Below, in pieces: positions 1 to 64,000 of a DNA stretch of 64,000 bases; the stretch's first letter is position 1; each line of letters starts with the position of its first letter. Source of the stretch: an uncultured Candidatus Saccharibacteria bacterium (lineage in GTDB: Bacteria > Patescibacteriota > Minisyncoccia > Phycocordibacterales > DATDWN01). The notes below the pieces were generated by a model. The model saw only the letters and a program-made list of their open reading frames with translations, searched no databases and was not told where the DNA came from. The DNA is taken from positions 5,350 to 69,349 of the forward strand of contig CAZPGQ010000001.1 of assembly GCA_964586695.1 (NCBI GenBank), written 5' to 3'. Both the position numbers and the translations under genes were made by a program.

Positions 1-2678
1 TTGGAACAGGAGCCGCTCTAGCTACTGCTATAGGTGTTGGTGCTCATGCAATACCTCGACCAGATGGAACTTGGCTCATATTTAATGGTCAATCTGGTGC
101 GGCAGGTGTTAACACTACACAAATATATACAACTGGTGACGGAACAGCTACTGCCGGAGGATCAGAAGGATTAGGTGTTTCTGTTGCTGGTCCAGTTGGT
201 CCAATAACAGCATCTGGAGCAGTTTCATTCCAGAGAGATGACGGTAAGTTTGTTGTTATTGCTGGTGCTGCTACAACAACATCTGCAACAACTGTGGCTC
301 TTTATGATGCAGGATGGGTATCACAGGGTTACTATAGGTCAGAACAAATAGATATGACAGGCGAATTGGATTCAAACACTACTTTGGTTTGGAAGACAAA
401 TGGAATAAAGGGTATATCTGCCGAAGTGAAAACAGCAAAAACTCAAGCTGAATTGGGAACATCTTCACCAAGAGAAATACCTACATCTGGAGAAAATATT
501 CGTGCGTCAGATACTGATAACTGGTTGTCTATTATGTTTAACTTTAAACGAAGTATTCCTCAAGAGACAGGTATCTTCCAGGATGTGGTTTACTCAAATG
601 GTACGGGCAAACTCCGAATGCCGTATCTGCCAATAGATATGCCTGTTATGTATGAGTTTAAGGTTACAAAGGATAAAGATTTGTTGAACCTACAAGCTGA
701 TGGAATATCTATGTTCCGAGTGAATTCATCTGGAGATATATATGCTTCAACTGGTGCAACAATAAACACAAGTGGTGCTGACCTTGCAGAGCGATATACA
801 TCACAAGAGCCATTAGACTTTGGAGATGTTGTGATTATAGATCCTATGAACAACCATGCTGTAAAGAAATCTAAGTATCAGTATCAAACAGATATGGTTG
901 GAGTTGTTTCTACAGATCCTGGATTTGTTTCTGGAGCATACACAGAAAATTCATACCCAATCGGTTTGATCGGTCGTGTTCCTGTAAAGGTTTCAACAGA
1001 GAACGGAATCATCAGAGTTGGTGACTACCTAACTACATCATCTGTTCCTGGACACGCTATGAAGGCTACACTTTCTGGACGAGTTTTGGGTAAAGCATTG
1101 GAGTCAGTTGATCCTGCGAAACTAGTAGATTGTCCTGCAAGTGATTTGTATGTTCCTGGTCGAAAATGTACAACCATAATGATGTTCGTAAACTTGATAG
1201 ATTACGGAGGACAGTCAGTTGATAATGCAATGTCAGATTGGAAGACTCTTAAGACTGCAAAACTTGCACAAACAGCACTTGATTCAGGTCTAGAATTCGC
1301 ATCAACAACAAGTATTGCAACTTCTACAGTATTGGTACCATCTATGACATCACACGACACTGAAGTTCTAAACTTCCTAAGTGATCTTAAGGCTGAAAGA
1401 GCTACTGGTATGTCATCAATGTCAGAAATATTAACAGATAAAGTAAGTGCAATATCACAAATAATTTCTCCAGAAATAATTTCAAGAATTGTTAAATCAG
1501 AAGTTATCGATGGTCTAGAAGTTCGATCTGAGAAAGTAAATACAAAAGCTTTGACAACAGATACTATCTCTGGAAATGGCATGACAATGTCACTTGTAGA
1601 CGGTAAACTTGTTATCCGAGGAACAAAAGTTGTTAGAGCTACAATTTCAACAACTACAGATATAGTTGCAACTTCTACTCTAAGTTCAGAATTGGCAAAT
1701 GCACTATCTGCTCTAGAACTATCTTCTACAACAGAACTACTTGCAACTTCAACAGATATTACTGCATCTACAACAAACATTATTGCATCAACAACAGAGC
1801 CTCTAGCTTCTACAACACCTGTAACAGTTGTTGAAAATGAAGTTGTTGTAAGCTTTGATACAGAAGGAAATGCATACTTTGCAGGTGAAGTTGTTGCAAA
1901 CAAAGTTAGCGCCGGTGCTCTGGCTGTAACAGGAGTTGCAACATTCTCTGGAGGTCTAGAGGTTACATCTATTGGTTCTGCAAGTACAACAGTTGCAATG
2001 TTAAGTGACACAGAATTCTTTGGACGACCATACTTTACATCTGACACAGGAGGCACAGCGGTTGTAAAGAAAGACGCAAAAGAAGTAGAAGTCGTCTTTG
2101 ATAGAGAATATGTAGAGGCACCTATACTGTCTGCTTCTATGGCTTACTCAACATCAACTGACGAGGCAGAAATAGATGCAATGTTCAATGATGATGTTAG
2201 ATTTGTTGTGACAAAGAGAGATACAAAGGGCTTTACTATAAGACTAAACAAACCAGCAGGTCGAGATATTGTGTTCAACTGGATCGCTCTAGCAATAAAA
2301 GATTCAAAAGAGTTTACATCTAGAACTGTAGTGCCAAATGATCCAAATAATACCGCTACAACAACTCCATCTGTGATTGGTGGAACAGGCACAACAACAC
2401 CTGTAACTGGGGGAACTAGCATTTCTACAACAACTAGTGTAACTACTGCCGTTGGCACAACAACGAGTGTTGTGGATCCAAATATTGGAACTACTACACC
2501 AATTGTTATAGATCCAAATTCTATTAATCCAACTCCAGTTCCTCCGCCAACAACTGTTGAAGTCGTTCCCGTTGTAGAAACAACTCCTACTCCTGCAGTT
2601 GATACTACAGTAGCACCACCAGTTGAGACTCCTACAGAAGTTGTTGCTCCAGAACTTGCTCCTACCGCGACGCCATAA
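1..2678 (+). CDS. Large secreted/surface protein, 5' end outside window. Beta-rich N-terminal region, central Ala/Ser/Thr-rich repeat-like region, C-terminal Thr/Val/Pro-rich mucin-like low-complexity tail.
   Basis: The frame starting at nt 3 is open from the window edge (GTGAALATAIGVGAH...) and joins the listed ORF 294..2678. The last ~120 aa are TTTP/VTT/PxP low-complexity. No catalytic motif recognised. Confidence 0.55.
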   Translation, partial: GTGAALATAIGVGAHAIPRPDGTWLIFNGQSGAAGVNTTQIYTTGDGTATAGGSEGLGVSVAGPVGPITASGAVSFQRDDGKFVVIAGAATTTSATTVALYDAGWVSQGYYRSEQIDMTGELDSNTTLVWKTNGIKGISAEVKTAKTQAELGTSSPREIPTSGENIRASDTDNWLSIMFNFKRSIPQETGIFQDVVYSNGTGKLRMPYLPIDMPVMYEFKVTKDKDLLNLQADGISMFRVNSSGDIYASTGATINTSGADLAERYTSQEPLDFGDVVIIDPMNNHAVKKSKYQYQTDMVGVVSTDPGFVSGAYTENSYPIGLIGRVPVKVSTENGIIRVGDYLTTSSVPGHAMKATLSGRVLGKALESVDPAKLVDCPASDLYVPGRKCTTIMMFVNLIDYGGQSVDNAMSDWKTLKTAKLAQTALDSGLEFASTTSIATSTVLVPSMTSHDTEVLNFLSDLKAERATGMSSMSEILTDKVSAISQIISPEIISRIVKSEVIDGLEVRSEKVNTKALTTDTISGNGMTMSLVDGKLVIRGTKVVRATISTTTDIVATSTLSSELANALSALELSSTTELLATSTDITASTTNIIASTTEPLASTTPVTVVENEVVVSFDTEGNAYFAGEVVANKVSAGALAVTGVATFSGGLEVTSIGSASTTVAMLSDTEFFGRPYFTSDTGGTAVVKKDAKEVEVVFDREYVEAPILSASMAYSTSTDEAEIDAMFNDDVRFVVTKRDTKGFTIRLNKPAGRDIVFNWIALAIKDSKEFTSRTVVPNDPNNTATTTPSVIGGTGTTTPVTGGTSISTTTSVTTAVGTTTSVVDPNIGTTTPIVIDPNSINPTPVPPPTTVEVVPVVETTPTPAVDTTVAPPVETPTEVVAPELAPTATP

Positions 2679-2704
2679 ATTGTGATAATATTTTTAACAA
2701 TTAA

Positions 2705-3154
2705 TTGAAAAATATGGACGAATATACACAACCAAAGAAACGAATACTTAATCTTAGTAATGCAGGTCTAATTGTAATTATAGTTTTAGCTATACTTTTT
2801 CTTGCGACACTTGGTACTACATATTACTTTTACCAAAAATCTCATTCAGTAGTAGTTAAGGATCCACAAAAAGAACTTGAGCAAACTATAAAAATGGTTA
2901 GCAAACATCTAGTATTGCCATCAAGTGAAATTCCAACCATGGCTACAGTTTCTGATCCAGAAAAACTCAAAGACCAACCTTTCTTTGCGAATGCAAAAAA
3001 AGGGGATAAAGTTTTGATTTACGCTAATTCACAGAAAGCTATTTTGTACGATCCAGAAGCTGATAGGATAGTTGAGGTTGCTCCAATAAATTCAACAACA
3101 GCAAACCAGGCACAAAACGCTCCTGTTGTTCAAACTACTACAACGAATAGATAA
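2705..3154 (+). CDS. Hypothetical single-pass membrane protein
   Basis: ORF with an N-terminal hydrophobic helix (LIVIIVLAILFLATLG). Its stop abuts the next start. No recognisable domain. Confidence 0.45.
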   Translation: MKNMDEYTQPKKRILNLSNAGLIVIIVLAILFLATLGTTYYFYQKSHSVVVKDPQKELEQTIKMVSKHLVLPSSEIPTMATVSDPEKLKDQPFFANAKKGDKVLIYANSQKAILYDPEADRIVEVAPINSTTANQAQNAPVVQTTTTNR

Positions 3155-3155
3155 T

Positions 3156-4145
3156 ATGAATTTTTTCAAGGTAATAAAAAATTGTATAGTACCGACTTTT
3201 CTAGGATGTTTTTTGGGTTTTTCTGTGTGCTGGCTTCTTTTTGCCTCTCAGAATTTTTCTAATTCTTGCGGAACCAAATTAAAGTTCATTAAACCTAATT
3301 TGGATTGTGAGCAGGCTGATGATAAATTTAATACACTAGAATCACTTAAAAGTAAGTTAGAGGTATCTATTGAGGGTTTTAAAAAAACAGGAAAAGCAAA
3401 AAGAATTAGTGTATTTGTTAGAGACTTAAACACGAGTAAATTCGTTGGTATTCATGATGGAGAAATTTATTATATGGCGAGTTTACTAAAGACGCCTTTG
3501 CTTATAGGTGGATTTAAATTAGCAGAGGTTGAGCCAAAAATATTAGATCAAGCCTTGATTTATAATGGAGTGCCTGATTTGTATGAAGATCAAATCATAA
3601 GTGTCTCGAATAAACTTAAAAAAGGGGAGACTTATACAATAAAAGAATTAATGAATAGGGCTGTCATTTATTCTGACAATACAGCCGCACAGATACTTCT
3701 AGACTATTTTCCTGAAGGATTTTTGGATAGGATAATGCAAGCTTTAGGTGTTCAGATTGTTAAACCAACTGGTGAGGTTGAGGACTTTGTTACTGCAAGA
3801 ACTTACGCCAATATCTTTAGAGTGTTATATAATTCTTCTTACCTAACTAGAGAATATTCCAATCAAGCTTTAGATATTTTAACAAAAACAGAATTTAAAG
3901 ATGGCATTACTGCAAAGCTACCCAAGGACTTAGTAGTTGCCCACAAATTTGCTGAAAGAACATTAGTTTATGGAGACAATAGTGTTGCTTTAGAACAAAT
4001 ACATGAGTGTGGACTAGTCTATTCTAAGGACTTCAAAGACTCATATATACTATGTGTCCTGACTGAAGGGGATTCTTATGATGACCTTAAATATGTATTG
4101 TCTGAGATTTCTTTATCTGTTTATCATGAAATGATTGAAGATTAG
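3156..4145 (+). CDS. Class A beta-lactamase-like / penicillin-binding-type serine hydrolase with an N-terminal membrane anchor
   Basis: SxxK motif (MASLLK) and SDN motif (YSDNTAAQILL) in the spacing expected for class A beta-lactamase/PBP-like folds. A clear KTG motif was not found. Start moved to the ATG at 3156, just after the upstream stop. Confidence 0.5.
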   Translation: MNFFKVIKNCIVPTFLGCFLGFSVCWLLFASQNFSNSCGTKLKFIKPNLDCEQADDKFNTLESLKSKLEVSIEGFKKTGKAKRISVFVRDLNTSKFVGIHDGEIYYMASLLKTPLLIGGFKLAEVEPKILDQALIYNGVPDLYEDQIISVSNKLKKGETYTIKELMNRAVIYSDNTAAQILLDYFPEGFLDRIMQALGVQIVKPTGEVEDFVTARTYANIFRVLYNSSYLTREYSNQALDILTKTEFKDGITAKLPKDLVVAHKFAERTLVYGDNSVALEQIHECGLVYSKDFKDSYILCVLTEGDSYDDLKYVLSEISLSVYHEMIED

Positions 4146-4149
4146 AACT

Positions 4150-4178
4150 TTGCAAAATACATTCATTTGTGGTATAAT
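4150..4178 (+). promoter_or_regulatory. Sigma70-like promoter for RNase P RNA: TTGCAA, 17 nt spacer, TATAAT
   Basis: TTGCAA at 4150-4155 and TATAAT at 4173-4178, with 17-nt spacing, directly upstream of the rnpB P1 helix. Confidence 0.5.
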
Positions 4179-4183
4179 AGCAT

Positions 4184-4528
4184 GGTTATGTTGGATAGTT
4201 GCTCCTGTGAAAGCGGGGGAGGAAAGTCCGAACATTGGTCTGTCCTAGAGACGGAAAGAGTAGCGGGTAACGCCCGTCTAGGGTAACCTAAGAGATGCGA
4301 GCAGTGACGCCAAAGGCGAAAGCCAGAGGGCTCCGCAAGGAGTAATCCAGTAGTAATACTGGGGTGAAACGGCAAAATTCTTACTTCAATGCAAGGCCGT
4401 ATCGAGAATCACGAAAGTGATATATCGGGGTGCCGCTTGATCACTACGGCAACGTAGATGACAGATAAATGACTATCGTCCAAAACTACTTTAGTTTTGG
4501 ATACAGAATTCGGCTTATAGACATAACC
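4184..4528 (+). ncRNA. rnpB: RNase P RNA (bacterial type A)
   Basis: Conserved P4 strands GAGGAAAGTCCG (5' side) and ACAGAATTCGGCTTA (3' side), the GGGGTGAAACGG motif, and a P1 helix closed by GGTTATGT at 4184 pairing with ACATAACC at 4521-4528. It sits in a gap with no coding potential. Confidence 0.85.
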
Positions 4529-4538
4529 AAAACGAAAA

Positions 4539-4566
4539 CCACGTCCTAACCGGGCGTGGTTTTCTC
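4539..4566 (+). terminator. Rho-independent terminator after rnpB
   Basis: Hairpin CCACGTCC-TAACC-GGGCGTGG followed by TTTTCTC. Confidence 0.55.
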
Positions 4567-4604
4567 GCTATGTTTAAGACTTGTTTTTTTATATAATAAG
4601 CAGA

Positions 4605-6740
4605 ATGACAAACGTATTCAAAAGATTTTTTTTAGTGCTAACTCTGTCATTTTTCCTCTATGCTCCAACTTTTGGTGCAACTATTTCTAGACCCATGAGT
4701 AATTCGGGACTGGTGGGGTATTGGAATTTTGAAGAAGGGGCTCCAAATGGCTTTGCAAATGATAGAAGTGGTTTTGGTAACAACGGAACGCTTGTAAATA
4801 TGAATACGACAACATCTTGGACAGGTAGTGCGACAAGTTCTGGTCAAGCGCTGGATTTTGATAGCAATGATGATTATATAGATGTTGGCTCAGGAAGTAA
4901 TTTAGATAACCTTGGTCCAATGACTGTTTCTGCTTGGTACTATGCTAGGAGTGAAGGAGAAAACTCCAGAGGTGGAATATTTAATAAAGGTGATGGTGAT
5001 GGAGTTGGTACTAATGGGCCAGAATTTGAATTTGGATCTACGGGTTTCGATGGTAGCGATAGGACAAACGCCTTTGCATTTGGCGTTGGTTTTTCTGGCG
5101 GGGCACTTCATAGAATAGCTTCAAACAATACAGTTACTTTAAATAAATGGCAGTTTGTTACACTTACTTGGGACGGAACAACTTCATCTTCTGGTGTTCA
5201 TATTTATATTGATGGAGTTGAGGTTTCTTATCAAAAAAGCCAAGATGGTATCGGCTCGTTAAATGATGATAGCGGAACAAATATGTCTATAGGTATTGGT
5301 AGTTTTGGCGCTCAATCAAATAGTTGGGACGGAAAACTTGATGAAGTTAGAATATATAATAGAGCACTATCTTTTGACGAAGTTCAAAGGTTGTATAAAA
5401 TTCAGAAGCCTCGAGTGGTGGGCGGGGTTACAAACAGAGGACTTTCTGCTTACTGGGCATTTGAAGAGAATACAGGCACAAGGGCTGAGGATTCTAGTTT
5501 AAATAACAATACTGGCACACTCACAAGCGGGCCAACTTGGGTCAGTGGTAAAAATGGAAAAGCCCTATTTTTTGATGGGGTTGATGATTATGTTTCTATT
5601 CCAAATGCATCAGCAGTTGCACCTCCGAATGCTATAACTATTTCTGCTTGGGTGAAGGCCACAACCACAACAGCTACTCAAAGTATTATTGATGACGATA
5701 ATGGTGGATCAATCGGTTATTTTTTGAGAATCACCTCTTCTGGAAAACTCAATGGAAGAATCACTGCCACAACTATAACTGGAAATACTACGCTACAACC
5801 AAATACTTGGTATCATGTGGCATTAATTTATGATGGAGCAAATGTTTATGTTTATCTAAATGGAATTTCAGACGCAACTCCTGTGGCTAGAACTGGAACT
5901 ATAACATACAGTGGAGCATCTAAAGCTATAGGAAAGAGACCTGCAGGAGGCGCTCAATTTAATGGAACTATAGATGAGTTTCGTATGTACGACAGGGGCT
6001 TATCTGCAAGTGAGGTTTATGCTTTGTACAAAGGTAGTGTGGCTACTGTAGTCAATAAGTCAAAAACAAACAGACTAACAAACGGTCTTGTTGGTTATTG
6101 GACATTTGATGGGAATAAAATCGCAGGAGTAACGGCGTATGATTCTGGTAGTGGGGGGAATAATGGAGCAATAACAAACGGTCCGATGCCTGGTATTGGT
6201 ATGGTAGGTCAGGGTCTAAGTTTTGATGGTGTGGATGATTGTGTAATAATAGCTAACTCAGCATCTATACAAAACCTTGGACCGATGACTGTGTCATTTT
6301 GGTCAAAATTTAGCACTACAACTGCCGCAGGTATTCCTGTGGGAAAAAGAGACGGCTCTAATACGGGAGCATGGTTTATTGCTTTTTCGGGATCAAGTAG
6401 GAATATTAATTTTACTAAAAGGTTGGGTGTTACTAGGGCAACATCCAACAGTACATTGTTGTTATATGAGTGGGCGCATATAGTTGTAACGTGGGACGGG
6501 TCAAATAATGGATCTGGTATTAATATTTATCAAAATGGGACTGAATTGTCATACCAAACTACTGTTAATGGTACTGCTGCAGACGATAGTACGAACAATT
6601 TGGGGATTGGCGCTGGTTTAAGTAGTGGAGCATGTTCCAGTGCGATTAGCCCATTTGCTGGCTTGATTGACGACGTGCGTTTGTACAACCGTGTCATAAC
6701 CCAAGACGAAATAAAAGCTTTATATAATATGGGGAGGTAG
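4605..6740 (+). CDS. Secreted protein with three LamG / concanavalin-A-like lectin domains
   Basis: Signal peptide MTNVFKRFFLVLTLSFFLYAPTFGA. A module recurs three times: GLVGYWNFEEG...ALDFDGxDDYV...DEVRIYNRALSxDEV, then GLSAYWAFEENTG..., then GLVGYWTFDGN.... This matches the Laminin_G_3 signature. A TATAAT box 7 nt upstream of the ATG at 4605 suggests a leaderless or very short leader. The track start at 4581 is a TTG codon. Confidence 0.65.
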   Translation: MTNVFKRFFLVLTLSFFLYAPTFGATISRPMSNSGLVGYWNFEEGAPNGFANDRSGFGNNGTLVNMNTTTSWTGSATSSGQALDFDSNDDYIDVGSGSNLDNLGPMTVSAWYYARSEGENSRGGIFNKGDGDGVGTNGPEFEFGSTGFDGSDRTNAFAFGVGFSGGALHRIASNNTVTLNKWQFVTLTWDGTTSSSGVHIYIDGVEVSYQKSQDGIGSLNDDSGTNMSIGIGSFGAQSNSWDGKLDEVRIYNRALSFDEVQRLYKIQKPRVVGGVTNRGLSAYWAFEENTGTRAEDSSLNNNTGTLTSGPTWVSGKNGKALFFDGVDDYVSIPNASAVAPPNAITISAWVKATTTTATQSIIDDDNGGSIGYFLRITSSGKLNGRITATTITGNTTLQPNTWYHVALIYDGANVYVYLNGISDATPVARTGTITYSGASKAIGKRPAGGAQFNGTIDEFRMYDRGLSASEVYALYKGSVATVVNKSKTNRLTNGLVGYWTFDGNKIAGVTAYDSGSGGNNGAITNGPMPGIGMVGQGLSFDGVDDCVIIANSASIQNLGPMTVSFWSKFSTTTAAGIPVGKRDGSNTGAWFIAFSGSSRNINFTKRLGVTRATSNSTLLLYEWAHIVVTWDGSNNGSGINIYQNGTELSYQTTVNGTAADDSTNNLGIGAGLSSGACSSAISPFAGLIDDVRLYNRVITQDEIKALYNMGR

Positions 6741-6741
6741 T

Positions 6742-7326
6742 ATGAAAAAAATTATTTATATATTTTTAATACTTCTATTATTAACGGCAGTTTTTTTTGC
6801 TTTTAAAAATAAAAATACAGGTCAAATAAATTTTGAAAATAATATAGATCCATTTTTTGAAAACAGTAATTCTATGGAGGTTTTGGATCCAGATATCAAA
6901 AAGGTAAATGACACTTTTAATACCTATTTTCATAAAAAGTATAGTTTTTCTTTTGATTATCTTTCAATATATAAAACTTCAAACTTTATAGAAGGGGATG
7001 GAGAACAGATCCATTTTCAAGCCGATAACGGTGATTGGTTCCAGATATATGTAACCCCATGGGACGAAGGAAGTATAATAACTCCAGAAAGGATTAGAAA
7101 AGATTTACCAAATATTGTTATAAAGGAACCACAACAGGTAGTGCTAGGCCCCAAACAAAAAGATGGGGTTGGTCCTCAAGCTTTAATATTCCTTTCTAAG
7201 GACGGAACATCTATTGAGACTCGTGAAATTTGGTTTGTAGAAAGGGGTTATCTATTTCAGATTACTACATTCAAAAGATTGGATCCTGTAATCGGCAATA
7301 TTCTTTCTACCTTAGTTTTTAAATAA
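6742..7326 (+). CDS. Hypothetical secreted/membrane-anchored protein
   Basis: GGAGG RBS 6 nt upstream. N-terminal hydrophobic segment (IIYIFLILLLLTAVFFAF). Its start overlaps the stop of the LamG gene. Confidence 0.5.
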   Translation: MKKIIYIFLILLLLTAVFFAFKNKNTGQINFENNIDPFFENSNSMEVLDPDIKKVNDTFNTYFHKKYSFSFDYLSIYKTSNFIEGDGEQIHFQADNGDWFQIYVTPWDEGSIITPERIRKDLPNIVIKEPQQVVLGPKQKDGVGPQALIFLSKDGTSIETREIWFVERGYLFQITTFKRLDPVIGNILSTLVFK

Positions 7327-7417
7327 AAACGAACTTTTTTGTTTGGTATTATCGTCATTTTTTTATATAATAAATAGCGCATTTAATTATTAATGAGTTA
7401 AAAATTAAATAAAAAAT

Positions 7418-9820
7418 ATGATGGAAAATAATAGTGTGGAGGTCGGCATGAGTGTCGAACCAAAGCATTCAATGTTCGATAGGGTTTCTTTGTGTATTTT
7501 GTTGGCAGTAACAGCATTAGCCCCTATGTTCTTTGTGCCAGTTTCGTTTATATCAGCACAGTTTGGTACAAGTCTGTTATTTGGTTTTGGGGTCATCGCT
7601 TCAATTTTAATTTATCTTATTTCAGGGATTGTTCTTGGTAGTATAGATTTGCCGAATCCTAGTCGGTATGTAGTTGGCTTTAGTGTGGTTGTTCCTCTTG
7701 TATATATATTAGCTGGTGTATCAAATGGTTTTTCCAGAATGGCATTTTTTGGTTATACATTTGATCAGAGTACTGTGGGTTTTGTTGTGCTCGGTTTTGT
7801 TTATATGTTCTTGGTTTCTATTATTCTTAAGGATAAGATTAGACTTATATATGGTCAGTATGCCTTTGTTTTTTCTGGATTAGTTCTATCTCTTTGGCTT
7901 ATGGCTAGGCTCGCTTTCGGGGTAAACTTTTTAGCATTTGGTTTGTTTACAAATATAACATCTACAGTTTTAGGAACGTGGAATAGTGTGGCGATATTCT
8001 TTGGTATTTCTTCTATACTATCTTTGATCGGTTGTCAGTTGATAAAGGGGAGTAAGCTTCTAAAGGGTTTGTTTTTATTGGGACTAGTTGTTTCTCTGTT
8101 TTTTGTTGCATTGGTTAACTTTTCTACAGTCTGGATGGTATTGGGTGTAGTATCATTTCTTTATATTCTATACAGCCTTTTTACAGTAGATCTGCTTGGA
8201 GGTATGCCAATGACTTGGGTTGCTCGATTGAAAAAACTTCCAGCTTATCCAACCATAATAATGGTGATTTCTGTTGTTTTTGTTATTTGGGGTTCAACTT
8301 TGGGTGCAAGCTTGAGTAATAAATTTAAAATTTCTAATGTTGAAGTTAGGCCAAACTTGTCTGTGACTATGGAGATTGCTAGAGAGACAATTAAAGCAAA
8401 ACCGCTTTTTGGTTCTGGTCCAAACACATTCGTAACACAATGGGTAACATACAGACCTGCAGATATTATTACTACAGTATTTTGGAATACAGACTTTACA
8501 AACGGCATAGGTCTTATTCCAACTTTTGCGGTAACAACTGGTGTAGTGGGAATGCTATCTTGGTTGTTGTTTTTTGGGTTCTATTTATATGTTGGAGTGA
8601 AGTCATTGTTTGTGAGACTCGATGATTCGTTTATGAAGTATCTTTTGGCTTCCTCTTTCTTCGTGTCATTGTATCTTTGGATTTTGACATTTGCTTATGT
8701 CCCAAGTCCCGCGATATTTATTCTAACTTTCTTTTTTACTGGATTATTCTTTGCTTCTATATATGTTGCGGGGATTATTCCAGTTATTCCAAAGAAGTTT
8801 TCTGCTAATCCACGAACTGGTTTCATTTCTTCTTTGATCATAGTGGTTTTCTTTGTTGGTGGGGTAGCGTTGGGCTACGGACTTTTTGGAAATTCCTTAT
8901 CATTGTGGTATTTCCAGAAAAGTTCATTTGCTCTTAATACAACAAAGGACTCAAAGCTTTCAGAGGAGTATATGTTAAAGGCAATAGATACTGTTCCTAG
9001 TGATGTTTATTATCGAGCTCTTTCCGATATTGAACTATTTAGGTTGAATGAAGTTCTTTCTCAAGATGCAAAGAAGGTGACTCAAGAGGAAGTTAAAAAA
9101 CAATTTAATGATATTCTTACAAAAGCTATAACCGCAAGTAAAAATGCAGTAGAAGCAGATAAAACAAATTATCTGAATCATATTTCTTTGGGTAAAGTTT
9201 ATGAAGCGGTTTCTGTGCCTCAGTTGAACATACAGGGTGCATATGAAAGTGCAGGCCTAGCTTATCAAGAAGCTTTGAGGCTTAATCCAAAAAACCCAGG
9301 AATACTGATGTTGTTCGCTAGACTTGCTATAAATAAAAATGATTTGAAACTTGCAGAATCGTTTGCTCTTCAGGCTATACAGCTTAAGAATAATTATCTA
9401 GATGCTTACTATATACTTTCACAAATAGAAGTGGCTACACAAAATATTCAGGGTGCAATAAGGTCTGTTACTGCAGCATCTGTTATTGATCCAACAAATC
9501 CAGCTGTATTCTTCCAGCTTGGACTCTTGAAGTATAATGTCGGTGACTGGGTTGGCGCCATTGAATCTCTGGAGAAAGCTGTCTCCATGACACCCGACTA
9601 TGCAAACGCAAAATATTTCCTTGGGTTAGCGTATGAGATTACAAATCAACACGACAAAGCAGTAAAACAGTTTCAAGATTTGGCAAAAACAAATCCTGAC
9701 AACAAGGAAGTCCAAGATATTTTGGCTAACTTGATTGAAGGAAAACCTATATTTAAATCTCCTGCAGAATCAAAGCCGGAGAAGGGAAGCGATCTGCCAG
9801 TTAAAGAAAAAACAAACTAA
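7418..9820 (+). CDS. Polytopic membrane protein (about 12 TM, O-antigen ligase/polymerase-like) fused to C-terminal TPR repeats
   Basis: The N-terminal ~430 aa are mostly hydrophobic helices. The C-terminal ~300 aa carry repeated TPR-like helical pairs (AYESAGLAYQEALRLNPKNP, AKYFLGLAYEITNQHDKAVKQF, and others). Confidence 0.5.
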   Translation: MMENNSVEVGMSVEPKHSMFDRVSLCILLAVTALAPMFFVPVSFISAQFGTSLLFGFGVIASILIYLISGIVLGSIDLPNPSRYVVGFSVVVPLVYILAGVSNGFSRMAFFGYTFDQSTVGFVVLGFVYMFLVSIILKDKIRLIYGQYAFVFSGLVLSLWLMARLAFGVNFLAFGLFTNITSTVLGTWNSVAIFFGISSILSLIGCQLIKGSKLLKGLFLLGLVVSLFFVALVNFSTVWMVLGVVSFLYILYSLFTVDLLGGMPMTWVARLKKLPAYPTIIMVISVVFVIWGSTLGASLSNKFKISNVEVRPNLSVTMEIARETIKAKPLFGSGPNTFVTQWVTYRPADIITTVFWNTDFTNGIGLIPTFAVTTGVVGMLSWLLFFGFYLYVGVKSLFVRLDDSFMKYLLASSFFVSLYLWILTFAYVPSPAIFILTFFFTGLFFASIYVAGIIPVIPKKFSANPRTGFISSLIIVVFFVGGVALGYGLFGNSLSLWYFQKSSFALNTTKDSKLSEEYMLKAIDTVPSDVYYRALSDIELFRLNEVLSQDAKKVTQEEVKKQFNDILTKAITASKNAVEADKTNYLNHISLGKVYEAVSVPQLNIQGAYESAGLAYQEALRLNPKNPGILMLFARLAINKNDLKLAESFALQAIQLKNNYLDAYYILSQIEVATQNIQGAIRSVTAASVIDPTNPAVFFQLGLLKYNVGDWVGAIESLEKAVSMTPDYANAKYFLGLAYEITNQHDKAVKQFQDLAKTNPDNKEVQDILANLIEGKPIFKSPAESKPEKGSDLPVKEKTN

Positions 9821-9833
9821 TAAGAAAAATAAA

Positions 9834-9860
9834 CCTGAGCAAAACTCAGGTTTATTTTTT
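9834..9860 (+). terminator. Rho-independent terminator
   Basis: Hairpin CCTGAG-CAAAA-CTCAGG followed by TTTATTTTTT. Confidence 0.55.
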
Positions 9861-9886
9861 GTCATAAATCTGCCATAATATGGCTA

Positions 9887-11563
9887 ATGGTAAAGCGTTT
9901 TCTGAGCCTGTTCAACAAAGAGATAATCGGCCTACATCAGGCCGCTTATCTTTTGGGTTTCTTTGCAATTTGTTCACAAATTTTAGCTCTTATCCGAGAT
10001 AGGATTTTGGCGTCCCAGTTTGGGGCAAGTAATACTTTGGATCTGTATTATTCTGCTTTTAGGATTCCAGATGTTATTTTTGTTACTGTCGCGTCCATTG
10101 TTTCTGTGTCGGTTCTGATTCCTTTTTTGATAGAACGATTTGAAAAAGGGGAGAAAGAGGCAAAAGAATTTATTGATACGGTTTTTTCTTTCTTCTTTTG
10201 TTTTATATTTGTTGTCGGTGTTACAGCATATATAACAGCACCATATTTTATGAAACTACTATTTCCGGTTTTTTATAATTCTGACAGTTTTCCAGAACTT
10301 ATAAAATTGACCAGAGTGCTTTTGTTGTCACCAGTTTTTTTAGGCTTTTCAAATCTACTCGCAAGCATTACGCAGATAAATAGACGGTTTTTTATTTATG
10401 CTATTTCTCCGGTAGTATATAACCTCGGTATAATATTCGGAATCATTTTTCTATATCCTGTTCTGGGTCTATCTGGCCTAGGTTTTGGTGTGGCTATTGG
10501 GGCTTTTTTTCATTTTGCTATTCAAATACCTTTTATTATTTCTCAGAGAATGTTTCCTGTTTTCAGGTTTCCTATAAAGTTTAGTTTTATAAAAAAAATA
10601 ATATTTACCTCTTTACCGAGGACAATTACGGTTTCTTCCAACGAGCTAGCAGAACTTTTCCTTATTTCTTTCGCTTCATTTTTTACAGTGGGTTCTATCT
10701 CTGTCTTTAATTTTTCTTTTAATTTGCAGTCTGTCCCATTTAGCATTATTGGAGTTTCGTATTCGTTGGCTGCGTTTCCAACTTTAACAAAGCTTTTTTC
10801 TAATGGTAACAAGGAGGAGTTTGTTGAACAGATGATAAATTCTTCTCGGCATATTATATTTTGGTCTGTTCCGATTTCTGTTCTGTTTGTTGTGTTGCGA
10901 GCGCAGATAGTAAGAACAGCTTTGGGGTCGGGGAGGTTTAATTGGGACGATACAAGGCTTACTGCGGCCGCTCTTGCCTTGTTTACAATATCTCTTGTCG
11001 CACAAAATATGGTCGCGCTTTTTGTCAGATCATATTATTCTCAAGGGAAAACAAAAACCCCATTATTTATGAATATGCTTTCTGCAGGCATTATTGTTTT
11101 TGGAAGTTTTGGTTTGGTTCAACTTTTTGATCAAAACTTATTCTTTAAGAATTTTATTGAATCCATTTTAAAAGTTCAGGGGTTGGCTGGCACTGCTGTA
11201 TTGATGTTGCCATTGGGTTATTCTATTGGTGTCATTTTTAATCTTATTGTTCACTGGTGGGGGTTCAGTTTGCATTTTCCTGCATTTTCAAGACCTGTAA
11301 AAAGAACTTTGTTTGAGGTTTGTGGTGCGTCTACAATAATGGGTTATGTTACTTATCAAGCACTTCCAATATTTGAAAAGATTTTTGATGTTGATACTCT
11401 GGTTGGGATATTTTCACAGGGATTATTTTCAGGATTTATTGGTATAGTAGTGGCTGTAATAGTTTTGTATTTGTTGGGTAGCCGAGAGTTGGGAGAAGTT
11501 TGGTCAACACTACATAAAAAGATATGGAAAGTAGATGTTGTTGCTCCAGACGCCGAGCTTTAA
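9887..11563 (+). CDS. murJ: Lipid II flippase MurJ (MviN family)
   Basis: N-terminal MurJ signature (AAYLLGFFAICSQILALIRDRILASQFGASNTLDLYYSAFRIPDV). About 14 predicted TM helices over 558 aa. Confidence 0.85.
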   Translation: MVKRFLSLFNKEIIGLHQAAYLLGFFAICSQILALIRDRILASQFGASNTLDLYYSAFRIPDVIFVTVASIVSVSVLIPFLIERFEKGEKEAKEFIDTVFSFFFCFIFVVGVTAYITAPYFMKLLFPVFYNSDSFPELIKLTRVLLLSPVFLGFSNLLASITQINRRFFIYAISPVVYNLGIIFGIIFLYPVLGLSGLGFGVAIGAFFHFAIQIPFIISQRMFPVFRFPIKFSFIKKIIFTSLPRTITVSSNELAELFLISFASFFTVGSISVFNFSFNLQSVPFSIIGVSYSLAAFPTLTKLFSNGNKEEFVEQMINSSRHIIFWSVPISVLFVVLRAQIVRTALGSGRFNWDDTRLTAAALALFTISLVAQNMVALFVRSYYSQGKTKTPLFMNMLSAGIIVFGSFGLVQLFDQNLFFKNFIESILKVQGLAGTAVLMLPLGYSIGVIFNLIVHWWGFSLHFPAFSRPVKRTLFEVCGASTIMGYVTYQALPIFEKIFDVDTLVGIFSQGLFSGFIGIVVAVIVLYLLGSRELGEVWSTLHKKIWKVDVVAPDAEL

Positions 11564-11682
11564 AACTTCCAAATTTGGCAAATTTCTTTGTTGCTAGTTT
11601 TATTTTTTCCACGCGCAGTACTAAGTGTACAGCTTGGTCAAAAATAAAACGTCGCGCCTCGAACTTTACTCAAATTGTATAA
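11564..11682 (+). repeat. Intergenic repeat element, copy A. It begins immediately after the murJ stop codon.
   Basis: Starts AACTTCCAAATTTGGCAA and ends ACTCAAATTGTATAAG, with an internal GTAC-TAAGT-GTAC hairpin. Alignable with the copies at 13522, 47267 and the partial copy at 46422. Confidence 0.5.
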
Positions 11683-11721
11683 GTTTTATGAATTCTAGTT
11701 TTTGTGCTTTAATGTAGACCA

Positions 11722-13521
11722 ATGGAAAACATAAGGAACTTCTCAATCATCGCCCATATAGATCACGGAAAATCTACTCTAGCAGACAGAATGCTCGAGA
11801 TAACGGGTACTATAGAAAAACGCAAAATGCAGGATCAGGTTCTGGACTCTATGGAGCTGGAAAGGGAAAGGGGTATCACCATAAAGATGCAACCCGTTCG
11901 AATGAAGTATAAACACGAGGGAAAGGACTACATTTTGAACCTTATCGACACTCCTGGTCACATAGACTTTTCGTATGAAGTTTCTCGCGCTCTAAAGGCT
12001 GTGGAGGGCTCTATTTTGCTCGTGGATGCGACTCAGGGAGTCCAAGCTCAAACACTTACAACCCTTGGAATGGCTCGGGAAACAGGTCTAAAAATTATCC
12101 CTGTATTGTCCAAAGTAGACTCACCACTGGCTCGTGTAGAAGAGATAAAAGCTGAGGTGGTAAAGCTATTAGACTGTGACCCGAGTGAAATATTGGAGAC
12201 ATCTGGAAAGACTGGAGAGGGCGTAGCAAATCTTTTGGATGAAGTAATAAAGAAAATCCCAGCACCAACACCGATAGAAGGAAATACATTTAGATCTCTT
12301 ATTTTTGATTTTAAATATTCAACGCACAAAGGTGTTATCGTTTTTATCCGTGTGATGTCCGGTTCTGTTTCCAGAAATAATCAACTTATTTTCAAAGTCG
12401 CAAAAGAAACTTTCAACTCTATCGAAACTGGAATATTTTCTCCGGATGAAGTTCCTGTAGAAAAACTAAGTGCGGGGGAGATAGGATATATCGTGACTGG
12501 AATAAAAGAACCAGGTATTGCATCTGTTGGAGATACAGTCGCATCACTAAACGACACAAACCCACCACTTCACGGATATATGTTGCCGAGACCTGTTGTG
12601 TGGGCATCTATCTATCCAGAAAGTCAGGATGACTTTACTACACTCAAACAATCACTTGGAAAACTAAAACTTTCTGACTCATCTTTTACATTTGAAGAAG
12701 AGTCATCTGGTGCACTTGGACGTGGTTTCCGTTGTGGATTTTTGGGAATGCTACACCTCGAAATAATCACAGAGAGGCTGCACCGCGAATTTGATCTAGA
12801 CCTTGTGGTGACAATGCCAACTATCACGTATGAAGTTACATACAAAGGTGGCCCAAAGTCTGGTAAGACAGAAATAATATATTCACCATCGTATTTTCCT
12901 GACGAAGGACTTTTGAGTAACATCAGGGAGCCTTGGGTAAACTGTACTATTATTACTCCATCAAGATTCCTTCCGAACCTTATGCCTCTTTTCTACGATC
13001 ACGAGGCGGAGCTACAAGACTCTGAAAACTTTGGAGGGGATAGAACAAGACTTGTTATGAAAATGCCGTTGCGAGAGTTGATGCGAAACTTTTTCGATAA
13101 ACTAAAAAGTGCATCTAGTGGTTTTGCATCTATGTCGTATGAGATAGAGGGAATGCGAGATGCTAACGTCGTGCGTATGGATATATTGGTTGCAGACGAG
13201 GTGATCCCAGCATTTTCAAAAGTTATATCAAGACGAATAGTAGAAGAAGAGGCAAAGTCGTCTGTTGAGAAACTACATAAAATACTTCCACGACAAATGT
13301 TCGTTATGAAAGTTCAAGCGAAAGCATTGGGAAGAATTATATCTTCAGAAACAGTAAAGGCATTTAGTAAGGATGTGACTCAGCATATGTACGGAGGAGA
13401 TATTACTCGAAAGATGAAACTACGAGAAAAGCAGAAGAAGGGAAAGAAGAAGATGAAAGAGAGGGGGATGGGGACAGTCGACATTCCACACGACGTTTTT
13501 TTGAAGATGATGCGTAGCTAA
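11722..13521 (+). CDS. lepA: Elongation factor 4 (LepA)
   Basis: NIRNFSIIAHIDHGKSTLADRMLE G1 motif, DTPGHIDF, the GTPase domain and a LepA-type C-terminal region. 599 aa. Confidence 0.9.
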   Translation: MENIRNFSIIAHIDHGKSTLADRMLEITGTIEKRKMQDQVLDSMELERERGITIKMQPVRMKYKHEGKDYILNLIDTPGHIDFSYEVSRALKAVEGSILLVDATQGVQAQTLTTLGMARETGLKIIPVLSKVDSPLARVEEIKAEVVKLLDCDPSEILETSGKTGEGVANLLDEVIKKIPAPTPIEGNTFRSLIFDFKYSTHKGVIVFIRVMSGSVSRNNQLIFKVAKETFNSIETGIFSPDEVPVEKLSAGEIGYIVTGIKEPGIASVGDTVASLNDTNPPLHGYMLPRPVVWASIYPESQDDFTTLKQSLGKLKLSDSSFTFEEESSGALGRGFRCGFLGMLHLEIITERLHREFDLDLVVTMPTITYEVTYKGGPKSGKTEIIYSPSYFPDEGLLSNIREPWVNCTIITPSRFLPNLMPLFYDHEAELQDSENFGGDRTRLVMKMPLRELMRNFFDKLKSASSGFASMSYEIEGMRDANVVRMDILVADEVIPAFSKVISRRIVEEEAKSSVEKLHKILPRQMFVMKVQAKALGRIISSETVKAFSKDVTQHMYGGDITRKMKLREKQKKGKKKMKERGMGTVDIPHDVFLKMMRS

Positions 13522-13639
13522 AACTTCCAAATTTGGCGATCTACTAGTTAAAAATTCAAAAATTTTCGTCGCAGTACTATTTGTGCTGCTTCTCATATTT
13601 TTGAATTTTTAACGTCGCATCTCATCCAAATTATGAAAG
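13522..13639 (+). repeat. Intergenic repeat element, copy B. It begins immediately after the lepA stop codon.
   Basis: AACTTCCAAATTTGGCGA ... TTCGTCGC, then the hairpin GCAGTAC-TATTT-GTGCTGC, then CTCATATTTT ... ACGTCGCATCTCATCCAAATTATGAAAG. It is followed at 13677-13708 by a perfect 11-bp-stem hairpin AACGGTCAGCC/GGCTGACCGTT. Confidence 0.5.
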
Positions 13640-13705
13640 TTCTAGAATTTAATTCAGTTGTATTGTATATAACAGGAAACGGTCAGCCGTTTCCTTGGCT
13701 GACCG

Positions 13706-13957
13706 TTAGATAATTTGAACTCGGCTCTCTGTGACCCTGATCAGCCCGATAAGCTTCACTTCCAGTAACAGTGGGCTTGAATGTGTCCAGATGTAAGCGA
13801 GGTCCTCCGCATGTTTCTTCGCACTTTCATCTTCATGAAACGCGGTCAATCGTTCCTCTTGCACCCAAGGAGCTTTATCCTTGAGTATTCCGAAGAACGA
13901 CCACCTACTTGGTTTTGGAGTTATCTCGAATCTTGCGATGTAGCTGATCATCCACAC
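13706..13957 (-). CDS. Hypothetical 83-aa protein at the distal end of the yebC-ruvC transcription unit, in a locally GC-elevated patch
   Basis: The ORF starts 23 nt downstream of ruvC on the same strand and ends at the strong hairpin at 13677-13708. Its composition is more GC-rich than its neighbours. No recognisable family, so it may be non-coding. Confidence 0.3.
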   Translation of the reverse strand: MWMISYIARFEITPKPSRWSFFGILKDKAPWVQEERLTAFHEDESAKKHAEDLAYIWTHSSPLLLEVKLIGLIRVTESRVQII

Positions 13958-13980
13958 TCTCCTTTAAATATATAATCATA

Positions 13981-14454
13981 TTATCTCTGTATTGCAAAGT
14001 GGGTGAGGCCGATGGCTATTGCGTCGAATTCGTCGTCGCTGCTTTTTTTACTATCTACAACAATTAATTTTTTGACCATGTCGATGATTTGTTTCTTCTC
14101 GCTTCGTCCGTAACCCGTGATAGCGATTTTCACTTCGTTTGGTGTGTATTCAAAAATAGGCAGTCCTGATGAACTCCCAGCGTAGAGGATAACTCCACGT
14201 GCTTCTGCCACAAGCATCGCTGTTTTCTGGTTTCCTGAAAAGAAAAGTTTTTCCGTCGCTAGTGCCTCCGGTTTATACTTTTTAATTATTTCTTTTATTC
14301 TATTTCCAATAAGAGCGAGTCTCTCATTGTGGGGGAGTTTGGCAGAAGTCTTGAAACACTCAGAAAAAACCAAAGTCTCATTTTGGTTTTTTTCCTTATC
14401 GATTATTGCAAGTCCAAGTCTTTCATAACCAGGATCTATTGAAATTATTTTCAT
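13981..14454 (-). CDS. ruvC: Holliday junction resolvase RuvC
   Basis: MKIISIDPGYERLGLAIID N-terminal catalytic motif. 157 aa with RuvC-like layout. Confidence 0.85.
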   Translation of the reverse strand: MKIISIDPGYERLGLAIIDKEKNQNETLVFSECFKTSAKLPHNERLALIGNRIKEIIKKYKPEALATEKLFFSGNQKTAMLVAEARGVILYAGSSSGLPIFEYTPNEVKIAITGYGRSEKKQIIDMVKKLIVVDSKKSSDDEFDAIAIGLTHFAIQR

Positions 14455-14658
14455 ATTAGTATTTTACCATGTACGAATGCTGAATAGTTTTTATAGACCT
14501 GCACAGGAAATTAGAAAACAACGACGAACGGAAAGAAGCCTGAAGCATTGTTTGAACGATAGTGAGTTTTGCGAGAAGGCTCTGGAGTGAGGACGATTGT
14601 TTTCTTGATTTCCGAGCAAAGCAAAACCCCAACAGGGGTTTATGCGTGTCTGTTAAAA

Positions 14659-15188
14659 CTATTCAGCATTCGTGTATACATCATTCACCTCATCATTTTC
14701 CTCTAACTCGTCAATTAGTGCTCCAAGTTTTCCCCCATCTTCCTCTGATAGGGGAACGGTTGATGTTGGAATCCACTCCTCTCCAATATTGTGTGTGAAT
14801 GCCCAGCTAGCCGCGCCAACTCCAGCCATGGCACAGTCATGTCTCGCTAAAATAGTTTTGATTTCTTGGTTCGCTCTGTTTTTTGCATCTGTTAGAGCTT
14901 CGATAATCATCGCACATCCACCTGGTCCGTATGCTTCGTAAACAATCATTTCAGTCTCGCCAGCTTCTGCTGACTTTTTGATTGCACGTTCAATGTTGTC
15001 GTTCGGAACATTCATTGATTTTGCTTTCTCTATAGCGGCCTTAAGTCCAGGTGAAGAAATGTTTCCTCCAGCTTTTTTTGCCTCTACTGAAATAAGTTTT
15101 ACCATCTTGCCGAAGATCTTTGACTTTTGACCATCAGTCTTCTCTTTCTGTCTCTTTATTTTTGACCATTTATTGTGTCCACTCATAT
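14659..15188 (-). CDS. yebC: YebC/PmpR family DNA-binding regulator
   Basis: MSGHNKWSKIKRQK...AGGNISSPGLKAAIEKAKSMNVP is the typical YebC N-terminus. The start is set at the internal Met (MSGHNKW) rather than the upstream extension listed in the ORF track. Confidence 0.8.
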
Positions 15189-15525
15189 GGCCAATTGTAC
15201 TCAAGTTATACAAAAAATCAAAGTTGATTATTTTTTGGGAGTTGCTAGACTGTTTTCGGCTGTTCTTTTGCACGAGGAGAACCGCTAATCCTTGAGGAAA
15301 GGAGGACTCGCTTCATGATCGACGAGGATCTGTTCGCGCTGTTCACCTAACCCTGCGGCGACCCAGAGGCCGGGTATGGGATCAAGGGTGAGCCCGGCAG
15401 CGCTCTCGTGCAGCGCACAAACAAACCGGAGACGGACTAGTATCCGTCAGGTGAGGAAGGCCTCACTTAACACATGGAGGATTGAATTAGAGCGGAGGGA
15501 CTGACATGTCCCTCCGCCTTAACTT

Positions 15526-16539
15526 TTATAAAAGAGTTTTTGGAGAGAGACCAAGGTGCTCATAACCAGAAGTTGTAACGGTTCTGCCTCGAGGTGTTCT
15601 GTCTAGAAAACCAAGTTGAATGAGGTATGGTTCATTGAACTCCTCGATAGTTGCTTGTTCTTCTGACATTGCTGCTGCGAGTGTGTTGAGACCAACGGGT
15701 CCACCAGAAAATTTATTTATAATAGTGTGCAGTATGTCACGGTCAGCAGGTGAAAGTCCTACGTGGTCTATGCCCAAAAGTTTCAAAGCTTCATCCACGG
15801 ACTCTTTTGTTAAGTCAGTTTTATTTACCTGAGAATAGTCTCGCGCACGTTTCAAAAGATAGTTCGCTGTTCTGGGTGTGTATCTAGATCGTTTTGCTAT
15901 TTCTTCGCCAGCTTTTTCATTGAGTTCGATACCAAGAATTTTTGATGATCTTTCTATAATTTTTTCGATTTCTTTGTTTGTGTAAAATTCAAGTTTAAAT
16001 ATTCCTCCAGAGAAACGACTTCGAAGAGGGGAGGAAATCATCGCGATTCGAGTTGTTGCACCAATGAGGGTAAACGGTGGGAGTTCCAGCTGTATTGTCC
16101 TCGCGCTCGGTCCTTTGCCAATAATAATATCGAGTGAACCTGACTCCATAGCAGGGTAGAGGACCTCCTCGATAGTTTTGTTGAGTCTGTGTATTTCGTC
16201 TATAAAAAGTATGTCCCCAGCAGAGAGGTTTGTGAGTATAGAAGCTAGGTCGCCGACCTTTTCTATTGCTGGCCCACTTGTTACTTTCATCTGTGCATTT
16301 ATCTCTTTTGCAATAAGGTGGGCAAGAGTTGTCTTACCCAAACCAGGAGAGCCGTAAAATAGTATGTGCTCTGGTGGATGATTTCTTTCTTTTGCAGCGG
16401 TCAGCAGAATCTGTAAATTTTTTTTGATATTTGACTGACCGATATATTCATCCCAACGACTAGGGCGTAGGGTAGTATCGAGAAAAAGTGCGTCTGTATC
16501 GACTGAGTCTTGTGTTTTTTTCTTCGGCTTTGTATCCAT
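15526..16539 (-). CDS. ruvB: Holliday junction branch-migration ATPase RuvB
   Basis: Walker A GSPGLGKTTLAHLIA, the LFIDEIHRL sensor region and the RuvB C-terminal winged-helix region. 337 aa. Confidence 0.9.
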   Translation of the reverse strand: MDTKPKKKTQDSVDTDALFLDTTLRPSRWDEYIGQSNIKKNLQILLTAAKERNHPPEHILFYGSPGLGKTTLAHLIAKEINAQMKVTSGPAIEKVGDLASILTNLSAGDILFIDEIHRLNKTIEEVLYPAMESGSLDIIIGKGPSARTIQLELPPFTLIGATTRIAMISSPLRSRFSGGIFKLEFYTNKEIEKIIERSSKILGIELNEKAGEEIAKRSRYTPRTANYLLKRARDYSQVNKTDLTKESVDEALKLLGIDHVGLSPADRDILHTIINKFSGGPVGLNTLAAAMSEEQATIEEFNEPYLIQLGFLDRTPRGRTVTTSGYEHLGLSPKTLL

Positions 16540-16578
16540 GGAGATAATTATACTATATAGGGGTGTTTAACAAGGCTA

Positions 16579-16677
16579 TTGACAAAAAAATCTTTGTATG
16601 CTAAACTACCAGTCTCAATAAGTTTGATTGAGTTTTCGTTGAAAAAGGCAGTTTAAGTTCACCTTCGGGTGATTTTA
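16579..16677 (+). ncRNA. Candidate small RNA with its own promoter and terminator in the pilB-ruvB intergenic region
   Basis: TTGACA at 16579-16584, 17-nt spacer with TG, then TAAACT at 16602-16607. The predicted ~64-nt transcript has a CTCAAT-AAGTTTG-ATTGAG hairpin. It ends with the terminator hairpin TCACC-TTCG-GGTGA plus TTTT at 16659-16676. No ORF lies on this strand. Confidence 0.3.
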
Positions 16678-16966
16678 TAAGCTCCAAAATATAAATCTCT
16701 AAGCAACTAAGCGTTTTGCGTTTACGAGTGTTCCTGCGAGGACGATTTGGTTATTACCTTGTGTAATATCTGCATCTATCCTTTGCGAAATACTTAGCTT
16801 TTGGTATCGATTATTAAAAGTGTTGCTTAGAGATTTATGCTTTGGAGTTTTTTGTTACTCCTATGTTTAATTATTCACACAAGGGGAGTCTTTAGCAAGG
16901 GGATAACTCACTGAGCCACAAAATTCACACTCTCGGCAATCTTGATTTTTTAAATTTGGTCAGTTG

Positions 16967-18643
16967 CTACTCTTTCTCAATATCTATCACTCTTTTTAGT
17001 TCGTCCATTGTCGTAATTCCTTTCAAAACTTTTAATATTCCATCTTGTCGCAGATCAAGTAGTCCTTGTTTTTCTGCTATTTTTTTAATATCACGTTCAC
17101 TAGCATTTTCTCGCACAACAAGTTCTATATCGTAATCCATTTTTATTGCTTCGTGTATTCCTGTTCTTCCTTTGAATCCTGTCATATTACATTTTTGACA
17201 TCCAGTCGATTGCCATATGTGTGTAGTGTCTATGTCCTTAAGATAATCTTTATCTGATATTGTGCTTACAATATCGTCGATAGTTTTTTTATCACCACCT
17301 TCAAGAGTGATTTGTTTTTTACAATCAGGACAAAGTTTTCTTACAAGTCTTTGTGCCATGGCTAGGTTTATTGCAGAAGATATGATTTTTGCATCAACTC
17401 CAAGGTCGATAAGACGTGGGAATGTTCCTGCTGCTGTATTTGTGTGGAGAGTAGAAAACACAAGGTGTCCAGTAAGAGCAGAGTTTATAGCAATACCGGC
17501 TGTTTCATCGTCTCTTATTTCACCAACCATTATCACATCTGGGTCTTGTCGTAGGGCACTGCGTAGACCTTCTGCGAAGCTGTAATTCTTTTTGTCGTCT
17601 GTTTGGGTTTGAACTATGCCAGGTAGATGGTACTCAATAGGGTTTTCTATTGTAATTATTTTTATTTCCGGCGTATGAATTTTTTTAAGCAATGCGTATA
17701 GTGTTGTTGTTTTTCCAGATCCCGTTGGCCCTGTTAGAAGTACCATACCATTTGGTTTTGATGTTTCGTGGAAAATAACTTCAAGAATTTTTGGATGAAT
17801 ACCAAGTTCCTCGAGTGGAACAGAAATCGCATCTGGGTTCAAAACTCGGAGCACGACAGAGTCATTGTATGCACCAGGCAGTAGGGAAGTTCTGATTTCT
17901 ATTTCACTCTTTGGTAGTTTAATACTAAAGCGACCGTCTTGTGCACCAGAAATATTTAACTTTAGATTTGAAATAAGTTTTATTCTAGAAAGAAGTAGTT
18001 TGTATGTATCCAAGTCGAACTGAAGTATTTCTGTCAGCATTCCATCTAGTCTGTATCGCAAAGTCACATAGTCTTCTTCTGGCTCGAGGTGGACGTCTGA
18101 AGCGTTTGTAGCAAGAGCTCCAGCGATTATGATTTCCATAATTCGTGAAATTCGGTAACTCTTTTTCATTTGTAAAACATCGCCGATTAGGTTCTGTACG
18201 TCTGGTATTGTGTGAACTTGTGCGAGGAATTCCGTGATCTGTTCGTTAGAAATATCCAAAGCTCCAGACTTTGTCTCAAAGGAGTATGAAAGGTCCTTGT
18301 ATCTTTCCCAAACTTTTTTCAAACTGGTTTCTGAAACCATGTAGACTTCTGGCGTATAACCTTTTGCTTTAATTTTTTCTATAGCTTCGACAGTTTTCGG
18401 ATTTTGTGGCGCCAAAGCTCCAACGCTCACGATTTTATTTACTTCATTGAATACTGCTACATTAGCTTCTCTTGATTCTACTTCATTAAGGATTCGAAGC
18501 GAGTCTATATCTAGTGGGGTAACAGTAAGATCGGCATAGGGTACACCATATTTTGATGACATTGCTTGTGCCAGACCCTCTTCCTCTTGTTTCCGAAGTT
18601 CATCTACTCGTTTATTCTGTTTTTCTTCGTCAAATATAACCAT
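16967..18643 (-). CDS. pilB: Type IV pilus / type II secretion assembly ATPase (PilB/GspE family)
   Basis: Walker A LLTGPTGSGKTTTLYALL, GEIRDDETAGIAINSALTGHLVFSTLHTN, a C-terminal tetracysteine motif (CPDC...CQKC) and an N-terminal T2SE_Nter-like domain. Start set to the ATG at 18643; the track start is a GTG. Confidence 0.85.
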   Translation of the reverse strand: MVIFDEEKQNKRVDELRKQEEEGLAQAMSSKYGVPYADLTVTPLDIDSLRILNEVESREANVAVFNEVNKIVSVGALAPQNPKTVEAIEKIKAKGYTPEVYMVSETSLKKVWERYKDLSYSFETKSGALDISNEQITEFLAQVHTIPDVQNLIGDVLQMKKSYRISRIMEIIIAGALATNASDVHLEPEEDYVTLRYRLDGMLTEILQFDLDTYKLLLSRIKLISNLKLNISGAQDGRFSIKLPKSEIEIRTSLLPGAYNDSVVLRVLNPDAISVPLEELGIHPKILEVIFHETSKPNGMVLLTGPTGSGKTTTLYALLKKIHTPEIKIITIENPIEYHLPGIVQTQTDDKKNYSFAEGLRSALRQDPDVIMVGEIRDDETAGIAINSALTGHLVFSTLHTNTAAGTFPRLIDLGVDAKIISSAINLAMAQRLVRKLCPDCKKQITLEGGDKKTIDDIVSTISDKDYLKDIDTTHIWQSTGCQKCNMTGFKGRTGIHEAIKMDYDIELVVRENASERDIKKIAEKQGLLDLRQDGILKVLKGITTMDELKRVIDIEKE

Positions 18644-18712
18644 GATTTTGTCTAAATATAATATCACAGAAAAGCCCTTAAAATAGGGCGTTTTTAACAG
18701 CTATTTTATAGC

Positions 18713-18741
18713 TTGACAAATACACTCAAATGGTGTATTAT
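18713..18741 (+). promoter_or_regulatory. Near-consensus sigma70 promoter (TTGACA, 17 nt spacer, TATTAT) driving GC-rich cassette 1
   Basis: TTGACA at 18713-18718 and TATTAT at 18736-18741, followed by an AAGGAGG RBS at 18749-18755. Confidence 0.5.
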
Positions 18742-18761
18742 TATAGGTAAGGAGGATGCCC

Positions 18762-19574
18762 ATGAGCATTCTGAATCGTACGGCCATTGTGGCCATGATT
18801 GTGTTCTTTGTAATGAGTTCGTCGTCTTTTGCTCAGGGCAAGTCTCCGGAGCAGGTCAGGGCGGAAAAGGCTGCCGCAGTTTTCGTCGCGGCAGTCGACG
18901 CTGCAGCAGCACAGACTGTCTCTGACAAGAAATCGGACAAGAAGAAGGAGACGGAGGCAGAGATGTTTGTTCGTCTCTCAACCCCAGTCGAAGGAGAGAG
19001 TGAGATGGACACGCGAAAGCGTGAACGCGCACTCAAGATCCTTCTCGACAACCGTGAGAAGGAGGCCACCAAGAGGAGGCAGAAATCCCTCTCTCTTGTC
19101 GAGCGTCAGGCCGCAGCCCAGGTTGAGGACGATGTCAAGAGGGAGGCCAAGGAAGACAAGAAGGCCTCCGACAGGCGTAGCATGCTCGGCCTTTCCTGTG
19201 GAAGGGATGAGGAAGGCGAACTCATCCCCACCGACAGTGTCGAGGTAAGTGATGACGCTGTTCAAGACTACCATAGAGACGTTCACTCGCGTCTCGTGGT
19301 GGTCAACCGGACACCGTTTGCCGTCGACGAGATTCGTCTCGTTGCTGGTAGGGGTGAGTCCGTGCAGGTCAAGAACCTGTGCCCGAACGGAAGGCTGAAC
19401 CTGATCCAATGGATCGGGTGGAGTATGAATACGTACGTTGAGTACGTGGCCACGATCCGAGATGGTTCTGGTCGGGTCAGCCTTTCCTACTCACCCCGGA
19501 TCAACTTGCAAGCTTGTCAGTTTGCAATGTGCCAGAGAGAATTCTCTGGCGTCTGGGAGATACAAGCAAGGTGA
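18762..19574 (+). CDS. GC-rich (about 55% GC) secreted protein of unknown function. Signal peptide, then a charged Ala/Lys/Glu-rich region, then a Cys-containing C-terminal domain.
   Basis: Composition differs sharply from the flanking sequence. Strong RBS 6 nt before the ATG at 18762. Signal peptide MSILNRTAIVAMIVFFVMSSSSFAQG. The high GC makes every other frame open, so the other ORFs listed in this region are artefacts. Confidence 0.55.
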   Translation: MSILNRTAIVAMIVFFVMSSSSFAQGKSPEQVRAEKAAAVFVAAVDAAAAQTVSDKKSDKKKETEAEMFVRLSTPVEGESEMDTRKRERALKILLDNREKEATKRRQKSLSLVERQAAAQVEDDVKREAKEDKKASDRRSMLGLSCGRDEEGELIPTDSVEVSDDAVQDYHRDVHSRLVVVNRTPFAVDEIRLVAGRGESVQVKNLCPNGRLNLIQWIGWSMNTYVEYVATIRDGSGRVSLSYSPRINLQACQFAMCQREFSGVWEIQAR

Positions 19575-19596
19575 GTGTCTCCCGAAAACAAGCACA

Positions 19597-19646
19597 CCCC
19601 GCGGGATTGTCCCGCGGGTAGGGGTCAGCAGATGCTGGCCTTTTTT
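19597..19646 (+). terminator. Palindromic GC motif plus rho-independent terminator closing GC-rich cassette 1
   Basis: CCCGCGGG-ATTGT-CCCGCGGG, then the hairpin GGTCAG-CAGATG-CTGGCC followed by TTTTTT. Confidence 0.6.
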
Positions 19647-19666
19647 CATACTCAAATATTTAAAAT

Positions 19667-20122
19667 ATGTTAATATCCAAACAAATGAAATACATTTCAA
19701 ACTCGCTCGAAGAGACACAGAAAATCGCAGATGATTTTATAAAAAACATTTCACCAAAAAGTGACACGGCTTTTGTTGTTGGTTTGTCTGGAAATCTTGG
19801 CGCTGGCAAAACGGCTTTTACAAAATGCATTGCAAAAAGTCTTGGCGTTGAAGAAACAGTAACTAGTCCAACTTTTGTTATAGAAAAAATATACGAATTA
19901 GAGAACCAAAAGTTTTCTCATCTTATTCATATTGATGCATATAGGTTAGAAAGTGGGGAGGAGCTACTTAACCTTGGTTGGCAGAGGATAATTTCAGATC
20001 CAAAAAATATGATACTTATTGAATGGCCAGAAAAAGTCTCTAGTGTTATGCCAGAGCACACAAAAATGAGTCTAAAGGCTCTAGAAGTAGTTGGAAGTCA
20101 TGAGATAGAGATAGTTGAGTAA
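19667..20122 (+). CDS. tsaE: tRNA threonylcarbamoyladenosine biosynthesis ATPase TsaE (YjeE)
   Basis: P-loop GLSGNLGAGKT, SPTF, and HIDAYRLESGEE, all typical of TsaE. A second in-frame ATG at 19685 is an alternative start. Confidence 0.8.
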   Translation: MLISKQMKYISNSLEETQKIADDFIKNISPKSDTAFVVGLSGNLGAGKTAFTKCIAKSLGVEETVTSPTFVIEKIYELENQKFSHLIHIDAYRLESGEELLNLGWQRIISDPKNMILIEWPEKVSSVMPEHTKMSLKALEVVGSHEIEIVE

Positions 20123-20273
20123 AATGTTATAATGCTAGAGTAATAAAAACTTCTTTCTCAACATATCCTTTTTGGAGCACGCATAATTTGGGGGCTCCAA
20201 ATTTGCTCGCTCTCGGCTCGACAGCCTCCGAGAGTCTCCAAAAAGAATATGATTTCGAAGAAGTTTTAAGCAT

Positions 20274-22631
20274 ATGGCTAAAACAAAATCTCAAAAAACA
20301 CTTGTCCTTTTAGATGTGCATGCAATATTGCATAGGGCATATCACGCACTTCCAGAATTTGAGTCTAGTAAGGGTGAACCAACAGGGGCACTATATGGTC
20401 TTGGAACTTTTTTGATAAAACTCGTTAAGGATTTGAAGCCAGATTATATTATCGCTTGTTATGACTTACCGGGTGGAACTATGCGACATGAAGTCTACAA
20501 AGACTACAAAGCGGGCCGAAAGAAAATAGATGATGCTTTGGTTGTTCAACTTGAAAGATCAAAAGATGTTTTTAAGGCATTAAATATTCCGATGTATTCA
20601 TCTCCAGGTTTCGAGGCAGACGATATGCTTGGAACAATAGTAGAAAATCTGAAAGACAATAAAGAAATAAATGTTGTTATTGCTTCTGGCGATATGGATA
20701 CAATGCAACTTATAAACGATGACAAAGTTACTGTTTATACTTTGAAAAAGGGGATCAAAGACACTATTATTTACAACGAGGAAGCTGTGAAAGAGCGTTT
20801 TGGTTTTGGTCCGGAACATTTGACTGATTATAAAGGTTTAAGAGGTGATACGTCTGACAATATTATTGGTATAAAAGGTATCGGTGAAAAAACAGCCGAG
20901 GAACTTATTGTAAACTTTGGTTCGATAGAAGATATATATAAGAAACTAAAAAAAGACGAGGAGGCTTTTCTAAAAGCGGGTATAAAGAAAAGAATCATTC
21001 AACTTTTAAAGGACGGCGAAGAGGAAGCTTTGTTTTCAAAAACTCTTGCCACAATACGTCGTGACGCACCGATACATTTTGTTGTGCCAGAAAAAGTTTG
21101 GCGAGAAGATGTCGATATGAAGAAAGTTCAGGAACTTTTTGTGGAGTTTGAGTTCAGAACACTCGCGGGAAAGTTTGCAGAAGTTCTGTCTATTGATATG
21201 CCAGAGGAACTAAGCATTTCAGCTAGTCCAGAGGAAATTCGGGAGATAGGCCTTTTGCTTTGGACTGTGGATTCCAACAAAACAACACCGACTCTGGAGG
21301 ATATTTTGTCATACACGAGAGCAAATAACATTTCAGACGCAAGGAAGTACTTGGAGAAAATGATAAAGGATCAAGATCTATCTTTTGTTGTAGATAGTAT
21401 AGAGATGCCACTTTTGCCTATATGTCAGAGGATGACAGAAATAGGAATAAAGATAGATGTAAAAAGGTTAGAGGAGTTGTCTGTAAAATATCACAAAGAA
21501 CTTTCAAGTTTAGAAAAACAGATTTGGAAAATAGTTGGGGAAGAATTTAATATTGCTTCACCAAAACAGCTTGGGGAAATGTTGTTTGTGAAGATGGGAT
21601 TGAAAGCGAAAAACCAAAAGAAAACAGCAAGTGGGGGATTTTCTACAAAAGAGTCAGAACTTGAAAAATTAAAAGACGAACATCCTATTGCTGGACTTAT
21701 TTTGGAATACAGAGAATTAGCAAAACTTTTGGGAACTTATATCGATACCATTCCAAAACTAGTTGATGCAAATAACAGGCTACATTCAGAGTTTCTACAA
21801 GCAGGAAGTGCAACCGGTAGAATGGCGAGTCAAAACCCTGGAATACAAAACATTCCAAATAGAACAGAACTAGGTCGTGAAATACGAAAGTCTTTTATTG
21901 CAGAAAAGGGTTATAAGCTGGTTACTTTTGACTATTCACAGATAGAGCTTCGTATCGCAGCTTTTTTGTCAGGGGATAAAAAACTCATAGAAATTTTCAA
22001 AGAAGGCTTGGATGTTCACACTGCTGTAGCTTGTGAAGTTTTTGGTGTAGATCCAAAAGATGTGACAAAAGAAATGCGTAGCAAGGCAAAAACTATAAAC
22101 TTTGGTGTTATGTATGGTATGGGAGTCACAGCACTCCAGAAAAATATTGGAACGAATAGGGAGGAGGCTCAACAGTTTTTAGATGGATACTTTAACAAAT
22201 TTTCTGGTCTTGCAGAGTATCTAGAAAGAGTAAAAAGAGAGACTGCTCAAAAAGGTTATACAGAAACTTTCTTTGGAAGACGACGATATTTCCCAGACAT
22301 ACATTCCAAACTTCCTTTCATGAAAGCTTCTGCAGAACGTATGGCTATTAACGCACCTATACAGGGGACAGAGGCAGATATAATAAAGCTTGCGATGGTG
22401 GAGATAGATAAATATTTGGAGAGTAATGGACTTCGTGATGACGTGCGAATGCTACTTCAGGTTCACGACGAGTTGGTATTCGAAATAAAAGAAAAGTTGG
22501 TAGAGGTTGTTGCTCCAGAGATAAAGAGGATGATGGAGGAAGTAATAGATACAAAGAAAACATCGGGGATAGTTATGCTGACAGAGTGTTCTGCGGGTGA
22601 TAATTGGGTGGAAACTAAAAAAGTATTATAA
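20274..22631 (+). CDS. polA: DNA polymerase I (5'-3' exonuclease plus polymerase domains; compact form)
   Basis: 5'-nuclease N-terminus (YHALPEFESSKGEPTGALYG). Polymerase motif A DYSQIELRIAAFLSGD, motif B RSKAKTINFGVMYGMG and motif C QVHDELVFE. Confidence 0.9.
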   Translation: MAKTKSQKTLVLLDVHAILHRAYHALPEFESSKGEPTGALYGLGTFLIKLVKDLKPDYIIACYDLPGGTMRHEVYKDYKAGRKKIDDALVVQLERSKDVFKALNIPMYSSPGFEADDMLGTIVENLKDNKEINVVIASGDMDTMQLINDDKVTVYTLKKGIKDTIIYNEEAVKERFGFGPEHLTDYKGLRGDTSDNIIGIKGIGEKTAEELIVNFGSIEDIYKKLKKDEEAFLKAGIKKRIIQLLKDGEEEALFSKTLATIRRDAPIHFVVPEKVWREDVDMKKVQELFVEFEFRTLAGKFAEVLSIDMPEELSISASPEEIREIGLLLWTVDSNKTTPTLEDILSYTRANNISDARKYLEKMIKDQDLSFVVDSIEMPLLPICQRMTEIGIKIDVKRLEELSVKYHKELSSLEKQIWKIVGEEFNIASPKQLGEMLFVKMGLKAKNQKKTASGGFSTKESELEKLKDEHPIAGLILEYRELAKLLGTYIDTIPKLVDANNRLHSEFLQAGSATGRMASQNPGIQNIPNRTELGREIRKSFIAEKGYKLVTFDYSQIELRIAAFLSGDKKLIEIFKEGLDVHTAVACEVFGVDPKDVTKEMRSKAKTINFGVMYGMGVTALQKNIGTNREEAQQFLDGYFNKFSGLAEYLERVKRETAQKGYTETFFGRRRYFPDIHSKLPFMKASAERMAINAPIQGTEADIIKLAMVEIDKYLESNGLRDDVRMLLQVHDELVFEIKEKLVEVVAPEIKRMMEEVIDTKKTSGIVMLTECSAGDNWVETKKVL

Positions 22632-22639
22632 AATATTTT

Positions 22640-23218
22640 ATGAAAATTGGAATCACACTAACATCTTCATTGTCTATTGGTCAGGAATATATAAATTTAA
22701 CACGCATGGTAGCTGAAATTTTGGCAAAGAATAATTTCAGTATTATTTATGGCGGTACTGATTATGGAATGATGGGAGAACTAGCAGAGGCATATAAGGC
22801 TGCTGGGGGTAAGGAATTAATTGGTATTATGTCAAAAGAGTTGCAGGGTGTTACAAAAAATTATAAAACATATTCAAAACTTGATGTTGCAATATGGGAA
22901 GATAGAATAATTGAAAGAATTGGAAAAATAAACGATCTGGCAGAGGGTTTCATTATTCTCCCTGGAGGGTACGGTACTCTTGAAGAAATGATGAGTATCG
23001 TTAGTGGTAAGGCCAATAAATTGCATAATAAACCGATTGTAATTTTGGATTTCAATGGTTTTTATAAGACATTTATTTCTTTTATGGATGAGATGCGTGA
23101 AAAAAAATTTAGCAAGATCAATGTTAAAGAATTAGTGCATATTTGCGAATCTATAGATGATGTTGTTGATTATTTTGAATCCTACAAAGAAGTGCCTCTG
23201 CCAGATAAGTTTGTATAA
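22640..23218 (+). CDS. LOG family protein (TIGR00730; cytokinin riboside 5'-monophosphate phosphoribohydrolase-like)
   Basis: IIYGGTDYGMMGELAE ... PGGYGTLEEM is the LOG signature. Confidence 0.75.
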   Translation: MKIGITLTSSLSIGQEYINLTRMVAEILAKNNFSIIYGGTDYGMMGELAEAYKAAGGKELIGIMSKELQGVTKNYKTYSKLDVAIWEDRIIERIGKINDLAEGFIILPGGYGTLEEMMSIVSGKANKLHNKPIVILDFNGFYKTFISFMDEMREKKFSKINVKELVHICESIDDVVDYFESYKEVPLPDKFV

Positions 23219-23227
23219 TTAGATCAT

Positions 23228-23941
23228 ATGTTGTACGTAATTTACGGAACCGATACTCATAAGGCCAGAGCAAAACTTCATGATCTTTTGGATTTGGCAA
23301 AGAAAAAAAGACCAGAAGCTGAGCTTTTTAAACTCACAACAGAAAACTGGAGTGAGGGTCAGTTTGATGAACTTCTTGTTGCTCAGGGTTTGTTTGAGCA
23401 GAAATACACTACTGTTTTAGATAATCTTTTTGAAAAAAAGGACATAAAGAGTTATGTAATGGAGAGACTCGAGGGGATGAAAGAATCAGAGCAAATTTTC
23501 TTAATGCTTGAGTCATCTATTGATGCTGCTAGTTTGAAAAAGTTAGCGAAGTTTTCCGAGAAAGTTCAGGTGTTCGAAAAAGTTGAAAATAAAAAACCAA
23601 GTTTAAATATTTTTTCTATCACAGATGGTTTGGTGCAGAAAGATAAAAAGAAACTCTGGATTTCATATGTTGATTTACTAGGTAATGGTGCTGTGGCGGA
23701 GGAAATACACGGAATACTTTTTTGGCAGGTAAAAAATATGATACTAGCTAGCAGAGCGGGAAGTGCAACAGAAACAGGACTTTCACCTTTTGTTTACAAA
23801 AATGCTTTGACTGGTGCTAGGAATTACAAAAATGAAGACTTACAAAAAATGTCTAGCGATTTGGTGGATATGACTCACAGAGTGAGACAAGGAAAAGGTG
23901 ATCTAGAGGTGATGATGGAAAAGTGGGTTTTGGGGCTGTAG
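23228..23941 (+). CDS. Possible DNA polymerase III delta subunit (HolA-like), short form
   Basis: N-terminus MLYVIYGTDTHKARAKL resembles the HolA start. The C-terminal helical region has LFWQVKNMILAS. Sits just downstream of polA. Assignment is weak. Confidence 0.35.
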   Translation: MLYVIYGTDTHKARAKLHDLLDLAKKKRPEAELFKLTTENWSEGQFDELLVAQGLFEQKYTTVLDNLFEKKDIKSYVMERLEGMKESEQIFLMLESSIDAASLKKLAKFSEKVQVFEKVENKKPSLNIFSITDGLVQKDKKKLWISYVDLLGNGAVAEEIHGILFWQVKNMILASRAGSATETGLSPFVYKNALTGARNYKNEDLQKMSSDLVDMTHRVRQGKGDLEVMMEKWVLGL

Positions 23942-23942
23942 G

Positions 23943-24509
23943 CTAGTAGTTCTTTGGTGGTAATGCAATTTGTTTTGAACTAGCGCAGGTATTGTTTTTC
24001 TGGGTAATTTTTTCTCCACCAAATACTAATAATGCAACAGTTATGCATACTAGGAAAATGTATTTATTAAAGTTCCCAATAAACAGTAGTATAAAAGCTA
24101 TAGTTGGCAGAAAGAAAAGTACCAATGAAACGTAGTCCGTATAGACAAGTATTTGAGCAAGAATATTTAAGTATGGTATGTATGAAATTATTTGAAAAGC
24201 AGCTACAAACGTCATTATCCACAGAGATATTTTTGTAAGCAAATTTACTTTTTCCGGCTTGTCAGATAAGTAAATAAACACTAAAGCAACATATAGGAAC
24301 ATAAATGGAGTGAAGATTCTCATGAATGTTGAAAAAGAATACAAGAGGTTGTCTGATGAAAAGGTGGAGGTGAATGAGCAGTATTCTTGGGGTATAACTA
24401 TTGAGTATATAGTTGAATATAACGTAGTTAAAATTGGAATCAATAATACAGCAGCGGGTATAATAAATTTAAATTTTTGAATGTTCATATTAAGTAAATT
24501 GTAACACAC
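23943..24509 (-). CDS. Hypothetical polytopic membrane protein
   Basis: About 5 hydrophobic helices. No motif recognised. Confidence 0.45.
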   Translation of the reverse strand: MCYNLLNMNIQKFKFIIPAAVLLIPILTTLYSTIYSIVIPQEYCSFTSTFSSDNLLYSFSTFMRIFTPFMFLYVALVFIYLSDKPEKVNLLTKISLWIMTFVAAFQIISYIPYLNILAQILVYTDYVSLVLFFLPTIAFILLFIGNFNKYIFLVCITVALLVFGGEKITQKNNTCASSKQIALPPKNY

Positions 24510-24630
24510 TAAAATTACTTATAAAATAGAAATGGCCGTTTTGATATTGGACTTTTGCTATTTTTCTGTTATATTTCAAAGGTGCTTATTGTCTTGATAG
24601 CTTTAAGAAGTTTAATTTTCCAAGGCAGAT

Positions 24631-24706
24631 GCGCCCATAACTCAGCTGGTAGAGTAGCTCCCTTTTAAGGAGAAAGTCGCAGGTTCGATCCCTGCTGGGC
24701 GCACCA
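24631..24706 (+). tRNA. tRNA-Lys (anticodon TTT), CCA encoded
   Basis: Hand fold: acceptor GCGCCCA/TGGGCGC, D arm ACTC-AGCTGGTA-GAGT, anticodon stem-loop GCTCC-CTTTTAA-GGAGA, T arm GCAGG-TTCGATC-CCTGC, discriminator A, CCA. Confidence 0.85.
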
Positions 24707-24748
24707 ATTAAAAAATCCCTGTAATGGGGATTTTTTAATTGGTGCGCC
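24698..24748 (+). repeat. Perfect palindrome with 22-bp arms overlapping the tRNA-Lys 3' end. Its inner part acts as an intrinsic terminator.
   Basis: GGCGCACCAATTAAAAAATCCC-TGTAATG-GGGATTTTTTAATTGGTGCGCC. The left arm contains the last 9 nt of the tRNA. Confidence 0.6.
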
Positions 24749-25010
24749 ACAGAGAAAAGTCTGGGAGACTTTTCGTCGGGGATCGAAAACCTTTGATAGT
24801 TTTTTATTTAAAAACAGAAAAGGTGTACCGTTCCCGTAGGGAAAGATCCCTGCTGGGCGTACATGTTTGAGTCGGAGTACGATGTTGCGAGTACGGCTCA
24901 AAAGTAATTTTAGCAAAAAATTACTTTTGGGACATGACGAAAATTAAATTTTCCGAATCGCATAGTTTCTACGGTGGGGTAATTAATTTAGTGTGCCTAG
25001 TTGTTTCAAC

Positions 25011-25571
25011 CTATTTTCTAAATAGATTTATTAATCTATCAAAGATAGCTATTAACATAAATAAAATACCAAGAGGAATACCAATAACTTCTGCTATGTC
25101 CCAAAAATCATTCCTAACCATGTACTGTGGTAGCAAAAACAAAATAAGTCCAATAGTCATAAAAATTACTGTTTTTAGATAGTTTGATTTTGGTCTATCT
25201 ACATATGCTGTGGTTATTTGATTGGTGTTTTGGTTTATTCTTGCTTTTTTCTTAAAATAAAACCCGAACCCAAATAATATTGAAGAACCAGCCAAAAAAA
25301 CAGGATAAAGTATCATTACAAAGAATAGTTCCATATCGTCTATACCTTTTGGTATTAGTGGGGCTAGGTATAAAATAGGTGAAAATAAAAAGATGATAGG
25401 TAAAAGTTTTGAATTAGAATCAGTAAGATTAACTTTAAATATTATTATTGAAGGAATGGCCCAACATAAAATTAAAAATAACCAGTTGTTTTCTCTGAAT
25501 AAAAATAATGGAGCAAAAATAGATGCTGTTGCTATAGATAAAAATATTGCAGCTAATTCATTATTTTTCAT
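25011..25571 (-). CDS. Hypothetical polytopic membrane protein
   Basis: Hydrophobic helices throughout. Start moved to the internal Met (MKNNELAAIF) so it does not overlap the upstream gene. Confidence 0.45.
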   Translation of the reverse strand: MKNNELAAIFLSIATASIFAPLFLFRENNWLFLILCWAIPSIIIFKVNLTDSNSKLLPIIFLFSPILYLAPLIPKGIDDMELFFVMILYPVFLAGSSILFGFGFYFKKKARINQNTNQITTAYVDRPKSNYLKTVIFMTIGLILFLLPQYMVRNDFWDIAEVIGIPLGILFMLIAIFDRLINLFRK

Positions 25572-25575
25572 GTAT

Positions 25576-25932
25576 TTACAGTGGATAGTCAATCGCAAAT
25601 GTTCCGGGTCCCGTAAGAAGTAGGGAAAGTAGAATAATTCCAGCAAACCAGTAGATCATCATCTTGTCATTTGTAGTAGGAGAAACTTTTCGGTTTGTCC
25701 AGAAGTCGAGTACTGTGCAAACAATAGCTATCAGAACTACACCTTGTGTGTAAGCCCCAACAAATAACATTACTCCAAAAAGTATCTGTGGTATTGCGAG
25801 CCACATTTTATTCTGTGTTTTAAGTGTTTTCCATCCGTTGCTTAGTAGAAAATAACTAACAACAAGTCGAAGTAATAGGGGAGCAAAAAGTCCAAAAGTT
25901 AATAATGATGGAAATAATGAAAGTGTATGCAT
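25576..25932 (-). CDS. Small membrane protein, DoxX-like
   Basis: Four predicted TM helices in 118 aa with a DoxX-like pattern. Low-specificity call. Confidence 0.4.
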   Translation of the reverse strand: MHTLSLFPSLLTFGLFAPLLLRLVVSYFLLSNGWKTLKTQNKMWLAIPQILFGVMLFVGAYTQGVVLIAIVCTVLDFWTNRKVSPTTNDKMMIYWFAGIILLSLLLTGPGTFAIDYPL

Positions 25933-25951
25933 ATCTCAATTATATGGTATA

Positions 25952-26452
25952 TTGCCGGATATGACAAAAGGGAAGACTGTAGAAAAAGAGATTGCTGTTT
26001 TGCTTCACGACATACGTTCAACACATAACGTGGGCTCTATTTTCCGCACAGCAGATACACTCGGAATAAATAAAATATACATTTCGGGTTACACTCCGAC
26101 TCCATTGGATAAGTTTAGTCGACCAAGAAAAGACATAGCTAAAGTGGCACTGGGTGCAGAGAAAACTATTTCTTGGGAGTATATAGATGATCCAAAAAAA
26201 CTTTTGAAAAAGTTAAGTAAAGAAGGTTTCCAGATTATTGGCGTAGAGCAGTCAGAAGATTCTGTTGATTATAAAAAAGTAAAAATAGAAAACAAAGTTT
26301 TGTTTATTGTTGGAAATGAAGTTTCGGGGATGGAAAAAGATATGCTTAAACTTTGTGATGTAGTAGCAGAGATACCACAAAGAGGGGAAAAGGAATCGCT
26401 GAATGTTTCCGTGGCTTTTGGTGTTGCTTTGTTCAGAATGCTTAATTTATAA
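25952..26452 (+). CDS. SpoU/TrmH family RNA 2'-O-methyltransferase
   Basis: HNVGSIFRTADTLGINKIYISGYTP is the SpoU motif. C-terminal IGNEVSGM ... LNVSVAFGVALF. Confidence 0.75.
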   Translation: MPDMTKGKTVEKEIAVLLHDIRSTHNVGSIFRTADTLGINKIYISGYTPTPLDKFSRPRKDIAKVALGAEKTISWEYIDDPKKLLKKLSKEGFQIIGVEQSEDSVDYKKVKIENKVLFIVGNEVSGMEKDMLKLCDVVAEIPQRGEKESLNVSVAFGVALFRMLNL

Positions 26453-26573
26453 ACCCTTAAATCTGGATGAAGTTCGAGGAAAAATGAGAAAATGCGAGGA
26501 GCCTTACTCAGATGTAAGGTGACGAGAATTTTTGAAATTTTGACAATGAAATTCGCCAGATTTAGGCGTTTAT

Positions 26574-27470
26574 CTAGTACTTATATTCATCTACTATCTT
26601 TCCTTCTTCATCTAGGAGAACAATATCTTCTCTAGAATTTTTCCACAAAGTCTCGCTTCTCTTTAGGAAAATTCTCCATTCATTCTGATAAAAATCCTTA
26701 TCATTTTTGTGTGTATCTACACAAGCGGGGTAGTTAATTTTTTTGTAAATAAAGTCTGTGCACTCTACGCTCCACTTTGATGATCCTGCTGGTAGTGGGT
26801 CTGTTTGTGTTTTGCATGAAGACATTGAATCTATAAAATCAAAACAGGAATCATTGTAGCCAGTTCTTGGTATGTTTGAAATATTTTCTTTGCTCGGTGA
26901 AGGACAGTATCCACCAATATAAGGTGTAAAAGTTTGAAATTGGTTTAAGTAGCCAGAACATTTGTTCAGTTTGAAATTGACTCCGTTCGGTGATATTCCT
27001 GTGTTTATATATATAGTATCATTAGCTGACATATAGATATCTTGTTCTGGGTTAACTGTTCCAGCAAAAAATAAATACGTACCTTGTGGTATTTTTACAC
27101 TGTTTCCAGTTGAACGACTTTTTAATGTCCAGCCAGTTATTTTTACAGGAGATTTCAAGCTGTTGTTTGATCGTATAACTGCATATTCTTGTGAAGCTTG
27201 GTTGCCTCGGGTTATATAGGATAAATCAATTATATCTTTGTACTTTGACTCGTATTTTTTTGCTTCCTCTGCTGAGACTTGTTTTTTAAGTTCTTCAACC
27301 TTGTATTGAGTATCATTTATCTGTCTTTGAATGTCAGCTTGTTTCTGTTCTGGGGTAACTGGTCCAACTGAGAAAAGTCCACCACCATTGGTGCCTTTTG
27401 ACCCGCCATACATTAATACAGCAAGTATTACTAATATAACCACCATACCCGTGTTACTGTCTTTTCCCAT
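26574..27470 (-). CDS. Hypothetical secreted/membrane-anchored Cys-containing protein
   Basis: N-terminal TM helix (MVVILVILAVLMYGG), then a coiled region, then a beta-rich region with several Cys. Confidence 0.45.
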   Translation of the reverse strand: MGKDSNTGMVVILVILAVLMYGGSKGTNGGGLFSVGPVTPEQKQADIQRQINDTQYKVEELKKQVSAEEAKKYESKYKDIIDLSYITRGNQASQEYAVIRSNNSLKSPVKITGWTLKSRSTGNSVKIPQGTYLFFAGTVNPEQDIYMSANDTIYINTGISPNGVNFKLNKCSGYLNQFQTFTPYIGGYCPSPSKENISNIPRTGYNDSCFDFIDSMSSCKTQTDPLPAGSSKWSVECTDFIYKKINYPACVDTHKNDKDFYQNEWRIFLKRSETLWKNSREDIVLLDEEGKIVDEYKY

Positions 27471-27489
27471 ACGTATATTCTACTACAAA

Positions 27490-28389
27490 TTATTTCTGAT
27501 GCGTATCGCAAAAGTGACTACTTCTTCCACCTATAATTTTTCTATTTATAATTCCGCCACAGTTTTTCTTCAGACATTTCTGACCTGTTCTCCTGTAAAC
27601 TTTGTGTGCGTTTTGAAAGTTTCCTTTTTCACCATAAACATTTCTGTAGTCCGACATAGAGTCACCACCCATTGTTATGGAATGTTCTAGTATTTCTATT
27701 GTGGCTTTCCAGATATCTTTTATTTCTTTTGCGGTCAAACTTTTTGGAGTTCTTTCTGGGTGGACATTTGCTGTCCAAAGTATTTCGTCAGAATATATAT
27801 TTCCTATTCCAGCTACAACACCTTGGTCCATTAGAACAGTTTTAATATCCCAGTTTGGTTTTGTTAGGATCTGTTTTTCCAAAGTTTCTTTTGAAAGACT
27901 GTCGAGAGGTTCTGGGCCAAGTCCAACTAGGTCAATATGAGATTCTTTTTTATCGGTCTCAAACATTAAAACTTTTGCGAACTTTCTCATGTCAGAAAAA
28001 GCTAGCGACTTTCCATTTGAAAGGTTGAAAATAAGGTGCACGAACTGGTTGAATGAATCAGAGAGTCGGGGATCTTCTGTAACCCACTTTTTACCGTTCC
28101 AACTGTAGTTTCCATATAGTAGGTGCCCAGTCATTTTCATATGGATTAGGACAGTTTTATTGTTAGTAAAATGTATCAAAACATTCTTACCTCTTCTTTC
28201 TGAGTTAATAAACTTTTCACCAACTAATTCCTTTTTGAATTTCTCAAAATATTTTTTGTTCTTTATGTTATCAGTTCTCTTGTTTGCCGTTTTTATAAAA
28301 TAGTCAGACCACACATCCTTTATAGAAAGTTTTTTCATGACTTCATTCAGTCCATTTACAGTAGTTGTTACTTCTGGTAATTCAGGCAT
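27490..28389 (-). CDS. mutM: Formamidopyrimidine-DNA glycosylase / endonuclease VIII family (Fpg/Nei)
   Basis: Starts MPELPEV (catalytic Pro2, Glu3). C-terminal zinc finger CLKKNCGG...HFCDTHQ. Confidence 0.85.
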   Translation of the reverse strand: MPELPEVTTTVNGLNEVMKKLSIKDVWSDYFIKTANKRTDNIKNKKYFEKFKKELVGEKFINSERRGKNVLIHFTNNKTVLIHMKMTGHLLYGNYSWNGKKWVTEDPRLSDSFNQFVHLIFNLSNGKSLAFSDMRKFAKVLMFETDKKESHIDLVGLGPEPLDSLSKETLEKQILTKPNWDIKTVLMDQGVVAGIGNIYSDEILWTANVHPERTPKSLTAKEIKDIWKATIEILEHSITMGGDSMSDYRNVYGEKGNFQNAHKVYRRTGQKCLKKNCGGIINRKIIGGRSSHFCDTHQK

Positions 28390-28392
28390 GGA

Positions 28393-28953
28393 TTATGATA
28401 AGAGTTTAAGGGCTTTTTTGACCTTGTCTCCAGTGTCTTTTGCATCAGTAACTTTTTTCAAAGCCTCGCGGGCTTCCTTTTCTCCGTATCCAAGAGATTT
28501 CAGAGCTTCTAGTGCATCAACATCTCCGGAAACAAACTCTGTTCCATCTGAAGTCCAACCATCCAGTTTATCTTTTAATTCAAGTACTATTTTTTCTGCA
28601 TTCTTTTTTCCAACACCAGAGACTTTTGTTAGGTGACTAGTGTCCCCAGTAGATATAGCATGCTTTAGGTTTTGTATTGTGGCTACAGAAAGTATCCCCA
28701 TTGCAGACTTTGGCCCAATACCAGATACAGTCAAAAGTAGCTCAAAGAAGTTTAACTCTTCTTTTGTCGAGAATCCATAGAGATCTAGTGCGTTTTCTCT
28801 AACTGCCAAATACGTCCAAAACTCGAGGATTTTGCCTGTCTGGCTATCCAAACTGGCTGTATTTGTGTGGATTTTGTAGCCAACACCAGAGACATCGAGA
28901 ATAATAGACTTAAGATCTTGGTGGATTAGTGTGCCTTTCAGATGTCCTATCAT
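28393..28953 (-). CDS. ruvA: Holliday junction DNA helicase subunit RuvA
   Basis: MIGHLKGTL...VSGVGYKIH, HhH motifs LLTVSGIGPKSAMGIL, and a C-terminal domain III. Confidence 0.85.
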   Translation of the reverse strand: MIGHLKGTLIHQDLKSIILDVSGVGYKIHTNTASLDSQTGKILEFWTYLAVRENALDLYGFSTKEELNFFELLLTVSGIGPKSAMGILSVATIQNLKHAISTGDTSHLTKVSGVGKKNAEKIVLELKDKLDGWTSDGTEFVSGDVDALEALKSLGYGEKEAREALKKVTDAKDTGDKVKKALKLLS

Positions 28954-29024
28954 GGCTTTATAATACTCTATTTGCAGGGAAGGGGCTATTGTCTTTTTTG
29001 GGATTCTGTTATAGTATGACGCTC

Positions 29025-29288
29025 ATGCCAATAACAAAGTCAGCTAAAAAAGCTCTACGCGGTTCTGAAAAGAAACGATCTTTCAACATAAACAAGAAAG
29101 AGCTAATTAACAAAGCAGTAAAAAAGGTAAAGAAACTAGTTGCCGACAAGAAGGTAAAGGAGGCTATGGCTATGATGCCAGAGGTTCAGAAGATACTAGA
29201 TAAGTCAGTAAAGACAGGACTTTTGAAACTTAACACAGCTTCAAGAAAGAAATCTCGAATCGTAGCAATGATAAAGAAAGCAAAATAA
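29025..29288 (+). CDS. rpsT: 30S ribosomal protein S20
   Basis: MPITKSAKKALRGSEKKRSFNINKK... is a lysine/arginine-rich S20-type helical protein of 87 aa. The track ORF starts further upstream; the internal Met is chosen as the start. Confidence 0.75.
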   Translation: MPITKSAKKALRGSEKKRSFNINKKELINKAVKKVKKLVADKKVKEAMAMMPEVQKILDKSVKTGLLKLNTASRKKSRIVAMIKKAK

Positions 29289-29290
29289 CA

Positions 29291-29318
29291 AAAAACCTCC
29301 CGCTCGGGAGGTTTTTTG
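29291..29318 (+). terminator. Bidirectional rho-independent terminator
   Basis: AAAAACCTCCCGCTCGGGAGGTTTTTTG. Confidence 0.65.
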
Positions 29319-29353
29319 TTATAAAGAGTTTTTTATGATATTTTTGTTTTATT

Positions 29354-29425
29354 GCTCTCGTAGTTTAATGGATAGAATGTCGGCCTGCGAAGCTGGCGAT
29401 CCAGGTTCGATTCCTGGCGAGAGCA
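29354..29425 (+). tRNA. tRNA-Arg with anticodon GCG (hand-folded), no CCA encoded
   Basis: Acceptor GCTCTCG/CGAGAGC. D arm with GG. Anticodon stem-loop TCGGC-CTGCGAA-GCTGG, giving U33 and GCG at positions 34-36. T arm CCAGG-TTCGATT-CCTGG. Discriminator A. Arg identity elements C35, G36 and A73 are present. The acceptor and D arm are nearly identical to the tRNA-Arg(TCT) at 34976-35047. Confidence 0.6.
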
Positions 29426-29437
29426 CAGTAAAATTAT

Positions 29438-29899
29438 TTAGAATCCTAAATATACTAGTAGTTTTTCCAAGAAGGGTTCTGCATGTTCCTCTTCGGGCAG
29501 GTGTTGTTTAAGTAAGTTTCTAACATCCTCAGGATGAACTTGGTTCTCTTCAATAAAAATTATTATAAGTGGCATAAAAACCTTTTTAGATTTTATCAGT
29601 ATTCTGTCATTGTTTTCTCTTGTTTCAACCCAGAATGAATCCAAGTTTCTGTATGGATACATTGTCTTGCCAACCCTAATCCCCATATCGTCAACATCAA
29701 CTTCCACAAGGTTTGGTTTCTTTGATGCAAAAAGCATTAATGTAAATGATGAAACTATAATCAAGATAGCAAAAATAATATTGTTCATTATTATAGAAAC
29801 AATTGCGATAGAGATAGAAACTATACTTACGATCCAATACCAATCTGTTGTTTTTTCTTGATGTAAATATTCTATTGTTGTCCAAGATAATTTTTCCAT
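29438..29899 (-). CDS. Hypothetical membrane protein
   Basis: Two N-terminal TM helices then a soluble domain. No motif. Confidence 0.45.
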   Translation of the reverse strand: MEKLSWTTIEYLHQEKTTDWYWIVSIVSISIAIVSIIMNNIIFAILIIVSSFTLMLFASKKPNLVEVDVDDMGIRVGKTMYPYRNLDSFWVETRENNDRILIKSKKVFMPLIIIFIEENQVHPEDVRNLLKQHLPEEEHAEPFLEKLLVYLGF

Positions 29900-29900
29900 A

Positions 29901-30365
29901 TTATGAGAATGTTAATGGTGTAGAACTTTTTTCTGATAAATTAATTTTAAGTGATGACCAGACTGTAAAAGCGCAGGCAATCAGTGCAATATTCTTTATT
30001 ATATACTGTCCCTCGAGAGTTGGCACCATTATATATTGCCATGCAGATGCTTTTAGGAAAAATAGTGGAAGCATTGTTGTAACCATGTGTATAAATAGGG
30101 TATAGATAGCCCATTTTTCCTTTCCAGGAATAATAAAAAGTATACCAATAATAACTTCTATAATTCCAAAGACAACAACGAACATGTTTGGTGAGATAAA
30201 AGAAAGATGCAGAACTTTTAACATTGGGCCCAAAGTTTCTTTGAAAAGTTCTTGAACAAGTCCGCTGGCAGGGGATATGCCTATGACTTTCAAAATCCCA
30301 AACCAAAAGTATATGACAAATAAAGCAATGCGAGACAACAAAACAGATGTTTGTTTCAAATTCAT
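29901..30365 (-). CDS. Hypothetical polytopic membrane protein (DoxX/DUF417-like)
   Basis: Four hydrophobic helices in 154 aa. Confidence 0.4.
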   Translation of the reverse strand: MNLKQTSVLLSRIALFVIYFWFGILKVIGISPASGLVQELFKETLGPMLKVLHLSFISPNMFVVVFGIIEVIIGILFIIPGKEKWAIYTLFIHMVTTMLPLFFLKASAWQYIMVPTLEGQYIIKNIALIACAFTVWSSLKINLSEKSSTPLTFS

Positions 30366-30412
30366 ATTTTAATTATACAAGAAAACAATAAAAGAAAAAA
30401 CGCTTTTATATA

Positions 30413-30811
30413 TTAAGCTAATTTATATATCTCAAAAGCCATAAAAAATATAGAAAAGATAACTACTACGATAACAAAACAATACTGCATATAGTATATC
30501 CAAGGATGTTTTACTTCCATATTCACATTTTTAATATTGTTATATTCAGCTTGTTTTAAAATTTTTTTCTTATTAATTCCTGCAAATGTGTACATTGTCT
30601 GGATCAGTATGTCGGCCATTTCTTCATCTTTGATTTGAGAAATAAATAGGCCTATCATGGTGGCAATTACCGTTATTATTATAAATAATTTTGCAGGGAA
30701 ATTTTCAAAAATTTGGTTTGTATATATAAAGTACGTAAGTGAAAAAACTATAATGCATAGTGAAATTAAAAATGAAACCAGTCTTAATTCACTAATTTTT
30801 TCTTTATTCAT
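30413..30811 (-). CDS. Hypothetical membrane protein
   Basis: Three or four TM helices. No motif. Confidence 0.4.
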   Translation of the reverse strand: MNKEKISELRLVSFLISLCIIVFSLTYFIYTNQIFENFPAKLFIIITVIATMIGLFISQIKDEEMADILIQTMYTFAGINKKKILKQAEYNNIKNVNMEVKHPWIYYMQYCFVIVVVIFSIFFMAFEIYKLA

Positions 30812-30869
30812 GATTATATTTTATCAAATATTGGTTTGTGAACGTGTATCACAGCGCCATCTGTAGACT

Positions 30870-31313
30870 TTATATCGCTTCGTATTGAGCTGTTGAGTAG
30901 CCTTCGTCTTCTACAGATTCATCAACCTTTCCTTCGTCTACAAGACGAGCCAAGCCTTCTTGAACCAAATAATCCCAAGCTTTTTTTGAGCGTCTGCTTA
31001 ATTTAGATTCTGTTGATTTAAATGTAATATTTTTCTGTTTAAGGTAGTCAATAATTTTTACATACGCAGCTCGTCCATATCCTCTTCCTCTAGCACCATT
31101 AACATTAATGGTATTTAGATATGCAACCCCTGCTTCTTTATTTGGTGACCATTTGATTAATAATGTAAAATTACCAATCTTTTCTCCATTCTCATTTTTA
31201 ATAGAAAAATCTTCGTCGGCCATTCTACCTTTTGCAATTTTCTGCTTTGGGCTAAGATTTTGTTCTATAGAAACTGTTGGCAGGATTCTTTCTGACGTTG
31301 GTACTCTTTCCAT
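30870..31313 (-). CDS. GNAT family N-acetyltransferase
   Basis: GARGRGYGRAAYVKII matches the acetyl-CoA binding motif A (R/Q-x-x-G-x-G/A). Confidence 0.5.
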   Translation of the reverse strand: MERVPTSERILPTVSIEQNLSPKQKIAKGRMADEDFSIKNENGEKIGNFTLLIKWSPNKEAGVAYLNTINVNGARGRGYGRAAYVKIIDYLKQKNITFKSTESKLSRRSKKAWDYLVQEGLARLVDEGKVDESVEDEGYSTAQYEAI

Positions 31314-31387
31314 ATTAATATTCTATCAAAGTTTATATATTGTCGCATGCACGAAAAATGACTCAATATTTGAGCCATTCTTTGAGT

Positions 31388-31473
31388 GCGGAGGTGGTGG
31401 GATTCGAACTCACGGTGCCTTGCGGCACTCTCGTTTTCAAGACGAGCGCACTAGACCACTATGCGACACCTCC
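31388..31473 (-). tRNA. tRNA-Ser (anticodon TGA), type II with long variable arm
   Basis: Reverse complement folds as acceptor GGAGGTG/CACCTCC, D arm GCA-TAGTGGTCTAG-TGC, anticodon arm CTCGT-CTTGAAA-ACGAG, variable arm GTGCC-GCAA-GGCAC, T arm GTGAG-TTCGAAT-CCCAC, discriminator G. Confidence 0.75.
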
Positions 31474-31477
31474 GTAT

Positions 31478-31714
31478 TTATTTAACTTCTTCTACTTCAA
31501 CTGTGTACTTTCGTGCCACAAAGAAAATGTAGAATATATCTAGGATACCGATTGTGTTTGCAAGCAAAATCACAATAAACCATTTTTTGTGTGAAAGCCT
31601 TGCTGCTTTCCACAGGGCAACACCTTTCCAAGGTATAGTCCACACTATTATGGTTGCCATAAGCCAAAGGGGAACCTGTATTCCACCATTTATGCTTTGA
31701 AGCAAAGTATCCAT
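31478..31714 (-). CDS. Small two-TM membrane protein
   Basis: 78 aa with two hydrophobic helices and a basic loop. Confidence 0.4.
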   Translation of the reverse strand: MDTLLQSINGGIQVPLWLMATIIVWTIPWKGVALWKAARLSHKKWFIVILLANTIGILDIFYIFFVARKYTVEVEEVK

Positions 31715-31778
31715 AGGGGCTATAATATCAAAAAACCCATATAATGCAATTCATTTTGTTTTAGGGTAAAGTAGAGTT

Positions 31779-32162
31779 ATGAAATATTTGGGCATTGATT
31801 ATGGTCTAAAAAACGTGGGTGTGGCCATTTCTGACGAAAGGCTAAAGTTCGCGTATCCACTGGTTGTATTGCAGAATTCCGATATATTGATTTTTGATAT
31901 AGGTAGGATCTGTAAGGAGAATAAAATCGTGGGTATTGTGGTTGGGGACTCAAAAGATTTTAGACAAAGAGACAACGAGATAATGAAAGTAGTAAAACCT
32001 TTTGCAGAAAGACTTGAGAGGGAACTCCAGATACCGGTATATTTTCACCCAGAGTTTATGACTTCAGTAGAAGCCGAGAGATTACAAGGAAAAAACAATA
32101 TGCATGACGCTTCTGCAGCAGCGTTAATATTAAAAAGTTATTTAGAAACACATTATGGATAA
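31779..32162 (+). CDS. ruvX: Holliday junction resolvase-like protein RuvX/YqgF
   Basis: MKYLGIDYGLKNVGVAISD N-terminus (catalytic Asp). 127 aa. Confidence 0.8.
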   Translation: MKYLGIDYGLKNVGVAISDERLKFAYPLVVLQNSDILIFDIGRICKENKIVGIVVGDSKDFRQRDNEIMKVVKPFAERLERELQIPVYFHPEFMTSVEAERLQGKNNMHDASAAALILKSYLETHYG

Positions 32163-32517
32163 TATAGAAACAAAACCAACAATAACAATAGATGACTTTC
32201 ATAAACTAGATATAAAGATAGGTCATATTTTATCCGCAGAAAAAATAGAAGGTGCAGATAAACTTCTGAAACTGTCTGTTGATATGGGAGAAGAGAAACC
32301 ACGACAAATAGTCTCTGGAATTTCATTATATTTTCCAGATCCACAAAATTTGGTAGGAAAAAAATGTGCATTTGCTGCAAATCTTGAGCCAAGAGTGATA
32401 AGAGGCCTTGAAAGTCAGGGAATGATACTTGCTGTTAGTGGTGGTGAAGGGGATTCATCATTTTTTTCATTACTTGAAACAAATGAAAAAGTTTTCCCAG
32501 GTTCTTCTGTGAAATAA
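32155..32517 (+). CDS. tRNA-binding domain protein (CsaA/EMAP/Myf-type OB fold)
   Basis: ITIDDFHKLDIKIGHILSAEKIEGADKLLKLSVDMGEE...RQIVSGI is the tRNA_bind domain signature. Confidence 0.7.
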   Translation: MDNIETKPTITIDDFHKLDIKIGHILSAEKIEGADKLLKLSVDMGEEKPRQIVSGISLYFPDPQNLVGKKCAFAANLEPRVIRGLESQGMILAVSGGEGDSSFFSLLETNEKVFPGSSVK

Positions 32518-32557
32518 CTCCTGTTTTTGAATTTATTTCTGGTATATAATTGAACTA

Positions 32558-33526
32558 ATGAAGTTCAATAAAATTTTTGATGCATTTCCTACACCAAAAT
32601 TTTTGGATATCCCATATGCGGGACTTTCTATATCTGATTCTGCTGTTCGTTGTATGCAATTTGGCAAAAAAGGTGGTGGGCTATATATAGAAAAGTACAC
32701 AGAAAAGGCACTACCTGTCGGTGTTATGACTAATGGTCAGATAAATAATCAAGAAGAGATAATAAAAGTAGTTTCTGAAATAAAAAAAGAGCTTAACCTA
32801 GATTATGTAAAAGTTTCTCTACCGGAAGAGAGAGCATATCTTTTTACAGCAAAAATTCCTGTAGTAGAAAAAGAAGAACTTAGAAGCGCGATAGAGTCAA
32901 AAATGGAGGAGAATGTTCCAGTTTCTCCATTGGAACTAACTTTTGACTACAACCTTTTTTACCACAAACAGAAAGAGCATCTAGATGTTTCTGTGTCTGC
33001 TATACCAATAAGTTTGATAGACCAATACGTAGATATAATGCAAAAGTCAGGACTCTCACTTTTGTCTCTTGAAATAGAGTCACAAGCTATTGTTAGTTCT
33101 CTTTTGCCAAAAAATAATCAAGGAACAACTCTGGTTGTGCATTTTAGTCCAGACAAAGTCGGTCTATACGTTTCTTATTATAGAGTTGTTTTGTTTACAT
33201 CTACTATCCAAACAAAAGGGGAGTACGCAAATAATCCAAGCTTTCTGCTTCAAGAAATTAAAAAATTATATACATACTGGCACACCTTAAAAGAAAATGT
33301 TGATAAGGATGATAAAAAAATATCTCAGATTTTTGTATGTGGAGAAAAATTCGAAGACAGCATGATTTCATATCTTGCTTCTCATCTTGATACGCCTGTA
33401 GGTTTGGGGAATGTGTGGACAAATGTGTTTGATATAGATAAAAACCTTCCAGAAATATCTTTTAATGATTCTCTAAAGTATTCTGGTCCGATTGGTCTTG
33501 CTTTGCCAAGAGATATATTAATATAA
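32558..33526 (+). CDS. pilM: Type IV pilus assembly protein PilM-like (actin-like ATPase fold)
   Basis: N-terminus FPTPKFLDIPYAGLSISDSAVRCMQF is typical of PilM. 322 aa. Followed by small TM proteins in PilN/PilO positions. Confidence 0.6.
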   Translation: MKFNKIFDAFPTPKFLDIPYAGLSISDSAVRCMQFGKKGGGLYIEKYTEKALPVGVMTNGQINNQEEIIKVVSEIKKELNLDYVKVSLPEERAYLFTAKIPVVEKEELRSAIESKMEENVPVSPLELTFDYNLFYHKQKEHLDVSVSAIPISLIDQYVDIMQKSGLSLLSLEIESQAIVSSLLPKNNQGTTLVVHFSPDKVGLYVSYYRVVLFTSTIQTKGEYANNPSFLLQEIKKLYTYWHTLKENVDKDDKKISQIFVCGEKFEDSMISYLASHLDTPVGLGNVWTNVFDIDKNLPEISFNDSLKYSGPIGLALPRDILI

Positions 33527-33527
33527 A

Positions 33528-34070
33528 ATGTTTAATTTATTACCAGAAAAAATAAGAGCAGAAATCCGAAAGGAGTACAATCACAGACGACTCGTGATGA
33601 TTTTGGTTTTTGTTATTTTTCTTCAAGTTGCATTTACTATATTTCTTTTTCCGACATGGCTTATGTCTGTAAACAAGGAAAAGGATGTAATAATACGAAG
33701 TGAAGATATGAATAAAAATCTTTCAAATCTTAATATTGCTTCTACTACAGCCAACATAAAATCGATAAATACTCAGCTAACAATAATCGATAACAAATTG
33801 CAGTATCCAGATATCGTTTCATTTATAAATCTTGTCTTATCAAAAAAGGCGACATCAACTACAATTTCTGACATTGTTTTTGTGGTAAATAGCGCCAAAA
33901 AAATGAATATTAATTTACAGGGGGTTTCTGCCACACGTGATACTTTGTCTGCCTTTTCAAAAAATTTACAGAAGATAGAGGAATTTAAAGCTGTAGATGT
34001 GCCACTATCTAGTTATACAAAAGATAAGAACCTTAGTTTTTCAGTTGAGATAAAAATAGAAACTAAATAG
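33528..34070 (+). CDS. PilN-like single-pass membrane protein
   Basis: Short cytoplasmic N-terminus, TM helix LVMILVFVIFLQVAFTIFLF and a periplasmic domain. Position after pilM. Confidence 0.45.
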   Translation: MFNLLPEKIRAEIRKEYNHRRLVMILVFVIFLQVAFTIFLFPTWLMSVNKEKDVIIRSEDMNKNLSNLNIASTTANIKSINTQLTIIDNKLQYPDIVSFINLVLSKKATSTTISDIVFVVNSAKKMNINLQGVSATRDTLSAFSKNLQKIEEFKAVDVPLSSYTKDKNLSFSVEIKIETK

Positions 34071-34071
34071 T

Positions 34072-34635
34072 ATGAAAAACTCTAAATCATTAAAAGGAAT
34101 AATTATAATGCTTTCATTATTTGTCTTGGTATTATTTGTGGCTCAGTATTTTGTATATAGAGATATCAAGATAAAGAATCAAAAAATTTCTGTTTTAGAA
34201 AGAGACCTTTCTTTGCAAGAGAATAGACAGGAGTATCTTATTTCAACAGAGAAACTAATTAACACAATGAGTTCTGATTTGGAAAAAATAGATAACTCTA
34301 TCCTAGCTTCTGACGGGGAAGTATCATTTATTAACAGCCTAGAAGATCTTGCCGAAAAGAATAATCTAAAGTTAGAGCCAGAATTTCTGGGCAGTGATGA
34401 AAATGATGCTTCGTTAAAGAATACAAACATAAAGACTTTTGTAATTAGGGCAAAAATAACAGGTTCTTGGGTAGATACATATACATTTATATCGGAGCTA
34501 GAGTCCAATCCAATAAAAATAAAAATTAATAAACTGGCTCTTTCAAATGTTTCGTTAGATTCAGGGATAGATGTTAAGAAACTTGGACAGAGATGGCAGA
34601 GTATATTTGAAATAGTTGTATTAAAATATAAATAA
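34072..34635 (+). CDS. PilO-like membrane protein
   Basis: N-terminal TM helix, then a coiled-coil, then a C-terminal domain. Synteny with pilM/pilN. Confidence 0.4.
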   Translation: MKNSKSLKGIIIMLSLFVLVLFVAQYFVYRDIKIKNQKISVLERDLSLQENRQEYLISTEKLINTMSSDLEKIDNSILASDGEVSFINSLEDLAEKNNLKLEPEFLGSDENDASLKNTNIKTFVIRAKITGSWVDTYTFISELESNPIKIKINKLALSNVSLDSGIDVKKLGQRWQSIFEIVVLKYK

Positions 34636-34636
34636 A

Positions 34637-34972
34637 ATGTCAGAACTATTTAAAAAAATTAAATCTTTGTTTAGTAAGTCAAAAAAAACAGAAAGTACTT
34701 ACGATAAAGCAGGGATCAGTCCAAAGAAAGATTGGTTTATTATATTACTTTCTGTATTTCTTATTTTGGTTATTCTTGTGGGTATTGCAGTTTATTTTTA
34801 TTTACAAATAAGTGCTGGAAATCTTTTTAAAGCCAAAGCAGGATCCTCTGATAATGAAGTAAAGATAAACCAAGTGTTGTTAGATAAAACTATTTCAGAA
34901 ACAAAACGTCGAAATGATTTTATTAATCAGATAAAGAGTGGGGAGGCTATTCCAAAGGACCCGTCTATTTAA
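34637..34972 (+). CDS. Hypothetical single-pass membrane protein in the pilus gene cluster
   Basis: TM helix FIILLSVFLILVILVGIAVYFYL. No motif. Confidence 0.35.
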   Translation: MSELFKKIKSLFSKSKKTESTYDKAGISPKKDWFIILLSVFLILVILVGIAVYFYLQISAGNLFKAKAGSSDNEVKINQVLLDKTISETKRRNDFINQIKSGEAIPKDPSI

Positions 34973-34975
34973 TTG

Positions 34976-35047
34976 TGCTCTCGGTAAGAATCGAACTTAC
35001 ATCAGCGGCTTAGAAGTCCGCGGTTCTATCCATTGAACTACGAGAGC
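34976..35047 (-). tRNA. tRNA-Arg (anticodon TCT)
   Basis: Reverse complement folds as acceptor GCTCTCG/CGAGAGC, D arm GTTC-AATGGAT-AGAAC, anticodon arm GCGGA-CTTCTAA-GCCGC, T arm GTAAG-TTCGATT-CTTAC, discriminator A. Confidence 0.75.
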
Positions 35048-35243
35048 AATGGCAATACATTAACATAAAATATGGATTTAGAAAATGGTGTTTCAAGGAC
35101 TCGACTCTTACAGAGTCGGTACACCTTTTCTGTTTTTATTTCACTTTGTTCATAAAAACTATCAAAGGTTTTCGAGTCCTGACGAAATTGCCACCGGCAA
35201 TTTCTTATCGCCACGCAAAAATCCGCCAAAGCGGATTTTCCTG

Positions 35244-35316
35244 TGCGCGATACAGGACTCGAACCTGTGACCTACCCGGTGTAAACGGGTTGCTCTACCA
35301 ACTGAGCTAACCGCGC
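35244..35316 (-). tRNA. tRNA-Val (anticodon TAC)
   Basis: Reverse complement folds as acceptor GCGCGGT/ATCGCGC, D arm GCTC-AGTTGGTA-GAGC, anticodon arm ACCCG-TTTACAC-CGGGT, T arm ACAGG-TTCGAGT-CCTGT, discriminator A. The terminator hairpin AAAATCCGC-TTTG-GCGGATTTT lies downstream on the minus strand at about 35200-35225. Confidence 0.8.
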
Positions 35317-35374
35317 GATGCATCCAGAATAACTCATATTGTCTCTTTTGTAAAATGACGCTACAATGGTCTAA

Positions 35375-36058
35375 ATGAAAACTCCGAACTGTATCGGGAT
35401 AATAATGGACGGGAATCGTCGCTGGGCTAAAAATAAAGGACTTCCAGTATTGGAGGGTCATAGAGCTGGTGGTAAGACTCTAAAGGATATCGTTAGATGG
35501 ACAAAGGATGCTGGTGTAAAACATCTTATTCTCTATACTTTTTCGACTGAAAATTGGAACCGAACAGAAGAGGAAGTCACATATCTACTTAACCTAATAG
35601 GAGAATTTATTGGAAAAGAGTTTGCCCACTTTAACAGCGAGGGTGGAGTGATGCATTTTGTTGGTGACCTATCTCGTTTTTCACCAGAACTACAAAAAAC
35701 ACTTATTGATGTAAGAGATAAAACTGCAAACAATACTGGTGTTAATATTTATTTCGCACTTAACTATGGTGGCAGACAAGAAATACTTTCTGCTGTAAAA
35801 AAAATAGTAGAAGAAAATCCAGTACAAGAAATCATTACAGACGAATATTTCGCAAAACATTTGCAGACAGGGGATATGCCAGATCCAGATATTATTATTA
35901 GAACTTCTGGAGAGATGAGACTTTCGGGCTTTTTGCCATGGCAAGGTGTATACAGTGAATTGTTTTTTACAAAAACGCTTTGGCCTGATTTTTCTAAAGA
36001 AGAGTTTATGAAAATAATAGAAGAGTATGGAGAGAGGGATAGGAGAATTGGTAAATAA
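35375..36058 (+). CDS. uppS: Undecaprenyl diphosphate synthase (isoprenyl transferase)
   Basis: GIIMDGNRRWAK...GH.AG and the conserved NYGGR / RTSGE...SGFLPWQ motifs. Confidence 0.85.
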   Translation: MKTPNCIGIIMDGNRRWAKNKGLPVLEGHRAGGKTLKDIVRWTKDAGVKHLILYTFSTENWNRTEEEVTYLLNLIGEFIGKEFAHFNSEGGVMHFVGDLSRFSPELQKTLIDVRDKTANNTGVNIYFALNYGGRQEILSAVKKIVEENPVQEIITDEYFAKHLQTGDMPDPDIIIRTSGEMRLSGFLPWQGVYSELFFTKTLWPDFSKEEFMKIIEEYGERDRRIGK

Positions 36059-36064
36059 ATCTAA

Positions 36065-36784
36065 ATGAATCCAACAATTTTATACGAAGATAATGACATT
36101 TTGGCTATTAATAAACCAGCCGGATTAGTTGTTCATAGTGATGGAAAAACAAATGAACCAAATTTGGTAGATTGGTTACTTTCAAAGTATCAAGATATAA
36201 AAAATGTAGGTGAGCCTGGTAGAAACGCAAAAGGTGAGGAAGTCTTGCGTTCCGGGATAGTTCATCGTTTAGATAGAGACACGTCTGGTGTAATGCTTGT
36301 GGCAAAGACACAAGAAGCTTTTGAAAGTCTAAAGTCTCAATTTCAAAATCATGAAATACAAAAAACATACCACGCCTTTTTGCTGGGTGAGCTAAAAACA
36401 GATAAGGGAACAATAGACCGACCAATAGGTCGAAGCAGTCGTGATTTTCGAATGTGGTCTGCACAAAGAGGGGCTAGGGGTGAACTCCGAGAGGCTGTAA
36501 CCGACTACAAAGTTTTAAATAGAAATAACGGCTATACATTTGTAGAAGTAAGTCCCAAAACAGGTAGAACACATCAGATTAGGGTGCATTTTAAGGCCAT
36601 AAACTATCCACTTATCGGTGACCCATTATATGCACCTACAAAGGAAAATAAGCTAGGCTTCGATAGAACCGCTCTGCATTCATATCAGGTAGTCTTTGTT
36701 GGGGTAGATGGGGTAAACCACACTGTTGTGGCTCCGTATCCAGAGGACTTTTCTTCTGCTATGGCTCTGTTGCAAAGCGCTTAG
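36065..36784 (+). CDS. RluA family pseudouridine synthase
   Basis: ILAINKPAGLVVH ... HRLDRDTSGVMLVAK catalytic Asp motif. Confidence 0.8.
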   Translation: MNPTILYEDNDILAINKPAGLVVHSDGKTNEPNLVDWLLSKYQDIKNVGEPGRNAKGEEVLRSGIVHRLDRDTSGVMLVAKTQEAFESLKSQFQNHEIQKTYHAFLLGELKTDKGTIDRPIGRSSRDFRMWSAQRGARGELREAVTDYKVLNRNNGYTFVEVSPKTGRTHQIRVHFKAINYPLIGDPLYAPTKENKLGFDRTALHSYQVVFVGVDGVNHTVVAPYPEDFSSAMALLQSA

Positions 36785-36809
36785 GGTTGTGTTAGATTAC
36801 TAGCTACTT

Positions 36810-37226
36810 ATGGAAATTCAATCACCAGTAAAAGTCCAGGACCGAAAAAACTTTGATATTAGATCAGGGGATACTATTCGAGTATGGCAGAAGATTCAAG
36901 AAAAAGACAAGACAAGACTACAGGCTTTTGAAGGCTTGGTTATTGCAGTAAAGCACGGAAAGGAGGCAGGAGCTACTTTCACAGTTCGACGAGTTGCTTC
37001 AGGAGTAGGGGTTGAGAAGATTTTCCCACTATACTCTCCAATTATCGATTCAATCGAAACTCTAAAGAGATCAAAAGTAAGACGGGCAAAGCTATATCAC
37101 GTGCGAGACAAGGCAGCAAAGGAAATCAGACGACAGATGAGAAATATAAGAGCACTTCCAGACAACACTCCAGGAGTAGAAGAAGTAGTAGAGGCTCCAG
37201 CTACAGAAGAAGCAAAAGCAGAATAA
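36810..37226 (+). CDS. rplS: 50S ribosomal protein L19 (with C-terminal extension)
   Basis: FDIRSGDTIRVWQKIQEKDKTRLQAFEGLVIAVKHGK...FTVRRV is the L19 core. Confidence 0.85.
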   Translation: MEIQSPVKVQDRKNFDIRSGDTIRVWQKIQEKDKTRLQAFEGLVIAVKHGKEAGATFTVRRVASGVGVEKIFPLYSPIIDSIETLKRSKVRRAKLYHVRDKAAKEIRRQMRNIRALPDNTPGVEEVVEAPATEEAKAE

Positions 37227-37230
37227 CAAA

Positions 37231-37256
37231 AAACTCCCAAATGGGAGTTTTTTGTT
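37231..37256 (+). terminator. Rho-independent terminator after rplS
   Basis: ACTCCCAAATGGGAGT hairpin followed by TTTTTTG. Confidence 0.65.
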
Positions 37257-37293
37257 TGAAATAATAACTAAACTCCAATATACTGCATCTATT

Positions 37294-37375
37294 GCCCGGG
37301 TGTTGAAATTGGTAGACATTTACCCTTGAGGTGGGTAAGCCGTAAGGTGTGGAGGTTCGAGTCCTCTCCCGGGCA
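37294..37375 (+). tRNA. tRNA-Leu (anticodon GAG), type II
   Basis: Acceptor GCCCGGG/CCCGGGC, D region TGTTGAAATTGGTAGACA, anticodon arm TACCC-TTGAGGT-GGGTA, long variable arm, T arm GGAGG-TTCGAGT-CCTCT, discriminator A. Confidence 0.8.
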
Positions 37376-37385
37376 CATAAAAAAT

Positions 37386-38036
37386 ATGTTTGGCACATTA
37401 GAAACAATATTGATTTCATATTCAGAAAAAATACCGCTGACAGCGTTCGCCTTTATTGCATCAATGGTTGAGGAAGTTGTGGCTCCAATACCATCTCCAG
37501 CTGTAATGATAGTTACGGGTTCCATTGCTTCTGTCCAAGAAAAAGTTTTTTACTATTTACTTGTATTATCAATATTGGGTGCCTTGGGTAAATTAATCGG
37601 AGCGATTTTTGTTTATTATATGGCAGACAAAATAGAAGATTTTTTTGCGGGGGTTGTGGAGAAATTTTTTGGTGTTACACACGAAGATATTGAGTCATTT
37701 GGAAAAAGATTGAGTGGAGGATGGAGAGATTATTTCATAATGTTTTTAATGAGGGCTTTACCAGTTGTACCTAGTTCTCTAGTTTCTATTGGAAGTGGTT
37801 TTTTGAAAATTCCCATGAAAGTTTTTATAGTATCGACTTTTTTGGGCTCAATAGTTAGGGATTTTATTTATATATATTTTGGTTATGCGGGTATTTCGGT
37901 TCTCGGGGCTTTTTTGAAAAAATCAGAATCTATTGAGTCGTTTATTCAGCTTGTTGCACTTATCATCATAATGGCAGGTTTAGTTTACGCATATGCTAAA
38001 AGACGGAAAAAATCTGTAGACACTTCTGTTATCTAG
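37386..38036 (+). CDS. DedA/TVP38 family membrane protein
   Basis: VEEVVAPIPSPAVMIVTG is the DedA motif. Start set at the Met after the tRNA; the track start overlaps the tRNA. Confidence 0.65.
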   Translation: MFGTLETILISYSEKIPLTAFAFIASMVEEVVAPIPSPAVMIVTGSIASVQEKVFYYLLVLSILGALGKLIGAIFVYYMADKIEDFFAGVVEKFFGVTHEDIESFGKRLSGGWRDYFIMFLMRALPVVPSSLVSIGSGFLKIPMKVFIVSTFLGSIVRDFIYIYFGYAGISVLGAFLKKSESIESFIQLVALIIIMAGLVYAYAKRRKKSVDTSVI

Positions 38037-38052
38037 TTATTCTGAATCCAGT

Positions 38053-39321
38053 TTATTTTTTAGAAGGGAGGATTATTTCAGTTGTTGTCCAATCTTTATC
38101 AAATACTGTTTTTAAACATTTGACCACATCAGTGTAGGTAATTTTTTCTCTTTCTTTTAACATAGAAGTTTTTGTTTTAACTTTTCCTGTTTGCCATATG
38201 TGAGATAGAACTTCATCTGTTGATTCTCCCGTGACTTCCTCCATTGATTTAAATCGGTCTATTCGTACTTGTTTCAATGTATTAAATCTTCCTTTTTCTT
38301 TACCAGAATAAATGTCATCAAGTGCTTTCCAGAATTCTGTCTTCACTGTTTCTATAGCCTCTTCTTTTGTTTTCAGATTTGCGCCCCATATTGTAAAGTC
38401 TCTCTGTATATATGAACCAGCACCAACTCCATAACATAATGCTCTCTCAGTACGAAGTCTTTCAAATAAAATATCATATAGAAGACTGGAACTCATAAGT
38501 TCTATTTGTTCGTTCGGACAATCATTGGTTTGCATTACTCTACCAAAAGTTATCTCTACTTGTTCTCTTGGATCACCAATTTCATCACTGTTTTTTACAA
38601 TATACAGCTTTTTTGGTTTTTGGATTTTTCCGAAATCTATTTTTGACTTTTTTGCTTTCGGTGCAAGTTTAATAAATTTTTCTATTTTCTTTAGATCCTT
38701 TTCTTTTATATTTCCTGATATAACAATAAAGAAATTTCCTTTACCGTAGTGGGCTTTGTGCCACTCCTTTATATCTTCCGTCTTTATTTTTTCTACTGTA
38801 TCTGGCCAGCCAAGTGGTGAAGAAGCATTGGCTCGTAGTGTTCCATGAAATGAATTCTCCAAGTCTTCTTTTATATATGAGAGTAATTTTTCATTTTTAA
38901 ATCGTCCCCAAGCTTCTTGAATAATAACTTTTCTTTCATGCTCTACATCTTCAGGTTTTAGGAGGGGATTAAAAATCATGTCAGCCATCCCGTCTAAAAC
39001 AACGTCTAGTTTTTCTGGCAGACATTTTAGGTGATAGTTTGTATTTGTAAAATGTGTCCAAGCATTCCAAGAGCCTAGTGTATTAACTTTTTTCCATTCT
39101 TCTATTATTTTCTTTGTTGGAAGTTTTGGTGAGCCGTCGAAAATAAGATGTTCGAGAAAATGTGAAATTCCTATAGTTTCAGGTTTGTCATTCAGCACTC
39201 CAACATTAAAACAGACGTGAATGTGTACACAGGGGGAGTTGGGAAAGTTTTTATAATACACAGGAACACCGTCTATAACTTTCTTTGAAAAATCGTAAGG
39301 ATCAAATGTTTTATTTGGCAT
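38053..39321 (-). CDS. M16 family zinc metallopeptidase (insulinase/pitrilysin-like)
   Basis: Inverted zinc-binding motif HFLEHLIFDG (HxxEH) near the N-terminus. Two-domain size. Confidence 0.8.
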   Translation of the reverse strand: MPNKTFDPYDFSKKVIDGVPVYYKNFPNSPCVHIHVCFNVGVLNDKPETIGISHFLEHLIFDGSPKLPTKKIIEEWKKVNTLGSWNAWTHFTNTNYHLKCLPEKLDVVLDGMADMIFNPLLKPEDVEHERKVIIQEAWGRFKNEKLLSYIKEDLENSFHGTLRANASSPLGWPDTVEKIKTEDIKEWHKAHYGKGNFFIVISGNIKEKDLKKIEKFIKLAPKAKKSKIDFGKIQKPKKLYIVKNSDEIGDPREQVEITFGRVMQTNDCPNEQIELMSSSLLYDILFERLRTERALCYGVGAGSYIQRDFTIWGANLKTKEEAIETVKTEFWKALDDIYSGKEKGRFNTLKQVRIDRFKSMEEVTGESTDEVLSHIWQTGKVKTKTSMLKEREKITYTDVVKCLKTVFDKDWTTTEIILPSKK

Positions 39322-39437
39322 GAGGTAAGTATATTACCAATTCAAACAATAGAGCAACTTAGGTATACACAAAGTCTTCTGGCTAACTTAGAAACCATCT
39401 TGTTTACCAGCAGGGAAATAAAGTATATAATATTTGC

Positions 39438-39929
39438 ATGGTTATAGTTTCGTGTAAATTATGCAGTAAAGAGTTTGGTGTTAAACCATCCTGGATTAAG
39501 TTGGGTTATGGAAAATATTGTTCTAGAGTTTGTCAGTATGAAGGAAGAAAAAGTGGAAAAGTTATTGCTTGTTCTGTTTGTGGAAAGGAATCATATAAAA
39601 ATAATAAAGCTATAAACGGTTCAAAAAGTGGTAAGTATTTTTGCGGTAAGTCCTGCCAAACTGTTTGGCGAAATGCTGAATTTGTTGGTAAAAAGCATGC
39701 AAATTATATTAACGGAAATGCTTCTTATAAAAGTATATTAGGTAGACATAAAATTCCTAGAATTTGTGGATTATGTGGGACTAGGGATTTAAGAGTTTTG
39801 GCGGTTCATCATATAGATGAAAATCATGTTAATAACGTATTAGAGAATCTAGCTTGGCTTTGCCACAATTGCCATTTTCTAGTGCATCATGATAAGGTAG
39901 AGAAGGCAAGATTTCTTGCCAGCAGGTAG
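39438..39929 (+). CDS. HNH endonuclease with N-terminal Cys-rich zinc-ribbon repeats
   Basis: Four or five CxxC pairs at the N-terminus. C-terminal LAVHHIDENHVNNVLENLAWLCHNCHFLVHH is an HNH motif. A TATATAAT box 7 nt from the ATG. Confidence 0.7.
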   Translation: MVIVSCKLCSKEFGVKPSWIKLGYGKYCSRVCQYEGRKSGKVIACSVCGKESYKNNKAINGSKSGKYFCGKSCQTVWRNAEFVGKKHANYINGNASYKSILGRHKIPRICGLCGTRDLRVLAVHHIDENHVNNVLENLAWLCHNCHFLVHHDKVEKARFLASR

Positions 39930-39933
39930 ACAT

Positions 39934-40007
39934 GGTGGCTATAGTGTAGCGGCTCTGCACGAAAGTTTGTGGAACTTTAAGTTCCGGTTCGACCCCGGAT
40001 AGCCACC
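39934..40007 (+). tRNA. tRNA-His (anticodon GTG) with encoded G-1 and C73
   Basis: G-1 then GTGGCTA/TAGCCAC acceptor. Anticodon arm AAAGT-TTGTGGA-ACTTT. T arm CCGGTTCGACCCCGG. Discriminator C. No CCA. Confidence 0.8.
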
Positions 40008-40078
40008 CTGCGATGAATTTCTCTAAAAAATCCTTACCGAGTAAGGATTTTTTAGTTCTATCTTGGTATACTTTTGGC

Positions 40079-40603
40079 ATGAAACAATCCATCTTAATTG
40101 CGGGAATAAGTGGGTCAGGAAAATCGGAAGTTAGCCGAAGATTAAAGAATTCTGGTTATGAGACTTGTGATATGGATAGCATGGAGGGGTTATGCTTAAT
40201 GGTTGATAAAAAAACTGGACTACCTACTCCATATGATAATGATAATGATCTGGAAAAAATTGAAAAAATGTATTGGCTTTATAAAAAAGACAAATTGGAA
40301 GAATTAATTATTAGTCAAAAAAGTGAACTGGTTTTTTATTGCGGAGCACCAAATAACTTAGAAGAAATAGTATCTTTATTTAATAAAGTAATTTTGTTAG
40401 TTGCTAATCCAGATATTATTCGACAAAGATTGGTGGATAGGAAAGATAATGGATTCGGGAAGTCGATTGAAGTCCAAAATTATATATTGGAGAGAAAGGA
40501 AAAAATTGAACAGAGTCTTGTGGCACAAGGTGCTTTGGTTGTGGATGCAAATCAAGACATAGAGGTCGTTGTACAGAAAGTGATTGAATTTTCTAGAGTC
40601 TAG
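40079..40603 (+). CDS. P-loop NTPase / small nucleoside(-monophosphate) kinase-like protein
   Basis: Walker A ILIAGISGSGKSEV and a Walker B-like LLVANPD. 174 aa. Specific substrate not assignable. Confidence 0.5.
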   Translation: MKQSILIAGISGSGKSEVSRRLKNSGYETCDMDSMEGLCLMVDKKTGLPTPYDNDNDLEKIEKMYWLYKKDKLEELIISQKSELVFYCGAPNNLEEIVSLFNKVILLVANPDIIRQRLVDRKDNGFGKSIEVQNYILERKEKIEQSLVAQGALVVDANQDIEVVVQKVIEFSRV

Positions 40604-40680
40604 TACAAGATTGAAAATCAGGAATGTTGATTGTGGCGTCATTTTTAAGCTCAAACACAGTTCTAACTTCCTCTACTACG

Positions 40681-40732
40681 CCACCCCAGATACAACAACC
40701 CGCGCAAGCGGGCTTTGTTGTATCTGGGGTGG
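40681..40732. repeat. 52-nt near-perfect hairpin (18-bp outer arms enclosing a CCCGC-GCAA-GCGGG inner stem) at the left edge of GC-rich cassette 2
   Basis: CCACCCCAGATACAACAA-CCCGCGCAAGCGGGCT-TTGTTGTATCTGGGGTGG. No flanking T-run on either strand, so it is not a classical terminator. Confidence 0.6.
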
Positions 40733-40805
40733 CTATGGAAATGTTTAGAGTTTCATTTATATTTTGTGACCTTTATAAAATGTTTTATTTAGGTGTTCAA
40801 TACTA

Positions 40806-40834
40806 TTGACAAATGTCATTTTTTTTGTTATTAA
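40806..40834 (+). promoter_or_regulatory. Near-consensus sigma70 promoter (TTGACA, 17 nt spacer, TATTAA) driving GC-rich cassette 2
   Basis: TTGACA at 40806-40811 and TATTAA at 40829-40834. GGAGG RBS at 40861-40865, 6 nt before the ATG at 40872. Confidence 0.5.
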
Positions 40835-40871
40835 ACTAGGTAGAGCCAATCCTGGCTACTGGAGGTTTGTA

Positions 40872-41732
40872 ATGCAGAAGTATGTGCTGATTTTTGCCGT
40901 AGTTTGCTCGCTGTTCCTTGTCGGTTGTGGCGGAGGGAACCCCTCAGCCCCGACACGTGGGACAATCACGTCGATCGTTGGGGGGCAACCTTCCAACGAG
41001 ATCGCTGGTCCAATCCGTCCCACGGTCCAACCATGGACGGTGGAACTGAGGGGAGGGCAGGCTGGGAAAGTCTGCTCGGGCCCAGCCAACAACCTCGACA
41101 GCCAGCCTTCGAGGTATATCATCAGGGTTGCTGATGCAGGTCCAGTTGAGTGGGAGCCGTTGGGTTTCGTACACTACAGCACGCATCCGGGGTGCGAACC
41201 GACGGTGGAAAACCCATCACCGTTGGAGGTCATTGGGCAGACAACTTTCCTAGCCCACAGCAGTGGGGAATTCACAGTCCCAACTAAGGGGGAAGGTCTA
41301 AGCTGTGGGCGCGTCCAGTTGGACGTGCAAGGCTTCGACAAGAAGACAAGGAAGCCAATTCCCGAACTCTTTTTTGTTGGCGTTGTGTTTGACTCGGGCA
41401 AGGAATGCCCGAGACCAGAGCCAAAGGTGGAAGAGATCCCACCTCCTTGTGTGGTGGGGGATGTCTCTGTAATTCGTGTTGGGGAAGATATCTTGTCCCC
41501 AACTGGACTGACTGTCCGACGGGCCGTCAAATTCAGCGGAAGTGGAGCCGTCACAGTAAACTGGGGAGACGGGTCGCCATCACAGACGGTAATGACCGGA
41601 GCGGTCATTACCCATGTGTTTCTAAGGCCAGTGAAGAACACTGGCCCAGACTTTAGGGAGTATGTCATCTCCCTCTCAGGGTGCGGTAAGACTGTCACAC
41701 AGTTTGCCGTTAGGGTGACCCAAACTCAGTAA
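40872..41732 (+). CDS. GC-rich (about 58% GC) lipoprotein of unknown function
   Basis: Signal peptide with lipobox MQKYVLIFAVVCSLFLVGCGGG. Gly/Pro-rich beta-type sequence with 8 Cys. Composition is sharply different from the flanks. The ORFs on other frames and strands here are GC artefacts. The track start at 40806 is the TTG inside the -35 box. Confidence 0.55.
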   Translation: MQKYVLIFAVVCSLFLVGCGGGNPSAPTRGTITSIVGGQPSNEIAGPIRPTVQPWTVELRGGQAGKVCSGPANNLDSQPSRYIIRVADAGPVEWEPLGFVHYSTHPGCEPTVENPSPLEVIGQTTFLAHSSGEFTVPTKGEGLSCGRVQLDVQGFDKKTRKPIPELFFVGVVFDSGKECPRPEPKVEEIPPPCVVGDVSVIRVGEDILSPTGLTVRRAVKFSGSGAVTVNWGDGSPSQTVMTGAVITHVFLRPVKNTGPDFREYVISLSGCGKTVTQFAVRVTQTQ

Positions 41733-41751
41733 TCTTGGGATTGGGGTTGAG

Positions 41752-41785
41752 GGCAGGCGCGACAAGCGTCTGCCTCTCTTTTTAT
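41752..41785 (+). terminator. Strong rho-independent terminator closing GC-rich cassette 2
   Basis: GGCAGGCG-CGACAAG-CGTCTGCC (8 bp with one G-U) followed by TCTCTTTTTAT. Confidence 0.65.
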
Positions 41786-41886
41786 ATAAAAATAATTATC
41801 ACACCTCTATAATTTTATTATAAATAAGATAAGACTATCTTATCTGTGCTATAATGGCCATCTGATTATCAATAGCCATTAAACGA

Positions 41887-42381
41887 ATGTACACAAAAGA
41901 AAATTTAAAAGCTTCTATTACTCACGAAATAAACGTTATCAAGCATTTATTTTCAAAGATACCAGAAGGTCAGATGGGATATAAGCCAACAGAAAAGCAG
42001 AGAACAATGCTTGAGCTTTTGAAATATTTATGTGCTCTTACTCCTGCAACTGTTGAGATGGTCTATACTGCAGAACCAAAAGTTTTTATGGATATTCAGA
42101 AAACAGCAACAGAGACAGTCACAGCAGAAAATTTTATAGAAAAGCTAGATATGGGTGCAACAGAAGCTATGGCTACCTTGGATAAGTTTACAGAAGAGGA
42201 TTTGGCTACAGTTGTAAATATTTTTGGTATGGGAGATAAAACAAAAGGAGTTTACCTTGTTGATACTATTGTAAAATGGCTCGCTGCATACAAACTTCAG
42301 TTATTCCTTTACATTAAGTCATCTGGGAATACTGATATTGGAACTAGTAATGCGTGGGGTGGTTTTGATCAGGAAAAATAA
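41887..42381 (+). CDS. Hypothetical helical protein (possibly DinB/YfiT-like four-helix bundle)
   Basis: All-helical 164-aa protein. A 19-nt perfect palindrome AGATAAGACTATCTTATCT overlaps its putative -35 region at about 41812-41830. The family call is weak. Confidence 0.3.
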   Translation: MYTKENLKASITHEINVIKHLFSKIPEGQMGYKPTEKQRTMLELLKYLCALTPATVEMVYTAEPKVFMDIQKTATETVTAENFIEKLDMGATEAMATLDKFTEEDLATVVNIFGMGDKTKGVYLVDTIVKWLAAYKLQLFLYIKSSGNTDIGTSNAWGGFDQEK

Positions 42382-42387
42382 TTTTGT

Positions 42388-44130
42388 ATGGAAATACTCT
42401 GGAAATACTTAAAAAAATATTGGCAACTTTGTTTGCTTGTTTTGGTGCTAGCAAGTATCAATCAGGTATTTTCTCTACTTGATCCATACATATTTCGGCA
42501 CGTCATAGATAACTATGCGACAAAGTTTGACCAATACACGCTCCCACAGTTTTTCCGAGGAGTATCATATTTGTTACTGCTTGCTGTTGGCGTGGCATTT
42601 GTTTCTAGAACAGCAAAAAACTTCCAGGACTATTATCTAAATAATATTACTCAGAGACTTGGTGCAGAACTGTATGCAGATGGCGTAAAACATTCTCTTG
42701 CCTTACCTTACGAAGTTTTCGAAGACCAAAGAAGTGGGGAAACACTAAACCTTTTACAAAAAGCGAGACTTGATTCAGAGAAACTCATAAACGCGGCAAT
42801 AAACGTGACATTTGTTTCTCTAGTTGGCTTTATCTTCGTGACAATTTACTCGATAAACCTTTACTGGGGGATTGCGGTAGCATATGGTCTAACCATTCCT
42901 ATTATTGGTAGTGTAAGTTATTTTTTGAGTAAGAAAGTAAAGGATATACAACAAAAAATAATAGTAGAGACTTCAGCACTTGCTGGTTCTACAACGGAGT
43001 CACTCCGAAATATTGAGTTAGTAAAAAGTTTGGGACTTTCCGAGCAGGAGATAGGACGACTGAACTTAACAACAAAAAGAATTTTGGAATTAGAATTGAA
43101 AAAACTTCGATATGTAAGAAGTATAAGTTTTATACAGGGAACTATAATAAACTTTCTTCGAACATCTATACTTTTGTTTATGATGGTTTTGGTTTTTCTA
43201 AAGATAATTACATTCGGAGAATTTTTCTCATTGTTTGTTTATTCGTTCTTTATCTTTGGCCCGCTACAGGAAATAGGTACAGTAATAAATACATACAGAG
43301 AAGCAGAAGCATCTTTGGCTAGGTATAAAACCATTTTGGATATGCCTATAGAAAAGATTCCAGAAAACCCAATTGGTCTTGAGAATGTTGAATCAATAGA
43401 GTTTGATAAAGTTTCTTTCTCATATAAAAGTGCAAAAACTACTGCAGTTGAAAACGTTTCTTTCGAGGTAAAGAAGGGTGAGACTATCGCATTTGTCGGT
43501 CCGTCAGGCTCAGGAAAAACTTCTGTAGTAAAACTTATTGTCGGTCTATATAAGCCAGTTTTGGGAAATATTTTGTATAACAAAAAACCAATACAGGATA
43601 TAAGTATAAAAGATTTGCGATCTCAGATTGGTTTTGTGACACAGGACACTCAATTATTTGCCGGCTCAATAAAAGAAAATTTATTGTTTGTTAACCCAGA
43701 CGCAACAGATGAAGAATGTTTAGATGTCTTGCATAAGAGTGCTTGTGATTCACTTTTGGCACGTGCAGACAAAGGTATTGATACTGTAATAGGTGAGGGT
43801 GGGGTGAAAATATCTGGTGGGGAGAAACAAAGACTTTCTATTGCTAGGGCGCTTTTGCGAAAGCCAACTCTTTTGGTTTTTGATGAAGCTACGTCTTCTT
43901 TGGACTCTATAACAGAAGAGGAAATAACAAAAACAGTTCGTGACGTGACAGCAACAAAGGAACATATCACAGTTCTGGTTGCTCATAGACTTTCTACTGT
44001 AATGCACGCAGACAAAATATATGTTTTGGAAAAAGGTGTTGTTGCAGAACATGGAACCCACTCTGACTTGTTGGAACAAAAAGGTTTGTACTACGCGATG
44101 TGGAGACAGCAGATTGGTGAGCGGGTTTAG
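42388..44130 (+). CDS. ABC exporter, fused permease-ATPase (MsbA/ABCB-type)
   Basis: Six-TM N-terminal domain. Walker A GPSGSGKTS, signature LSGGEKQRLSIARALL, Walker B LLVFDEATSSLD and an H-loop. Confidence 0.85.
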   Translation: MEILWKYLKKYWQLCLLVLVLASINQVFSLLDPYIFRHVIDNYATKFDQYTLPQFFRGVSYLLLLAVGVAFVSRTAKNFQDYYLNNITQRLGAELYADGVKHSLALPYEVFEDQRSGETLNLLQKARLDSEKLINAAINVTFVSLVGFIFVTIYSINLYWGIAVAYGLTIPIIGSVSYFLSKKVKDIQQKIIVETSALAGSTTESLRNIELVKSLGLSEQEIGRLNLTTKRILELELKKLRYVRSISFIQGTIINFLRTSILLFMMVLVFLKIITFGEFFSLFVYSFFIFGPLQEIGTVINTYREAEASLARYKTILDMPIEKIPENPIGLENVESIEFDKVSFSYKSAKTTAVENVSFEVKKGETIAFVGPSGSGKTSVVKLIVGLYKPVLGNILYNKKPIQDISIKDLRSQIGFVTQDTQLFAGSIKENLLFVNPDATDEECLDVLHKSACDSLLARADKGIDTVIGEGGVKISGGEKQRLSIARALLRKPTLLVFDEATSSLDSITEEEITKTVRDVTATKEHITVLVAHRLSTVMHADKIYVLEKGVVAEHGTHSDLLEQKGLYYAMWRQQIGERV

Positions 44131-44148
44131 TTGCTGTATAGTTAATGT

Positions 44149-45018
44149 ATGGAAATACTTGTAACTAAAAAATCTAAAGACTACGAACTCTTGGATAGTG
44201 GGGAAGGTCAAAAACTAGAAAGGTACGGTGAGTATGTTTTGGCTAGACCAGACACACAGGCTATTTGGCAAAGGAAATTGGGAAATAGTGAATGGGAAAA
44301 AGCTGATGCTATTTTTTCGCATGGGGCAAAGTCTGGAAAATGGAATGCCAAAGGAAAAATTAAAGAAAATTGGCTAGTTAATTTAAATGATGTTGTTTTT
44401 AGCTTGGAATTATTACCATCAAAACATTTGGGTGTTTTTCCAGAGCAATCTTCTCAGTGGTCTTGGATTGAAGACAAAATTAAATCTAGAATTAGTTCTG
44501 GTCAGAAAGTAAAAGTTTTGAATCTTTTTGGTTATACAGGAGGAGCGAGTCTTGTTTCTGCTAAAGCTGGCGCAGAAGTGGTTCATATCGATGCGTCGAA
44601 ATTTGCTGTAGATTTGGCCCAGAAAAATTTAAAATCATCAAACCTTGGAGAAAAGTCTGTAAGATTTATTGTAGATGACGTGAGAAAATTTGTTGAAAGA
44701 GAAATAAAGAGGGGAAGTAAATATGATGTAGTTCTTATGGACCCACCAGTCTACGGCAAGGGCGCTAAAAAGGAAGTTTGGAAAATAGAAGAAGATCTGT
44801 CTCCATTTCTTTCAAAAATAAGCAAAATAATTTCACCCGACCCACTTGCTATTGTGTTAAACGGTTATGCTTCTGTGTATTCTGCTCAGACATACAAAAA
44901 TTTGTTGGAAAATTCTTTTGGCAGTTTGGGAGGGAAGATTTCGTTTGGAGAAATGTCTATCGAGGAGTCTTCTGGAAGACTTCTTCCGTGCGGTATATTT
45001 GCTAGATGGTCAAAATAA
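44149..45018 (+). CDS. Class I SAM-dependent methyltransferase (RlmI/RlmK-like rRNA methyltransferase fold)
   Basis: VLNLFGYTGGASLVSA SAM motif I, DASKFAV, and YDVVLMDPP motif IV. Confidence 0.7.
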   Translation: MEILVTKKSKDYELLDSGEGQKLERYGEYVLARPDTQAIWQRKLGNSEWEKADAIFSHGAKSGKWNAKGKIKENWLVNLNDVVFSLELLPSKHLGVFPEQSSQWSWIEDKIKSRISSGQKVKVLNLFGYTGGASLVSAKAGAEVVHIDASKFAVDLAQKNLKSSNLGEKSVRFIVDDVRKFVEREIKRGSKYDVVLMDPPVYGKGAKKEVWKIEEDLSPFLSKISKIISPDPLAIVLNGYASVYSAQTYKNLLENSFGSLGGKISFGEMSIEESSGRLLPCGIFARWSK

Positions 45019-45019
45019 A

Positions 45020-45550
45020 ATGAACTTTATAGATATTAATGTTAAGAACTATTTTGATTTAAGTAGAACTTCTGGTCTAACAGAATATATGTATCTTTTG
45101 ACGAATCTTTTTGACGTTTCTGTTTATTCCGCGATGGTCTTTATATGTTTTGCTATTCTAATCTATCTTTTTAGGGGAATCAGATACGCAGTATTTTTTA
45201 TGACGACTTTAGTTTCTACCGCTGTTCTAGTTTATATTCTCAAAGTTATTTTTGACGTCTCTCGTCCTGACGGCGGGGTTATGTTTGCTTTTGGTCAAAG
45301 CTTCCCAAGCTTTCACGCAACTGCTTCCGCTGTATTTTTTATAATTTTGATCTACATTTTCGACGATTATTTGAAGTCATCTGTCCGTTTTGTGTTCAAC
45401 TTTTTATGTATATTTATGATTTTTGCCGTTTCCTTTTCTAGGATTTACCTAGGAGTACACTGGTTTAGTGATGTATTTGTGGGGGTGATTTTGGGTGGAG
45501 CCATAGTCTATGTATCAATAGGTATTTTTAGGAGATTCAGCTTGCTGTAA
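45020..45550 (+). CDS. PAP2 family phosphatase (undecaprenyl-diphosphatase-like membrane protein)
   Basis: KVIFDVSRP (KxxxxxxRP), PSFH (PSGH-like) and SRIYLGVHWFSD (SRxxxxxHxxxD) motifs. Start at the ATG at 45020, just after the upstream stop. Confidence 0.75.
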   Translation: MNFIDINVKNYFDLSRTSGLTEYMYLLTNLFDVSVYSAMVFICFAILIYLFRGIRYAVFFMTTLVSTAVLVYILKVIFDVSRPDGGVMFAFGQSFPSFHATASAVFFIILIYIFDDYLKSSVRFVFNFLCIFMIFAVSFSRIYLGVHWFSDVFVGVILGGAIVYVSIGIFRRFSLL

Positions 45551-45608
45551 GAAAACTGTGATAGAATAGTCTAATACAAATATAGGATTATAATTTAATA
45601 ATATTTTT

Positions 45609-46421
45609 ATGAATGATTTTTTTGAACCAACACAAAAGAGACGTTTTATAAACTCAATTGTGATCGTAGTTATTCTTCTAGGAGCTTTTTTGGCCATAGA
45701 AACTTTGAACTCTATAAGAGAGAACTCTTATATAGGTAAGGGTGTTTATCCAACAAATGTTATAGCAATAAACGGAACTGGAGAAGTTTACGCTATCCCA
45801 GACACAGCTTCATTCTCTTTCTCTGTAGTAGAAGAGGGTAAAACTGTAAAGGATGCACAGGACAAGGCTACAAAAAAGATCAATGCAATTTTGGACGCAG
45901 TTAAGAAGTTTGATATAGAAGATAAAGATATAAAAACTACAGGATATAGTTCATATCCAAAATACGACTATACAAGTTCTGCTTGTGTAAATGGTTATTG
46001 TCCTCCAGGCAAGCAAGTTCTAACAGGTTATGAGGTTAGTCAATCAATAACTGTAAAGGTTAGGGATACAGCAAAGGCTGGTGATGTTCTAACAAAAGTT
46101 GGTGGACTTGGTGCTTCAAATATCTCTGGCTTAGACTTTGTAGTTGATGATATGGATTCAGTTAAGGATCAGGCAAGAGAAAAGGCTGTAGCTGACGCAA
46201 AGGCAAAGGCAAAAGTGCTTTCAAAGACTTTGGGTGTAAGACTAACAAAAGTTGTAAGTTTCTATGAGTCTGGTGATATGCCTATGCCAATGTATTATGC
46301 AAAAGCTGAATCTGCTATGGGTATGGGTGGGGATATGGTCTCTGCTCGACCAGCACCTTCTATTCCAACAGGAGAGAATAAGATAGTTTCTAATGTAACT
46401 ATTACATACGAAGTGGAGTAA
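45609..46421 (+). CDS. SIMPL/DUF541 (YggE-like) periplasmic protein
   Basis: N-terminal TM anchor, then the characteristic Ala/Lys-rich AKAKAKVLSKTLGVRL region and the GYEVSQSITVKVRD motif. Confidence 0.65.
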   Translation: MNDFFEPTQKRRFINSIVIVVILLGAFLAIETLNSIRENSYIGKGVYPTNVIAINGTGEVYAIPDTASFSFSVVEEGKTVKDAQDKATKKINAILDAVKKFDIEDKDIKTTGYSSYPKYDYTSSACVNGYCPPGKQVLTGYEVSQSITVKVRDTAKAGDVLTKVGGLGASNISGLDFVVDDMDSVKDQAREKAVADAKAKAKVLSKTLGVRLTKVVSFYESGDMPMPMYYAKAESAMGMGGDMVSARPAPSIPTGENKIVSNVTITYEVE

Positions 46422-46446
46422 AAACTTCCAAATCTAGCGAATTTCT
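46422..46446 (+). repeat. Partial copy C of the intergenic repeat (5' end only), starting after the stop codon
   Basis: AAACTTCCAAATCTAGCGAATTTCT matches the 5' terminus of copies A, B and D. It is followed by a terminator AACCCCCCGAGGGGTTTTTT at about 46487-46508. Confidence 0.35.
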
Positions 46447-46532
46447 CAGTTTGACTATTTTAGTATTCTAATATACTATATTAATTAACCCCCCGAGGGG
46501 TTTTTTAATAAAGAACCCTCTAATACAAAACT

Positions 46533-46712
46533 ATGAGTCTAATAACATATCTAAAAGATACACAAGGAGAGCTAAAGCATGTCAGTTGGCCATCTAGAAA
46601 TCAGGCTATTGGTTTTACTATTGTTGTAGCGGTTGTTTCAATTTTCGTTTCATTTTATCTAGGATTTTTTGACTATTTGTTGAAACTTGTTATTGGTAAG
46701 TTTGTAATTTAA
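46533..46712 (+). CDS. secE: Preprotein translocase subunit SecE (59 aa; not in the ORF track)
   Basis: MSLITYLKDTQGELKHVSWPSRNQAIGFTIVVAVVSIFVSFYLGFFDYLLKLVIGKFVI has the KxxxxELxKVxWP motif and a single TM helix. Canonical position upstream of nusG. Confidence 0.7.
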   Translation: MSLITYLKDTQGELKHVSWPSRNQAIGFTIVVAVVSIFVSFYLGFFDYLLKLVIGKFVI

Positions 46713-46720
46713 TAATCTCT

Positions 46721-47266
46721 ATGTCAAAACAACAACCACAAGCAGGAAGAAATTGGTATGTTATCCATACATACGCTGGATATGAAAACGCTGTGATGAG
46801 AAATCTAAAACAGCGAATAGAGTCTCTTGGAATGGAAGATAAGATTTTTAATGTAATAGTTCCAACAGAAAAGAAGATAAAAATAAAAGCTGGTAAAAGA
46901 GTAGAAGAAGAGGAGAAGATATATCCAGGTTACATTTTGGTGGATATGATCGTAACAGAAGATTCTTGGTTCGTAGTTAGAAATACTCCAAGAGTTACAG
47001 GTTTCGTTGGTTCAGGTGTTTATCCTGTACCTATCGATCCAAAGGAAGTAGAAGAGCTATTTGGAAGAATGAATGCTCATACAGCAAAACACAAGATAGA
47101 CCTTTCAGTAAATGACTCTATTGTTATTGTTGATGGCCCATTTAAGGACCTTGAGGGTAAGGTAAACGAGGTTGATGAGGAGAGGGGCAAGGTAAAGGTG
47201 CTTGTGGCAATGTTTGGTCGAGAGACACCGGTAGAACTAGACTTCCTTCAGGTGCGCAAGAGTTAG
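46721..47266 (+). CDS. nusG: Transcription termination/antitermination factor NusG
   Basis: WYVIHTYAGYENAV NGN domain and the C-terminal KOW (GPFKDLEGKVNEVDEERGKVKVLV). Confidence 0.9.
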   Translation: MSKQQPQAGRNWYVIHTYAGYENAVMRNLKQRIESLGMEDKIFNVIVPTEKKIKIKAGKRVEEEEKIYPGYILVDMIVTEDSWFVVRNTPRVTGFVGSGVYPVPIDPKEVEELFGRMNAHTAKHKIDLSVNDSIVIVDGPFKDLEGKVNEVDEERGKVKVLVAMFGRETPVELDFLQVRKS

Positions 47267-47383
47267 ACTTCCAAATTTGGCGAACTCCTTGTTGCCAAAT
47301 TGAAAATATTCGTCACCTTAGCACTAACTAAGGCTCCTCATATTTTCAATTTCTCACGTCGGATTTCATCCAAATTATGAAAG
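47267..47383 (+). repeat. Intergenic repeat element, copy D. It begins immediately after the nusG stop and occupies the leader in front of rplK.
   Basis: ACTTCCAAATTTGGCGAAC ... TTCGTCAC, then the hairpin CCTTAG-CACTAA-CTAAGG, then CTCATATTTT ... ACGTCGGATTTCATCCAAATTATGAAAG. Nearly colinear with copy B. Confidence 0.5.
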
Positions 47384-47446
47384 CCTCATGGTTGTGTGGT
47401 GGTTGCAAAAATAAGGGATTTATTATAGAGTACTAGAACTAAAAAC

Positions 47447-47869
47447 ATGGCAAAGAAAATAACAAAAAAGCTTAAATTGGTCATTCCTGCAGGAAAGGCT
47501 ACACCAGCACCTCCAACAGGTCCTGCTTTGGGTCAGGCTGGAGTTGCTATTGGTGAATTCGTAAAGCAATTCAACGATGCTACAGCAAAGATGATGGGAG
47601 ATATCGTGCCTGTAGAAATTACAGTTTACGAGGACAGAACTTTCACTTTTGTTCTAAAGACTCCTCCAGCTTCATCTCTTATTTTGAAAGCTCTTGGAAA
47701 AGAGAAAGGTTCTGGAAAGAACGCCGTTTCAAAGATTGGTTCAATAACAAAGGCTCAGTTAAAGGAAATCGCAGAGAAGAAAATGCCAGATCTAAATGCT
47801 AATGATATTGATGCCGCGATGAAAATCATTGCAGGATCTGCACGAAGCATGGGCGTAGACGTGAAATAA
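47447..47869 (+). CDS. rplK: 50S ribosomal protein L11
   Basis: [43 protein letters not shown] is near-invariant L11. Confidence 0.9.
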
Positions 47870-47895
47870 TTAATTTAACAACCTCTAATACAAAA

Positions 47896-47918
47896 AACCG
47901 GGAATTCCCGGTTTTTTG
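47896..47918. terminator. Bidirectional terminator between rplK and the convergent dcd gene
   Basis: AACCGGGAATTCCCGGTT hairpin flanked by A-run and T-run. Confidence 0.65.
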
Positions 47919-47920
47919 TT

Positions 47921-48598
47921 TTATTGTTTTTTAATATCTCTATCCATGTAAAGCTTCGGCAACATACTTTTCGGATTCCATTCTTTCGCTAACTTTTTAA
48001 GATCTGTTGTTGTTTGGTACTTTCCTGAGTGAGCGTAGTTTTTATCTAGAATCTCTCCAGTTTCAAAGAATATTATTTGGGCAATTCTTCGTCCAACAAC
48101 TAGGGGTATAGCGTAGTGTTGAGAGTTGTTGGTTATCTCCATCGTCCATCTGTTTATGTATCCAACATCACCCCAACCTGCACATTTACAAACCTCAATA
48201 AAGTTCCTTCCCATAGAAGATCTAGCTTTCATCATTGTTGTTATATGTTTTTGCCCGCCAATAAACTCGTTTGTGTGGGCTAGTATAGTCTCTCCTGGGT
48301 TAAGTAATATAACTTTATCGTCAGGACTTATTCCATCCCAGTTAAAGTTATACTTTTTAAATACTTCTGAGGCCTTCTCTGCTTTTTCTGGTTTTGTACC
48401 CCATACGTAGTCTGTATGAGATTTGCTCCAAATGTTGTAGATATTGTGGTGGTGTTTTGAATTATGTTGCTCTCTAAAATAAAACTCTCCCAAAGTTACA
48501 TCATAACTAGACGTTGCTAGGTTTTCTTTTTTAAATGGATTTATAACTATATCACCGACTTTCATTGCTTCAGTAATTTTTTTATCAGATAGTGCCAT
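47921..48598 (-). CDS. dcd: dCTP deaminase family protein (with about a 50-aa internal insertion)
   Basis: Aligns by eye to E. coli Dcd. [22 protein letters not shown] matches [37 protein letters not shown]...[11 protein letters not shown] matches LHPGELALAVTLE...[27 protein letters not shown] matches HRIDPGWSGCIVLEFYN. Start set at the internal Met. Confidence 0.8.
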   Translation of the reverse strand: [225 protein letters not shown]

Positions 48599-48602
48599 AT
48601 TT

Positions 48603-49928
48603 TTATTTGTTATTTTCTTCTTTTTTAGTAATTGTTTGGGTTCCTCGCTTTGATGACCATTCATCTGGTGAGTAGTCACAATACATCTTCATCTTTGGAA
48701 ATAGTTTTTGAATAGACTTTCCCATTTCCTGAGCTATAACACGGAGGGTGGGGTGTACTGTTTGTCCTGATCTTAGTTCTGCTATATACGTTGCAGCCGG
48801 TAGATCAAAGGTACATGAGCAAGCTACGTTAAAGCCCATTGCGGTGTAGTACTGTCTGGTTTTCTCATCACATTTCAAAGAATTTATTTTTTTTGTTTGT
48901 TTTTTAATTACACTTTGGACTTCTGCTCGATATTTTTTCGGTATTTGTTCTATATACCATTTTTGGAATCCGTATTTTGTTGTGAGTGGTGGCATTAGGA
49001 TGATTCCACTTCTGTGTCTCTGCAGGTCTCTGAAAGATCCAAAATCCAACAAAAACTGGAATGTAAAAGTCCCAAACTTTTTTAGAAATGAAGGTAGTTC
49101 TGTTTTTATCGGCCTACCGGCTAAAAGATCTTTGTATTTATTTATAGCTTTTGAATTTATAGTATTTGTAACAGAAAAAGTTTTTTTGAGTTTTGATTCG
49201 GGCTCTAGATACACGTATTCATCCATGTAGGCTTTTATATACCTTTCTGTATCCGGGTATATTTTGTCGAAACCAGATGATGGATATTTTTTGTTTAGTT
49301 CAGTTGCCATTTCTTCCGCCGTATCTCTGACCTCATCTAGAGGGTGGTTGCGGAGTTCTTGTAGATGGTCTGCTGCTTGTCTTAAGTTTGTGTGCCATCC
49401 AACATATGTTGTGGCTCCTGCGGGTAGAAGTGAGCGAGCTATATCAAACGCTTTTGCGTATATTGCTCGTTCATATACTTTTGGGTTTTCGTCTTCACGC
49501 ATTGGAAACTTTTCCTTTAGGTATGGAGGAAGAACGGTGAGCATTTTGTCGTAAACTTTCATCCATGTATTTTGGATTTCCTCACCGACATGACTCTTGA
49601 GGGGATTCAAGATGAGAGGGTTGATAATTTCCTGTTTGCTCATGTCTATATATCTCGTACTCGCTTCCTGGCCGTTGTATAGCGCCCATTGTTGAATGGC
49701 TTTCGCACACAACATACTAACGTTTTCTGCACATATGGTCGTTGTTCCACAGTCACCAATACTTCTGTGACCATATCCAACATAGTACTGCGCCATAAAC
49801 TTTTCTGGTCCAACTCGTTTAACTGTTTCGAGGTGTGCATCAAAGCTTTGTGGATCTCTGGAATACATCGCCAGGGCCATGGCATTTGCCTCGGGTGGTA
49901 ATTCGTGGCTTACAATTATTTTTCTCAT
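48603..49928 (-). CDS. thyX: ThyX-family (flavin-dependent thymidylate synthase) protein, atypical 441-aa two-part form
   Basis: The C-terminal half has the RHR motif (LQRHRSG) and the late ThyX motif ELRSGQTVHPTLRVIAQEM, which matches NLRADSHAQWEIQQYALAI. The N-terminal ~100 aa resemble the ThyX HxS...QW...SxRY region but lack RHR. Neighbours are dcd, tmk and glyA. Confidence 0.6.
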   Translation of the reverse strand: MRKIIVSHELPPEANAMALAMYSRDPQSFDAHLETVKRVGPEKFMAQYYVGYGHRSIGDCGTTTICAENVSMLCAKAIQQWALYNGQEASTRYIDMSKQEIINPLILNPLKSHVGEEIQNTWMKVYDKMLTVLPPYLKEKFPMREDENPKVYERAIYAKAFDIARSLLPAGATTYVGWHTNLRQAADHLQELRNHPLDEVRDTAEEMATELNKKYPSSGFDKIYPDTERYIKAYMDEYVYLEPESKLKKTFSVTNTINSKAINKYKDLLAGRPIKTELPSFLKKFGTFTFQFLLDFGSFRDLQRHRSGIILMPPLTTKYGFQKWYIEQIPKKYRAEVQSVIKKQTKKINSLKCDEKTRQYYTAMGFNVACSCTFDLPAATYIAELRSGQTVHPTLRVIAQEMGKSIQKLFPKMKMYCDYSPDEWSSKRGTQTITKKEENNK

Positions 49929-49954
49929 AATTTGTATTATACTATTTACTACGT

Positions 49955-50644
49955 ATGCAGAAAGGAAAACTTATTGTTATAGATGGAATTGACGGCTCTG
50001 GCAAGGCTACACAGGTAAAAATCCTTAAACAAAGGCTTTTAAAAGAGGGTTTTAAAGTAAAAACTATAGATTTCCCAAGATATGAAAATAACTTTTTCGG
50101 ATCTTTGATAGGTGAATATTTATCTGGTTTGCACGGAGATTTTATTGCAATGGATTCAAAGATAGCTTCCATTTTATATGCAGCAGATAGATTTGAATCC
50201 AGTAAGCAAATTAAAAAGTGGCTCGGTGAAGGTTGCGTTGTTCTGGCTGACCGATACGCAACGGCCAACCAGATTCATCAAGGGGGAAAGATCGATGATT
50301 TGAAAAAGAGAAAAGAATTTTTAGCATGGCTATATAAAATGGAATATGGTGTTTTTGGTATCCCAAAACCTGACTTAGTAATTTATTTAGATGTACCTTT
50401 TGAGGTTAGTAAAATGTGGTTACAGAAAAAAGTTACTCAAAGAAAGAAAATCTATTTAAACGGAAGAAAAGATGTTGCGGAGGATAACCTATTGCATTTA
50501 AAGAACTCGAGAAACAGTGCACTGCTTTTGGCAAAAGAAAACAAAAACTGGGTAAAAGTTGAGTGTTGTAGAGGAAATGTTTGTATGAGTTTGGAGCAGG
50601 TTGGGGAGGAGGTGTATAAGATAGTTAAGAAGAAAATAAAATAA
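49955..50644 (+). CDS. tmk: Thymidylate kinase
   Basis: KLIVIDGIDGSGKATQ P-loop. DRY motif region (LADRYATAN). Confidence 0.85.
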   Translation: MQKGKLIVIDGIDGSGKATQVKILKQRLLKEGFKVKTIDFPRYENNFFGSLIGEYLSGLHGDFIAMDSKIASILYAADRFESSKQIKKWLGEGCVVLADRYATANQIHQGGKIDDLKKRKEFLAWLYKMEYGVFGIPKPDLVIYLDVPFEVSKMWLQKKVTQRKKIYLNGRKDVAEDNLLHLKNSRNSALLLAKENKNWVKVECCRGNVCMSLEQVGEEVYKIVKKKIK

Positions 50645-50703
50645 CATGATCTAGTGAAAACGAAAAAATAATATTTTATTATTCAGATTATTTTTATATT
50701 TAC

Positions 50704-51879
50704 ATGAAAGATACACAAATAAAAAAACTTATAGAAGGGGAAAAGAAAAGACAAAAAAGTGTTATTAATCTTATTGCGTCAGAAAACTATGTTTCAAAAG
50801 ATGTTCTCGAGGCATTAGGGTCAGAGCTGACAAACAAATATGCAGAAGGGTATTCTCACAAGAGATACTATGGTGGGCAGACTTTTGTCGATAAGATAGA
50901 AGATTTGACTGTTGAAAGAGCACTTAAACTTTTTGGATTGCCTGCGTCAAAATGGGCAGTGAATGTTCAGGCGCTTTCTGGGTCTCCAGCAAATCTAGCT
51001 GTGTACCTGGCAAATGTTCCTTTGGGAGGAAAAATTATGGGTATGAGTTTGGATCACGGAGGACATCTTACACACGGTCACAAAGTTTCTATGACTGGAA
51101 AAGCGTGGGCGCAGGTTCCGTATGGAGTTCGTTCTGATACAGAAGTAATTGACTACGATGAATTAAAAAAACTAGCCGAAAAAGAAAAACCAAATATTAT
51201 TGTTGCAGGCTTCACAGCCTATCCTCGAAGAGTGGATTTTAAAAAGTTTAGAGAAATAGCAGATAGTTGTGGAGCAATACTTATGGTGGATATGTCACAC
51301 TTTGCTGGACTTGTGGCTGGTAAAGAATACCCATCACCATTTCAATATGCAGACGTCGTTACTACTACAGTTCACAAGACTCTCCGTGGCCCAAGGTCTG
51401 CACTTATATTTTCAAAGATAGATGAAAGAGAATTGTATAAAAAAATAGATCGTGCTGTTTTTCCTGGACTTCAAGGTGGTCCTCACGTAAATCAGATTGC
51501 GGCTGTAGCTGTGGCTCTGAAAGAGGCAAATACTCCTGCGTTTAAAAAATATGCAAAGCAGGTAGTAAAAAATGCGGACGTACTTGCCAAAGAACTTACA
51601 AAACTTGGTTGGAGAATAGTTTCTGGGGGAACAGACACACATTTAGTGCTAGTCGATACATGGATGGATGGGAAGGGAATAAGTGGCGCAGAAGCAAGTG
51701 ATAAGCTAGAAAAAAATGGAATCATTGTAAATAAAAATACAATACCTGGCGAAAAAAGATCTCCTATGGATCCGTCAGGTATTCGTCTTGGTTCTGCTGC
51801 AGAAACAACTCGTGGTAAAAAAGAAAAAGATTTTGTGAATATTGCGAAGAAGATAGATAAGATATTAAAGAAAAAATAA
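50704..51879 (+). CDS. glyA: Serine hydroxymethyltransferase (short form)
   Basis: NLIASENYVSKDVLEALGSELTNKYAEGY..RYYGG, and the PLP-lysine region TTTVHKTLRGPR. Confidence 0.9.
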   Translation: MKDTQIKKLIEGEKKRQKSVINLIASENYVSKDVLEALGSELTNKYAEGYSHKRYYGGQTFVDKIEDLTVERALKLFGLPASKWAVNVQALSGSPANLAVYLANVPLGGKIMGMSLDHGGHLTHGHKVSMTGKAWAQVPYGVRSDTEVIDYDELKKLAEKEKPNIIVAGFTAYPRRVDFKKFREIADSCGAILMVDMSHFAGLVAGKEYPSPFQYADVVTTTVHKTLRGPRSALIFSKIDERELYKKIDRAVFPGLQGGPHVNQIAAVAVALKEANTPAFKKYAKQVVKNADVLAKELTKLGWRIVSGGTDTHLVLVDTWMDGKGISGAEASDKLEKNGIIVNKNTIPGEKRSPMDPSGIRLGSAAETTRGKKEKDFVNIAKKIDKILKKK

Positions 51880-51880
51880 G

Positions 51881-52300
51881 ATGAAAATATATTTTTCAGG
51901 TTCAATACGTGGGAGTAAAGAGCATACAGAAATTTATTCTGATTTTATACATGAGCTTCACAAGTACGGCGTAGTTTTAACTGAACATGTTGGATTTAAA
52001 AATTTAAGTGTAATAGGGGAGGTAAATATGCCTGTAGCAGAAATATATAAAAGAGATATGGACTGGCTTGTGGAATCTGATATTGTAGTAGCTGAAGTTT
52101 CATCCATGAGTCTTGGAGTTGGATATGAAATTGGTCAGGCAGAAGCTTTGAAAAAGCCAGTATACTGTTTTTGTCATTCAACGATCCGGGATAACCTTTC
52201 GGCTATGATATCGGGTAATCCTAATGTAAAATTGTATAGATACACTACAATAGAGGGTATAAGGGAAATTTTAGAAAAAGAATTTGGTAAGGATAAATAA
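51881..52300 (+). CDS. 2'-deoxynucleoside 5'-phosphate N-hydrolase (DNPH1/Rcl) / nucleoside 2-deoxyribosyltransferase family
   Basis: MKIYFSGSIRGSKEHTEIYSDFIHELHKYGVVLTEHV closely parallels DNPH1 (YFCGSIRGGREDRTLY...FGTVLTEHV). Confidence 0.7.
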   Translation: MKIYFSGSIRGSKEHTEIYSDFIHELHKYGVVLTEHVGFKNLSVIGEVNMPVAEIYKRDMDWLVESDIVVAEVSSMSLGVGYEIGQAEALKKPVYCFCHSTIRDNLSAMISGNPNVKLYRYTTIEGIREILEKEFGKDK

Positions 52301-52301
52301 T

Positions 52302-52634
52302 ATGGATCTTAATGAATTTCAAAAAAAAGCTATAGAGACTGCGATGTACCCTGAAAAGCACAAGATAATTTATCCTGCACTGGGCTTGGGGGATGAATCT
52401 GGCGAGGTGCTTGGAAAGATAAGAAAGTGGCTAAGAGAAGACGATGGTAGTGCAGAAATGACTCATGAAAGAAAAGAATCAATAAAAGGAGAGCTCGGAG
52501 ACGTTATGTGGTTTGTGTCTAATTTAGCAAATGATCTGGGATTTGCTCTGGAGGATGTAGCAAAATTTAATATAGAAAAGTTGCAGTCTAGAAAAGAAAG
52601 AGGAGTCATAAAGGGTGATGGTGATAATAGATAA
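52302..52634 (+). CDS. MazG-like nucleotide pyrophosphohydrolase (small all-alpha NTP-PPase)
   Basis: LNEFQKKAIETA...LGLGDESGEV...ELGDVMWFVSNLA is the EExxE/D metal-binding helix pattern of MazG/HisE-type NTP-PPases. Confidence 0.7.
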   Translation: MDLNEFQKKAIETAMYPEKHKIIYPALGLGDESGEVLGKIRKWLREDDGSAEMTHERKESIKGELGDVMWFVSNLANDLGFALEDVAKFNIEKLQSRKERGVIKGDGDNR

Positions 52635-52635
52635 A

Positions 52636-54294
52636 ATGAAAGAAGAAATAATAAAACACATTGAAGATATTCTAAAAGAAAAAGGAGTTGAAAATCCTAA
52701 GGTTAATTTCACACCTTCTATATATCTAGATAAAGGAGACTACTCAACAAACGTTGCTATGGTGCACGCTAAGGAACTAAGTATGAAGCCTTTTGATTTG
52801 GCAGAAGAAATTAAAAATAAAATAAATAGTGATGGTGTTAAAGTTGAGGTTGCTCAACCTGGATTTATAAACTTCTTTTTTGATAAAAAATATTTTGGAG
52901 AAAATGTTTCGAAAATAATAGAGCAGGGTGGAGAGTTCGGAAAGAATGAAAGCTTGAAAGGACAGAAGACTATTATTGAGTACACTGACCCGAACCCTTT
53001 TAAGGAGTTCCATATTGGACACCTTATGCCTAATGTCACAGGAGAATCAATAGCTAGAATTTTGGATGCAAATGGAGCAGAAGTTAAGCGAGCAAACTAC
53101 CAAGGTGATGTGGGTCTCCATGTTGCAAAAGCTGTATGGGCTATCAAAAACCACAATAAACCTTTACTCGAAGCATATGCATTTGGTCACAAAGCATATG
53201 ACGAAGATGAAAAAGCTAAGCAAGAAATCATATATATAAATAAAAAAATCTACGACAAAAGTGATACGGAAATAAATGATATATACGAAGATGGAAGAAA
53301 GAAGTCACTTCTATATTTTGAAGTAATGTATGAAAAGCTGGGAACAAAGTTTGATTACTATTTTTTTGAAAGCGAAGTTGCAGAGTTTGGAAAAGAAACT
53401 GTCGAAAAAAATATTGGAAGTGTTTTTGAAAAAAGCGATGGAGCCGTTGTGTTTAAGGGAGAGAACTATGATAAAAAACTTCACACACGAGTTTTTGTGA
53501 ACAATGAGGGTTTGCCAACATACGAAGCAAAGGAACTTGGACTTTCCAAAATAAAGTTTGATACATACCCGTATGATAAATCGATAATAATCACTGGCAA
53601 TGAAATCAATGAATACTTCAAGGTTTTATTCAAGTCAATGTCATTTGTTTTTCCCGAGCTTGCTTCAAAAACACAACATGTCTCACATGGTATGCTCCGT
53701 TTACCAGAAGGTAAAATGTCATCTAGAACCGGAAACATTATTTCTGCCGAGTCTCTAATTGATCAAGTAAAAGAAAAAGTTTTAGAAAAAATGAAAGACG
53801 CAGAACTTAGCCAGGAAGAAAAGAACGAAACAGTTTACTCTGTTTCAACCGGTGCAATAAAATATTCAATCCTTCATCAAGCTATAGGTGGTGATATTGT
53901 TTTTGATTTTGATAAATCAATTTCATTTGAAGGTGACTCTGGCCCATATTTGCAATACTCTGCAGTACGAGCACATTCAATTTTGAAAAAAGCAGAGGGT
54001 GTAGTAAGTGTTTCAAAAAATATTCCTGAAAATTGGGAAACAACAAATATTGAAAGGTTGCTCGAAAGATTCCCAGATATTGTTGCTCGAGCAGGAAGTG
54101 AGTACGCTCCACACTACATTGCAACATATCTAATAGAACTAGCAGGGGAGTTCAACTCTTTTTACGCTCACCACAAAATAATTGACGAAGCTGATGTATC
54201 TTCTTCGTACAGGTTGGCTGTGACCCAAGCTTTCTACCAGGTAATGATTTCTGGTTTAAATTTGTTGGGGATTAAGGTGCCTGAAAAGATGTAG
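52636..54294 (+). CDS. argS: Arginyl-tRNA synthetase
   Basis: Class I HIGH motif (FKEFHIGHLMPNVTGE). KMSSRTG (the ArgS KMSK-variant). C-terminal DALR anticodon-binding domain. Start set at the Met after the mazG-like stop. Confidence 0.85.
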   Translation: MKEEIIKHIEDILKEKGVENPKVNFTPSIYLDKGDYSTNVAMVHAKELSMKPFDLAEEIKNKINSDGVKVEVAQPGFINFFFDKKYFGENVSKIIEQGGEFGKNESLKGQKTIIEYTDPNPFKEFHIGHLMPNVTGESIARILDANGAEVKRANYQGDVGLHVAKAVWAIKNHNKPLLEAYAFGHKAYDEDEKAKQEIIYINKKIYDKSDTEINDIYEDGRKKSLLYFEVMYEKLGTKFDYYFFESEVAEFGKETVEKNIGSVFEKSDGAVVFKGENYDKKLHTRVFVNNEGLPTYEAKELGLSKIKFDTYPYDKSIIITGNEINEYFKVLFKSMSFVFPELASKTQHVSHGMLRLPEGKMSSRTGNIISAESLIDQVKEKVLEKMKDAELSQEEKNETVYSVSTGAIKYSILHQAIGGDIVFDFDKSISFEGDSGPYLQYSAVRAHSILKKAEGVVSVSKNIPENWETTNIERLLERFPDIVARAGSEYAPHYIATYLIELAGEFNSFYAHHKIIDEADVSSSYRLAVTQAFYQVMISGLNLLGIKVPEKM

Positions 54295-54313
54295 ATTTTG
54301 ATATAGTTAATGA

Positions 54314-54535
54314 ATGTCAAAAAAGTGGAAAATTTTCTATAAGACTCTAGGTTTTATTTTTATAGTAGTTGGTGTGTCTCTGTATTGGACCCCTGTTCCA
54401 GGCACAACTATTTTGATTATTCTTGGATTCGTATGGTTTATTGGTAAGTCAAAAACACTTTCTTTTTTCAAAGAGAACTTGAATAAGAAAGTATTCAGAT
54501 ACCTGAGACTCGGTGCAATAATTAAAAAAATGTAG
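54314..54535 (+). CDS. Small two-TM membrane protein
   Basis: 73 aa with two hydrophobic helices. Confidence 0.35.
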   Translation: MSKKWKIFYKTLGFIFIVVGVSLYWTPVPGTTILIILGFVWFIGKSKTLSFFKENLNKKVFRYLRLGAIIKKM

Positions 54536-54547
54536 TTTTCAAAAGTA

Positions 54548-54765
54548 AATAATTATGATAAGGTTTCCTTAACAGCGCTTAAGAGATTAATCACCTCTAG
54601 CTTTGGGAAGAAAACTGAAAGGTGAGTAGAACCCAACGGGTGGCCCGTTATAGCCATAAAGAGAAGTAAACAAGGTGGTACCACGAAGAAATTCGTCCTT
54701 GCTTAGGAACATATTGTTCCTGCGCGAGGACGAATTTTTTATTTAAAAATTATTAATAAATTATC
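54548..54765 (+). promoter_or_regulatory. T-box leader (tRNA-sensing riboswitch) upstream of ileS, with an intrinsic terminator
   Basis: T-box sequence AACAAGGTGGTACCACG at 54669-54685. Terminator TTCGTCC...GGACGAA plus TTTTTT at 54693-54740. Stem I has AGAGA/AGTAGA K-turn-like motifs, and an ATC triplet (Ile codon AUC) sits in the putative specifier loop (TTAATCACC). Confidence 0.75.
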
Positions 54766-54768
54766 AAC

Positions 54769-57700
54769 ATGACTGAAGAAAATAAAAAAGGAGAAGTGGC
54801 TTTGAAAGAGGAAAAGATCCTTGAGTTTTGGAACGAAAAAGAAATTTTCAAAAAAACTTTGGACAGGAAATCAACAAAAGGAAACTTTGTATTTTACGAA
54901 GGCCCTCCTACTGCAAACGCAAAGCCAGCTCTGCACCACCTTGAGTCACGAGTTTTTAAAGACATCATTCCTCGTTTTAAAACGATGCAAGGTTTTTATG
55001 TGCGAAGAAAAGCAGGTTGGGATACACACGGACTTCCTGTTGAACTACAGATTGAAAAAAAACTTGGACTAAAATCAAAAAAGGAAATCGAAGCTTATGG
55101 GGTGGAGAAATTTAACAAAGAATGTAAAGACAGCGTGTTTCAATATATCGGTGATTGGGAAAAGTTTACTGATCGAATTGGATACTGGGTAGACAAAAAG
55201 GATGCTTACTATACTTTTGACACTCCATACATAGAGTCTGTTTGGAATATTTTGAAAACTGTAAACGAGAAAGGTTTGCTATATAAGGACTATAAAGTCC
55301 TTCCTTGGTGTCCTCGTTGTGGCACTGCACTATCTTCACATGAACTAGCTCAAGGTTATCAAGACGACAAAGATCTTTCTGTTACAGCAAAGTTTAAAAT
55401 AAAAGGTGTAGATAACGGGTACTTTTTAGCTTGGACAACAACACCTTGGACATTGCCTGGAAATGTTGCTTTGGCAGTCGGGCCAGATATTACATATGTC
55501 GAGGCAAAAGTAGGTAGTGAGATTCTAGTTCTGGCAAAAGAGAGACTTTCAGTTCTTACAGAGCCATACGAAATAGTAGCAGAACACAAGGGAAGTGAAT
55601 GTGTTGGAATGGAGTACGAACCACTATACCCATATATGCAAAAAAAGTTTGGAGACAAAAATCCAGAAGCTTTTGCAAAAGCATTTAAGGTTTATTCTGC
55701 TGAGTTTGTTACAACCACAGATGGAACAGGTATCGTTCACACAGCTGTGATGTACGGACAGGATGACTTTGTTTTGGGAAACCAAATTGGTTTACCAAAG
55801 TTTCATTTGGTAAAAGACGACGGGCACTATTTGGATGGAATGGATTTCTTGTCTGAAAGATTTGTTAAAGACGAGGAGGTCGCAGTGGATGTTATAAAAG
55901 ATTTAGCCCACAGAGGATTACTTTTCAACAAAGAAAAGTACGAGCACTCATACCCGCATTGTTGGAGATGCAAAACTCCTCTTATCTATTACGCGAGAGA
56001 CTCTTGGTATATTGCCATGTCAAAACTTCGTGGAGAGCTTCTTTCTGAAAATGAGGGCATCACTTGGGAGCCTGGACATATAAAAGAAGGCCGTTTTGGT
56101 GAGTGGTTAAAAGAAATAAAAGACTGGGCAATTTCTCGAGAAAGATACTGGGGAACACCACTGCCTATTTGGAAAAACGAAGAAGGAAAGATAAAAGTTA
56201 TTGGAAGTGTGGATGATTTGAAAAAGTTTTCAAAGAAGTCTGGAAATAAATACTACATAATCCGTCATGGAGAAGGTGAACACAATGTTGCAAACATAAT
56301 CAGTTCTAAAAAAGATGATAATTTTCATCTAACAGAAAAGGGAAAAGAACAGGTTAGGGTATCAGCTGAATTTATGAAAGAGAAGGGAATTACAAAGATA
56401 ATTTCTTCGCCTTTCATTAGAACAACAGAAACTGCTGAAATAATCAGAGAAATTTTAGGTTTGGATAAAAGCAAACTGATTTTTGATGAAAGACTTTCAG
56501 AACACGATCTCGGTGACCTAAATGGAAAACCTATAAGTGACTATCACAAGATTGCTAAGACAAATGAGGATATATATGAAATGAAGGTTGGCGGGGGAGA
56601 AAGTTTGGAAGATATGAAAGTTAGAACTGGAGAGTTTCTCTATGATGTTGATAAAAACAACAGTAATGAAAATATCCTGATTGTTACACATGAACACACT
56701 ACATGGGCATTAGAATCAGCTGGAAAAGGATTGAATAAAAAAGATACTGCGAGTTTAAGAAAAGAGCATCAGGAGTTTATAAAAAACGCAGAGATTCAAA
56801 ATTTGGATTTTGTTCAGATGCCACATAACTCGAAATATGAAATTGATCTTCACAAACCATATATCGATAGTGTAGAGCTTGTTGACGAAGATGGTACTAC
56901 TTTAACTCGAGTAAAAGAGGTGATGGACGTTTGGTTTGATTCTGGAGCGATGCCTTTTGCGCAGGATCATTTTCCTTGGAATGAAGGGGAGATTTCATAT
57001 CCAGCAGATTTTATTTCTGAGGCTATAGATCAGACACGAGGATGGTTCTACACACTGCACGCTATAGGTGTTTTGATGGGTAAAGGTAAGGCATACAAAA
57101 ATGTAATTTGTCTCGGTCACATACTTGATAGCGAAGGTAAGAAAATGTCGAAGTCGATAGGAAATATTATTGATCCATGGTTAATGATGGATAAATATGG
57201 AGTAGATGCTCTTAGGCTTTGGATGTACACAGTAAATAGTCCGGGGGATTCAAAAAACTTTGATGAGAAAACTGTTGATGAAATAGTAAAAAAAGTTTTC
57301 AATCCACTACTTAACATTGTCGCTTTCTATGAGTTGTATAAAGATGAAACTATTGTTGCACACAATAAAAGTGAAAATGTTTTGGATAAATGGATTTTGT
57401 CTCGGCTTAACGAACTCATAAAAAATGGAACAAATTCTTTGGAGAAGTTTCAGGTTTTTGAGTCCGCTAGACCGATAAGAGATTTTGTTAATGATTTTTC
57501 AACTTGGTATGTGAGACGATCAAGAGAGAGGTTTAAATCAGATGATAAAAATGAAAAAGGGGATGCACTGGGTACAACATTATTTGTGCTAAAGGAGCTC
57601 TCAAAATATATGGCACCTTTTACTCCATTTTTTGCAGAGCAGGTTTATCAGCAGATAAAAGTGGAAAGTGATGTAGAAAGTGCGCATTTGTGTGACTGGC

Positions 57701-58185
57701 CAGAAGCCGGACAAGTTGATTCCGAAATAATAGAAAGTATGAAAAAGGTTCGTGAAGTTGTAACTTCTGCTTTGGAGATAAGACAAAAGTCAGGACACAA
57801 AGTTCGACAACCTTTGGCGAAGCTTTCTATTCCAGAAAATCTGTCACAAAACTTACTCGATATCATTGCAGACGAGGTAAATGTAAAAGAAGTTGTGGTG
57901 GGTGGAAGCGAAGTAAAACTTGATACTGAACTAACAGAGGAATTAAAGAAAGAGGGAATTGCTAGGGATATCATTCGGGCTATTCAGGATGCTAGAAAGA
58001 AAGAAAACCTAAATCCAAATGATGCTATCAAAATTGTTATGTGCACTGACAAGAAGGAAATAGTAGATGGATACATGGAAATGATAAAATCTCCAACAGG
58101 TGTTAATGAAATATCTTATTCAGGAGACAAGCAAGCCTACCTGGTTGAGGTGGAGGGTAGTACTTCTTTCTCTGTGATAAAGTAG
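54769..58185 (+). CDS. ileS: Isoleucyl-tRNA synthetase carrying an embedded histidine-phosphatase (PGAM-like) domain
   Basis: HIGH-type motif PPTANAKPALHHLESR, CP1 editing motif TGIVHTAVMYGQDDF, ISRERYWGTPLPIW, DVWFDSG and KMSKSIGN. About 165 aa (protein 493-655, nt ~56245-56735) are inserted between PIW and DVWFDSG. The insert contains YIIRHGEGEHN (RHG signature), SPFIRTTETAEII and ILIVTHEHTTWAL. Confidence 0.9.
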   Translation: MTEENKKGEVALKEEKILEFWNEKEIFKKTLDRKSTKGNFVFYEGPPTANAKPALHHLESRVFKDIIPRFKTMQGFYVRRKAGWDTHGLPVELQIEKKLGLKSKKEIEAYGVEKFNKECKDSVFQYIGDWEKFTDRIGYWVDKKDAYYTFDTPYIESVWNILKTVNEKGLLYKDYKVLPWCPRCGTALSSHELAQGYQDDKDLSVTAKFKIKGVDNGYFLAWTTTPWTLPGNVALAVGPDITYVEAKVGSEILVLAKERLSVLTEPYEIVAEHKGSECVGMEYEPLYPYMQKKFGDKNPEAFAKAFKVYSAEFVTTTDGTGIVHTAVMYGQDDFVLGNQIGLPKFHLVKDDGHYLDGMDFLSERFVKDEEVAVDVIKDLAHRGLLFNKEKYEHSYPHCWRCKTPLIYYARDSWYIAMSKLRGELLSENEGITWEPGHIKEGRFGEWLKEIKDWAISRERYWGTPLPIWKNEEGKIKVIGSVDDLKKFSKKSGNKYYIIRHGEGEHNVANIISSKKDDNFHLTEKGKEQVRVSAEFMKEKGITKIISSPFIRTTETAEIIREILGLDKSKLIFDERLSEHDLGDLNGKPISDYHKIAKTNEDIYEMKVGGGESLEDMKVRTGEFLYDVDKNNSNENILIVTHEHTTWALESAGKGLNKKDTASLRKEHQEFIKNAEIQNLDFVQMPHNSKYEIDLHKPYIDSVELVDEDGTTLTRVKEVMDVWFDSGAMPFAQDHFPWNEGEISYPADFISEAIDQTRGWFYTLHAIGVLMGKGKAYKNVICLGHILDSEGKKMSKSIGNIIDPWLMMDKYGVDALRLWMYTVNSPGDSKNFDEKTVDEIVKKVFNPLLNIVAFYELYKDETIVAHNKSENVLDKWILSRLNELIKNGTNSLEKFQVFESARPIRDFVNDFSTWYVRRSRERFKSDDKNEKGDALGTTLFVLKELSKYMAPFTPFFAEQVYQQIKVESDVESAHLCDWPEAGQVDSEIIESMKKVREVVTSALEIRQKSGHKVRQPLAKLSIPENLSQNLLDIIADEVNVKEVVVGGSEVKLDTELTEELKKEGIARDIIRAIQDARKKENLNPNDAIKIVMCTDKKEIVDGYMEMIKSPTGVNEISYSGDKQAYLVEVEGSTSFSVIK

Positions 58186-58190
58186 GAAAA

Positions 58191-58772
58191 ATGTCCTACC
58201 ACATCTACACAACAGAAGGGATCATTCTAAAGAGAGCTCCTTTTGGAGAGGCGAATTTGTTGTTGTATATTTTGACATCCGAACTAGGGCTTATTATTGC
58301 TTCGGCACGATCTGCTAGAGTATCTGCTTCAAAACTTCGCCCAGCATTGCAAGAATACGCCCACGTGTCTGTGTCTTGTGTTAAAGGGAAGGGTGGTTGG
58401 AAGGTTACAAATGTCGCGTCTATAGAGAACTATTTTTTTGAGTCACCAGAACATACACATAAAGTCATGGCGCAGATTGTGACTTTGCTAATTAAAATGA
58501 TGCCTGGTGAGGAGCGTCACACTGCAGTTTTTTCTTTGGTCAAAAGTGCCTTCACGGAAATAAAAAATATTGAAAAGGAGGGTCTAGAAAGTTTTGAGAT
58601 GTTGGTTGTTTTGAGGATTATGTTTGAGTTGGGTTATGTCGCAAAAAATAGTGAGATAGAAATATTTTTGAAAGATAATAATTGGGAAAATGATATTTTA
58701 AGGGAGGTGTCTGTTAATAGAAATATTTTACTTGGGGTTGTTAACAAGGCTATAAAAGAAAGTCAGCTGTAA
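58191..58772 (+). CDS. recO: DNA repair protein RecO (short form)
   Basis: N-terminal OB fold MSYHIYTTEGIILKRAPFGEANLLLYILTSELGLI is typical of RecO. 193 aa. Confidence 0.6.
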   Translation: MSYHIYTTEGIILKRAPFGEANLLLYILTSELGLIIASARSARVSASKLRPALQEYAHVSVSCVKGKGGWKVTNVASIENYFFESPEHTHKVMAQIVTLLIKMMPGEERHTAVFSLVKSAFTEIKNIEKEGLESFEMLVVLRIMFELGYVAKNSEIEIFLKDNNWENDILREVSVNRNILLGVVNKAIKESQL

Positions 58773-58815
58773 ACTGCTAGAAAATAAAACTAGTCGTGTG
58801 TTATAATTATTGACT

Positions 58816-60723
58816 ATGGAACCAAACTCTGAAGAAAGTAGTATAGAGCGTTTAAAAAGGAATTTATATTCCCGAAATGAAAAACTTGTTCCTAAAGAAA
58901 AAAGGACTCCAGTTCCTGCACACGAAGTTGATGTGCAACAAAATTGGGGAACGAATACAAATTTCGATTTATCACCAGAAGCTATGGCAAAGAAAAACAA
59001 TTCATTTTTTAATAAGTTTTTGTTGGGTTCTCTAGTATTTTTCTTGCTATCTTTGGGTGTAGCTGCTTTTATTTTCTTTGGTGGGTTGAATATGATTTCT
59101 TCGAACAATCTAGATGTAAAAGTTACAGCTCCTAGTTCTGTTTCTTCAGGAGAAGAATTGCCTATAGGACTTTCTATTGTAAATGGTAATAGGACTGATT
59201 TGGAAGAAGTGTCGCTTTTTGTTGAGTATCCAGAAGGTTCGGAATCTGTAGAAGAACAGGGTAAAGATTTAACACGAGAAAAAATTCAATTGGGCATAAT
59301 CCCGAAAGGGAAGTCTGGAGAACATAATTTGAATGTTATTTTGTTTGGCGAAAAGGATGCAATAAAGACATTTACGTTTAGATTGGAATATAAAGTAAAA
59401 GGTTCCAATGCTGTATTTTCTAAAGAAAAAAAGTTTGATGTGATGATAAGTTCTTCTCCTTTATTGTTAGATGTATCATATCCAAAAGAAGTGAATTCCG
59501 GTCAAATAGTTAGTGTCACTATTGATCTTACTTCAAACTCTACTGTTCCTGTAAAGAATACTTTGATAAAAGTAGAATACCCATATGGTTTTACATACAA
59601 AGATTCAACAATGTCACCTTATAGAGATAATAATATTTGGAATCTTGGCGACCTAAAAGACGGTGATAAAAAAACTTTAACAATTCGAGGTATTCTTGTC
59701 GGCCAGAATCTTGAGGACAGATCATTTAGAGTTTCTGCTGGAGCCCAAAGCGCAGATAATTCAAAGGATTTTGATACAACTTTGGCAACAGGTATATTCA
59801 CTATGGGAATTAGAAAATCGTTTTATGATTTGACTGTAAGTTATAACCAGCAGTCAGCTCCCGTAGCCGGACAGTCTATCCCTGTTGATATAAGATGGCA
59901 GAACACATTACCTGATAAAATAATAAATAGTAATATTCAAGTTACTATTTCTGGAAATGCTTTTGATCGTAATCTTGTTTCTGCAAGTGCTGGAGGTTTT
60001 TATCGTTCAGTCGATAATACAATTATTTGGGACAAGAATAGTAATTCTAGTCTTGCAACCATATTGCCGGGGGATTCGAGTCAGGCTGGTTTTTCTGTAA
60101 CATCTTTTGTTGATATGACATCGGGTAAGTTGATTAAAAATCCTCATATTGATTTGCATATTGTTATTTCTGGAGATAGATCTGGATCCGATTCTTCTAC
60201 AGTTACTTCAGAGGAAGATATAACAATTAAAATCGCGACAAATATTGGTATAAAGGCAAAAACCCTAAGAGATGCTGGTCCTTTTACCAATACTGGACCA
60301 ATACCACCAAAAGCAGATAAAGAAACTACCTATACAATAACTTGGTCTTTATCAAACACTACAAATGATATTAAAAATACAGTAGTCACAACAACTTTGC
60401 CGGTAGGGGTAGAATGGAAAGCTGAAACATCTCCATCTGGTGAAAAATTATCATATGATCCAAGTTCAAGAGTTGTGACGTGGGCTGTTGGTAACGTTTC
60501 TGCTGGTGTGGGTTACGGGTATGCACCAAGAGAAGCTTCTTTTAAGGTCGGATTAACTCCAAGTATAAATCAAATTGGTACAAGTCCTATTCTGACAAGT
60601 TCAATTAACGTATCAGCAACAGATAGCTATACAGAAAAACAGGTTATTTCTTCTACGCAAGAATTAAATACAAGATATGTTGATGCTACTTTCATAAATG
60701 GTAGAGAAATCGTAGTCAAATAG
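58816..60723 (+). CDS. Type II (N-in) membrane-anchored surface protein with beta-rich repeats
   Basis: About 60-aa cytoplasmic N-terminus, a single TM helix (FLLGSLVFFLLSLGVAAFIFFGG), and a long extracellular beta-rich region with repeated blocks. A TATAAT box 9 nt upstream of the ATG at 58816; the track start is a TTG. Confidence 0.5.
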   Translation: MEPNSEESSIERLKRNLYSRNEKLVPKEKRTPVPAHEVDVQQNWGTNTNFDLSPEAMAKKNNSFFNKFLLGSLVFFLLSLGVAAFIFFGGLNMISSNNLDVKVTAPSSVSSGEELPIGLSIVNGNRTDLEEVSLFVEYPEGSESVEEQGKDLTREKIQLGIIPKGKSGEHNLNVILFGEKDAIKTFTFRLEYKVKGSNAVFSKEKKFDVMISSSPLLLDVSYPKEVNSGQIVSVTIDLTSNSTVPVKNTLIKVEYPYGFTYKDSTMSPYRDNNIWNLGDLKDGDKKTLTIRGILVGQNLEDRSFRVSAGAQSADNSKDFDTTLATGIFTMGIRKSFYDLTVSYNQQSAPVAGQSIPVDIRWQNTLPDKIINSNIQVTISGNAFDRNLVSASAGGFYRSVDNTIIWDKNSNSSLATILPGDSSQAGFSVTSFVDMTSGKLIKNPHIDLHIVISGDRSGSDSSTVTSEEDITIKIATNIGIKAKTLRDAGPFTNTGPIPPKADKETTYTITWSLSNTTNDIKNTVVTTTLPVGVEWKAETSPSGEKLSYDPSSRVVTWAVGNVSAGVGYGYAPREASFKVGLTPSINQIGTSPILTSSINVSATDSYTEKQVISSTQELNTRYVDATFINGREIVVK

Positions 60724-60776
60724 AATCTAATTTTCGGGTTTGAAAGTCCAAGCTTTATACGCTAGTATACTTACAT

Positions 60777-62114
60777 ATGGCTGAAACTTCAAAAAATAGT
60801 GAATTAATGGAGAAAATAGTATCTCTTTGTAAGAGACGCGGTTTTATATTTCAGGGTTCTGAGATATACGGTGGTTTTGCTGGCACTTGGGATTATGGTC
60901 CATATGGAGCAGAGCTTTCAAATAATATAAAAAATATTTGGTGGAAAATGTTCATATCTGACAGGGAAGATATGTATGGTGTTGATACTGCAATAATAAT
61001 GAACCCAAAAGCTTGGGAGGCGTCTGGACACGTGTCTGGTTTTTCTGATCCTTTAGTTGAGTGTCAAAAATGTCATCACAGGTTTAGATCAGACCAGTTA
61101 GAAGATAAAGCAAAATGTCCTGACTGCGGTGGAAATTTTGGCGAGGAAAAGCAGTTTAATATGATGTTTAAAACTCATGTTGGTGCTACAGAAGATGAAA
61201 GTTCTGTTGCATATTTACGACCTGAAACTGCTGGAGGTATGTTCGTTAACTTTAAAAACATAATGGATTCCATTCATCCAAAACTTCCTTTCGGTATGGG
61301 TCAGATAGGTAAGGCTTTTAGAAATGAAATAGCTCCAAGAGATTTTATTTTCCGTTCAAGAGAGTTTAAACAGATGGAGATAGAGTATTTTGTTGATCCA
61401 AGAGATGAGAAAAATGTAATGTCTATTTTTGACTCATGGTTTGATGAGCAAATGAATTTCCTAAAAGCTATAGGACTTACAGAAAGTAAATTACATAAAA
61501 TAGAGGTACCTGAAGCAGACAGAGCTTTTTATTCAAAGAGAAGTGTAGACACAGAATATGATTTTCCTTTCGGCCAGAAAGAGCTTTTGGGTTTGGCTTA
61601 TCGAACAGACTATGACTTGAAAAATCATTCTTCTGCTTCTGGTGTAGATCTTTCATATTTTGATGAAGAAACAAAAGAAAGAATAGTTCCCCATTGTATA
61701 GAACCAACTTTTGGATTAGAGAGGCTTGTTTTGGCTGTTATGTCTGATGCATATTCAGAAGAAGAAAAAGATGGTGAAGTAAGAGTATATTTAAAATTTA
61801 CTCCAAAAGTTGCCCCAGTTAAAATTGCAGTTTTCCCTCTACTTAAAAACAAGCCAGAGTTAGTGAATAAGGCGACAGAGGTTTACAAAACACTCAAAAA
61901 AGAATTCGGTGCAGTGATGTTTGACGATAACGGTAATATTGGAAAGAGATATCGAAGACAGGATGAAATAGGAACTCCTTGGTGTGTGACAGTTGATTTT
62001 GAGACAATAGAAAAAAACGCTGGTGTAACTGTTAGAGATAGAGATGCTGGTGAACAAAAAAGAATGACTATCGATGAACTTGTTGGATTTGTTAAGAAAG
62101 AATTATCTTCTTAG
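60777..62114 (+). CDS. glyQS: Glycyl-tRNA synthetase (class II, alpha2 dimer type)
   Basis: N-terminus KRRGFIFQGSEIYGGFAGTWDYGPYG. Class II motifs FRNEIAPRD. C-terminal anticodon-binding domain. Confidence 0.85.
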   Translation: MAETSKNSELMEKIVSLCKRRGFIFQGSEIYGGFAGTWDYGPYGAELSNNIKNIWWKMFISDREDMYGVDTAIIMNPKAWEASGHVSGFSDPLVECQKCHHRFRSDQLEDKAKCPDCGGNFGEEKQFNMMFKTHVGATEDESSVAYLRPETAGGMFVNFKNIMDSIHPKLPFGMGQIGKAFRNEIAPRDFIFRSREFKQMEIEYFVDPRDEKNVMSIFDSWFDEQMNFLKAIGLTESKLHKIEVPEADRAFYSKRSVDTEYDFPFGQKELLGLAYRTDYDLKNHSSASGVDLSYFDEETKERIVPHCIEPTFGLERLVLAVMSDAYSEEEKDGEVRVYLKFTPKVAPVKIAVFPLLKNKPELVNKATEVYKTLKKEFGAVMFDDNGNIGKRYRRQDEIGTPWCVTVDFETIEKNAGVTVRDRDAGEQKRMTIDELVGFVKKELSS

Positions 62115-62169
62115 TTCGTCATATGTTCCTGTGGTATAATTGTTAGATTATTAACTAAAACTAATTTAG

Positions 62170-63237
62170 ATGGAAATTAGAGAACAAAGCATAAGCATTA
62201 GTATTGGAACTATTATAAAGGCGATAGTCGTCGGTCTTTTGTTTGTCACTCTTTTTATACTTAAGGATTTGGTTTTGGTGTTGCTAGTCTCTATTGTGGT
62301 TGCATCTTCAGTTGAACCGGGCACTCAGTGGTTTATTCGGAGGAAAGTTCCGAGACTTTTTGCGGTTATCTTGATTTACCTTTTGATCGCTATTGCTTTT
62401 GCTTGTGTAGTATTTTTTCTCTTGATTCCGCTTCTGTCAGAGTCTGGGGATTTTTTGAAAAATTTTCCAGTTTACTTTAATGCCAGTGTGGTTTCTGACA
62501 CTATAGGGAACACAGGTTTTGTTGCTGATTTAACAAATAGTTTAAATATTGAAAAAGTAATTACACAGATAAATACTCTTGTAGCTACTGTTTCAGGCAA
62601 TGCCTTTGGTACTGTCACTACAGTTTTCGGAGGTCTTTTGAGTTTTTTCCTTATGACTATTTTGTCATTCTATCTTGCTGTAGAAGAAGATGGAGTAGGG
62701 AAGTTTTTGAAAGCTATTACTCCGCTTAAACATGAAAAGTATGTTGTTGCTCTTTGGCTGAGATCACAAAGAAAAATAGGTCTTTGGATGCAAGGACAAC
62801 TTGTTCTGGCAATAATAATCGGCATGCTTGTTTATCTTGGACTTTCTATTATCAATGTTCCGAACGCACTTTTACTAGCGTCTCTTGCCGCAGCATTCGA
62901 GATCATTCCTTTGTTTGGTCCAATATTGGCTTCTATACCAGCAGTTATGATATCTTTTGTTGCTGGAGGTTTCCCTTTGGCAATACTTGTAATAGGACTT
63001 TATCTTATTGTTCACCAGTTTGAAAATCAGTTAATTTACCCTTTGGTTGTAAAAAAGGTTGTGGGTGTATCTCCAATAGTTTCTATTATTGCTTTGGCTG
63101 CTGGTTGGGAATTGGCTGGGTTTGTCGGTCTTGTTCTTTCTGTGCCTATCGCTGCAGTGATAATTGAATTTCTTGATGATCTTGAAAAAAATAAAATAGA
63201 AAAAGTCGAGAGAATGATGAATAGTCAAAATAACTAG
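62170..63237 (+). CDS. AI-2E family transporter (PerM/YdiK/TqsA-like)
   Basis: Eight TM helices with the family motif IPLFGPILASIPAVMISFVAGGFP...YLIVHQFENQLIYPLVV. An extended -10 (TGGTATAAT) is upstream. Confidence 0.8.
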   Translation: MEIREQSISISIGTIIKAIVVGLLFVTLFILKDLVLVLLVSIVVASSVEPGTQWFIRRKVPRLFAVILIYLLIAIAFACVVFFLLIPLLSESGDFLKNFPVYFNASVVSDTIGNTGFVADLTNSLNIEKVITQINTLVATVSGNAFGTVTTVFGGLLSFFLMTILSFYLAVEEDGVGKFLKAITPLKHEKYVVALWLRSQRKIGLWMQGQLVLAIIIGMLVYLGLSIINVPNALLLASLAAAFEIIPLFGPILASIPAVMISFVAGGFPLAILVIGLYLIVHQFENQLIYPLVVKKVVGVSPIVSIIALAAGWELAGFVGLVLSVPIAAVIIEFLDDLEKNKIEKVERMMNSQNN

Positions 63238-63255
63238 ACAGAATTTCTGAAAGAT

Positions 63256-64000
63256 ATGGATAAAAATTTTTATATTACTACTACATTACCGTACGTGAAC
63301 TCTGATCCTCACGTGGGTTTTGCTATGGAGTTAGTAAGAGCCGACATAATAGCTAGAAGCAAAAAACTTCAGGGTTACAATGTATTTTTTAATACAGGAA
63401 CAGACGAGCATGGTCAAAAGTTGTATACAGCGGCAAGAGATGCTGGTAAGGATGTAAAAGATTATGTTGACGGTTTTGCTGATGTTTTTAAAAAATTACC
63501 AAACGCTTTGGGAGTTTTGGAGGACATCCATTTTATACGAACGACAGATAGTCACCACGAAAAGGCTGCTCAAGAGTTCTGGAAAAGATGTTTTGATAAC
63601 GGATATATTTACAAAAAGAACTACACTACAAAGTATTGTGTTGGTTGTGAGCTAGAAAAAACAGACTCAGAGTTAGTGGATGGAAAGTGTCCACTTCACC
63701 CAAAGTTAGATATAGAAATGCGAGATGAAGAAAACTATTTCTTTAAGTTTTCTGCTTTTGGTGACAAGCTTTTGGATTTTTATAAATCAAATCCAAATTT
63801 TGTAGTTCCAGATTTTCGATACAACGAGATAAAATCTTTTGTAGAAAGGGGACTGGAGGATTTTTCTATTTCACGACTGAAGGAAAAAATGTCTTGGGGT
63901 ATCGCTGTACCTGGGGATGAAAATCACGTTATGTATGTTTGGTTTGATGCGCTTGTAAACTATATTTCTACACTTGGCTGGCCAGAAAATATCGATCAGT
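63256..64000 (+). CDS. metG: Methionyl-tRNA synthetase, N-terminal part (3' end outside window; not in the ORF track)
   Basis: The frame is open from the ATG at 63256 to the window edge. PYVNSDPHVGFAMELVRADIIAR (HxGH-type), the zinc knuckle CVGCELEKTD...CPLHP, and VWFDALVNYIS. Confidence 0.85.
   Translation, partial: MDKNFYITTTLPYVNSDPHVGFAMELVRADIIARSKKLQGYNVFFNTGTDEHGQKLYTAARDAGKDVKDYVDGFADVFKKLPNALGVLEDIHFIRTTDSHHEKAAQEFWKRCFDNGYIYKKNYTTKYCVGCELEKTDSELVDGKCPLHPKLDIEMRDEENYFFKFSAFGDKLLDFYKSNPNFVVPDFRYNEIKSFVERGLEDFSISRLKEKMSWGIAVPGDENHVMYVWFDALVNYISTLGWPENIDQ

Follow-up and report, generated by a model that had tools for sequence, protein, structure and literature searches.

We describe a family of hairpin repeats, 117–125 bp long with an optional tail of ~18 nt, that is real, found in many CPR/Patescibacteria and apparently undescribed. 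We consider it probable that this is a non-autonomous interspersed mobile element of Paceibacteria-type CPR, which inserts strand-specifically 3′ of TAA or TAG and thereby comes to lie in the terminator slot. CPR/Patescibacteria genomes are tiny, tightly packed and thought to be repeat-poor; on this reading a miniature element that is old, widespread and still active resides in them and follows an unusual rule, namely insertion exactly behind TAA or TAG, in one orientation and with no duplication. The analysis starts from a 64-kb stretch of DNA (hereinafter the window), for which a prior interpretation made from its letters alone (the sequence-only reading) was available.

Copies of the element in the window

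Of the five copies in the window four are full and one is a 5′ remnant, a density of about one per 13–16 kb. A motif search of the window recovered exact starts of the 5′ motif CTTCCAAATTTGGC at 11566, 13524 and 47268, a version with two mismatches at 46425, and exact starts of the 3′ motif CATCCAAATTATGAAAG at 13623 and 47367; a two-block pattern gave three matches in the window versus none in shuffled sequence. The upstream ORFs end at 11563, 13521, 46421 and 47266, with copies A, B, C and D beginning on the next base, and the flanking genes code, per Pfam, for MurJ, LepA, a SIMPL/DUF541 protein, NusG and L11. The motif matches, ORF ends and Pfam flanks confirm the central claim of the sequence-only reading, that of an intergenic element family flush with stop codons.

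Copy A (11564..11688, + strand; 87 bits with the family model) is a full hairpin of the 'CCACGCGCAGTAC' subtype, with the murJ stop TAA (11561–11563) immediately 5′ and the lepA ATG 34 nt downstream. Copy B (13522..13644, + strand; 110 bits), also a full hairpin, lies immediately 3′ of the lepA stop TAA (13519–13521) and has an orthologous copy in a sister genome (L087). Copy D (47267..47383, + strand; 124 bits) is full, with a 'master-like' hairpin, and directly follows the nusG stop TAG (47264–47266). Copy C (46422..46449, + strand) is a 5′-end remnant after the stop of the SIMPL/DUF541 gene, recognized by the 5′ motif with two mismatches; an ordinary intrinsic terminator comes next downstream, and the remnant is kept in related strains, one lineage having deleted it further. 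These four had been listed before, and a full minus-strand copy had been overlooked: copy E (26448..26576; 105 bits) is flush with the TAG (26576–26574) of a minus-strand LTD-domain gene, and its far end adjoins the TAA (26450–26452) of a convergent SpoU methylase gene. The degenerate relative suggested at about 20156–20273 did not hold up, as the family model gives the sequence there (20146–20267) only 12 bits (E = 2.2), and it is a member of another dispersed family of hairpins.

Breadth and placement of the family

Related CPR genomes, in which the sequence-only reading had proposed to look for further copies, do carry them. A pattern scan returned more than 115 loci among the matches listed, from about 52 Patescibacteria genomes and almost all in CPR metagenome-assembled genomes. 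With nhmmer, 132 full copies were retrieved across 52 genomes, and there are two subfamilies, type I and type II. The upstream genes in several species are housekeeping genes such as tuf, nusG, gap and murJ. Copies at orthologous sites are 70–93% identical across species in which four-fold degenerate sites are near saturation. Some copies sit on contigs that had been assigned to Nitrospira or Alphaproteobacteria bins; these may be mis-binned CPR DNA.

A same-strand ORF stops within a few nucleotides of the 5′ end in 104/132 copies, and the orientation relative to the upstream gene is strongly biased to one direction; the next start codon follows at widely varying distances (median 48 nt). TGA accounts for 9% of stops in the background and for none of the 99 stops found within 14 nt of the element, all of which are TAA or TAG. 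At the 5′ border TAA or TAG is found in nearly all copies. The insertion-site preference suggested in the sequence-only reading is supported. In six genomes the element stands upstream of dnaK with no ORF ending there, and a TAG is found at its 5′ border in three of the six. The slot occupied runs from the stop codon to the next promoter, where relatives have an ordinary intrinsic terminator: empty orthologous sites usually show one right behind the stop codon.

An end-to-end hairpin with strand asymmetry

The whole element forms a single imperfect hairpin rod from end to end, with conserved internal loops. Compensatory variation had been noticed earlier in a hairpin thought to be restricted to the center of the element; the compensation stands, and the restriction gives way to one long hairpin. 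Covariation is very strong: in the alignment ~89% of cells pair, 29/40 pairs show double changes and 0/500 shuffles equal the observed value; sliding the 3′ partners by 1–3 columns lowers pairing to 33–53%. P1 and P2 are continuously paired, and the outer stem covaries too. The termini, formerly described as direct-repeat-like, are inverted-repeat arms; they look like direct repeats because the 10-bp palindrome CCAAATTTGG, the only one to recur at both termini, is present in each. The outer arms are fairly conserved (ACTTCC...GGAAGT), and the stem base has conserved AAC and GTT, with borders of the form TA(A/G)AAC...GTT(T/C)TA.

Folding is stronger on the reverse strand, i.e., antisense to the gene upstream, in 113/116 copies (mean folding energy −50.4 versus −36.9 kcal/mol), and in the reverse frame G.U cells outnumber A.C cells by 432 to 101, including at covarying pairs. 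Since it is the antisense strand that folds best, the simple sense-strand form of one earlier interpretation, a structured RNA at mRNA 3′ ends, is argued against. The same asymmetry, with its G.U excess, would suit a small antisense RNA gene of ~125 nt, transcribed from the best-folding strand, converging on the upstream gene and acting as a bidirectional terminator as well; the six dnaK-associated copies, whose reverse strand runs dnaK-ward and lies ~25 nt upstream of the dnaK start codon, are also in keeping with it. Nevertheless, we regard such a gene as very improbable: there is no −10/−35 signal at a fixed distance on the required promoter side, in roughly one copy in four the next gene begins an estimated ≤21 nt away (a lower bound, the earliest possible start codon being taken), the turnover of presence and absence described below and the existence of a remnant are ill-suited to a conserved sRNA gene, and Rfam offers no match.

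A further system that shares the better-folding bottom strand is the integron attC site. Like attC, the element lies directly behind ORFs in fixed orientation, carries AAC and GTT at its stem base, conserves its fold while the inner sequence varies and is free of target duplication. The corresponding proposal, a folded single-stranded DNA recombination site recombined on its bottom strand at the AAC...GTT terminal triplets, is in our assessment hardly tenable, as the flanks are housekeeping genes in conserved order rather than cassettes, the copies are dispersed rather than arrayed, and no integrase was found near the element in the fetched loci. The borders moreover depart from the RYYYAAC/GTTRRRY consensus boxes and an unpaired central spacer is lacking, so that the element was rejected as an attC site.

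Gain, loss and overwriting between strains

A comparison of strains for presence and absence, likewise foreseen in the sequence-only reading, yielded both empty and filled nusG–rplK sites with an exact junction. Among strains with identical NusG, 7/10 contigs shown are empty, reading TAG|GTTGCAA in a nusG–rplK spacer of 45 nt, and 3/10 have a 135-nt insertion at precisely this junction. The insertion falls between the stop codon and a putative rplK promoter (TTGCAA-N17-TAGAGT; 47403..47431, + strand; by consensus only), which empty sites have too; it is pre-existing and marks the right-hand border. The inserted DNA reaches 47401, 18 nt past the copy D hairpin, and the empty site lacks this tail (CCTCATGGTTGTGTGGTG; 47384..47401, + strand); ~20% of family copies are followed by a tail of the GTGGTT type. 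The junction TAG|...GGTG|GTTG, the one insertion junction resolved at strain level (n = 1), is without target duplication. Across a wider set of orthologous nusG–rplK loci the element is present in only 2/74. The same nusG site is filled by type I or type II depending on the genome, and between two genomes with flanks 98% identical the hairpin body is only 75% identical, so that the body has been overwritten. Four copies at separate loci of one genome are 93–94% identical, a recent burst, and remnant copy C decays via deletion. The element is gained, lost and overwritten over short evolutionary time. The filled and empty orthologous sites, the subfamily swap, the decaying remnant and the burst support the other earlier interpretation, a small non-autonomous mobile element with a site preference; the two-way interpretation as a whole is therefore partly supported.

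The junction also bears on the mode of insertion. A classical MITE of a DDE transposase of the IS630/Tc1 type (Correia/RUP-like), inserting at TA with TA duplication, would be compatible with the outer inverted arms, with symmetric TA...TA flanks in 32/121 copies (about a quarter) and with the young copies of one genome, two to three of four of which fit TA|A(C/T)TTCC...GGAA(A/G)T|TA. Against this, the flanks of family copies show no statistical excess of direct target duplications at any offset, and the strain-resolved insertion lacks the TA on its right side. The strong orientation bias and the strand-asymmetric fold would be unexpected for cut-and-paste MITEs; the outer stem covaries, and no DDE transposase was detected in the fetched loci. 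We rejected this class for the family and deem it improbable, though given the TA flanks a TA-duplicating transposase is conceivable for some insertions.

Turnover of this kind also weighs on a broader version of the mRNA interpretation, in which the element would serve the host as a functional module at the 3′ end of the sense mRNA, a portable terminator, attenuator or exonuclease barrier selected behind highly expressed genes, with mobility serving only its spread. Several observations speak for it: the element takes the slot of relatives' intrinsic terminators, from stop codon to next promoter; its layout of A-tract, hairpin and TTT(T) is terminator-like; it recurs behind tuf, nusG, gap, murJ and similar genes in several species; copies at orthologous sites are far more alike than four-fold degenerate sites are; and its stem covaries. 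Yet the strand in the mRNA sense folds less well, showing A.C at cells where its complement shows G.U; the U-tract is only 3–4 nt versus 5–6 in genuine terminators of the window; most relatives are without the element at the same site; copy C is decaying; and the body has been overwritten between 98%-identical strains. In addition, a terminator-like hairpin occurs ≤110 nt past the element at 42/103 filled sites, by a heuristic scan with a high false-positive rate, and some of these sites may keep an ordinary terminator. On balance we see this module as a possible but rather unlikely account.

A canonical intrinsic terminator, with a short G+C-rich stem and ≥5 U, was likewise rejected, the rod being ~55 bp, A+T-rich and followed by TTT(T). 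With bidirectional intrinsic terminators the element shares the slot after the stop and the symmetry of A-tract, hairpin and T-tract; it differs from them in the length of its stem, the conserved internal loops, the T-tract of only 3–4 nt and a sequence conserved across classes of bacteria, and the window has ordinary terminators besides.

Searches for a mobilizer and comparison with known repeats

The neighborhoods of copies in the fetched loci hold only housekeeping genes, and no mobilizing enzyme was found among them. Neither a full-length autonomous element with the same ends nor a cognate TnpA was seen in these loci (~1.5 Mb searched for the former), and no virus, transposase or RAYT linked to the element was found. 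Seven RAYT-like Y1 transposase genes occur at six loci (L064, L012 and L207–L210, with two in L210), each flanked by its own short REP palindromes, and the family HMM has no match in L207–L210. With Rfam, only RNase P and tRNAs reach gathering thresholds over the window, matches at E ≤ 1 over 11–21 kb are chance matches only, and six related loci give no matches. The Rfam and literature searches agree with the earlier statement that no described element corresponds to this one.

REPINs and REP elements are mobilized by RAYT (Bertels & Rainey 2011, PMC3116915; bioRxiv 10.1101/2021.07.10.451892). Like the element, REPINs are multicopy extragenic long hairpins of ~100 nt that persist across related genomes, conserve sequence and fold over long periods, are inherited mostly vertically with occasional duplication, and are presumed to act as single-stranded DNA with no obvious target duplication. 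The element was rejected as a REPIN in the sense of two inverted short REP palindromes with a spacer, being one continuous rod, and the RAYT-like genes seen here have unrelated short REPs beside them and in no case the element. We know of no described REPIN with flush one-orientation placement behind TAA or TAG.

ERIC (IRU), Correia (CREE/NEMIS) and RUP/BOX are non-autonomous intergenic repeats of proteobacteria and streptococci that can influence how mRNA is processed and terminated and how stable it is. They resemble the element as imperfect palindromes of 100–150 bp in transcribed intergenic DNA, with sequence conserved across genera; the element is, however, almost wholly confined to CPR among the matches listed. 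Correia and RUP moreover show TA duplication and both orientations, whereas the element shows no duplication, an orientation bias and a strand-asymmetric fold.

In IS200/IS605 elements the active strand has the target 5′ of the element, and orientation is set by the target strand. These elements and PATEs share with our family strand-specific insertion 3′ of a fixed short target, the lack of duplication and hairpin ends (there recognized as such). They have a separate sub-terminal hairpin at each end, in contrast to one end-to-end rod, and together with the lack of a cognate TnpA in the fetched loci this led us to reject an IS200/IS605 miniature. The analogy is also imperfect because the target-bearing sense strand of the element folds worse than the antisense strand.

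A model for insertion behind stop codons

The reading we favor, a non-autonomous mobile hairpin, can be cast as follows. Insertion would be strand-specific, 3′ of a TAR trinucleotide, and in compact genomes the stop codon may be the only TAR behind which insertion is harmless; such a rule would account at once for copies lying flush with the stop, for their single orientation and for the lack of TGA. Movement or copying would pass through a single-stranded form, DNA or RNA, with antisense polarity relative to the upstream gene, as that strand has the more stable, G.U/G.T-tolerant fold. An enzyme encoded elsewhere in the genome might recognize the rod and its conserved loops, and gene conversion or re-insertion may hold copies near a master sequence; the high identity across saturated species could alternatively reflect host-level purifying selection, i.e., function. 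An inserted copy will necessarily be transcribed as the 3′ part of the message from the gene before it, where it may serve as a terminator-like or stabilizing hairpin. More tentatively, we offer as a conceivable extension that the mobile hairpin seeks TAA/TAG stop codons and spreads through its folded antisense single strand, by way of an enzyme class new to such elements or by templated conversion alone, and that CPR bacteria tolerate or use the element as a portable boundary of transcription units.

If the insertion rule is mechanistic, it points to an activity in uncultured CPR bacteria, as yet undescribed, that inserts or copies single strands, and a stop-codon-seeking hairpin, if true, would add a new insertion logic to those of bacterial miniature elements. 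For annotation, rods in terminator slots would pass for terminators or for structured RNAs of the 3′ UTR. The family furnishes a marker for strain-level variation and aids contig binning, and the covariance model together with the filled and empty junctions makes the question testable in existing groundwater metagenomes and metatranscriptomes.

Copies of the element in the window

The three colinear copies described in the sequence-only reading were recovered in our analysis, with the first base of each being the base after the stop codons of ORFs ending at 11563, 13521 and 47266, and the 5′-only fragment was likewise found after an ORF ending at 46421. Exact matches to the 5′ block CTTCCAAATTTGGC are at 11566, 13524 and 47268, with a two-mismatch match at 46425; the 3′ block is matched exactly at 13623 and 47367. 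The two-block pattern has three matches in the window and none in shuffles. The flanking genes were assigned by Pfam as coding for MurJ, LepA, a SIMPL/DUF541 protein, NusG and L11. An inverted-repeat scan combined with folding retrieved a further full copy on the minus strand (26448-26576), which directly adjoins the TAG of an LTD-domain gene on the same strand and abuts the stop codon of a convergently oriented SpoU methylase gene. Searches of the window with a covariance model built from relatives matched exactly these four full copies.

The stretch at 20146-20267, earlier proposed as a degenerate relative, scores 12 bits with this model and goes unrecognised; it belongs to another dispersed hairpin family with similar ends (AAAACTTC...GAAGTTTT). 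Its hairpin (-46 kcal/mol on the plus strand and -52 on the minus strand) is situated 23 nt past the tsaE stop codon and 6 nt ahead of the polA start codon. Relatives of this second family occur in four of the loci fetched for comparison (L114, L004, L043, L019), the one in L004 being 73 nt away from a main-element copy.

Phyletic distribution

A scan of species-representative genomes with the two-block pattern yielded at least 115 loci, and all but six chance matches among those listed come from Patescibacteria metagenome-assembled genomes, including Paceibacterota, Zambryskibacteria, Campbellbacteria, Wolfebacteria, Moraniibacteria, Uhrbacteria, Minisyncoccia and Parcubacteria. By nhmmer these loci contain 132 full copies and 5 partial ones, spread over 52 genomes at several per genome. 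A few copies are on short contigs binned under other phyla and may represent mis-binned Patescibacteria DNA. These bins are labelled Nitrospira sp. (L046, L054, L090) or Alphaproteobacteria (L008 and L108, identical to each other over the copy and its flanks), and their contigs are mostly short, the longest being ~15 kb. The element was not found in 2.9 million viral contigs or in phage records, and no Rfam family matched it at gathering and E-value thresholds. The earlier statement that no described element corresponds to it is consistent with literature searches on palindromic repeats or MITEs of CPR/Parcubacteria, which gave no description. In a complete Campbellbacteria genome (L023), a solo 3′ end (AAATTTCATCCAAATT; 1140-1155) is placed head to head with a full copy (1166-1293), an arrangement that suggests partial duplication or nested insertion.

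Anatomy and covariation

Every copy forms one imperfect hairpin end to end (z-scores -3.5 to -9.7), with conservation extending from (T)(A)(A/G)AACTTCC to GAAAGTTT and the outer flanks being unconserved. The termini, previously read as echoing, direct-repeat-like ends, are actually inverted arms in which ACTTCCAAATTTGG pairs with CCAAATT(A)TGAAAGT; they seem direct because the palindrome CCAAATTTGG is present in both. The interior comprises the conserved segment GCGAACTCC/GGATTTCAT; an A+T-rich stem that keeps its pairing but varies in sequence from copy to copy; an internal loop, TCGTCA / CTCCTC, that is conserved; and an apical hairpin that is variable.

The compensatory variation noted among the window copies extends across the family: in 58 diverse copies, 89.3% of cells are standard pairs, and both-side changes are seen in 29 of 40 pairs (311 cells). 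None of 500 column shuffles attained any of the observed values, and sliding the 3′ partners by 1-3 columns lowered pairing to 33-53%; a forward-strand alignment gave similar figures. For instance, one stem pair is seen as C-G, U-A, A-U and G-C, and AAATCTGG shows a T-to-C change that, in 25 of 26 cases, is accompanied by A-to-G in CCAGATT. We rejected a small reverse-strand ORF (ATGAAATCCGA...), as its changes covary with the opposite arm, and also a CIRCE-like half-site in the apical loop (TTAGCACT), which is absent from the copies upstream of dnaK. Minimum-free-energy folding was too noisy to place the end of the helix with respect to the stop codon.

The reverse complement, antisense to the upstream gene, is the better folder in 113 of 116 copies (mean -50.4 versus -36.9 kcal/mol for the forward strand; Wilcoxon p ~1e-20), and consensus fold energies show the same asymmetry (-60.7 reverse versus -48.6 forward). 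G.U pairs number 3.7 per copy in the reverse complement against 0.8 in the forward strand, and the reverse frame has 432 G.U cells versus 101 A.C cells, including variable pairs in which G.U is intermediate between A-U and G-C. The antisense strand is therefore the one selected for folding, be it as RNA or as DNA; transcription-linked mutation bias would predict the opposite of what is observed. On the flank that an antisense promoter would occupy, no -10/-35 signal was detected at any constant spacing.

Position behind stop codons

The placement after stop codons proposed from the window copies holds widely: in 104 of 132 copies a same-strand ORF stop overlaps the 5′ end or is a few nucleotides upstream. 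The gap to the next start codon is broad (median 48 nt), and few convergent ORFs end flush at the element's other end. Stops adjoining the element are TAA or TAG, with TGA in 0 of 99 cases within 14 nt versus 9% of stops in the same loci, and where the stop is slightly upstream there is often a second TAA/TAG at the element border. Moreover, TAG borders three of the six copies in front of a divergent dnaK, at sites that are not the end of any ORF. Given these dnaK-group borders and the second TAA/TAG, selection to keep a stop codon is not the whole explanation of the TAR (TAA or TAG), which is part of the element or its target. Housekeeping genes lie upstream: tuf (7 genomes), nusG (6), and those for PilC-like, ftsW/rodA, lemA, FKBP, gap and murJ products.

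In the six genomes of the dnaK group (L013, L035, L045, L072, L074, L079), the element is ~25 nt upstream of the divergent dnaK start, so that its better-folding strand is codirectional with dnaK; beyond the element comes a TTGAC(A/T)-N17 promoter of the gene on the far side.

Mobility, turnover and persistence

Comparison of strains for presence or absence, which bears on the mobility suggested earlier, separated NusG-identical contigs into empty and filled states. The site is empty in seven of ten contigs among the matches listed, where nusG is 92.3% nucleotide-identical to the window and is followed by a 45-nt spacer (TAG-GTTGCAATTTGGG...ATG). It is filled in the source genome of the window (GCA_013565695.1) and in two contigs of a 97.8%-identical relative, with 135 extra bases exactly at the empty junction: a 117-nt rod (the hairpin repeat itself) and an 18-nt tail, and no target duplication. 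The rplK promoter-like TTGCAA-N17-TA...T is present in both states. Across 74 wider nusG-rplK orthologous loci, the element is in the two closest relatives only; the others mostly have a 16-25-nt spacer, and some have different insertions at the same spot. A statistical search likewise found no target duplication at any offset; symmetric TA...TA flanks occur in about a quarter of copies, and this TA also extends the palindrome. An exact look-up with RuvC for extra strain-level junctions returned the same strain only.

Turnover is also seen at filled sites. The rod of the window's nusG copy is just 75% identical to that of the 97.8%-identical relative, the next 63 nt being 98% identical, and it shares 91-93% identity with copies from unrelated genomes; the rod was therefore overwritten by conversion or re-insertion. 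Some genomes carry a type I and others a type II element (the two subfamilies) at the nusG site, and one Zambryskibacteria genome has four copies at different loci that are 93-94% identical. At orthologous sites across species, four-fold degenerate identity is 0.25-0.45 (near saturation) and the elements are 0.7-0.93 identical, with random non-orthologous element pairs averaging 0.71. Taken with the overwriting, we attribute much of this persistence to homogenisation towards a master sequence, with host-level selection a possible further cause. The 5′ remnant behind the SIMPL gene is common to related strains and is further shortened in one lineage.

Past the terminator downstream of the SIMPL gene, L197 and L202 have an 83-nt hairpin-containing insertion (~2725-2808) of a different element, absent from the window and other strains, which is a further strain-level insertion polymorphism. 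In related CPR genomes (L117, L121, L125, L177; L137, L174; L129, L143, L158, L183; L119, L127, L182), the position behind the nusG stop codon is also a hot spot for small insertions of other kinds. These include an ORF, four-helix-bundle ('23S rRNA IVS')-like by eye, between AAGTT-rich repeats; elements that have GAGCG.AGCGACTATA.../...TATAGTCGCTC.GCTC as inverted ends, some of them containing an ORF that is GIY-YIG-like by eye; and several unrelated hairpins.

Candidate enzymes

Transposases and integrases are not enriched near the copies, whose neighbourhoods hold housekeeping genes only. RAYT-like Y1 transposases, very common in CPR bacteria (6276 homologs), are present in two fetched loci. 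All seven RAYT-like genes at six loci (L064 6244-6900; L012 35-727; L207 2560-3270; L208 10001-10705; L209 10001-10666; L210 10001-10675 and 1316-1972) are bracketed by their own short REP palindrome (e.g., GTGGAAGACGGTCTTCCAC) and none by the main element; we accordingly rejected a RAYT link. Those of L207 and L208 are in the dnaK-grpE region, and one REP flank in L064 (6923-6939; CTTCCACAATTGGCGCA) agrees with the 5′ end of the main element at 14 of 17 positions.

Terminators and the nature of the element

Being at the ends of transcription units, the element must be transcribed together with the upstream gene, and a putative terminator-like or protective hairpin role may rival or supplement mobility. 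Directly past the stop codon, many orthologous pairs of filled and empty sites show a canonical A-tract/stem/T-tract terminator in the empty genome and the element in the same slot of the filled one, sometimes followed by the terminator and sometimes not, with the consensus promoter of the next gene further downstream. Our heuristic terminator finder, with 18% false positives inside ORFs, is too unspecific to measure terminator replacement.

Of the readings considered, that of a non-autonomous mobile hairpin element is best supported. We infer that it would insert strand-specifically 3′ of TAA/TAG, which would account at once for why it is flush and in one orientation, why TGA is missing and why no duplication is seen; the antisense strand, as the better folder, may serve as substrate or intermediate. 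The element shares features with REPINs, ERIC/Correia/RUP, IS200/IS605 derivatives, attC and terminators but fails at least one defining feature of each, and we therefore place it among the bacterial interspersed palindromic mini-elements, where it stands out for the stop-codon rule, for how widely it occurs in CPR bacteria and for turnover that is evidently ongoing.

Ordinary bidirectional intrinsic terminators in the window are at 9825-9859, 24698-24748, 29268-29339, 37225-37256, 40023-40055 and 47875-47934. The window also contains a bacterial class A RNase P RNA (4183-4533; 120 bits) and seven tRNA genes (24631, 29354, 31388, 34975, 35243, 37294 and 39935). Between two minus-strand genes, a 172-nt inverted-repeat structure (16679-16850) with 29-nt arms that are 90% complementary has no Rfam match and is homologous to a structure in L059 (5454-5630).

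Follow-up and report, generated by a model that had tools for sequence, protein, structure and literature searches.

A GC-rich single-gene unit beside pilB

The stretch of DNA analysed here (64,000 nucleotides, hereafter the window) carries a gene, designated X, that lies beside pilB, which encodes the type IV pilus ATPase, with the two genes transcribed divergently. Its coding sequence (CDS) has a GC content of 0.551 (GC1 0.59, GC2 0.42) and a GC3 of 0.642, compared with means of 0.363 ± 0.049 and 0.292 ± 0.076 over 59 long ORFs in the window. Measured per 400 nucleotides, the GC content passes across X from 0.378 through 0.565 and 0.547 to 0.370, with sharp borders. The initial annotation had described a GC-rich coding region in an AT-rich background, and these profiles bear it out; the outlier status of X is shared only with the ORF at 40806-41732. 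Its remark that all six frames are open holds to the extent that each frame has ORFs, but these are only 41-143 amino acids long and no frame is continuous.

The promoter, Shine-Dalgarno (SD) sequence, 3ˊ palindrome and terminator that had been proposed were all recovered (Table 1), in keeping with a single-gene unit for an exported protein with near-optimal expression signals. The promoter, whose spacer contains the inverted repeat ATACAC-N7-GTGTAT, is the single exact match to TTGACA-N16-18-TATNAT within the 64 kb. The chance expectation for such matches is 0.27 and at least one appears in 23 of 100 shuffles, and thus a single match is not improbable in itself. The 75 nucleotides upstream are ~97-99% identical across four closely related lineages, versus 74-87% for their X coding sequences, and a TTGACA-17-(G)TGTATAAT-type promoter precedes X in nearly all species that carry the gene. 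The SD of the relatives reads AGGAGGTG, which is the full complement of the anti-SD. An additional ATG (18756) lies directly against the SD and is an improbable start codon.

The short hairpin between pilB and the promoter is found at the equivalent place in lineages L007, L011, L013, L015, L022, L030 and L041, and the T/A-rich stretch that follows it resembles an UP element. Downstream of the coding region, only the loop of the 3ˊ UTR hairpin varies among the four close lineages, and a CCGCGG-containing hairpin occupies the equivalent position in L015, L022, L027, L030, L041 and L049. Promoter, SD and terminator are conserved throughout the clade, in keeping with high expression of X.

Table 1. 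Features of gene X and of the second GC-rich unit (positions are those of the window)
Feature	Position	Strand	Remarks
Short hairpin GCCCT-TAAAAT-AGGGC	18670-18695		A-run/T-run on either side; between pilB start and X promoter
Sigma-70-type promoter	18713-18741	+	-35 TTGACA 18713-18718, 17-nt spacer, -10 TATTAT 18736-18741
Shine-Dalgarno AAGGAGG	18749-18755	+	6 nt upstream of ATG 18762
CDS of protein X, 270 aa	18762-19574	+	Body of predicted hyper-structured mRNA; stop 19572-19574
Signal peptide MSILNRTAIVAMIVFFVMSSSSFAQ/G	18762-18836	+	Signal-peptidase-I type, predicted from sequence and family alignment
Charged helical stalk, residues about 29-141	18846-19184	+	AlphaFold2 helices 29-51, 65-73, 81-109, 112-141
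C-terminal domain, about 115 aa	19188-19571	+	Predicted eight-stranded β-sandwich
3ˊ UTR hairpin CCCGCGGG-ATTGT-CCCGCGGG	19598-19618	+	8-9 bp, all G·C; stem invariant in four lineages
Intrinsic terminator GGTCAGCA-GAT-GCTGGCC then T6	19623-19646	+	Conserved; one compensatory pair and wobble changes (helix 37)
Second unit of the X kind	40806-41784	+	Lipoprotein CDS with own promoter, SD and terminator
Second unit, promoter TTGACA-17-TATTAA	40806-40834	+	Followed by 5ˊ UTR hairpin
Second unit, SD GGAGG	40861-40865	+	
Second unit, lipoprotein CDS, 286 aa	40872-41732	+	Lipobox LVGC; GC 0.54, GC3 0.57
Second unit, terminator	41749-41784	+	

A fast-evolving exported protein

The signal peptide, the charged region rich in Ala, Lys, Glu and Arg, and the Cys-containing C-terminal domain that had been described at the outset are evident in both the sequence and the family alignment. 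In the protein from the window, the signal peptide ends in SFA/QG, without Cys and hence without an L-x-x-C lipobox, and a lipobox Cys is present at this place in many relatives and in the second GC-rich unit. The stalk carries the family motif RLSxPxEGE(S/T)..R.RALxxL, and the C-terminal domain has four invariant residues (Cys146, Cys252, Cys257 and Trp265) and three that are near-invariant (Cys207, His175 and Asn182). An AlphaFold2 model based on a 21-sequence alignment reaches a pLDDT of 82.6, with values of 85-95 in the stalk from residue 61; with four sequences alone, confidence in the C-terminal domain was too low (pLDDT about 35) for the model to be of use there.

Searches of Pfam, NCBIfam and PDB sequences returned no match to X, and Pfam none for any of 44 family members, in agreement with the earlier view that its C-terminal domain belongs to no recognisable family. 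Nothing significant was retrieved from the solved and viral structures searched. The best structural matches of the C-terminal domain, by two methods, are the membrane- and lipid-binding β-sandwiches of the actinoporin, aegerolysin and Nakanori types, although the resemblance is weak. In the model, the head of the protein is a four-Cys, disulfide-bonded β-sandwich, with a tentative likeness to the actinoporin/Nakanori lipid binders.

The ORF is intact at all loci and is under purifying selection (dN/dS 0.13-0.18), and the protein sequence diverges very fast, to identities as low as about 20%. A role at the cell surface or in host contact, as had been suggested, is plausible for a fast-evolving extracytoplasmic protein that has kept its linkage to pilB and has a weak likeness to lipid-binding β-sandwiches. 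We infer that X may bind a membrane or envelope surface, either that of the cell itself or that of a host, possibly together with the pilus. Highly expressed signal-peptide proteins have been described in Paceibacteria by Kuroda et al. (PMC10936435), none of which could be matched to X. Our literature search found no description of the X family or of whole-CDS folding such as that presented below.

Conservation and age of the locus

The order pilB(−)/X(+)/tsaE/polA is found in about 30 species of Paceibacteria/"Zambryskibacteria", where X is, with few exceptions, GC-rich. Specifically, the slot and the GC excess are shared by the four close lineages, by the distant L015, L019, L101 and L103, and by about 24 further GTDB species. 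For example, X of L015 has a GC3 of 0.74 versus 0.33-0.37 in its neighbours. The only AT-rich member, from L088, has neither the consensus promoter nor excess structure. Two libraries of 5.8 billion and 1.84 billion proteins contain only about 23 homologues of X, all with its architecture and none outside the clade, and every homologue with a readable locus lies in the slot (P0007, P0009 and P0010 were left out because of a short contig or no DNA). No mobility genes, integrase, tRNA target, adjacent tRNA or flanking repeats were found at the X locus. The unit was also compared with an integron gene cassette. It is a single unit with its own promoter between housekeeping genes, there is no integrase among the ORFs of the window, and the 3ˊ palindrome, when tested as an attC site, proved to be a simple 8-bp G·C hairpin.

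PolA identity falls to 55-70% among the X-bearing species, and the dS of 1-2 for neighbouring genes indicates that synonymous sites have turned over. In the two deeper comparisons the dS of X is below that of its neighbours (0.95 versus 1.9-2.0 and 0.77 versus 0.97-1.14), as would fit constraint on its synonymous sites. Third-position changes between strong (S) and weak (W) bases were counted on three branches, giving 14-17 S-to-W versus 1 W-to-S on the branch of the window, 15 versus 6 on that of L007, and 12-13 versus 14-18 on that of L013. The pooled counts imply an equilibrium GC3 of about 0.6 for X, compared with 0.17-0.35 for the adjacent tsaE. The GC-to-AT trend in the lineage of the window looks as if constraint were relaxing, and its sister L013 runs in the opposite direction.

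The divergence of X is decoupled from that of the genome. PolA and X are respectively 92% and 31% identical in L015, and 90% and 74% identical in L011. In addition, the slot holds different lipoprotein families in different species, and no homology between X and the shorter slot lipoproteins was detected by iterated HMM searches.

X is best explained as an old, native and position-fixed gene of Paceibacteria ('Zambryskibacteria'-like Parcubacteria) and not as a recent import. The initial annotation had raised the possibility of recent acquisition from a high-GC partner, with homologues to be sought in high-GC taxa and presence or absence of the unit to be compared at orthologous loci. Neither comparison supports it: the two protein libraries hold no homologue beyond the clade, and X sits between pilB and tsaE in all close lineages. 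GC-rich homologues at the same locus in every related low-GC genome examined are precisely what had been named in advance as an argument against foreign origin. The lack of mobility genes or flanking repeats at the locus points the same way. The third-position changes are not uniformly AT-directed and differ from branch to branch.

Predicted folding of the X transcript

The minimum free energy (MFE) of the predicted fold of the X transcript lies far below that of composition-matched shuffles (z = −9.8), and the coding region alone scores −7.9 against dinucleotide shuffles. The coding region retains scores of −7.1 against shuffles of codon order and −4.9 against shuffles of synonymous codons. 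Over all genes tested, these two shuffles give scores from −4.9 to −12.2, and a self-complementary codon repertoire or a by-product of the protein sequence can be ruled out as the source of the signal. Similarly, 20 GC-matched control segments (−0.12 ± 0.93) rule out an artefact of GC content. Scores for the neighbouring genes range from +1.4 to −2.8.

Excess folding extends to 16 of the 18 X-family genes (−3.8 to −11) and to six of nine unrelated genes that occupy the slot (−4.4 to −8.0). However, some GC-rich slot genes show no such excess (L098, −0.5; L087, −0.2; L073, −1.3; L075, −0.9), and structure is therefore not the whole explanation of the composition. The signal is specific to the sense strand of X, which is more stable than the antisense by 40-57 kcal/mol, and the fold includes 162 G·U cells versus 28 A·C.

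Comparative analysis yielded a consensus fold for four orthologues with 266 pairs, in which 93% of cells are paired. It contains 19 compensatory pairs, compared with 7.5 ± 2.1 in shuffled alignments (0 of 500 reach 19) and 4-9 in slid controls, in a nucleotide-level alignment limited to four sequences from which the tested structure was itself derived. The consensus MFE of −264 compares with −176 ± 9 in alignment shuffles (z = −10.3). Two metagenome scans supplied no further close orthologues for the covariation analysis, and the loci included no other group that could be aligned at the nucleotide level.

When the whole window is scanned for folding, the only regions to emerge are known RNAs (RNase P and tRNAs), hairpins of terminators and the GC islands. 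X has no match in Rfam 15, whether the gathering threshold is applied or a limit of E ≤ 1. The possibility that X is a non-coding RNA rather than a gene was rejected on the basis of this result, the dN/dS values and the confident protein model. The ribosome-binding region is 0.39 unpaired versus 0.35 in the body of the transcript, a marginal difference that is awkward for simple maximal translation.

A second GC-rich unit in the window

The second unit (Table 1) is similar in design to X, although iterated HMM searches detected no homology between the two. Its MFE z-scores are −7.3 (dinucleotide), −8.2 (codon-order) and −9.6 (synonymous). The single orthologue, from L014, has a GC3 of 0.54 in a locus of 0.35 GC and a z-score of −6.2. 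A candidate 'att-like' remnant of tRNA-His upstream of this unit was dismissed as unconvincing because the match is only 7 nucleotides long.

Explanations for the composition of X

The unusual composition noted at the start is real. What was missed is the predicted RNA-like folding of the coding region, which best explains it. The GC-richness of X is probably due not to foreign origin but to tight folding of the mRNA as predicted across dozens of related species. We assign a probability of roughly 0.55 to the explanation that this composition results from selection for an mRNA that folds stably and is probably long-lived and heavily expressed. Under this explanation, the whole coding region would form dense and mostly local G·C-rich helices, with even the synonymous codons chosen and ordered to that end, and two further hairpins would cap the 3ˊ end of the transcript. 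X would then be GC-rich because its transcript is selected for folding, which is the same reason that the genes for rRNA, tRNA and RNase P form GC islands in AT-rich genomes. Such folding could render the mRNA unusually long-lived and resistant to nucleases, permitting a cell with low transcription and few ribosomes to maintain production of a plentiful surface or secreted protein.

Ribosomal protein genes and rpoB, which are presumably highly expressed, are not GC-rich, indicating that high expression alone does not require the design of X. The raised GC1 and GC2 of X could be accounted for equally well by an ancient foreign origin.

A bolder, tentative form of the folding explanation, and one that we consider rather unlikely, is that Paceibacteria possess 'coding structural RNAs', meaning genes fixed in position that encode exported proteins and whose messages are selected over their full length for folding of ribosomal grade and serve an RNA function beyond coding. 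Were this so, selection on folding would override genomic base composition and even shift amino-acid content. Candidate jobs for such RNAs would include an ultra-long-lived message that survives dormancy or nucleases, localisation or scaffolding at the pilus base, or delivery of RNA to a host.

It is distinctly unlikely that the transcript of X, besides being an mRNA, acts as a structural or regulatory RNA (a scaffold, decoy, localisation signal or exported RNA) and that its folding is selected for that second role rather than for stability. In its z-scores (−8 to −11) and its conserved consensus fold, the transcript does match bona fide structured RNAs, the two units group with RNase P and tRNAs in the scan of the window, and the sequence of the 3ˊ CCCGCGGG hairpin is invariant beyond the needs of a generic stabiliser. 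However, Rfam offers no match even at a permissive threshold, and neither the primary sequence nor specific helices are conserved beyond close relatives, which fits better with generic foldedness. Moreover, the unrelated genes in the X slot share the excess folding.

Derivation from a higher-GC donor such as a host or phage, whether recently or once in the ancestor of the clade without subsequent amelioration, is improbable. All three codon positions are GC-shifted (0.59, 0.42 and 0.64), as in a protein from a GC-richer genome, the compositional borders are sharp, and the third positions decay towards AT in the lineage of the window (14-17 to 1). Against this, X is GC-rich at one locus in some 30 species that are far enough apart for synonymous sites to have turned over, and synteny refutes the recent version outright. 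L013 gains GC and the implied equilibrium GC3 far exceeds that of tsaE. Neither a homologue outside the clade nor an integrase, tRNA target or flanking repeats were found. Horizontal transfer also does not predict excess folding that outlasts synonymous shuffles.

We consider it equally improbable that the composition arose at a recombination hot spot, where the slot acts as a replaceable allele cassette exchanged by homologous recombination in the flanks and enriched in GC by biased gene conversion. This proposal would accommodate the decoupled divergence of X in L015 and L011, the highly conserved flanks (promoter, terminator, pilB and tsaE), the different lipoprotein families found in the slot and the GC-ward substitution bias of L013. 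Nevertheless, biased conversion would not end exactly at the start codon and the terminator, and the GC3 of tsaE remains 0.27. Sense-strand-specific folding and an optimised synonymous arrangement are likewise not among its predictions. Recombination could coexist with the mRNA-folding explanation as a source of hypervariability, though not of structure.

Finally, diversification of a surface protein through GC-rich inverted repeats in the DNA, by cruciforms, template switching or vls-like gene conversion, would suit a hypervariable surface or secreted product encoded by a GC-rich island with many short inverted repeats in an AT-rich genome, but is highly improbable given that the window and the related loci contain no silent cassette arrays or paralogues, that dN/dS values of 0.13-0.18 are not diversifying, and that the folding is clearly stronger for the sense RNA and depends on G·U pairing, which has no counterpart in DNA and corresponds to A·C mismatches on the other strand.

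Implications

X provides a concrete counter-example to the equation of compositional outliers with horizontal transfer, as it is among the most positionally conserved genes of its clade. The folding analysis suggests that selection on mRNA structure can be strong enough to raise GC content by about 20 points, to organise synonymous codons and to shift amino-acid usage. If confirmed, X would be among the most extreme natural cases of structure optimisation over a whole coding sequence. The case is relevant to the question of how ultra-small cells maintain abundant proteins with few ribosomes and polymerases, and to natural design rules for stable mRNAs. Genes of this kind could be sought in CPR genomes with a simple screen for GC islands that contain an intact ORF and have a folding z-score far below zero. 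The X family itself, being uncharacterised, fast-evolving, surface-located or secreted, and permanently linked to a type IV pilus ATPase gene, is a prime candidate for envelope or host-contact functions in Parcubacteria.

Comparison with known systems

The vlsE locus of Borrelia is a GC-rich locus for a variable surface lipoprotein in the AT-rich genome of a host-dependent bacterium. X shares these traits, being a GC-rich island whose surface (lipo)protein product varies strongly, in a bacterium that is likewise low in GC and host-dependent. Unlike vlsE, it has no silent-cassette array or sign of segmental gene conversion, it is under purifying selection, and its signal lies in the folding of the sense RNA. 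Horizontally acquired islets share with X the atypical GC content and codon usage, the sharp borders, a single accessory-looking gene and an exported product. X differs from them in being syntenic and compositionally stable across a class-level clade, with a native promoter and terminator and without a donor or mobility signature.

Dual-function RNAs such as RNAIII, SgrS and SR1 encode small peptides within RNAs that are mainly regulatory. X resembles these in that a coding transcript has extensive conserved structure, which is predicted in its case, and departs from them in that an ORF of 270 aa takes up the transcript. The genes for rRNA, tRNA and RNase P RNA form GC islands in AT-rich genomes, and GC content has served there as a screen for structured ncRNAs. 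X has the attributes of such RNAs: its GC island is sharp, its MFE z-score is strongly negative, compensatory changes accompany its predicted consensus structure, and the signal is specific to the sense strand. Unlike them, it has no Rfam match and is translated: the ORF is intact in all species, dN/dS is 0.13-0.18, and the product has a signal peptide and a fold that is predicted with confidence.

A further parallel is with the mRNAs of E. coli lpp and ompA and of S-layer proteins, which are long-lived and encode abundant envelope proteins, with the S-layer mRNAs carrying stabilising 5ˊ stem-loops. In these systems, hairpins in the RNA are considered to shield the message such that few transcripts yield much protein. 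X likewise stands as a unit of one gene, its product is an exported or lipid-anchored envelope protein, and its promoter and SD are very strong. The known examples rely on discrete hairpin stabilisers in the UTRs and have a coding region of normal composition, whereas in X, whose message would be stabilised by its folding, the entire coding sequence lies about 20 GC points above the genome, and the synonymous sites carry a predicted folding z-score comparable to that of rRNA.

The X cassette and its product

Each of the cassette elements proposed in the initial annotation (promoter, Shine-Dalgarno sequence, coding region, palindrome and terminator) is present in the sequence. Across the gene, here called X, GC content in 400-nt windows moves from 0.378 through 0.565 and 0.547 to 0.370. 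The ORF has a GC content of 0.552 and a GC3 of 0.645, compared to means of 0.363 ± 0.049 and 0.292 ± 0.076 for 59 long ORFs in the window, among which the only comparable case (40806-41732; GC 0.543, GC3 0.573) lies in a second GC-rich unit, cassette 2.

Features of the window discussed in the text
Feature	Position	Strand	Description
GC-rich patch	15273-15530		GC 0.56; between yebC and ruvB, both minus strand; terminator-like hairpin at ~15490-15530
−35 element	18713-18718	+	TTGACA; read in 18400-19900
−10 element	18736-18741	+	TATTAT; 17-nt spacer after −35
Shine-Dalgarno	18749-18755	+	AAGGAGG
Predicted initiation hairpin	18753-18772		AGGAUGC-CCAUGA-GCAUUCU; start codon in loop, part of Shine-Dalgarno paired
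X coding region	18762-19574	+	270 aa; ATG at 18762, stop at 19572-19574
Palindrome	19598-19618	+	CCCGCGGG-ATTGT-CCCGCGGG
Terminator	19623-19646	+	hairpin and T6
tRNA-Arg	29354-29426		anticodon GCG
HNH-like ORF	39438-39929		163 aa, Cys-rich; adjoins tRNA-His
tRNA-His	39935-40008		
AAA_18 kinase-like gene	40013-40603		
Hairpin	40676-40733		GCCACCCCAGATACAACAA…TTGTTGTATCTGGGGTGGC; long, near-perfect, GC-rich; directly 5′ of cassette 2 promoter
Cassette 2	40806-41784		single gene; TTGACA-17-TATTAA promoter, 5′ UTR hairpin, GGAGG, terminator
Cassette 2 coding region	40872-41732		286-aa lipoprotein; lipobox LVGC; GC3 0.57

The X promoter is the sole exact match to TTGACA-N16-18-TATNAT in the window, where the chance of such a match is not low (0.27 expected; at least one in 23 of 100 shuffles). 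Nearly all species carrying X share this promoter (TTGACA, 17 nt and a (G)TGTATAAT-like −10 element), a AGGAGGTG Shine-Dalgarno sequence, and a 3′ end with one or two GC-rich hairpins followed by a run of T nucleotides. In the four close lineages, identity is ~97-99% over the 75 nt preceding the ATG and 74-87% over the coding regions. The predicted hairpin that presents the start codon is invariant in these lineages, with no substitutions that could show covariation; it may modulate initiation.

Searches of Pfam, NCBIfam and PDB sequences with X yielded nothing significant, and Rfam, which identified RNase P and tRNAs elsewhere in the window, gave no match to the two GC islands with E values of up to 1 allowed. 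Among 5.8 billion proteins, a word-indexed search returned only four clusters (100, 86, 83 and 69% identity). In codon alignments of X with these homologues, dS values are 0.43, 0.77 and 0.95 and dN/dS is 0.13-0.18, indicating that the protein is under purifying selection. X is a real protein-coding gene of a family not previously known.

When the C-terminal domain was used as the query of an exhaustive profile search, ~19 more distant relatives were added. All are organized in the same way. A signal peptide or a lipobox comes first, then a helical, charged segment bearing the motif RLSxPxEGE(S/T)…R.RALxxL, and then a C-terminal domain of ~115 aa in which Cys146, Cys252, Cys257 and Trp265 are invariant and Cys207, His175 and Asn182 nearly so. 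The AlphaFold2 model, built from a 21-sequence alignment, has an overall pLDDT of 82.6 (above 85-95 from residue 61 on) and predicts helices at residues 29-51, 65-73, 81-109 and 112-141 and then, at residues 175-267, a β-sandwich of eight strands. The C-terminal domain has a weak fold likeness to actinoporins (6.0-6.5), to the aegerolysins OlyA6, RahU and Cry34 (5.6-5.9), and to pneumolysin domain 4 and TssJ lipoproteins (5.2-5.4).

An old gene in a conserved slot

The four close homologues are each bordered by pilB on the minus strand and by tsaE-polA on the plus strand, and their GC contents are 0.54-0.57 and their GC3 values 0.61-0.71, against 0.35-0.39 for the flanks. The same slot holds family members of only 25-31% identity (P0012 in L015/L016, P0011 in L019/L020, P0014 in L101 and P0020 in L103), and in L015 the contrast is larger still (GC3 0.74 versus 0.33-0.37). 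Using polA as a handle, we retrieved 80 species-level reference genomes, which place the organism in the Parcubacteria/Paceibacteria near ‘Ca. Zambryskibacteria’; the closest reference is Parcubacteria bacterium C7867-006 (PolA 91% identical). An X-family HMM detects a slot member in ~24 of the 80. These have GC contents of 0.475-0.615 and GC3 values of 0.45-0.78 in loci of 0.33-0.44 GC, with the single exception of L088 (GC3 0.155, genome GC 0.30).

The L088 gene (L088:4828-5487; GC 0.29) is the only family member with native AT-rich composition, and has neither the consensus promoter nor excess RNA structure (z −1.65, where z is folding energy relative to shuffled sequences and negative values denote more structure). 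It is a natural control, although one case only, that ties composition, promoter and structure together.

Where no X homologue is detectable, in ~30 further and more distant species, a plus-strand gene is likewise present between pilB and tsaE; it encodes a small signal-peptide or lipobox protein, is GC-richer than the genome and has a GC3 of up to 0.84. Loci L023, L029, L031-L033, L036, L051 and L054-L094 carry unrelated lipobox proteins of 100-300 aa here; the GC3 maximum is that of L036, and many of these genes have strongly negative folding z. The conserved entity seems to be the slot rather than the protein family.

The initial annotation had proposed an exported protein, possibly involved in host interaction, that may have been recently acquired from a high-GC partner. 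Export and a host-interaction role are plausible. Recent acquisition is unsupported, because GC-rich homologues occupy the same locus in related low-GC genomes, from the four close lineages through to distant members, an outcome that the initial annotation itself had listed as counting against such an origin. No homologue outside the clade, mobility gene or flanking repeat was seen for X. The gene is old and not a recent import.

X evolves far faster than its neighbours. Identities to the window for PolA and X, respectively, are 98% and 83% in L007, 92% and ~31% in L015, and 71% and ~25% in L019. Divergence is also decoupled from that of the genome, in that L011 (PolA 90%, X 74%) and L015 have similar PolA identities but widely different X identities. 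This pattern suggests occasional allele replacement within conserved flanks, or episodic acceleration. Between L015:4182-5063 and the X gene of the window, the promoter-proximal and terminator flanks are still similar. Polarized third-position changes vary by branch (GC→AT and AT→GC, respectively: 14-17 and 1 for the window, 12-13 and 14-18 for L013, 15 and 6 for L007), and the implied equilibrium GC3 of the adjoining tsaE is 0.17-0.35. Thus, X composition is not merely decaying toward that of the genome.

Predicted structure of the X message

The 901-nt X transcript folds at −404 kcal/mol, compared to −324 ± 8 for dinucleotide shuffles (z = −9.8). Within the window, the coding regions of X and cassette 2 score −7.9 and −7.3, against +1.4 to −2.8 for the control genes tsaE, pilB, polA, ruvB and an ABC transporter; the X antisense strand scores −5.2. 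Strong folding extends to 16 of 18 X-family coding regions (−3.8 to −11.0; L088 and L098 fall outside this range, the latter at −0.47), to six of nine unrelated slot genes (−4.4 to −8.0) and to the cassette 2 orthologue (−6.2). polA controls from ten species centre near −0.8. High GC content as the source of the signal is ruled out by 20 pilB/polA segments of relatives with GC contents of 0.46-0.57, which give −0.12 ± 0.93 (minimum −2.2).

The excess folding survives codon-order shuffles (z −4.9 to −8.4) and synonymous-codon shuffles that keep protein and codon usage (−4.9 to −12.2), which argues that the arrangement of synonymous codons is tuned for pairing; polA and pilB score −2.2 and +1.0 under these stricter nulls. 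In all four orthologues the sense strand is more stable than the antisense by 40-57 kcal/mol (consensus energies −264 and −200), and the sense fold includes 162 G·U cells versus 28 A·C. This asymmetry points to RNA and not DNA.

Covariation was assessed in the four transcripts that are alignable at the nucleotide level. Their consensus fold comprises 37 helices, most of them local, with a total of 266 pairs; 93% of cells are paired and the structure conservation index is 0.68. Pairs altered on both sides number 19, compared to 7.5 ± 2.1 in shuffles (none of 500 reach 19) and 4-9 in slid controls. The consensus energy compares to −176 ± 9 for column-shuffled alignments (z = −10.3).

A folding scan of the whole window in 240-nt steps has a mean z of −0.56 ± 1.7. 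RNase P, tRNA loci, a few terminator hairpins, a small GC patch (15361-15600) and both cassettes stand out, the cassettes as runs of consecutive scan windows.

Other elements of the window

Cassette 2 is not homologous to X, and its coding region is predicted to be structured to the same level (synonymous-shuffle z −9.6). Its one database orthologue, in L014, is 75% identical and GC-rich. In L014 the equivalent of the upstream hairpin is directly 3′ of tRNA-His and paired with the tRNA 3′ end. Because the AAA_18 kinase-like gene separates tRNA-His from the hairpin in the window, its position suggests an insertion, with a shared string of only 7 nt. The neighbouring Cys-rich ORF has a weak HNH endonuclease match, and L014 has a similar ORF at another place. 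The ORF of the window may represent a mobile element of the homing type within the variable region 5′ of cassette 2.

The patch between yebC and ruvB carries AAGGAGG followed by a 10-codon ORF (MIDEDLFALFT), folds with z −5.4 and has no Rfam match. It is missing in L015, where the yebC-ruvB gap is 10 nt, and otherwise occurs only in the same-strain contig L001. This patch could be an sRNA or leader-peptide element.

Bacterial tRNA-Arg more usually has the anticodon ACG (read as ICG). The GCG anticodon found here may bear on decoding of CGY codons, which are frequent in the GC-rich genes.

Interpretation of the GC-richness

X codes for an exported protein, holds a fixed position across the clade and evolves fast, and its message has a predicted fold like that of a structural RNA. 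The simplest reading would join composition and structure: stable helices require G·C pairs, and the GC-richness of X would have the same cause as the GC islands that structural RNAs form in AT-rich genomes. Literature searches yielded no description of the X family or of the structured-message phenomenon; the paper closest to the subject reports no more than high expression of signal-peptide proteins in Paceibacteria (PMC10936435).

The design combines the strongest possible promoter and Shine-Dalgarno sequence with a body predicted to be paired and two hairpins at the 3′ end, and we infer that such folding makes for a long-lived mRNA and a high output. Counting against a simple version of this proposal, the ribosome-binding region is barely more open than the body (unpaired 0.39 versus 0.35, p = 0.02), excess folding is absent from some GC-rich genes of the slot, and ribosomal-protein genes are not of such design. 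Among known systems, lpp, ompA and S-layer genes produce long-lived messages for abundant envelope proteins, and the X message appears to resemble an extreme form of these mRNAs.

Follow-up and report, generated by a model that had tools for sequence, protein, structure and literature searches.

The region at 40734-41847 of the 64-kb stretch of DNA analysed here (hereafter the window) is fairly probably a self-contained single-gene unit, i.e., promoter, Shine-Dalgarno (SD) motif, coding sequence and intrinsic terminator, for a surface lipoprotein of foreign origin. Similar units recur in and near the window, and their best reading is that of old, horizontally acquired, moron-like autonomous expression units. 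The lipoprotein unit comprises the following features:

40734-41847, + strand: cassette, delimited as the sequence missing from loci L102 and L098 (comparison across the window, L100, L098, L102 and L007)
40806-40834, + strand: promoter-like site, TTGACA (40806-40811), 17 nt, TATTAA (40829-34)
40861-40865, + strand: SD motif GGAGG, 6 nt before the ATG, read from the sequence and conserved in L007
40872-41732, + strand: lipoprotein CDS (286 aa), GC-rich, with signal peptide, N-domain and PKD-like C-terminal domain
41751-41785, + strand: intrinsic terminator, GGGCAGGCGCG-ACAAG-CGTCTGCCT and a subsequent T-run; conserved also in L007 and L100

Coding status and composition

The CDS at 40872-41732 does code for a protein and evolves under purifying selection. 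Compared with its orthologue in L007, differences are distributed over the codon positions as 44/27/110, and dN/dS is 0.20. At synonymous sites it deviates strongly from the host composition, with a GC3 of 0.59 compared to a host median of 0.28 (60 window ORFs). Only two window ORFs exceed a GC3 of 0.45, namely this CDS and that of a second unit at 18762-19574 (cassette 1; GC3 0.64). The preliminary description had given the CDS as about 58% GC; the GC-richness holds but the figure has to be lowered to 0.557 (GC1/2/3 = 0.585/0.495/0.592). The GC-rich block around the gene covers 40896-41778, and its end coincides with the terminator stem.

The host is a small, AT-rich, soil-type CPR bacterium of the Parcubacteria group. 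The cluster of its L11 protein at 90% identity contains proteins of Ca. Zambryskibacteria and Minisyncoccia MAGs.

Expression signals

The predicted functions of promoter, SD motif and terminator (40806-41785) are read from several signals. The -10 element at 40829-34 is preceded by a TG two bases upstream and agrees with the consensus at 4/6 positions, the final T being absent. Sites of the form TTGACA-N17-TAnnn[AT] are rare, with only 3 in the 64 kb, and 2 of them precede the two cassettes. Promoter and GGAGG are kept in the orthologous loci L007 and L100, and the promoter and 5'UTR are strongly conserved among orthologues. Native genes mostly have neither a consensus -35 element nor an SD motif, and among 27 database gene calls GGAGG is found at the lipoprotein gene alone. 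The terminator stem-loop (41751-41775; dG -22.5, z -4.3) is followed by CTCTTTTTAT. That is, the AT-rich consensus promoter, GGAGG and GC hairpin terminator described earlier are present and conserved, except that the -10 element reaches only the partial consensus given above.

The cassette opens with an AT-rich promoter region, continues with the GC-rich CDS and its terminator, and closes with roughly 70 nt of AT-rich tail, directly in front of GCTATAATGG, which is the next gene's promoter region.

The encoded protein and its family

The 286-aa product is a predicted cell-surface lipoprotein with N-terminal signal peptide and lipobox. The lipobox LVGC, residues 16-19 of MQKYVLIFAVVCSLFLVGC, agrees with the pattern [LVI][ASTVI][GAS]C of Lgt/LspA substrates, and its Cys is shared by the orthologue and by almost every family member (see below). 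Gly, Pro and Cys make up 11.9%, 9.4% and 2.8% of the residues, compared to 6.6/3.6/0.5% in host proteins. Lipobox and Gly/Pro/Cys-richness, both noted in the preliminary description, are confirmed by these data.

The same description saw no recognisable family. This is correct with regard to sequence searches against Pfam, NCBIfam, PHROGs, PADLOC and PDB, which return nothing for the lipoprotein or the cassette 1 protein (PADLOC also gives no defence signal for the lipoprotein unit), but not for an exhaustive HMMER search (53 hits). Here, the N-domain (about residues 50-200) falls into an uncharacterised lipoprotein family, which we define from the matches of this search, with E-values of 1e-9 to 1e-13 against several members. 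The conserved core of about 130 aa shows invariant or near-invariant Cys60, Cys97 and Cys131 as well as the motifs DAGP, PGCxPT and CGRVQxDV, all of which are present in the lipoprotein.

The family signature is GARP-rich, i.e., of the type of high-GC organisms. With a profile built from a 9-sequence subset of the 36-sequence family alignment, we located 4 family loci in 3 Acidobacteriota MAGs; these loci have 65-70% GC and their homologues a GC3 of 0.73-0.91. A word-indexed family search gave 7 proteins, and the named family members are from Vicinamibacterales. The matches show the N-domain family to occur otherwise mostly in organisms with an apparent high-GC signature, which are Acidobacteriota/Vicinamibacterales where named.

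In the high-GC members, the N-domain is followed by PKD/Ig repeats. The C-terminal domain of the window protein (about residues 200-280) resembles repeats of large proteins bearing Pfam PKD domains and carries an NWGDGS motif; a comparison with Pfam PKD (PF00801 / PF18911) yields no match at E<0.1, the gathering threshold not being reached. The structure prediction proposed in the preliminary description was run. The AF2 model is all-beta, with an overall pLDDT of 55, values of 66-84 for residues 80-180 and low-confidence values of 45-69 for the PKD-like region. It provides no specific fold match, i.e., Foldseek against PDB returns for this weak model generic tandem Ig-like matches whose TM does not exceed 0.3. 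We take the product as a probable surface adhesin or binding protein of Ig-like type, stabilised by disulfides.

The closest known counterparts are Acidobacteriota PKD-domain lipoproteins, e.g., the NCBI protein named 'PKD domain-containing protein [Vicinamibacterales bacterium]'. Both share an N-terminal lipoprotein signal, an N-domain with four conserved Cys and the DAGP, PGCxPT and CGRVQxDV motifs, and a subsequent domain that is PKD/Ig-like, tentatively so in the window protein. In contrast to these proteins, which show several clear repeats, the window protein has one putative, degenerate PKD-like domain without Pfam PKD match and lacks the long Pro/Ala/Ser-rich linker. Furthermore, identity is just 30-36%, and the window gene sits in a CPR genome of 37% GC.

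The upstream hairpin belongs to a tRNA-His gene

Upstream of the cassette, the window shows the following features:

39935-40008, + strand: intact tRNA-His (type A), no encoded CCA
40623-40688, + strand: decayed tRNA-His copy (type B), recognised by alignments; intact and abutting the hairpin in L007 and L100
40680-40733, + strand: hairpin of 24 bp with a 2-nt bulge and GCAA loop (dG -47.5, z -9.9)

The preliminary description had interpreted the hairpin, given as 52 nt and near-perfect, as a cassette boundary. The structure itself is strong and extends over 54 nt. Its 5' arm starts with the 3' end of tRNA-His, GCCACCCCA, and its 3' arm is the inverted copy. Across orthologues, its 26 pairs remain 100% paired, including 4 double-sided changes. 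In L102 the hairpin follows tRNA-His without any lipoprotein gene, and hairpins of the same kind lie behind tRNA-Lys, tRNA-Val and tRNA-Arg at sites with no cassette nearby. We therefore assign the hairpin to tRNA-His: it is a trailer or terminator-type palindrome of this tRNA and lies outside the cassette. The resemblance of its inner stem to the palindromes of cassette 1 does not persist either, since CCCGC-GCAA-GCGGG of the window is replaced by ACCCCAC-TTTT-GTGGGGT in the L007 orthologue.

In L007 and L100 the order is tRNA-His, hairpin, cassette. ARAGORN finds no tRNA at 40623-40688 in the window. The intact type A tRNA-His has its own ordinary terminator at 40023-40055 and travels with the HNH endonuclease gene upstream of it (39438-39929). 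The hairpin is the trailer of the ancestral tRNA-His gene, which has decayed in the window, probably because a second tRNA-His arrived together with the HNH endonuclease gene.

Presence and absence among strains

The locus is a variable slot with rplS (L19) on one side and an ABC transporter on the other, in which tRNA genes and genes for homing endonucleases (HNH, LAGLIDADG) abound. The cassette is carried by L100 and L007 and is missing from L098 and L102, with the flanks of L098 and L100 being 99.8-100% identical. That is, the lipoprotein unit is present in some and absent in other near-identical members of the population, a polymorphism found by the comparative genomics that the preliminary description had suggested. 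The alleles are consistent with allelic replacement between homologous flanks. The unit may spread or be lost in the population by homologous recombination between its conserved flanks, probably following DNA uptake, and this would need no dedicated insertion machinery.

Recurrent units and the question of an insertion mechanism

For comparison, cassette 1 has the following organisation:

18713-19650, + strand: cassette 1
18713-18741, + strand: promoter, TTGACA-17-TATTAT
18751-55, + strand: SD motif GGAGG
18762-19574, + strand: CDS of a predicted secreted 270-aa protein
19598-19618, + strand: hairpin CCCGCGGG-N5-CCCGCGGG
19620-19650, + strand: terminator

Three further GC-elevated single-gene units (GC3 0.50-0.53) are found just outside the window in this strain and a sibling strain. 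They show TTGAC[AT]-N17 -10 promoters, an SD motif and GC-rich terminators; their products are not exported, and Pfam and PHROGs give nothing for these cassette 3-5 proteins. Altogether, five units span a GC3 of 0.50-0.64, and three of them have TTGACAAAT in common. The shared layout, i.e., promoter, SD motif and GC-elevated single gene, is real, genome-atypical and recurrent, with at least 5 units.

The preliminary description had seen two unrelated GC-rich genes for exported proteins with the same promoter, cassette and palindrome layout. The layout is upheld and so is the unrelatedness, while the palindrome part is not and export does not extend to the further cassettes. Homology of the two cassette proteins was rejected at a profile-profile probability of 0.6%. 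A GLSCGR hexapeptide common to both is a chance match with differing codons. The AF2 model of the cassette 1 protein is too poor for a fold search. With regard to the palindromes, CCCGCGGG was said to flank cassette 1. It occurs in the window in 2 copies only (19598, 19611), both on one side past the stop codon of cassette 1 and part of one hairpin. The proposed comparison of palindromes accordingly shows CCCGCGGG to be specific to cassette 1 within the window and yields no shared boundary motif.

The common layout had been taken to suggest a common acquisition or insertion mechanism. Such a mechanism could be site-specific or hairpin-guided (integron-like, IS200/IS605-like or a tRNA-targeting integrase), with the GC palindromes or the -35 region as sites. 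Several observations point in this direction: the ancestral cassette position directly 3' of tRNA-His in L007 and L100, a 21-nt direct repeat of the tRNA-His 3' end in L019, the homing endonuclease genes in the slot, and the one layout of at least five units including the three with TTGACAAAT. In addition, the L105 and L106 alleles part exactly after a common -35 element, and this strains a model of recombination in the flanks only. We nevertheless consider dedicated insertion improbable. The hairpin is a tRNA trailer that occurs without cassette in L102 and has analogues at cassette-less tRNAs, its inner stem motif is not conserved, and CCCGCGGG is limited to one side of cassette 1. No integrase or transposase is located beside the cassettes in loci with examined gene calls, no direct repeats were seen by eye at the junctions of cassette 2 (i.e., the lipoprotein unit), and cassettes 1, 3, 4 and 5 do not adjoin tRNA genes. 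No empty-site allele was found for cassette 1.

Comparison with known mobile systems leads to a similar picture. As in tRNA-associated genomic islands or islets, the unit lies directly 3' of tRNA-His (L007, L100) within a hypervariable slot, and duplicated tRNA 3'-end fragments occur in this lineage. In contrast to such islands, no integrase is seen, no tRNA 3'-end direct repeats bracket the unit, the adjoining repeat is inverted and forms a tRNA trailer hairpin also found without the unit, and the unit is just some 1.1 kb long with a single gene. Integron gene cassettes are likewise single-ORF units of variable presence beside an imperfect palindrome. However, they are normally promoterless, whereas the units described here carry their own promoters, the palindrome belongs to the tRNA gene, and the units are dispersed and form no array. 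Neither attC cores at the cassette (by eye) nor an integron integrase (gene calls) were seen.

Origin of the lipoprotein gene

The acquisition reading rests on the following scenario. The lipoprotein gene would have been acquired from a high-GC donor before the split of the window and L007 lineages, since its synonymous divergence (K4 0.61, window vs. L007) is similar to that of neighbouring genes (0.40-1.20). The GC-rich terminator, in cassette 1 also the SD motif, may have arrived with the CDS; the AT-rich promoter would be host-side. The layout common to the cassettes might reflect the needs of a GC-rich foreign gene in an SD-less, operon-organised genome, i.e., a strong promoter of its own, an SD motif for initiating translation where the mRNA is more structured, and terminators as insulation. 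We infer the direction of transfer from distribution and composition, not from a nested phylogeny. The best non-CPR relatives share 30-36% identity in the N-domain, such that no close donor is identified, and the CPR pair is placed on a long, deep branch. The similar GC3 of the five units may point to a shared source or a shared constraint.

According to an alternative, the gene is native, or not recently foreign, and kept GC-rich by selection on the gene itself. Candidates for such selection are mRNA stability or structure, SD-dependent translation, or the need of a strongly expressed surface-protein gene to keep free of spurious AT-rich signals. The neighbour-like synonymous divergence indicates long residence, and dS is even somewhat lower than for most neighbours. 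GC-richness extends to the syntenic L007 orthologue, GC3 is 0.54-0.71 across all orthologues and alike in the five units, and promoter and 5'UTR are strongly conserved. Moreover, no net GC-to-AT decay is detected: parsimony polarisation for cassette 1 gives S>W to W>S changes of 33:17, which mirrors the tendency of the method, evident from host genes (49:95 and 9:30), to favour changes that leave the common state, such that this low-powered test proves neither stationarity nor amelioration. Given that no net decay is detected, GC3 is perhaps held by selection rather than a fading donor signature. We still regard a native origin as unlikely. The highly expressed native genes of L19 and L11 have a GC3 of only about 0.29-0.31, other members of the protein family come from organisms with high-GC signature, the unit shows presence/absence polymorphism, and the polarisation test does not demonstrate stationarity. 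None of 80 more distant relatives carries the lipoprotein unit at its ABC-transporter locus, although synteny is mostly lost at such distance and this count is little informative.

A phage origin, i.e., morons left by prophages or delivered by CPR-infecting phages, is very unlikely. Morons have been described as variably present genes with promoter and terminator of their own, a GC content unlike their surroundings, and insertion hot spots with differing cargo (PMC2920897). The unit layout fits this description, and the neighbouring HNH protein matches the phage HNH family phrog_1271 (E 8e-17). On the other hand, the cassettes are flanked by housekeeping genes (L19, ABC transporter, TsaE, PolA, EF-P, RecA); around the lipoprotein cassette we find tRNA, kinase, ABC transporter and L19 genes and no phage or prophage genes. 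PHROG matches are observed for 0/5 cassette proteins, and a scan of 2.9 million viral contigs (IMG/VR) with four of them (cas1-4) returned no relatives. What the lipoprotein unit shares with phage morons in the concept of Hendrix and colleagues (PMC2920897) is a single extra gene with, at sequence level, its own promoter and terminator, a differing GC, variable presence in close relatives and the use of the same slots by other cargo. It differs in its position between chromosomal housekeeping genes of a CPR genome, in that no phage link is detected, and in its long-term residence with synonymous divergence like that of its neighbours.

Finally, the GC island could be a chimeric assembly artefact or a structured non-coding RNA and not a gene. 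GC-rich islands of AT-rich genomes are often structured RNAs and GC-rich DNA easily gives long ORFs; here, a 174-aa ORF runs antisense to the lipoprotein CDS. This is effectively refuted by the codon-position pattern and dN/dS given above, by the assembly of the same gene and context with identical junctions in at least 9 contigs from at least 6 independent samples, which dismisses an assembly artefact, and by Rfam (gathering and E-value thresholds), which has no match for either GC island or the hairpin. Dual coding by the antisense ORF was rejected as well: its length is within the range expected under synonymous shuffles, and it shrinks in L007.

Significance

It is well known that genes gained by horizontal transfer can have an atypical GC and bring expression signals of their own. 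CPR/Patescibacteria are mostly uncultured episymbionts whose hosts and surface biology are largely unknown. A variably present surface lipoprotein, probably from a high-GC lineage, is a candidate host-interaction factor, and its origin may hint at the donor or host lineage. Furthermore, foreign units with promoter and SD motif among SD-less native genes form a natural experiment on foreign-gene expression; a literature search found no description of SD usage in Patescibacteria.

Horizontal acquisition has been reported for CPR/Saccharibacteria (PMC7427843), and the present case is similar in that accessory genes of divergent origin enter the reduced genome of a CPR bacterium. In contrast to that report, the units described here keep a strong compositional signature and bear canonical expression signals mostly missing from host genes.

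More speculatively, and with low confidence, the population might keep interchangeable 'chromosomal morons', i.e., orphan units of distinct composition with consensus sigma-70 promoter and SD motif, whose GC3 is held by selection, with the Acidobacteriota affinity of the lipoprotein pointing to the bacterial host of the episymbiont. If so, the elevated GC3 would serve, e.g., SD-led translation or mRNA stabilisation, and the surface protein would be borrowed from that host.

Independent of the unit, palindromes that trail tRNA genes and pair with the tRNA's own 3' end, for which a literature search found no description, are a conserved feature that merits a study of its own.

Composition and expression signals

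Only 2/60 long ORFs of the window (GC 36.9%; host median GC3 0.28) exceed a GC3 of 0.45, namely 18762-19574 of cassette 1 (unit 18713-19650 (+), encoding a secreted 270-aa protein; GC3 0.64) and 40872-41732 of cassette 2, the GC-rich lipoprotein unit (GC 0.557, GC3 0.59). Based on fine-scale profiles and maximal-segment analysis, the GC-rich blocks cover 18751-19640 and 40896-41778, respectively, and both reach exactly to the final base of their terminator stem.

Signals of cassette 2
40680-40733, hairpin upstream of the cassette (dG -47.5, z -9.9)
40806-40834, promoter-like site TTGACA-N17-TATTAA
40861-40865, GGAGG
40872-41732 (+), lipoprotein CDS, 286 aa
41751-41775, terminator with T-run (dG -22.5, z -4.3)

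The elements named in the preliminary description are all present, i.e., the GC-rich CDS, the LVGC lipobox (within the N-terminus MQKYVLIFAVVCSLFLVGC), the GGAGG RBS, the hairpin terminator and the upstream hairpin. Its "consensus" -10 element, however, agrees with the consensus at only 4/6 positions. Compared to host proteins, the lipoprotein has elevated Gly, Pro and Cys contents, and no matching Rfam family was found. Since at least 9 contigs from at least 6 samples (independent assemblies) contain the same gene and context, cassette 2 is not chimeric.

The motif TTGACA-N17-TAnnn[AT] occurs at only three sites in 64 kb, two of which precede cassettes 1 and 2. The third (16579-16607 (+), TTGACA-N17-TAAACT) falls within the 428 bp that separate ruvB from the pilus ATPase gene, with nothing annotated downstream. 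GGAGG is found for 1/27 database gene calls, the lipoprotein alone. Native upstream regions (window and L001 gene starts) are AT-rich and essentially without SD, which suggests SD-independent initiation for most genes of the organism.

The upstream hairpin trails tRNA-His

Intact tRNA-His in L007 (from a related genome) and L100 stops exactly at the hairpin start (...GTAGCCACCCCA), so the 5' arm of the hairpin opens with the acceptor 3' strand plus CCA. All 26 stem pairs are 100% paired across four genomes, with 4 double-sided and 0 one-sided changes. The decisive case is contig L102, where the lipoprotein gene is absent, yet the same hairpin directly follows tRNA-His (z -7.3). Hairpin 40680-40733 belongs to tRNA-His and is not, as previously proposed, a boundary of cassette 2. 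Nor does the proposed likeness of its inner stem to CCCGCGGG hold, given that the stem reads ACCCCAC-TTTT-GTGGGGT in L007.

The same design was found at other tRNAs without a GC-rich neighbour.

tRNA-His copies and further tRNA trailer hairpins
about 40623-40688, decayed tRNA-His(B) copy, adjoining the hairpin
39935-40008, second, different tRNA-His (type A, intact) with ordinary terminator, 670 bp upstream
24631-24706, tRNA-Lys; trailer 24695-24748, z -7.8
35243-35316, tRNA-Val; trailer 35165-35262 (minus strand), z -8.3
L019 2490-2560, tRNA-Arg trailer hairpin, z -12.8
L007 5325-5428, tRNA trailer hairpin of the same kind

Each trailer has a core of terminator type (A-tract, GC stem, T-tract) that is lengthened by pairing with the tRNA's own 3' end, and the tRNA-Val trailer is kept in L007 with a compensated pair. 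Several tRNA genes of the lineage run into a long, near-perfect hairpin (z -7.8 to -12.8, conserved with compensated pairs). Its core resembles a bidirectional terminator, and its 5' arm starts inside the acceptor 3' strand, including CCA if the gene encodes it. The literature searched yielded no description of such hairpins. The window's intact type A tRNA-His lacks an encoded CCA, while the same allele in L098 encodes it.

Presence/absence and the variable slot

We compared contigs bearing an identical ABC-transporter protein and found three structural alleles. L098, L099 and L101 show M16, HNH, tRNA-His(A), 19 nt and the next gene, without the lipoprotein. L100 shows M16, tRNA-His(B), hairpin, promoter, lipoprotein, terminator and the next gene. 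The window's allele is a composite of both plus a kinase gene. The flanks of L098 and L100 are 99.8-100% identical (nucleotides), and presence/absence therefore reflects recent allelic replacement within one population. By comparison with L102 and L098, cassette 2 extends over about 40734-41847, where the GC-rich CDS and its terminator lie between an AT-rich promoter region and an AT-rich tail. Neither direct repeats at its junctions (by eye) nor an adjacent recombinase gene (loci with gene calls examined) were seen.

The HNH gene beside cassette 2 matches a phage HNH endonuclease family (phrog_1271, E 8e-17). Between the window and L102 it shows 90.7% nucleotide identity, compared to 66% for the adjacent M16 gene, so that HNH and tRNA-His(A) form a module that is mobile in its own right. 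This suggests that a homing-endonuclease and tRNA module (39438-40008) replaced, or joined, the resident tRNA-His(B).

The region from rplS to the ABC transporter forms a hypervariable slot; in L019, from a more distant relative, it holds a secreted peptidoglycan-binding protein of native GC. Also in L019, 21 nt of the tRNA-His 3' end are directly repeated about 145 bp past the tRNA gene (4896-4916 and 5040-5060), which resembles an att-type scar and suggests tRNA-His as a recombination hot spot in the lineage. In L102, an ORF with a faint LAGLIDADG-type match (1005-1682) takes the place of the VTT-domain gene beside rplS; if real, it would be a second type of homing endonuclease within this variable stretch.

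Family and origin of the lipoprotein

The syntenic L007 orthologue shares 77% amino-acid identity and has a GC3 of 0.54 within a 35% GC locus. Differences by codon position (1/2/3) are 44/27/110, with a dN/dS of 0.20. Neighbouring genes span a K4 (four-fold degenerate sites) of 0.40-1.20, and the lipoprotein gene falls among them with 0.61. It has therefore diverged in step with the genome and is a long-standing resident.

Curated libraries returned no match, and the gene had been described as without recognisable family. Exhaustive profile searching across 1.84 billion representatives, however, yielded 53 matches in two groups. The first comprises about 36 clusters sharing an N-terminal domain (roughly residues 50-200) with conserved Cys60, Cys97 and Cys131 and the motifs DAGP, PGCxPT and CGRVQxDV; almost all of these proteins have a lipoprotein signal peptide at the N-terminus, and PKD/Ig repeats usually follow the domain. 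The second consists of large multi-repeat proteins aligned to residues 200-280, where the lipoprotein carries the PKD-typical motif NWGDGS. AF2 gave an all-beta model, with moderate confidence limited to residues 80-180, and its fold matches are generic tandem Ig-like sandwiches.

Most family members show a high-GC amino-acid signature (Gly+Ala+Arg+Pro 0.33-0.41, vs. about 0.18-0.20 in 3/4 host proteins sampled). In a scan of species-representative genomes, the N-domain was present in three Acidobacteriota MAGs, at loci of 65-70% GC (homologue GC3 0.73-0.91), and two family members carry Vicinamibacterales names at NCBI. The host's L11 protein falls into a cluster of at least 90% identity with 'Candidatus Zambryskibacteria' and Minisyncoccia MAG proteins, which assigns the host to the Parcubacteria group within the CPR. 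In a distance tree, the CPR pair forms a long, deep branch without a close donor. With its features real, the cassette 2 gene is an interesting candidate CPR surface factor of foreign origin.

GC3 dynamics

Neutral decay to host composition should yield at least 4.6 GC-to-AT changes per reverse change. We counted 33:17 for cassette 1, while host-gene controls gave 49:95 and 9:30. This mirror-image bias implies that changes departing from the common state are counted too often, such that net GC-to-AT decay is not detectable with these counts. Simple arithmetic from K4 would still allow the donor GC3 to have been about 0.8 when the lineages split. Thus, both readings stand, i.e., a fading GC3 and one held by selection.

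Cassette 1 and further units

All relatives have a GC-rich cassette 1 (GC3 0.61-0.71) at the syntenic position, with promoter, CCCGCGGG hairpin and terminator all conserved. The two CCCGCGGG copies in the window do not flank the cassette as had been assumed: both lie 3' of its stop codon and together form one hairpin. The proteins of cassettes 1 and 2 are unrelated (hhalign probability 0.6%). A hexapeptide GLSCGR shared at nearly the same residue position (142-147 in cassette 2, 143-148 in cassette 1; coding sites 41295-41312 and 19188-19205) was attributed to chance, given different codons and a negative profile comparison.

When about 950 kb of CPR loci were scanned, GC islands appeared only at cassettes 1 and 2 and at two sites in L106 (sibling strain). 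On inspection, these sites and the window's own contig just past the window's right end (L105) yielded three more orphan genes with elevated GC.

Further GC-elevated single-gene units
L106 14795-15652, cas3, 285 aa, GC3 0.51; ACTATTGACA-N17-TACTGT, AAGGAGG
L106 16809-17858, cas4, 349 aa, GC3 0.53; TTGACT-N17-TATAAT, AAAGGAG
L105 16321-16641, cas5, 106 aa, GC3 0.50; perfect TTGACA-N17-TATAAT, GGAGAG

Each has a GC-rich terminator, a strain-variable slot (S18/EamA and EF-P/RecA) and an orphan protein without signal peptide. L105 and L106 are identical through to the -35 hexamer and divergent thereafter.

Interpretation of the units

The layout shared by the cassettes is real and meaningful as a layout, but does not serve as evidence for an insertion mechanism. 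The suggested common insertion via palindromes is not supported, since the palindromes are no boundary motifs and the hairpin is tRNA-His's. Instead, the cassettes are probably foreign genes arranged as autonomous, insulated expression units in the chromosome. A GC-rich gene placed between SD-less operons would require its own promoter and SD. The GC-rich terminators and the cassette 1 SD probably arrived along with the gene, as they are located inside the foreign GC-rich block. In being autonomous and insulated, the cassettes resemble phage morons as defined in PMC2920897, but they differ in their chromosomal location. No phage link was found for the cassette proteins. Horizontally acquired, moron-like gene units are an already known kind of phenomenon.

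Additional structured segments

Directly upstream of the cassette 1 promoter, in the divergent region towards the pilus ATPase gene, lies a conserved terminator-like hairpin (18681-18706; AGCCCT-TAAAAT-AGGGCG, then TTTTT), possibly with an insulating role. Between ruvB and a YebC/TACO1-like gene, 262 bp of GC-rich (0.58) intergenic sequence (15257-15518) has no ORF above 42 aa and shows a minus-strand z of -3.7 with a strong hairpin at its start; lacking an Rfam match, it is a candidate for an unknown ncRNA. Finally, a GC-rich stretch between cas5 and recA (L105, about 16740-16870) shows long-range complementarity (ttttccgag...ctcggaaaac) and could be a structured RNA.
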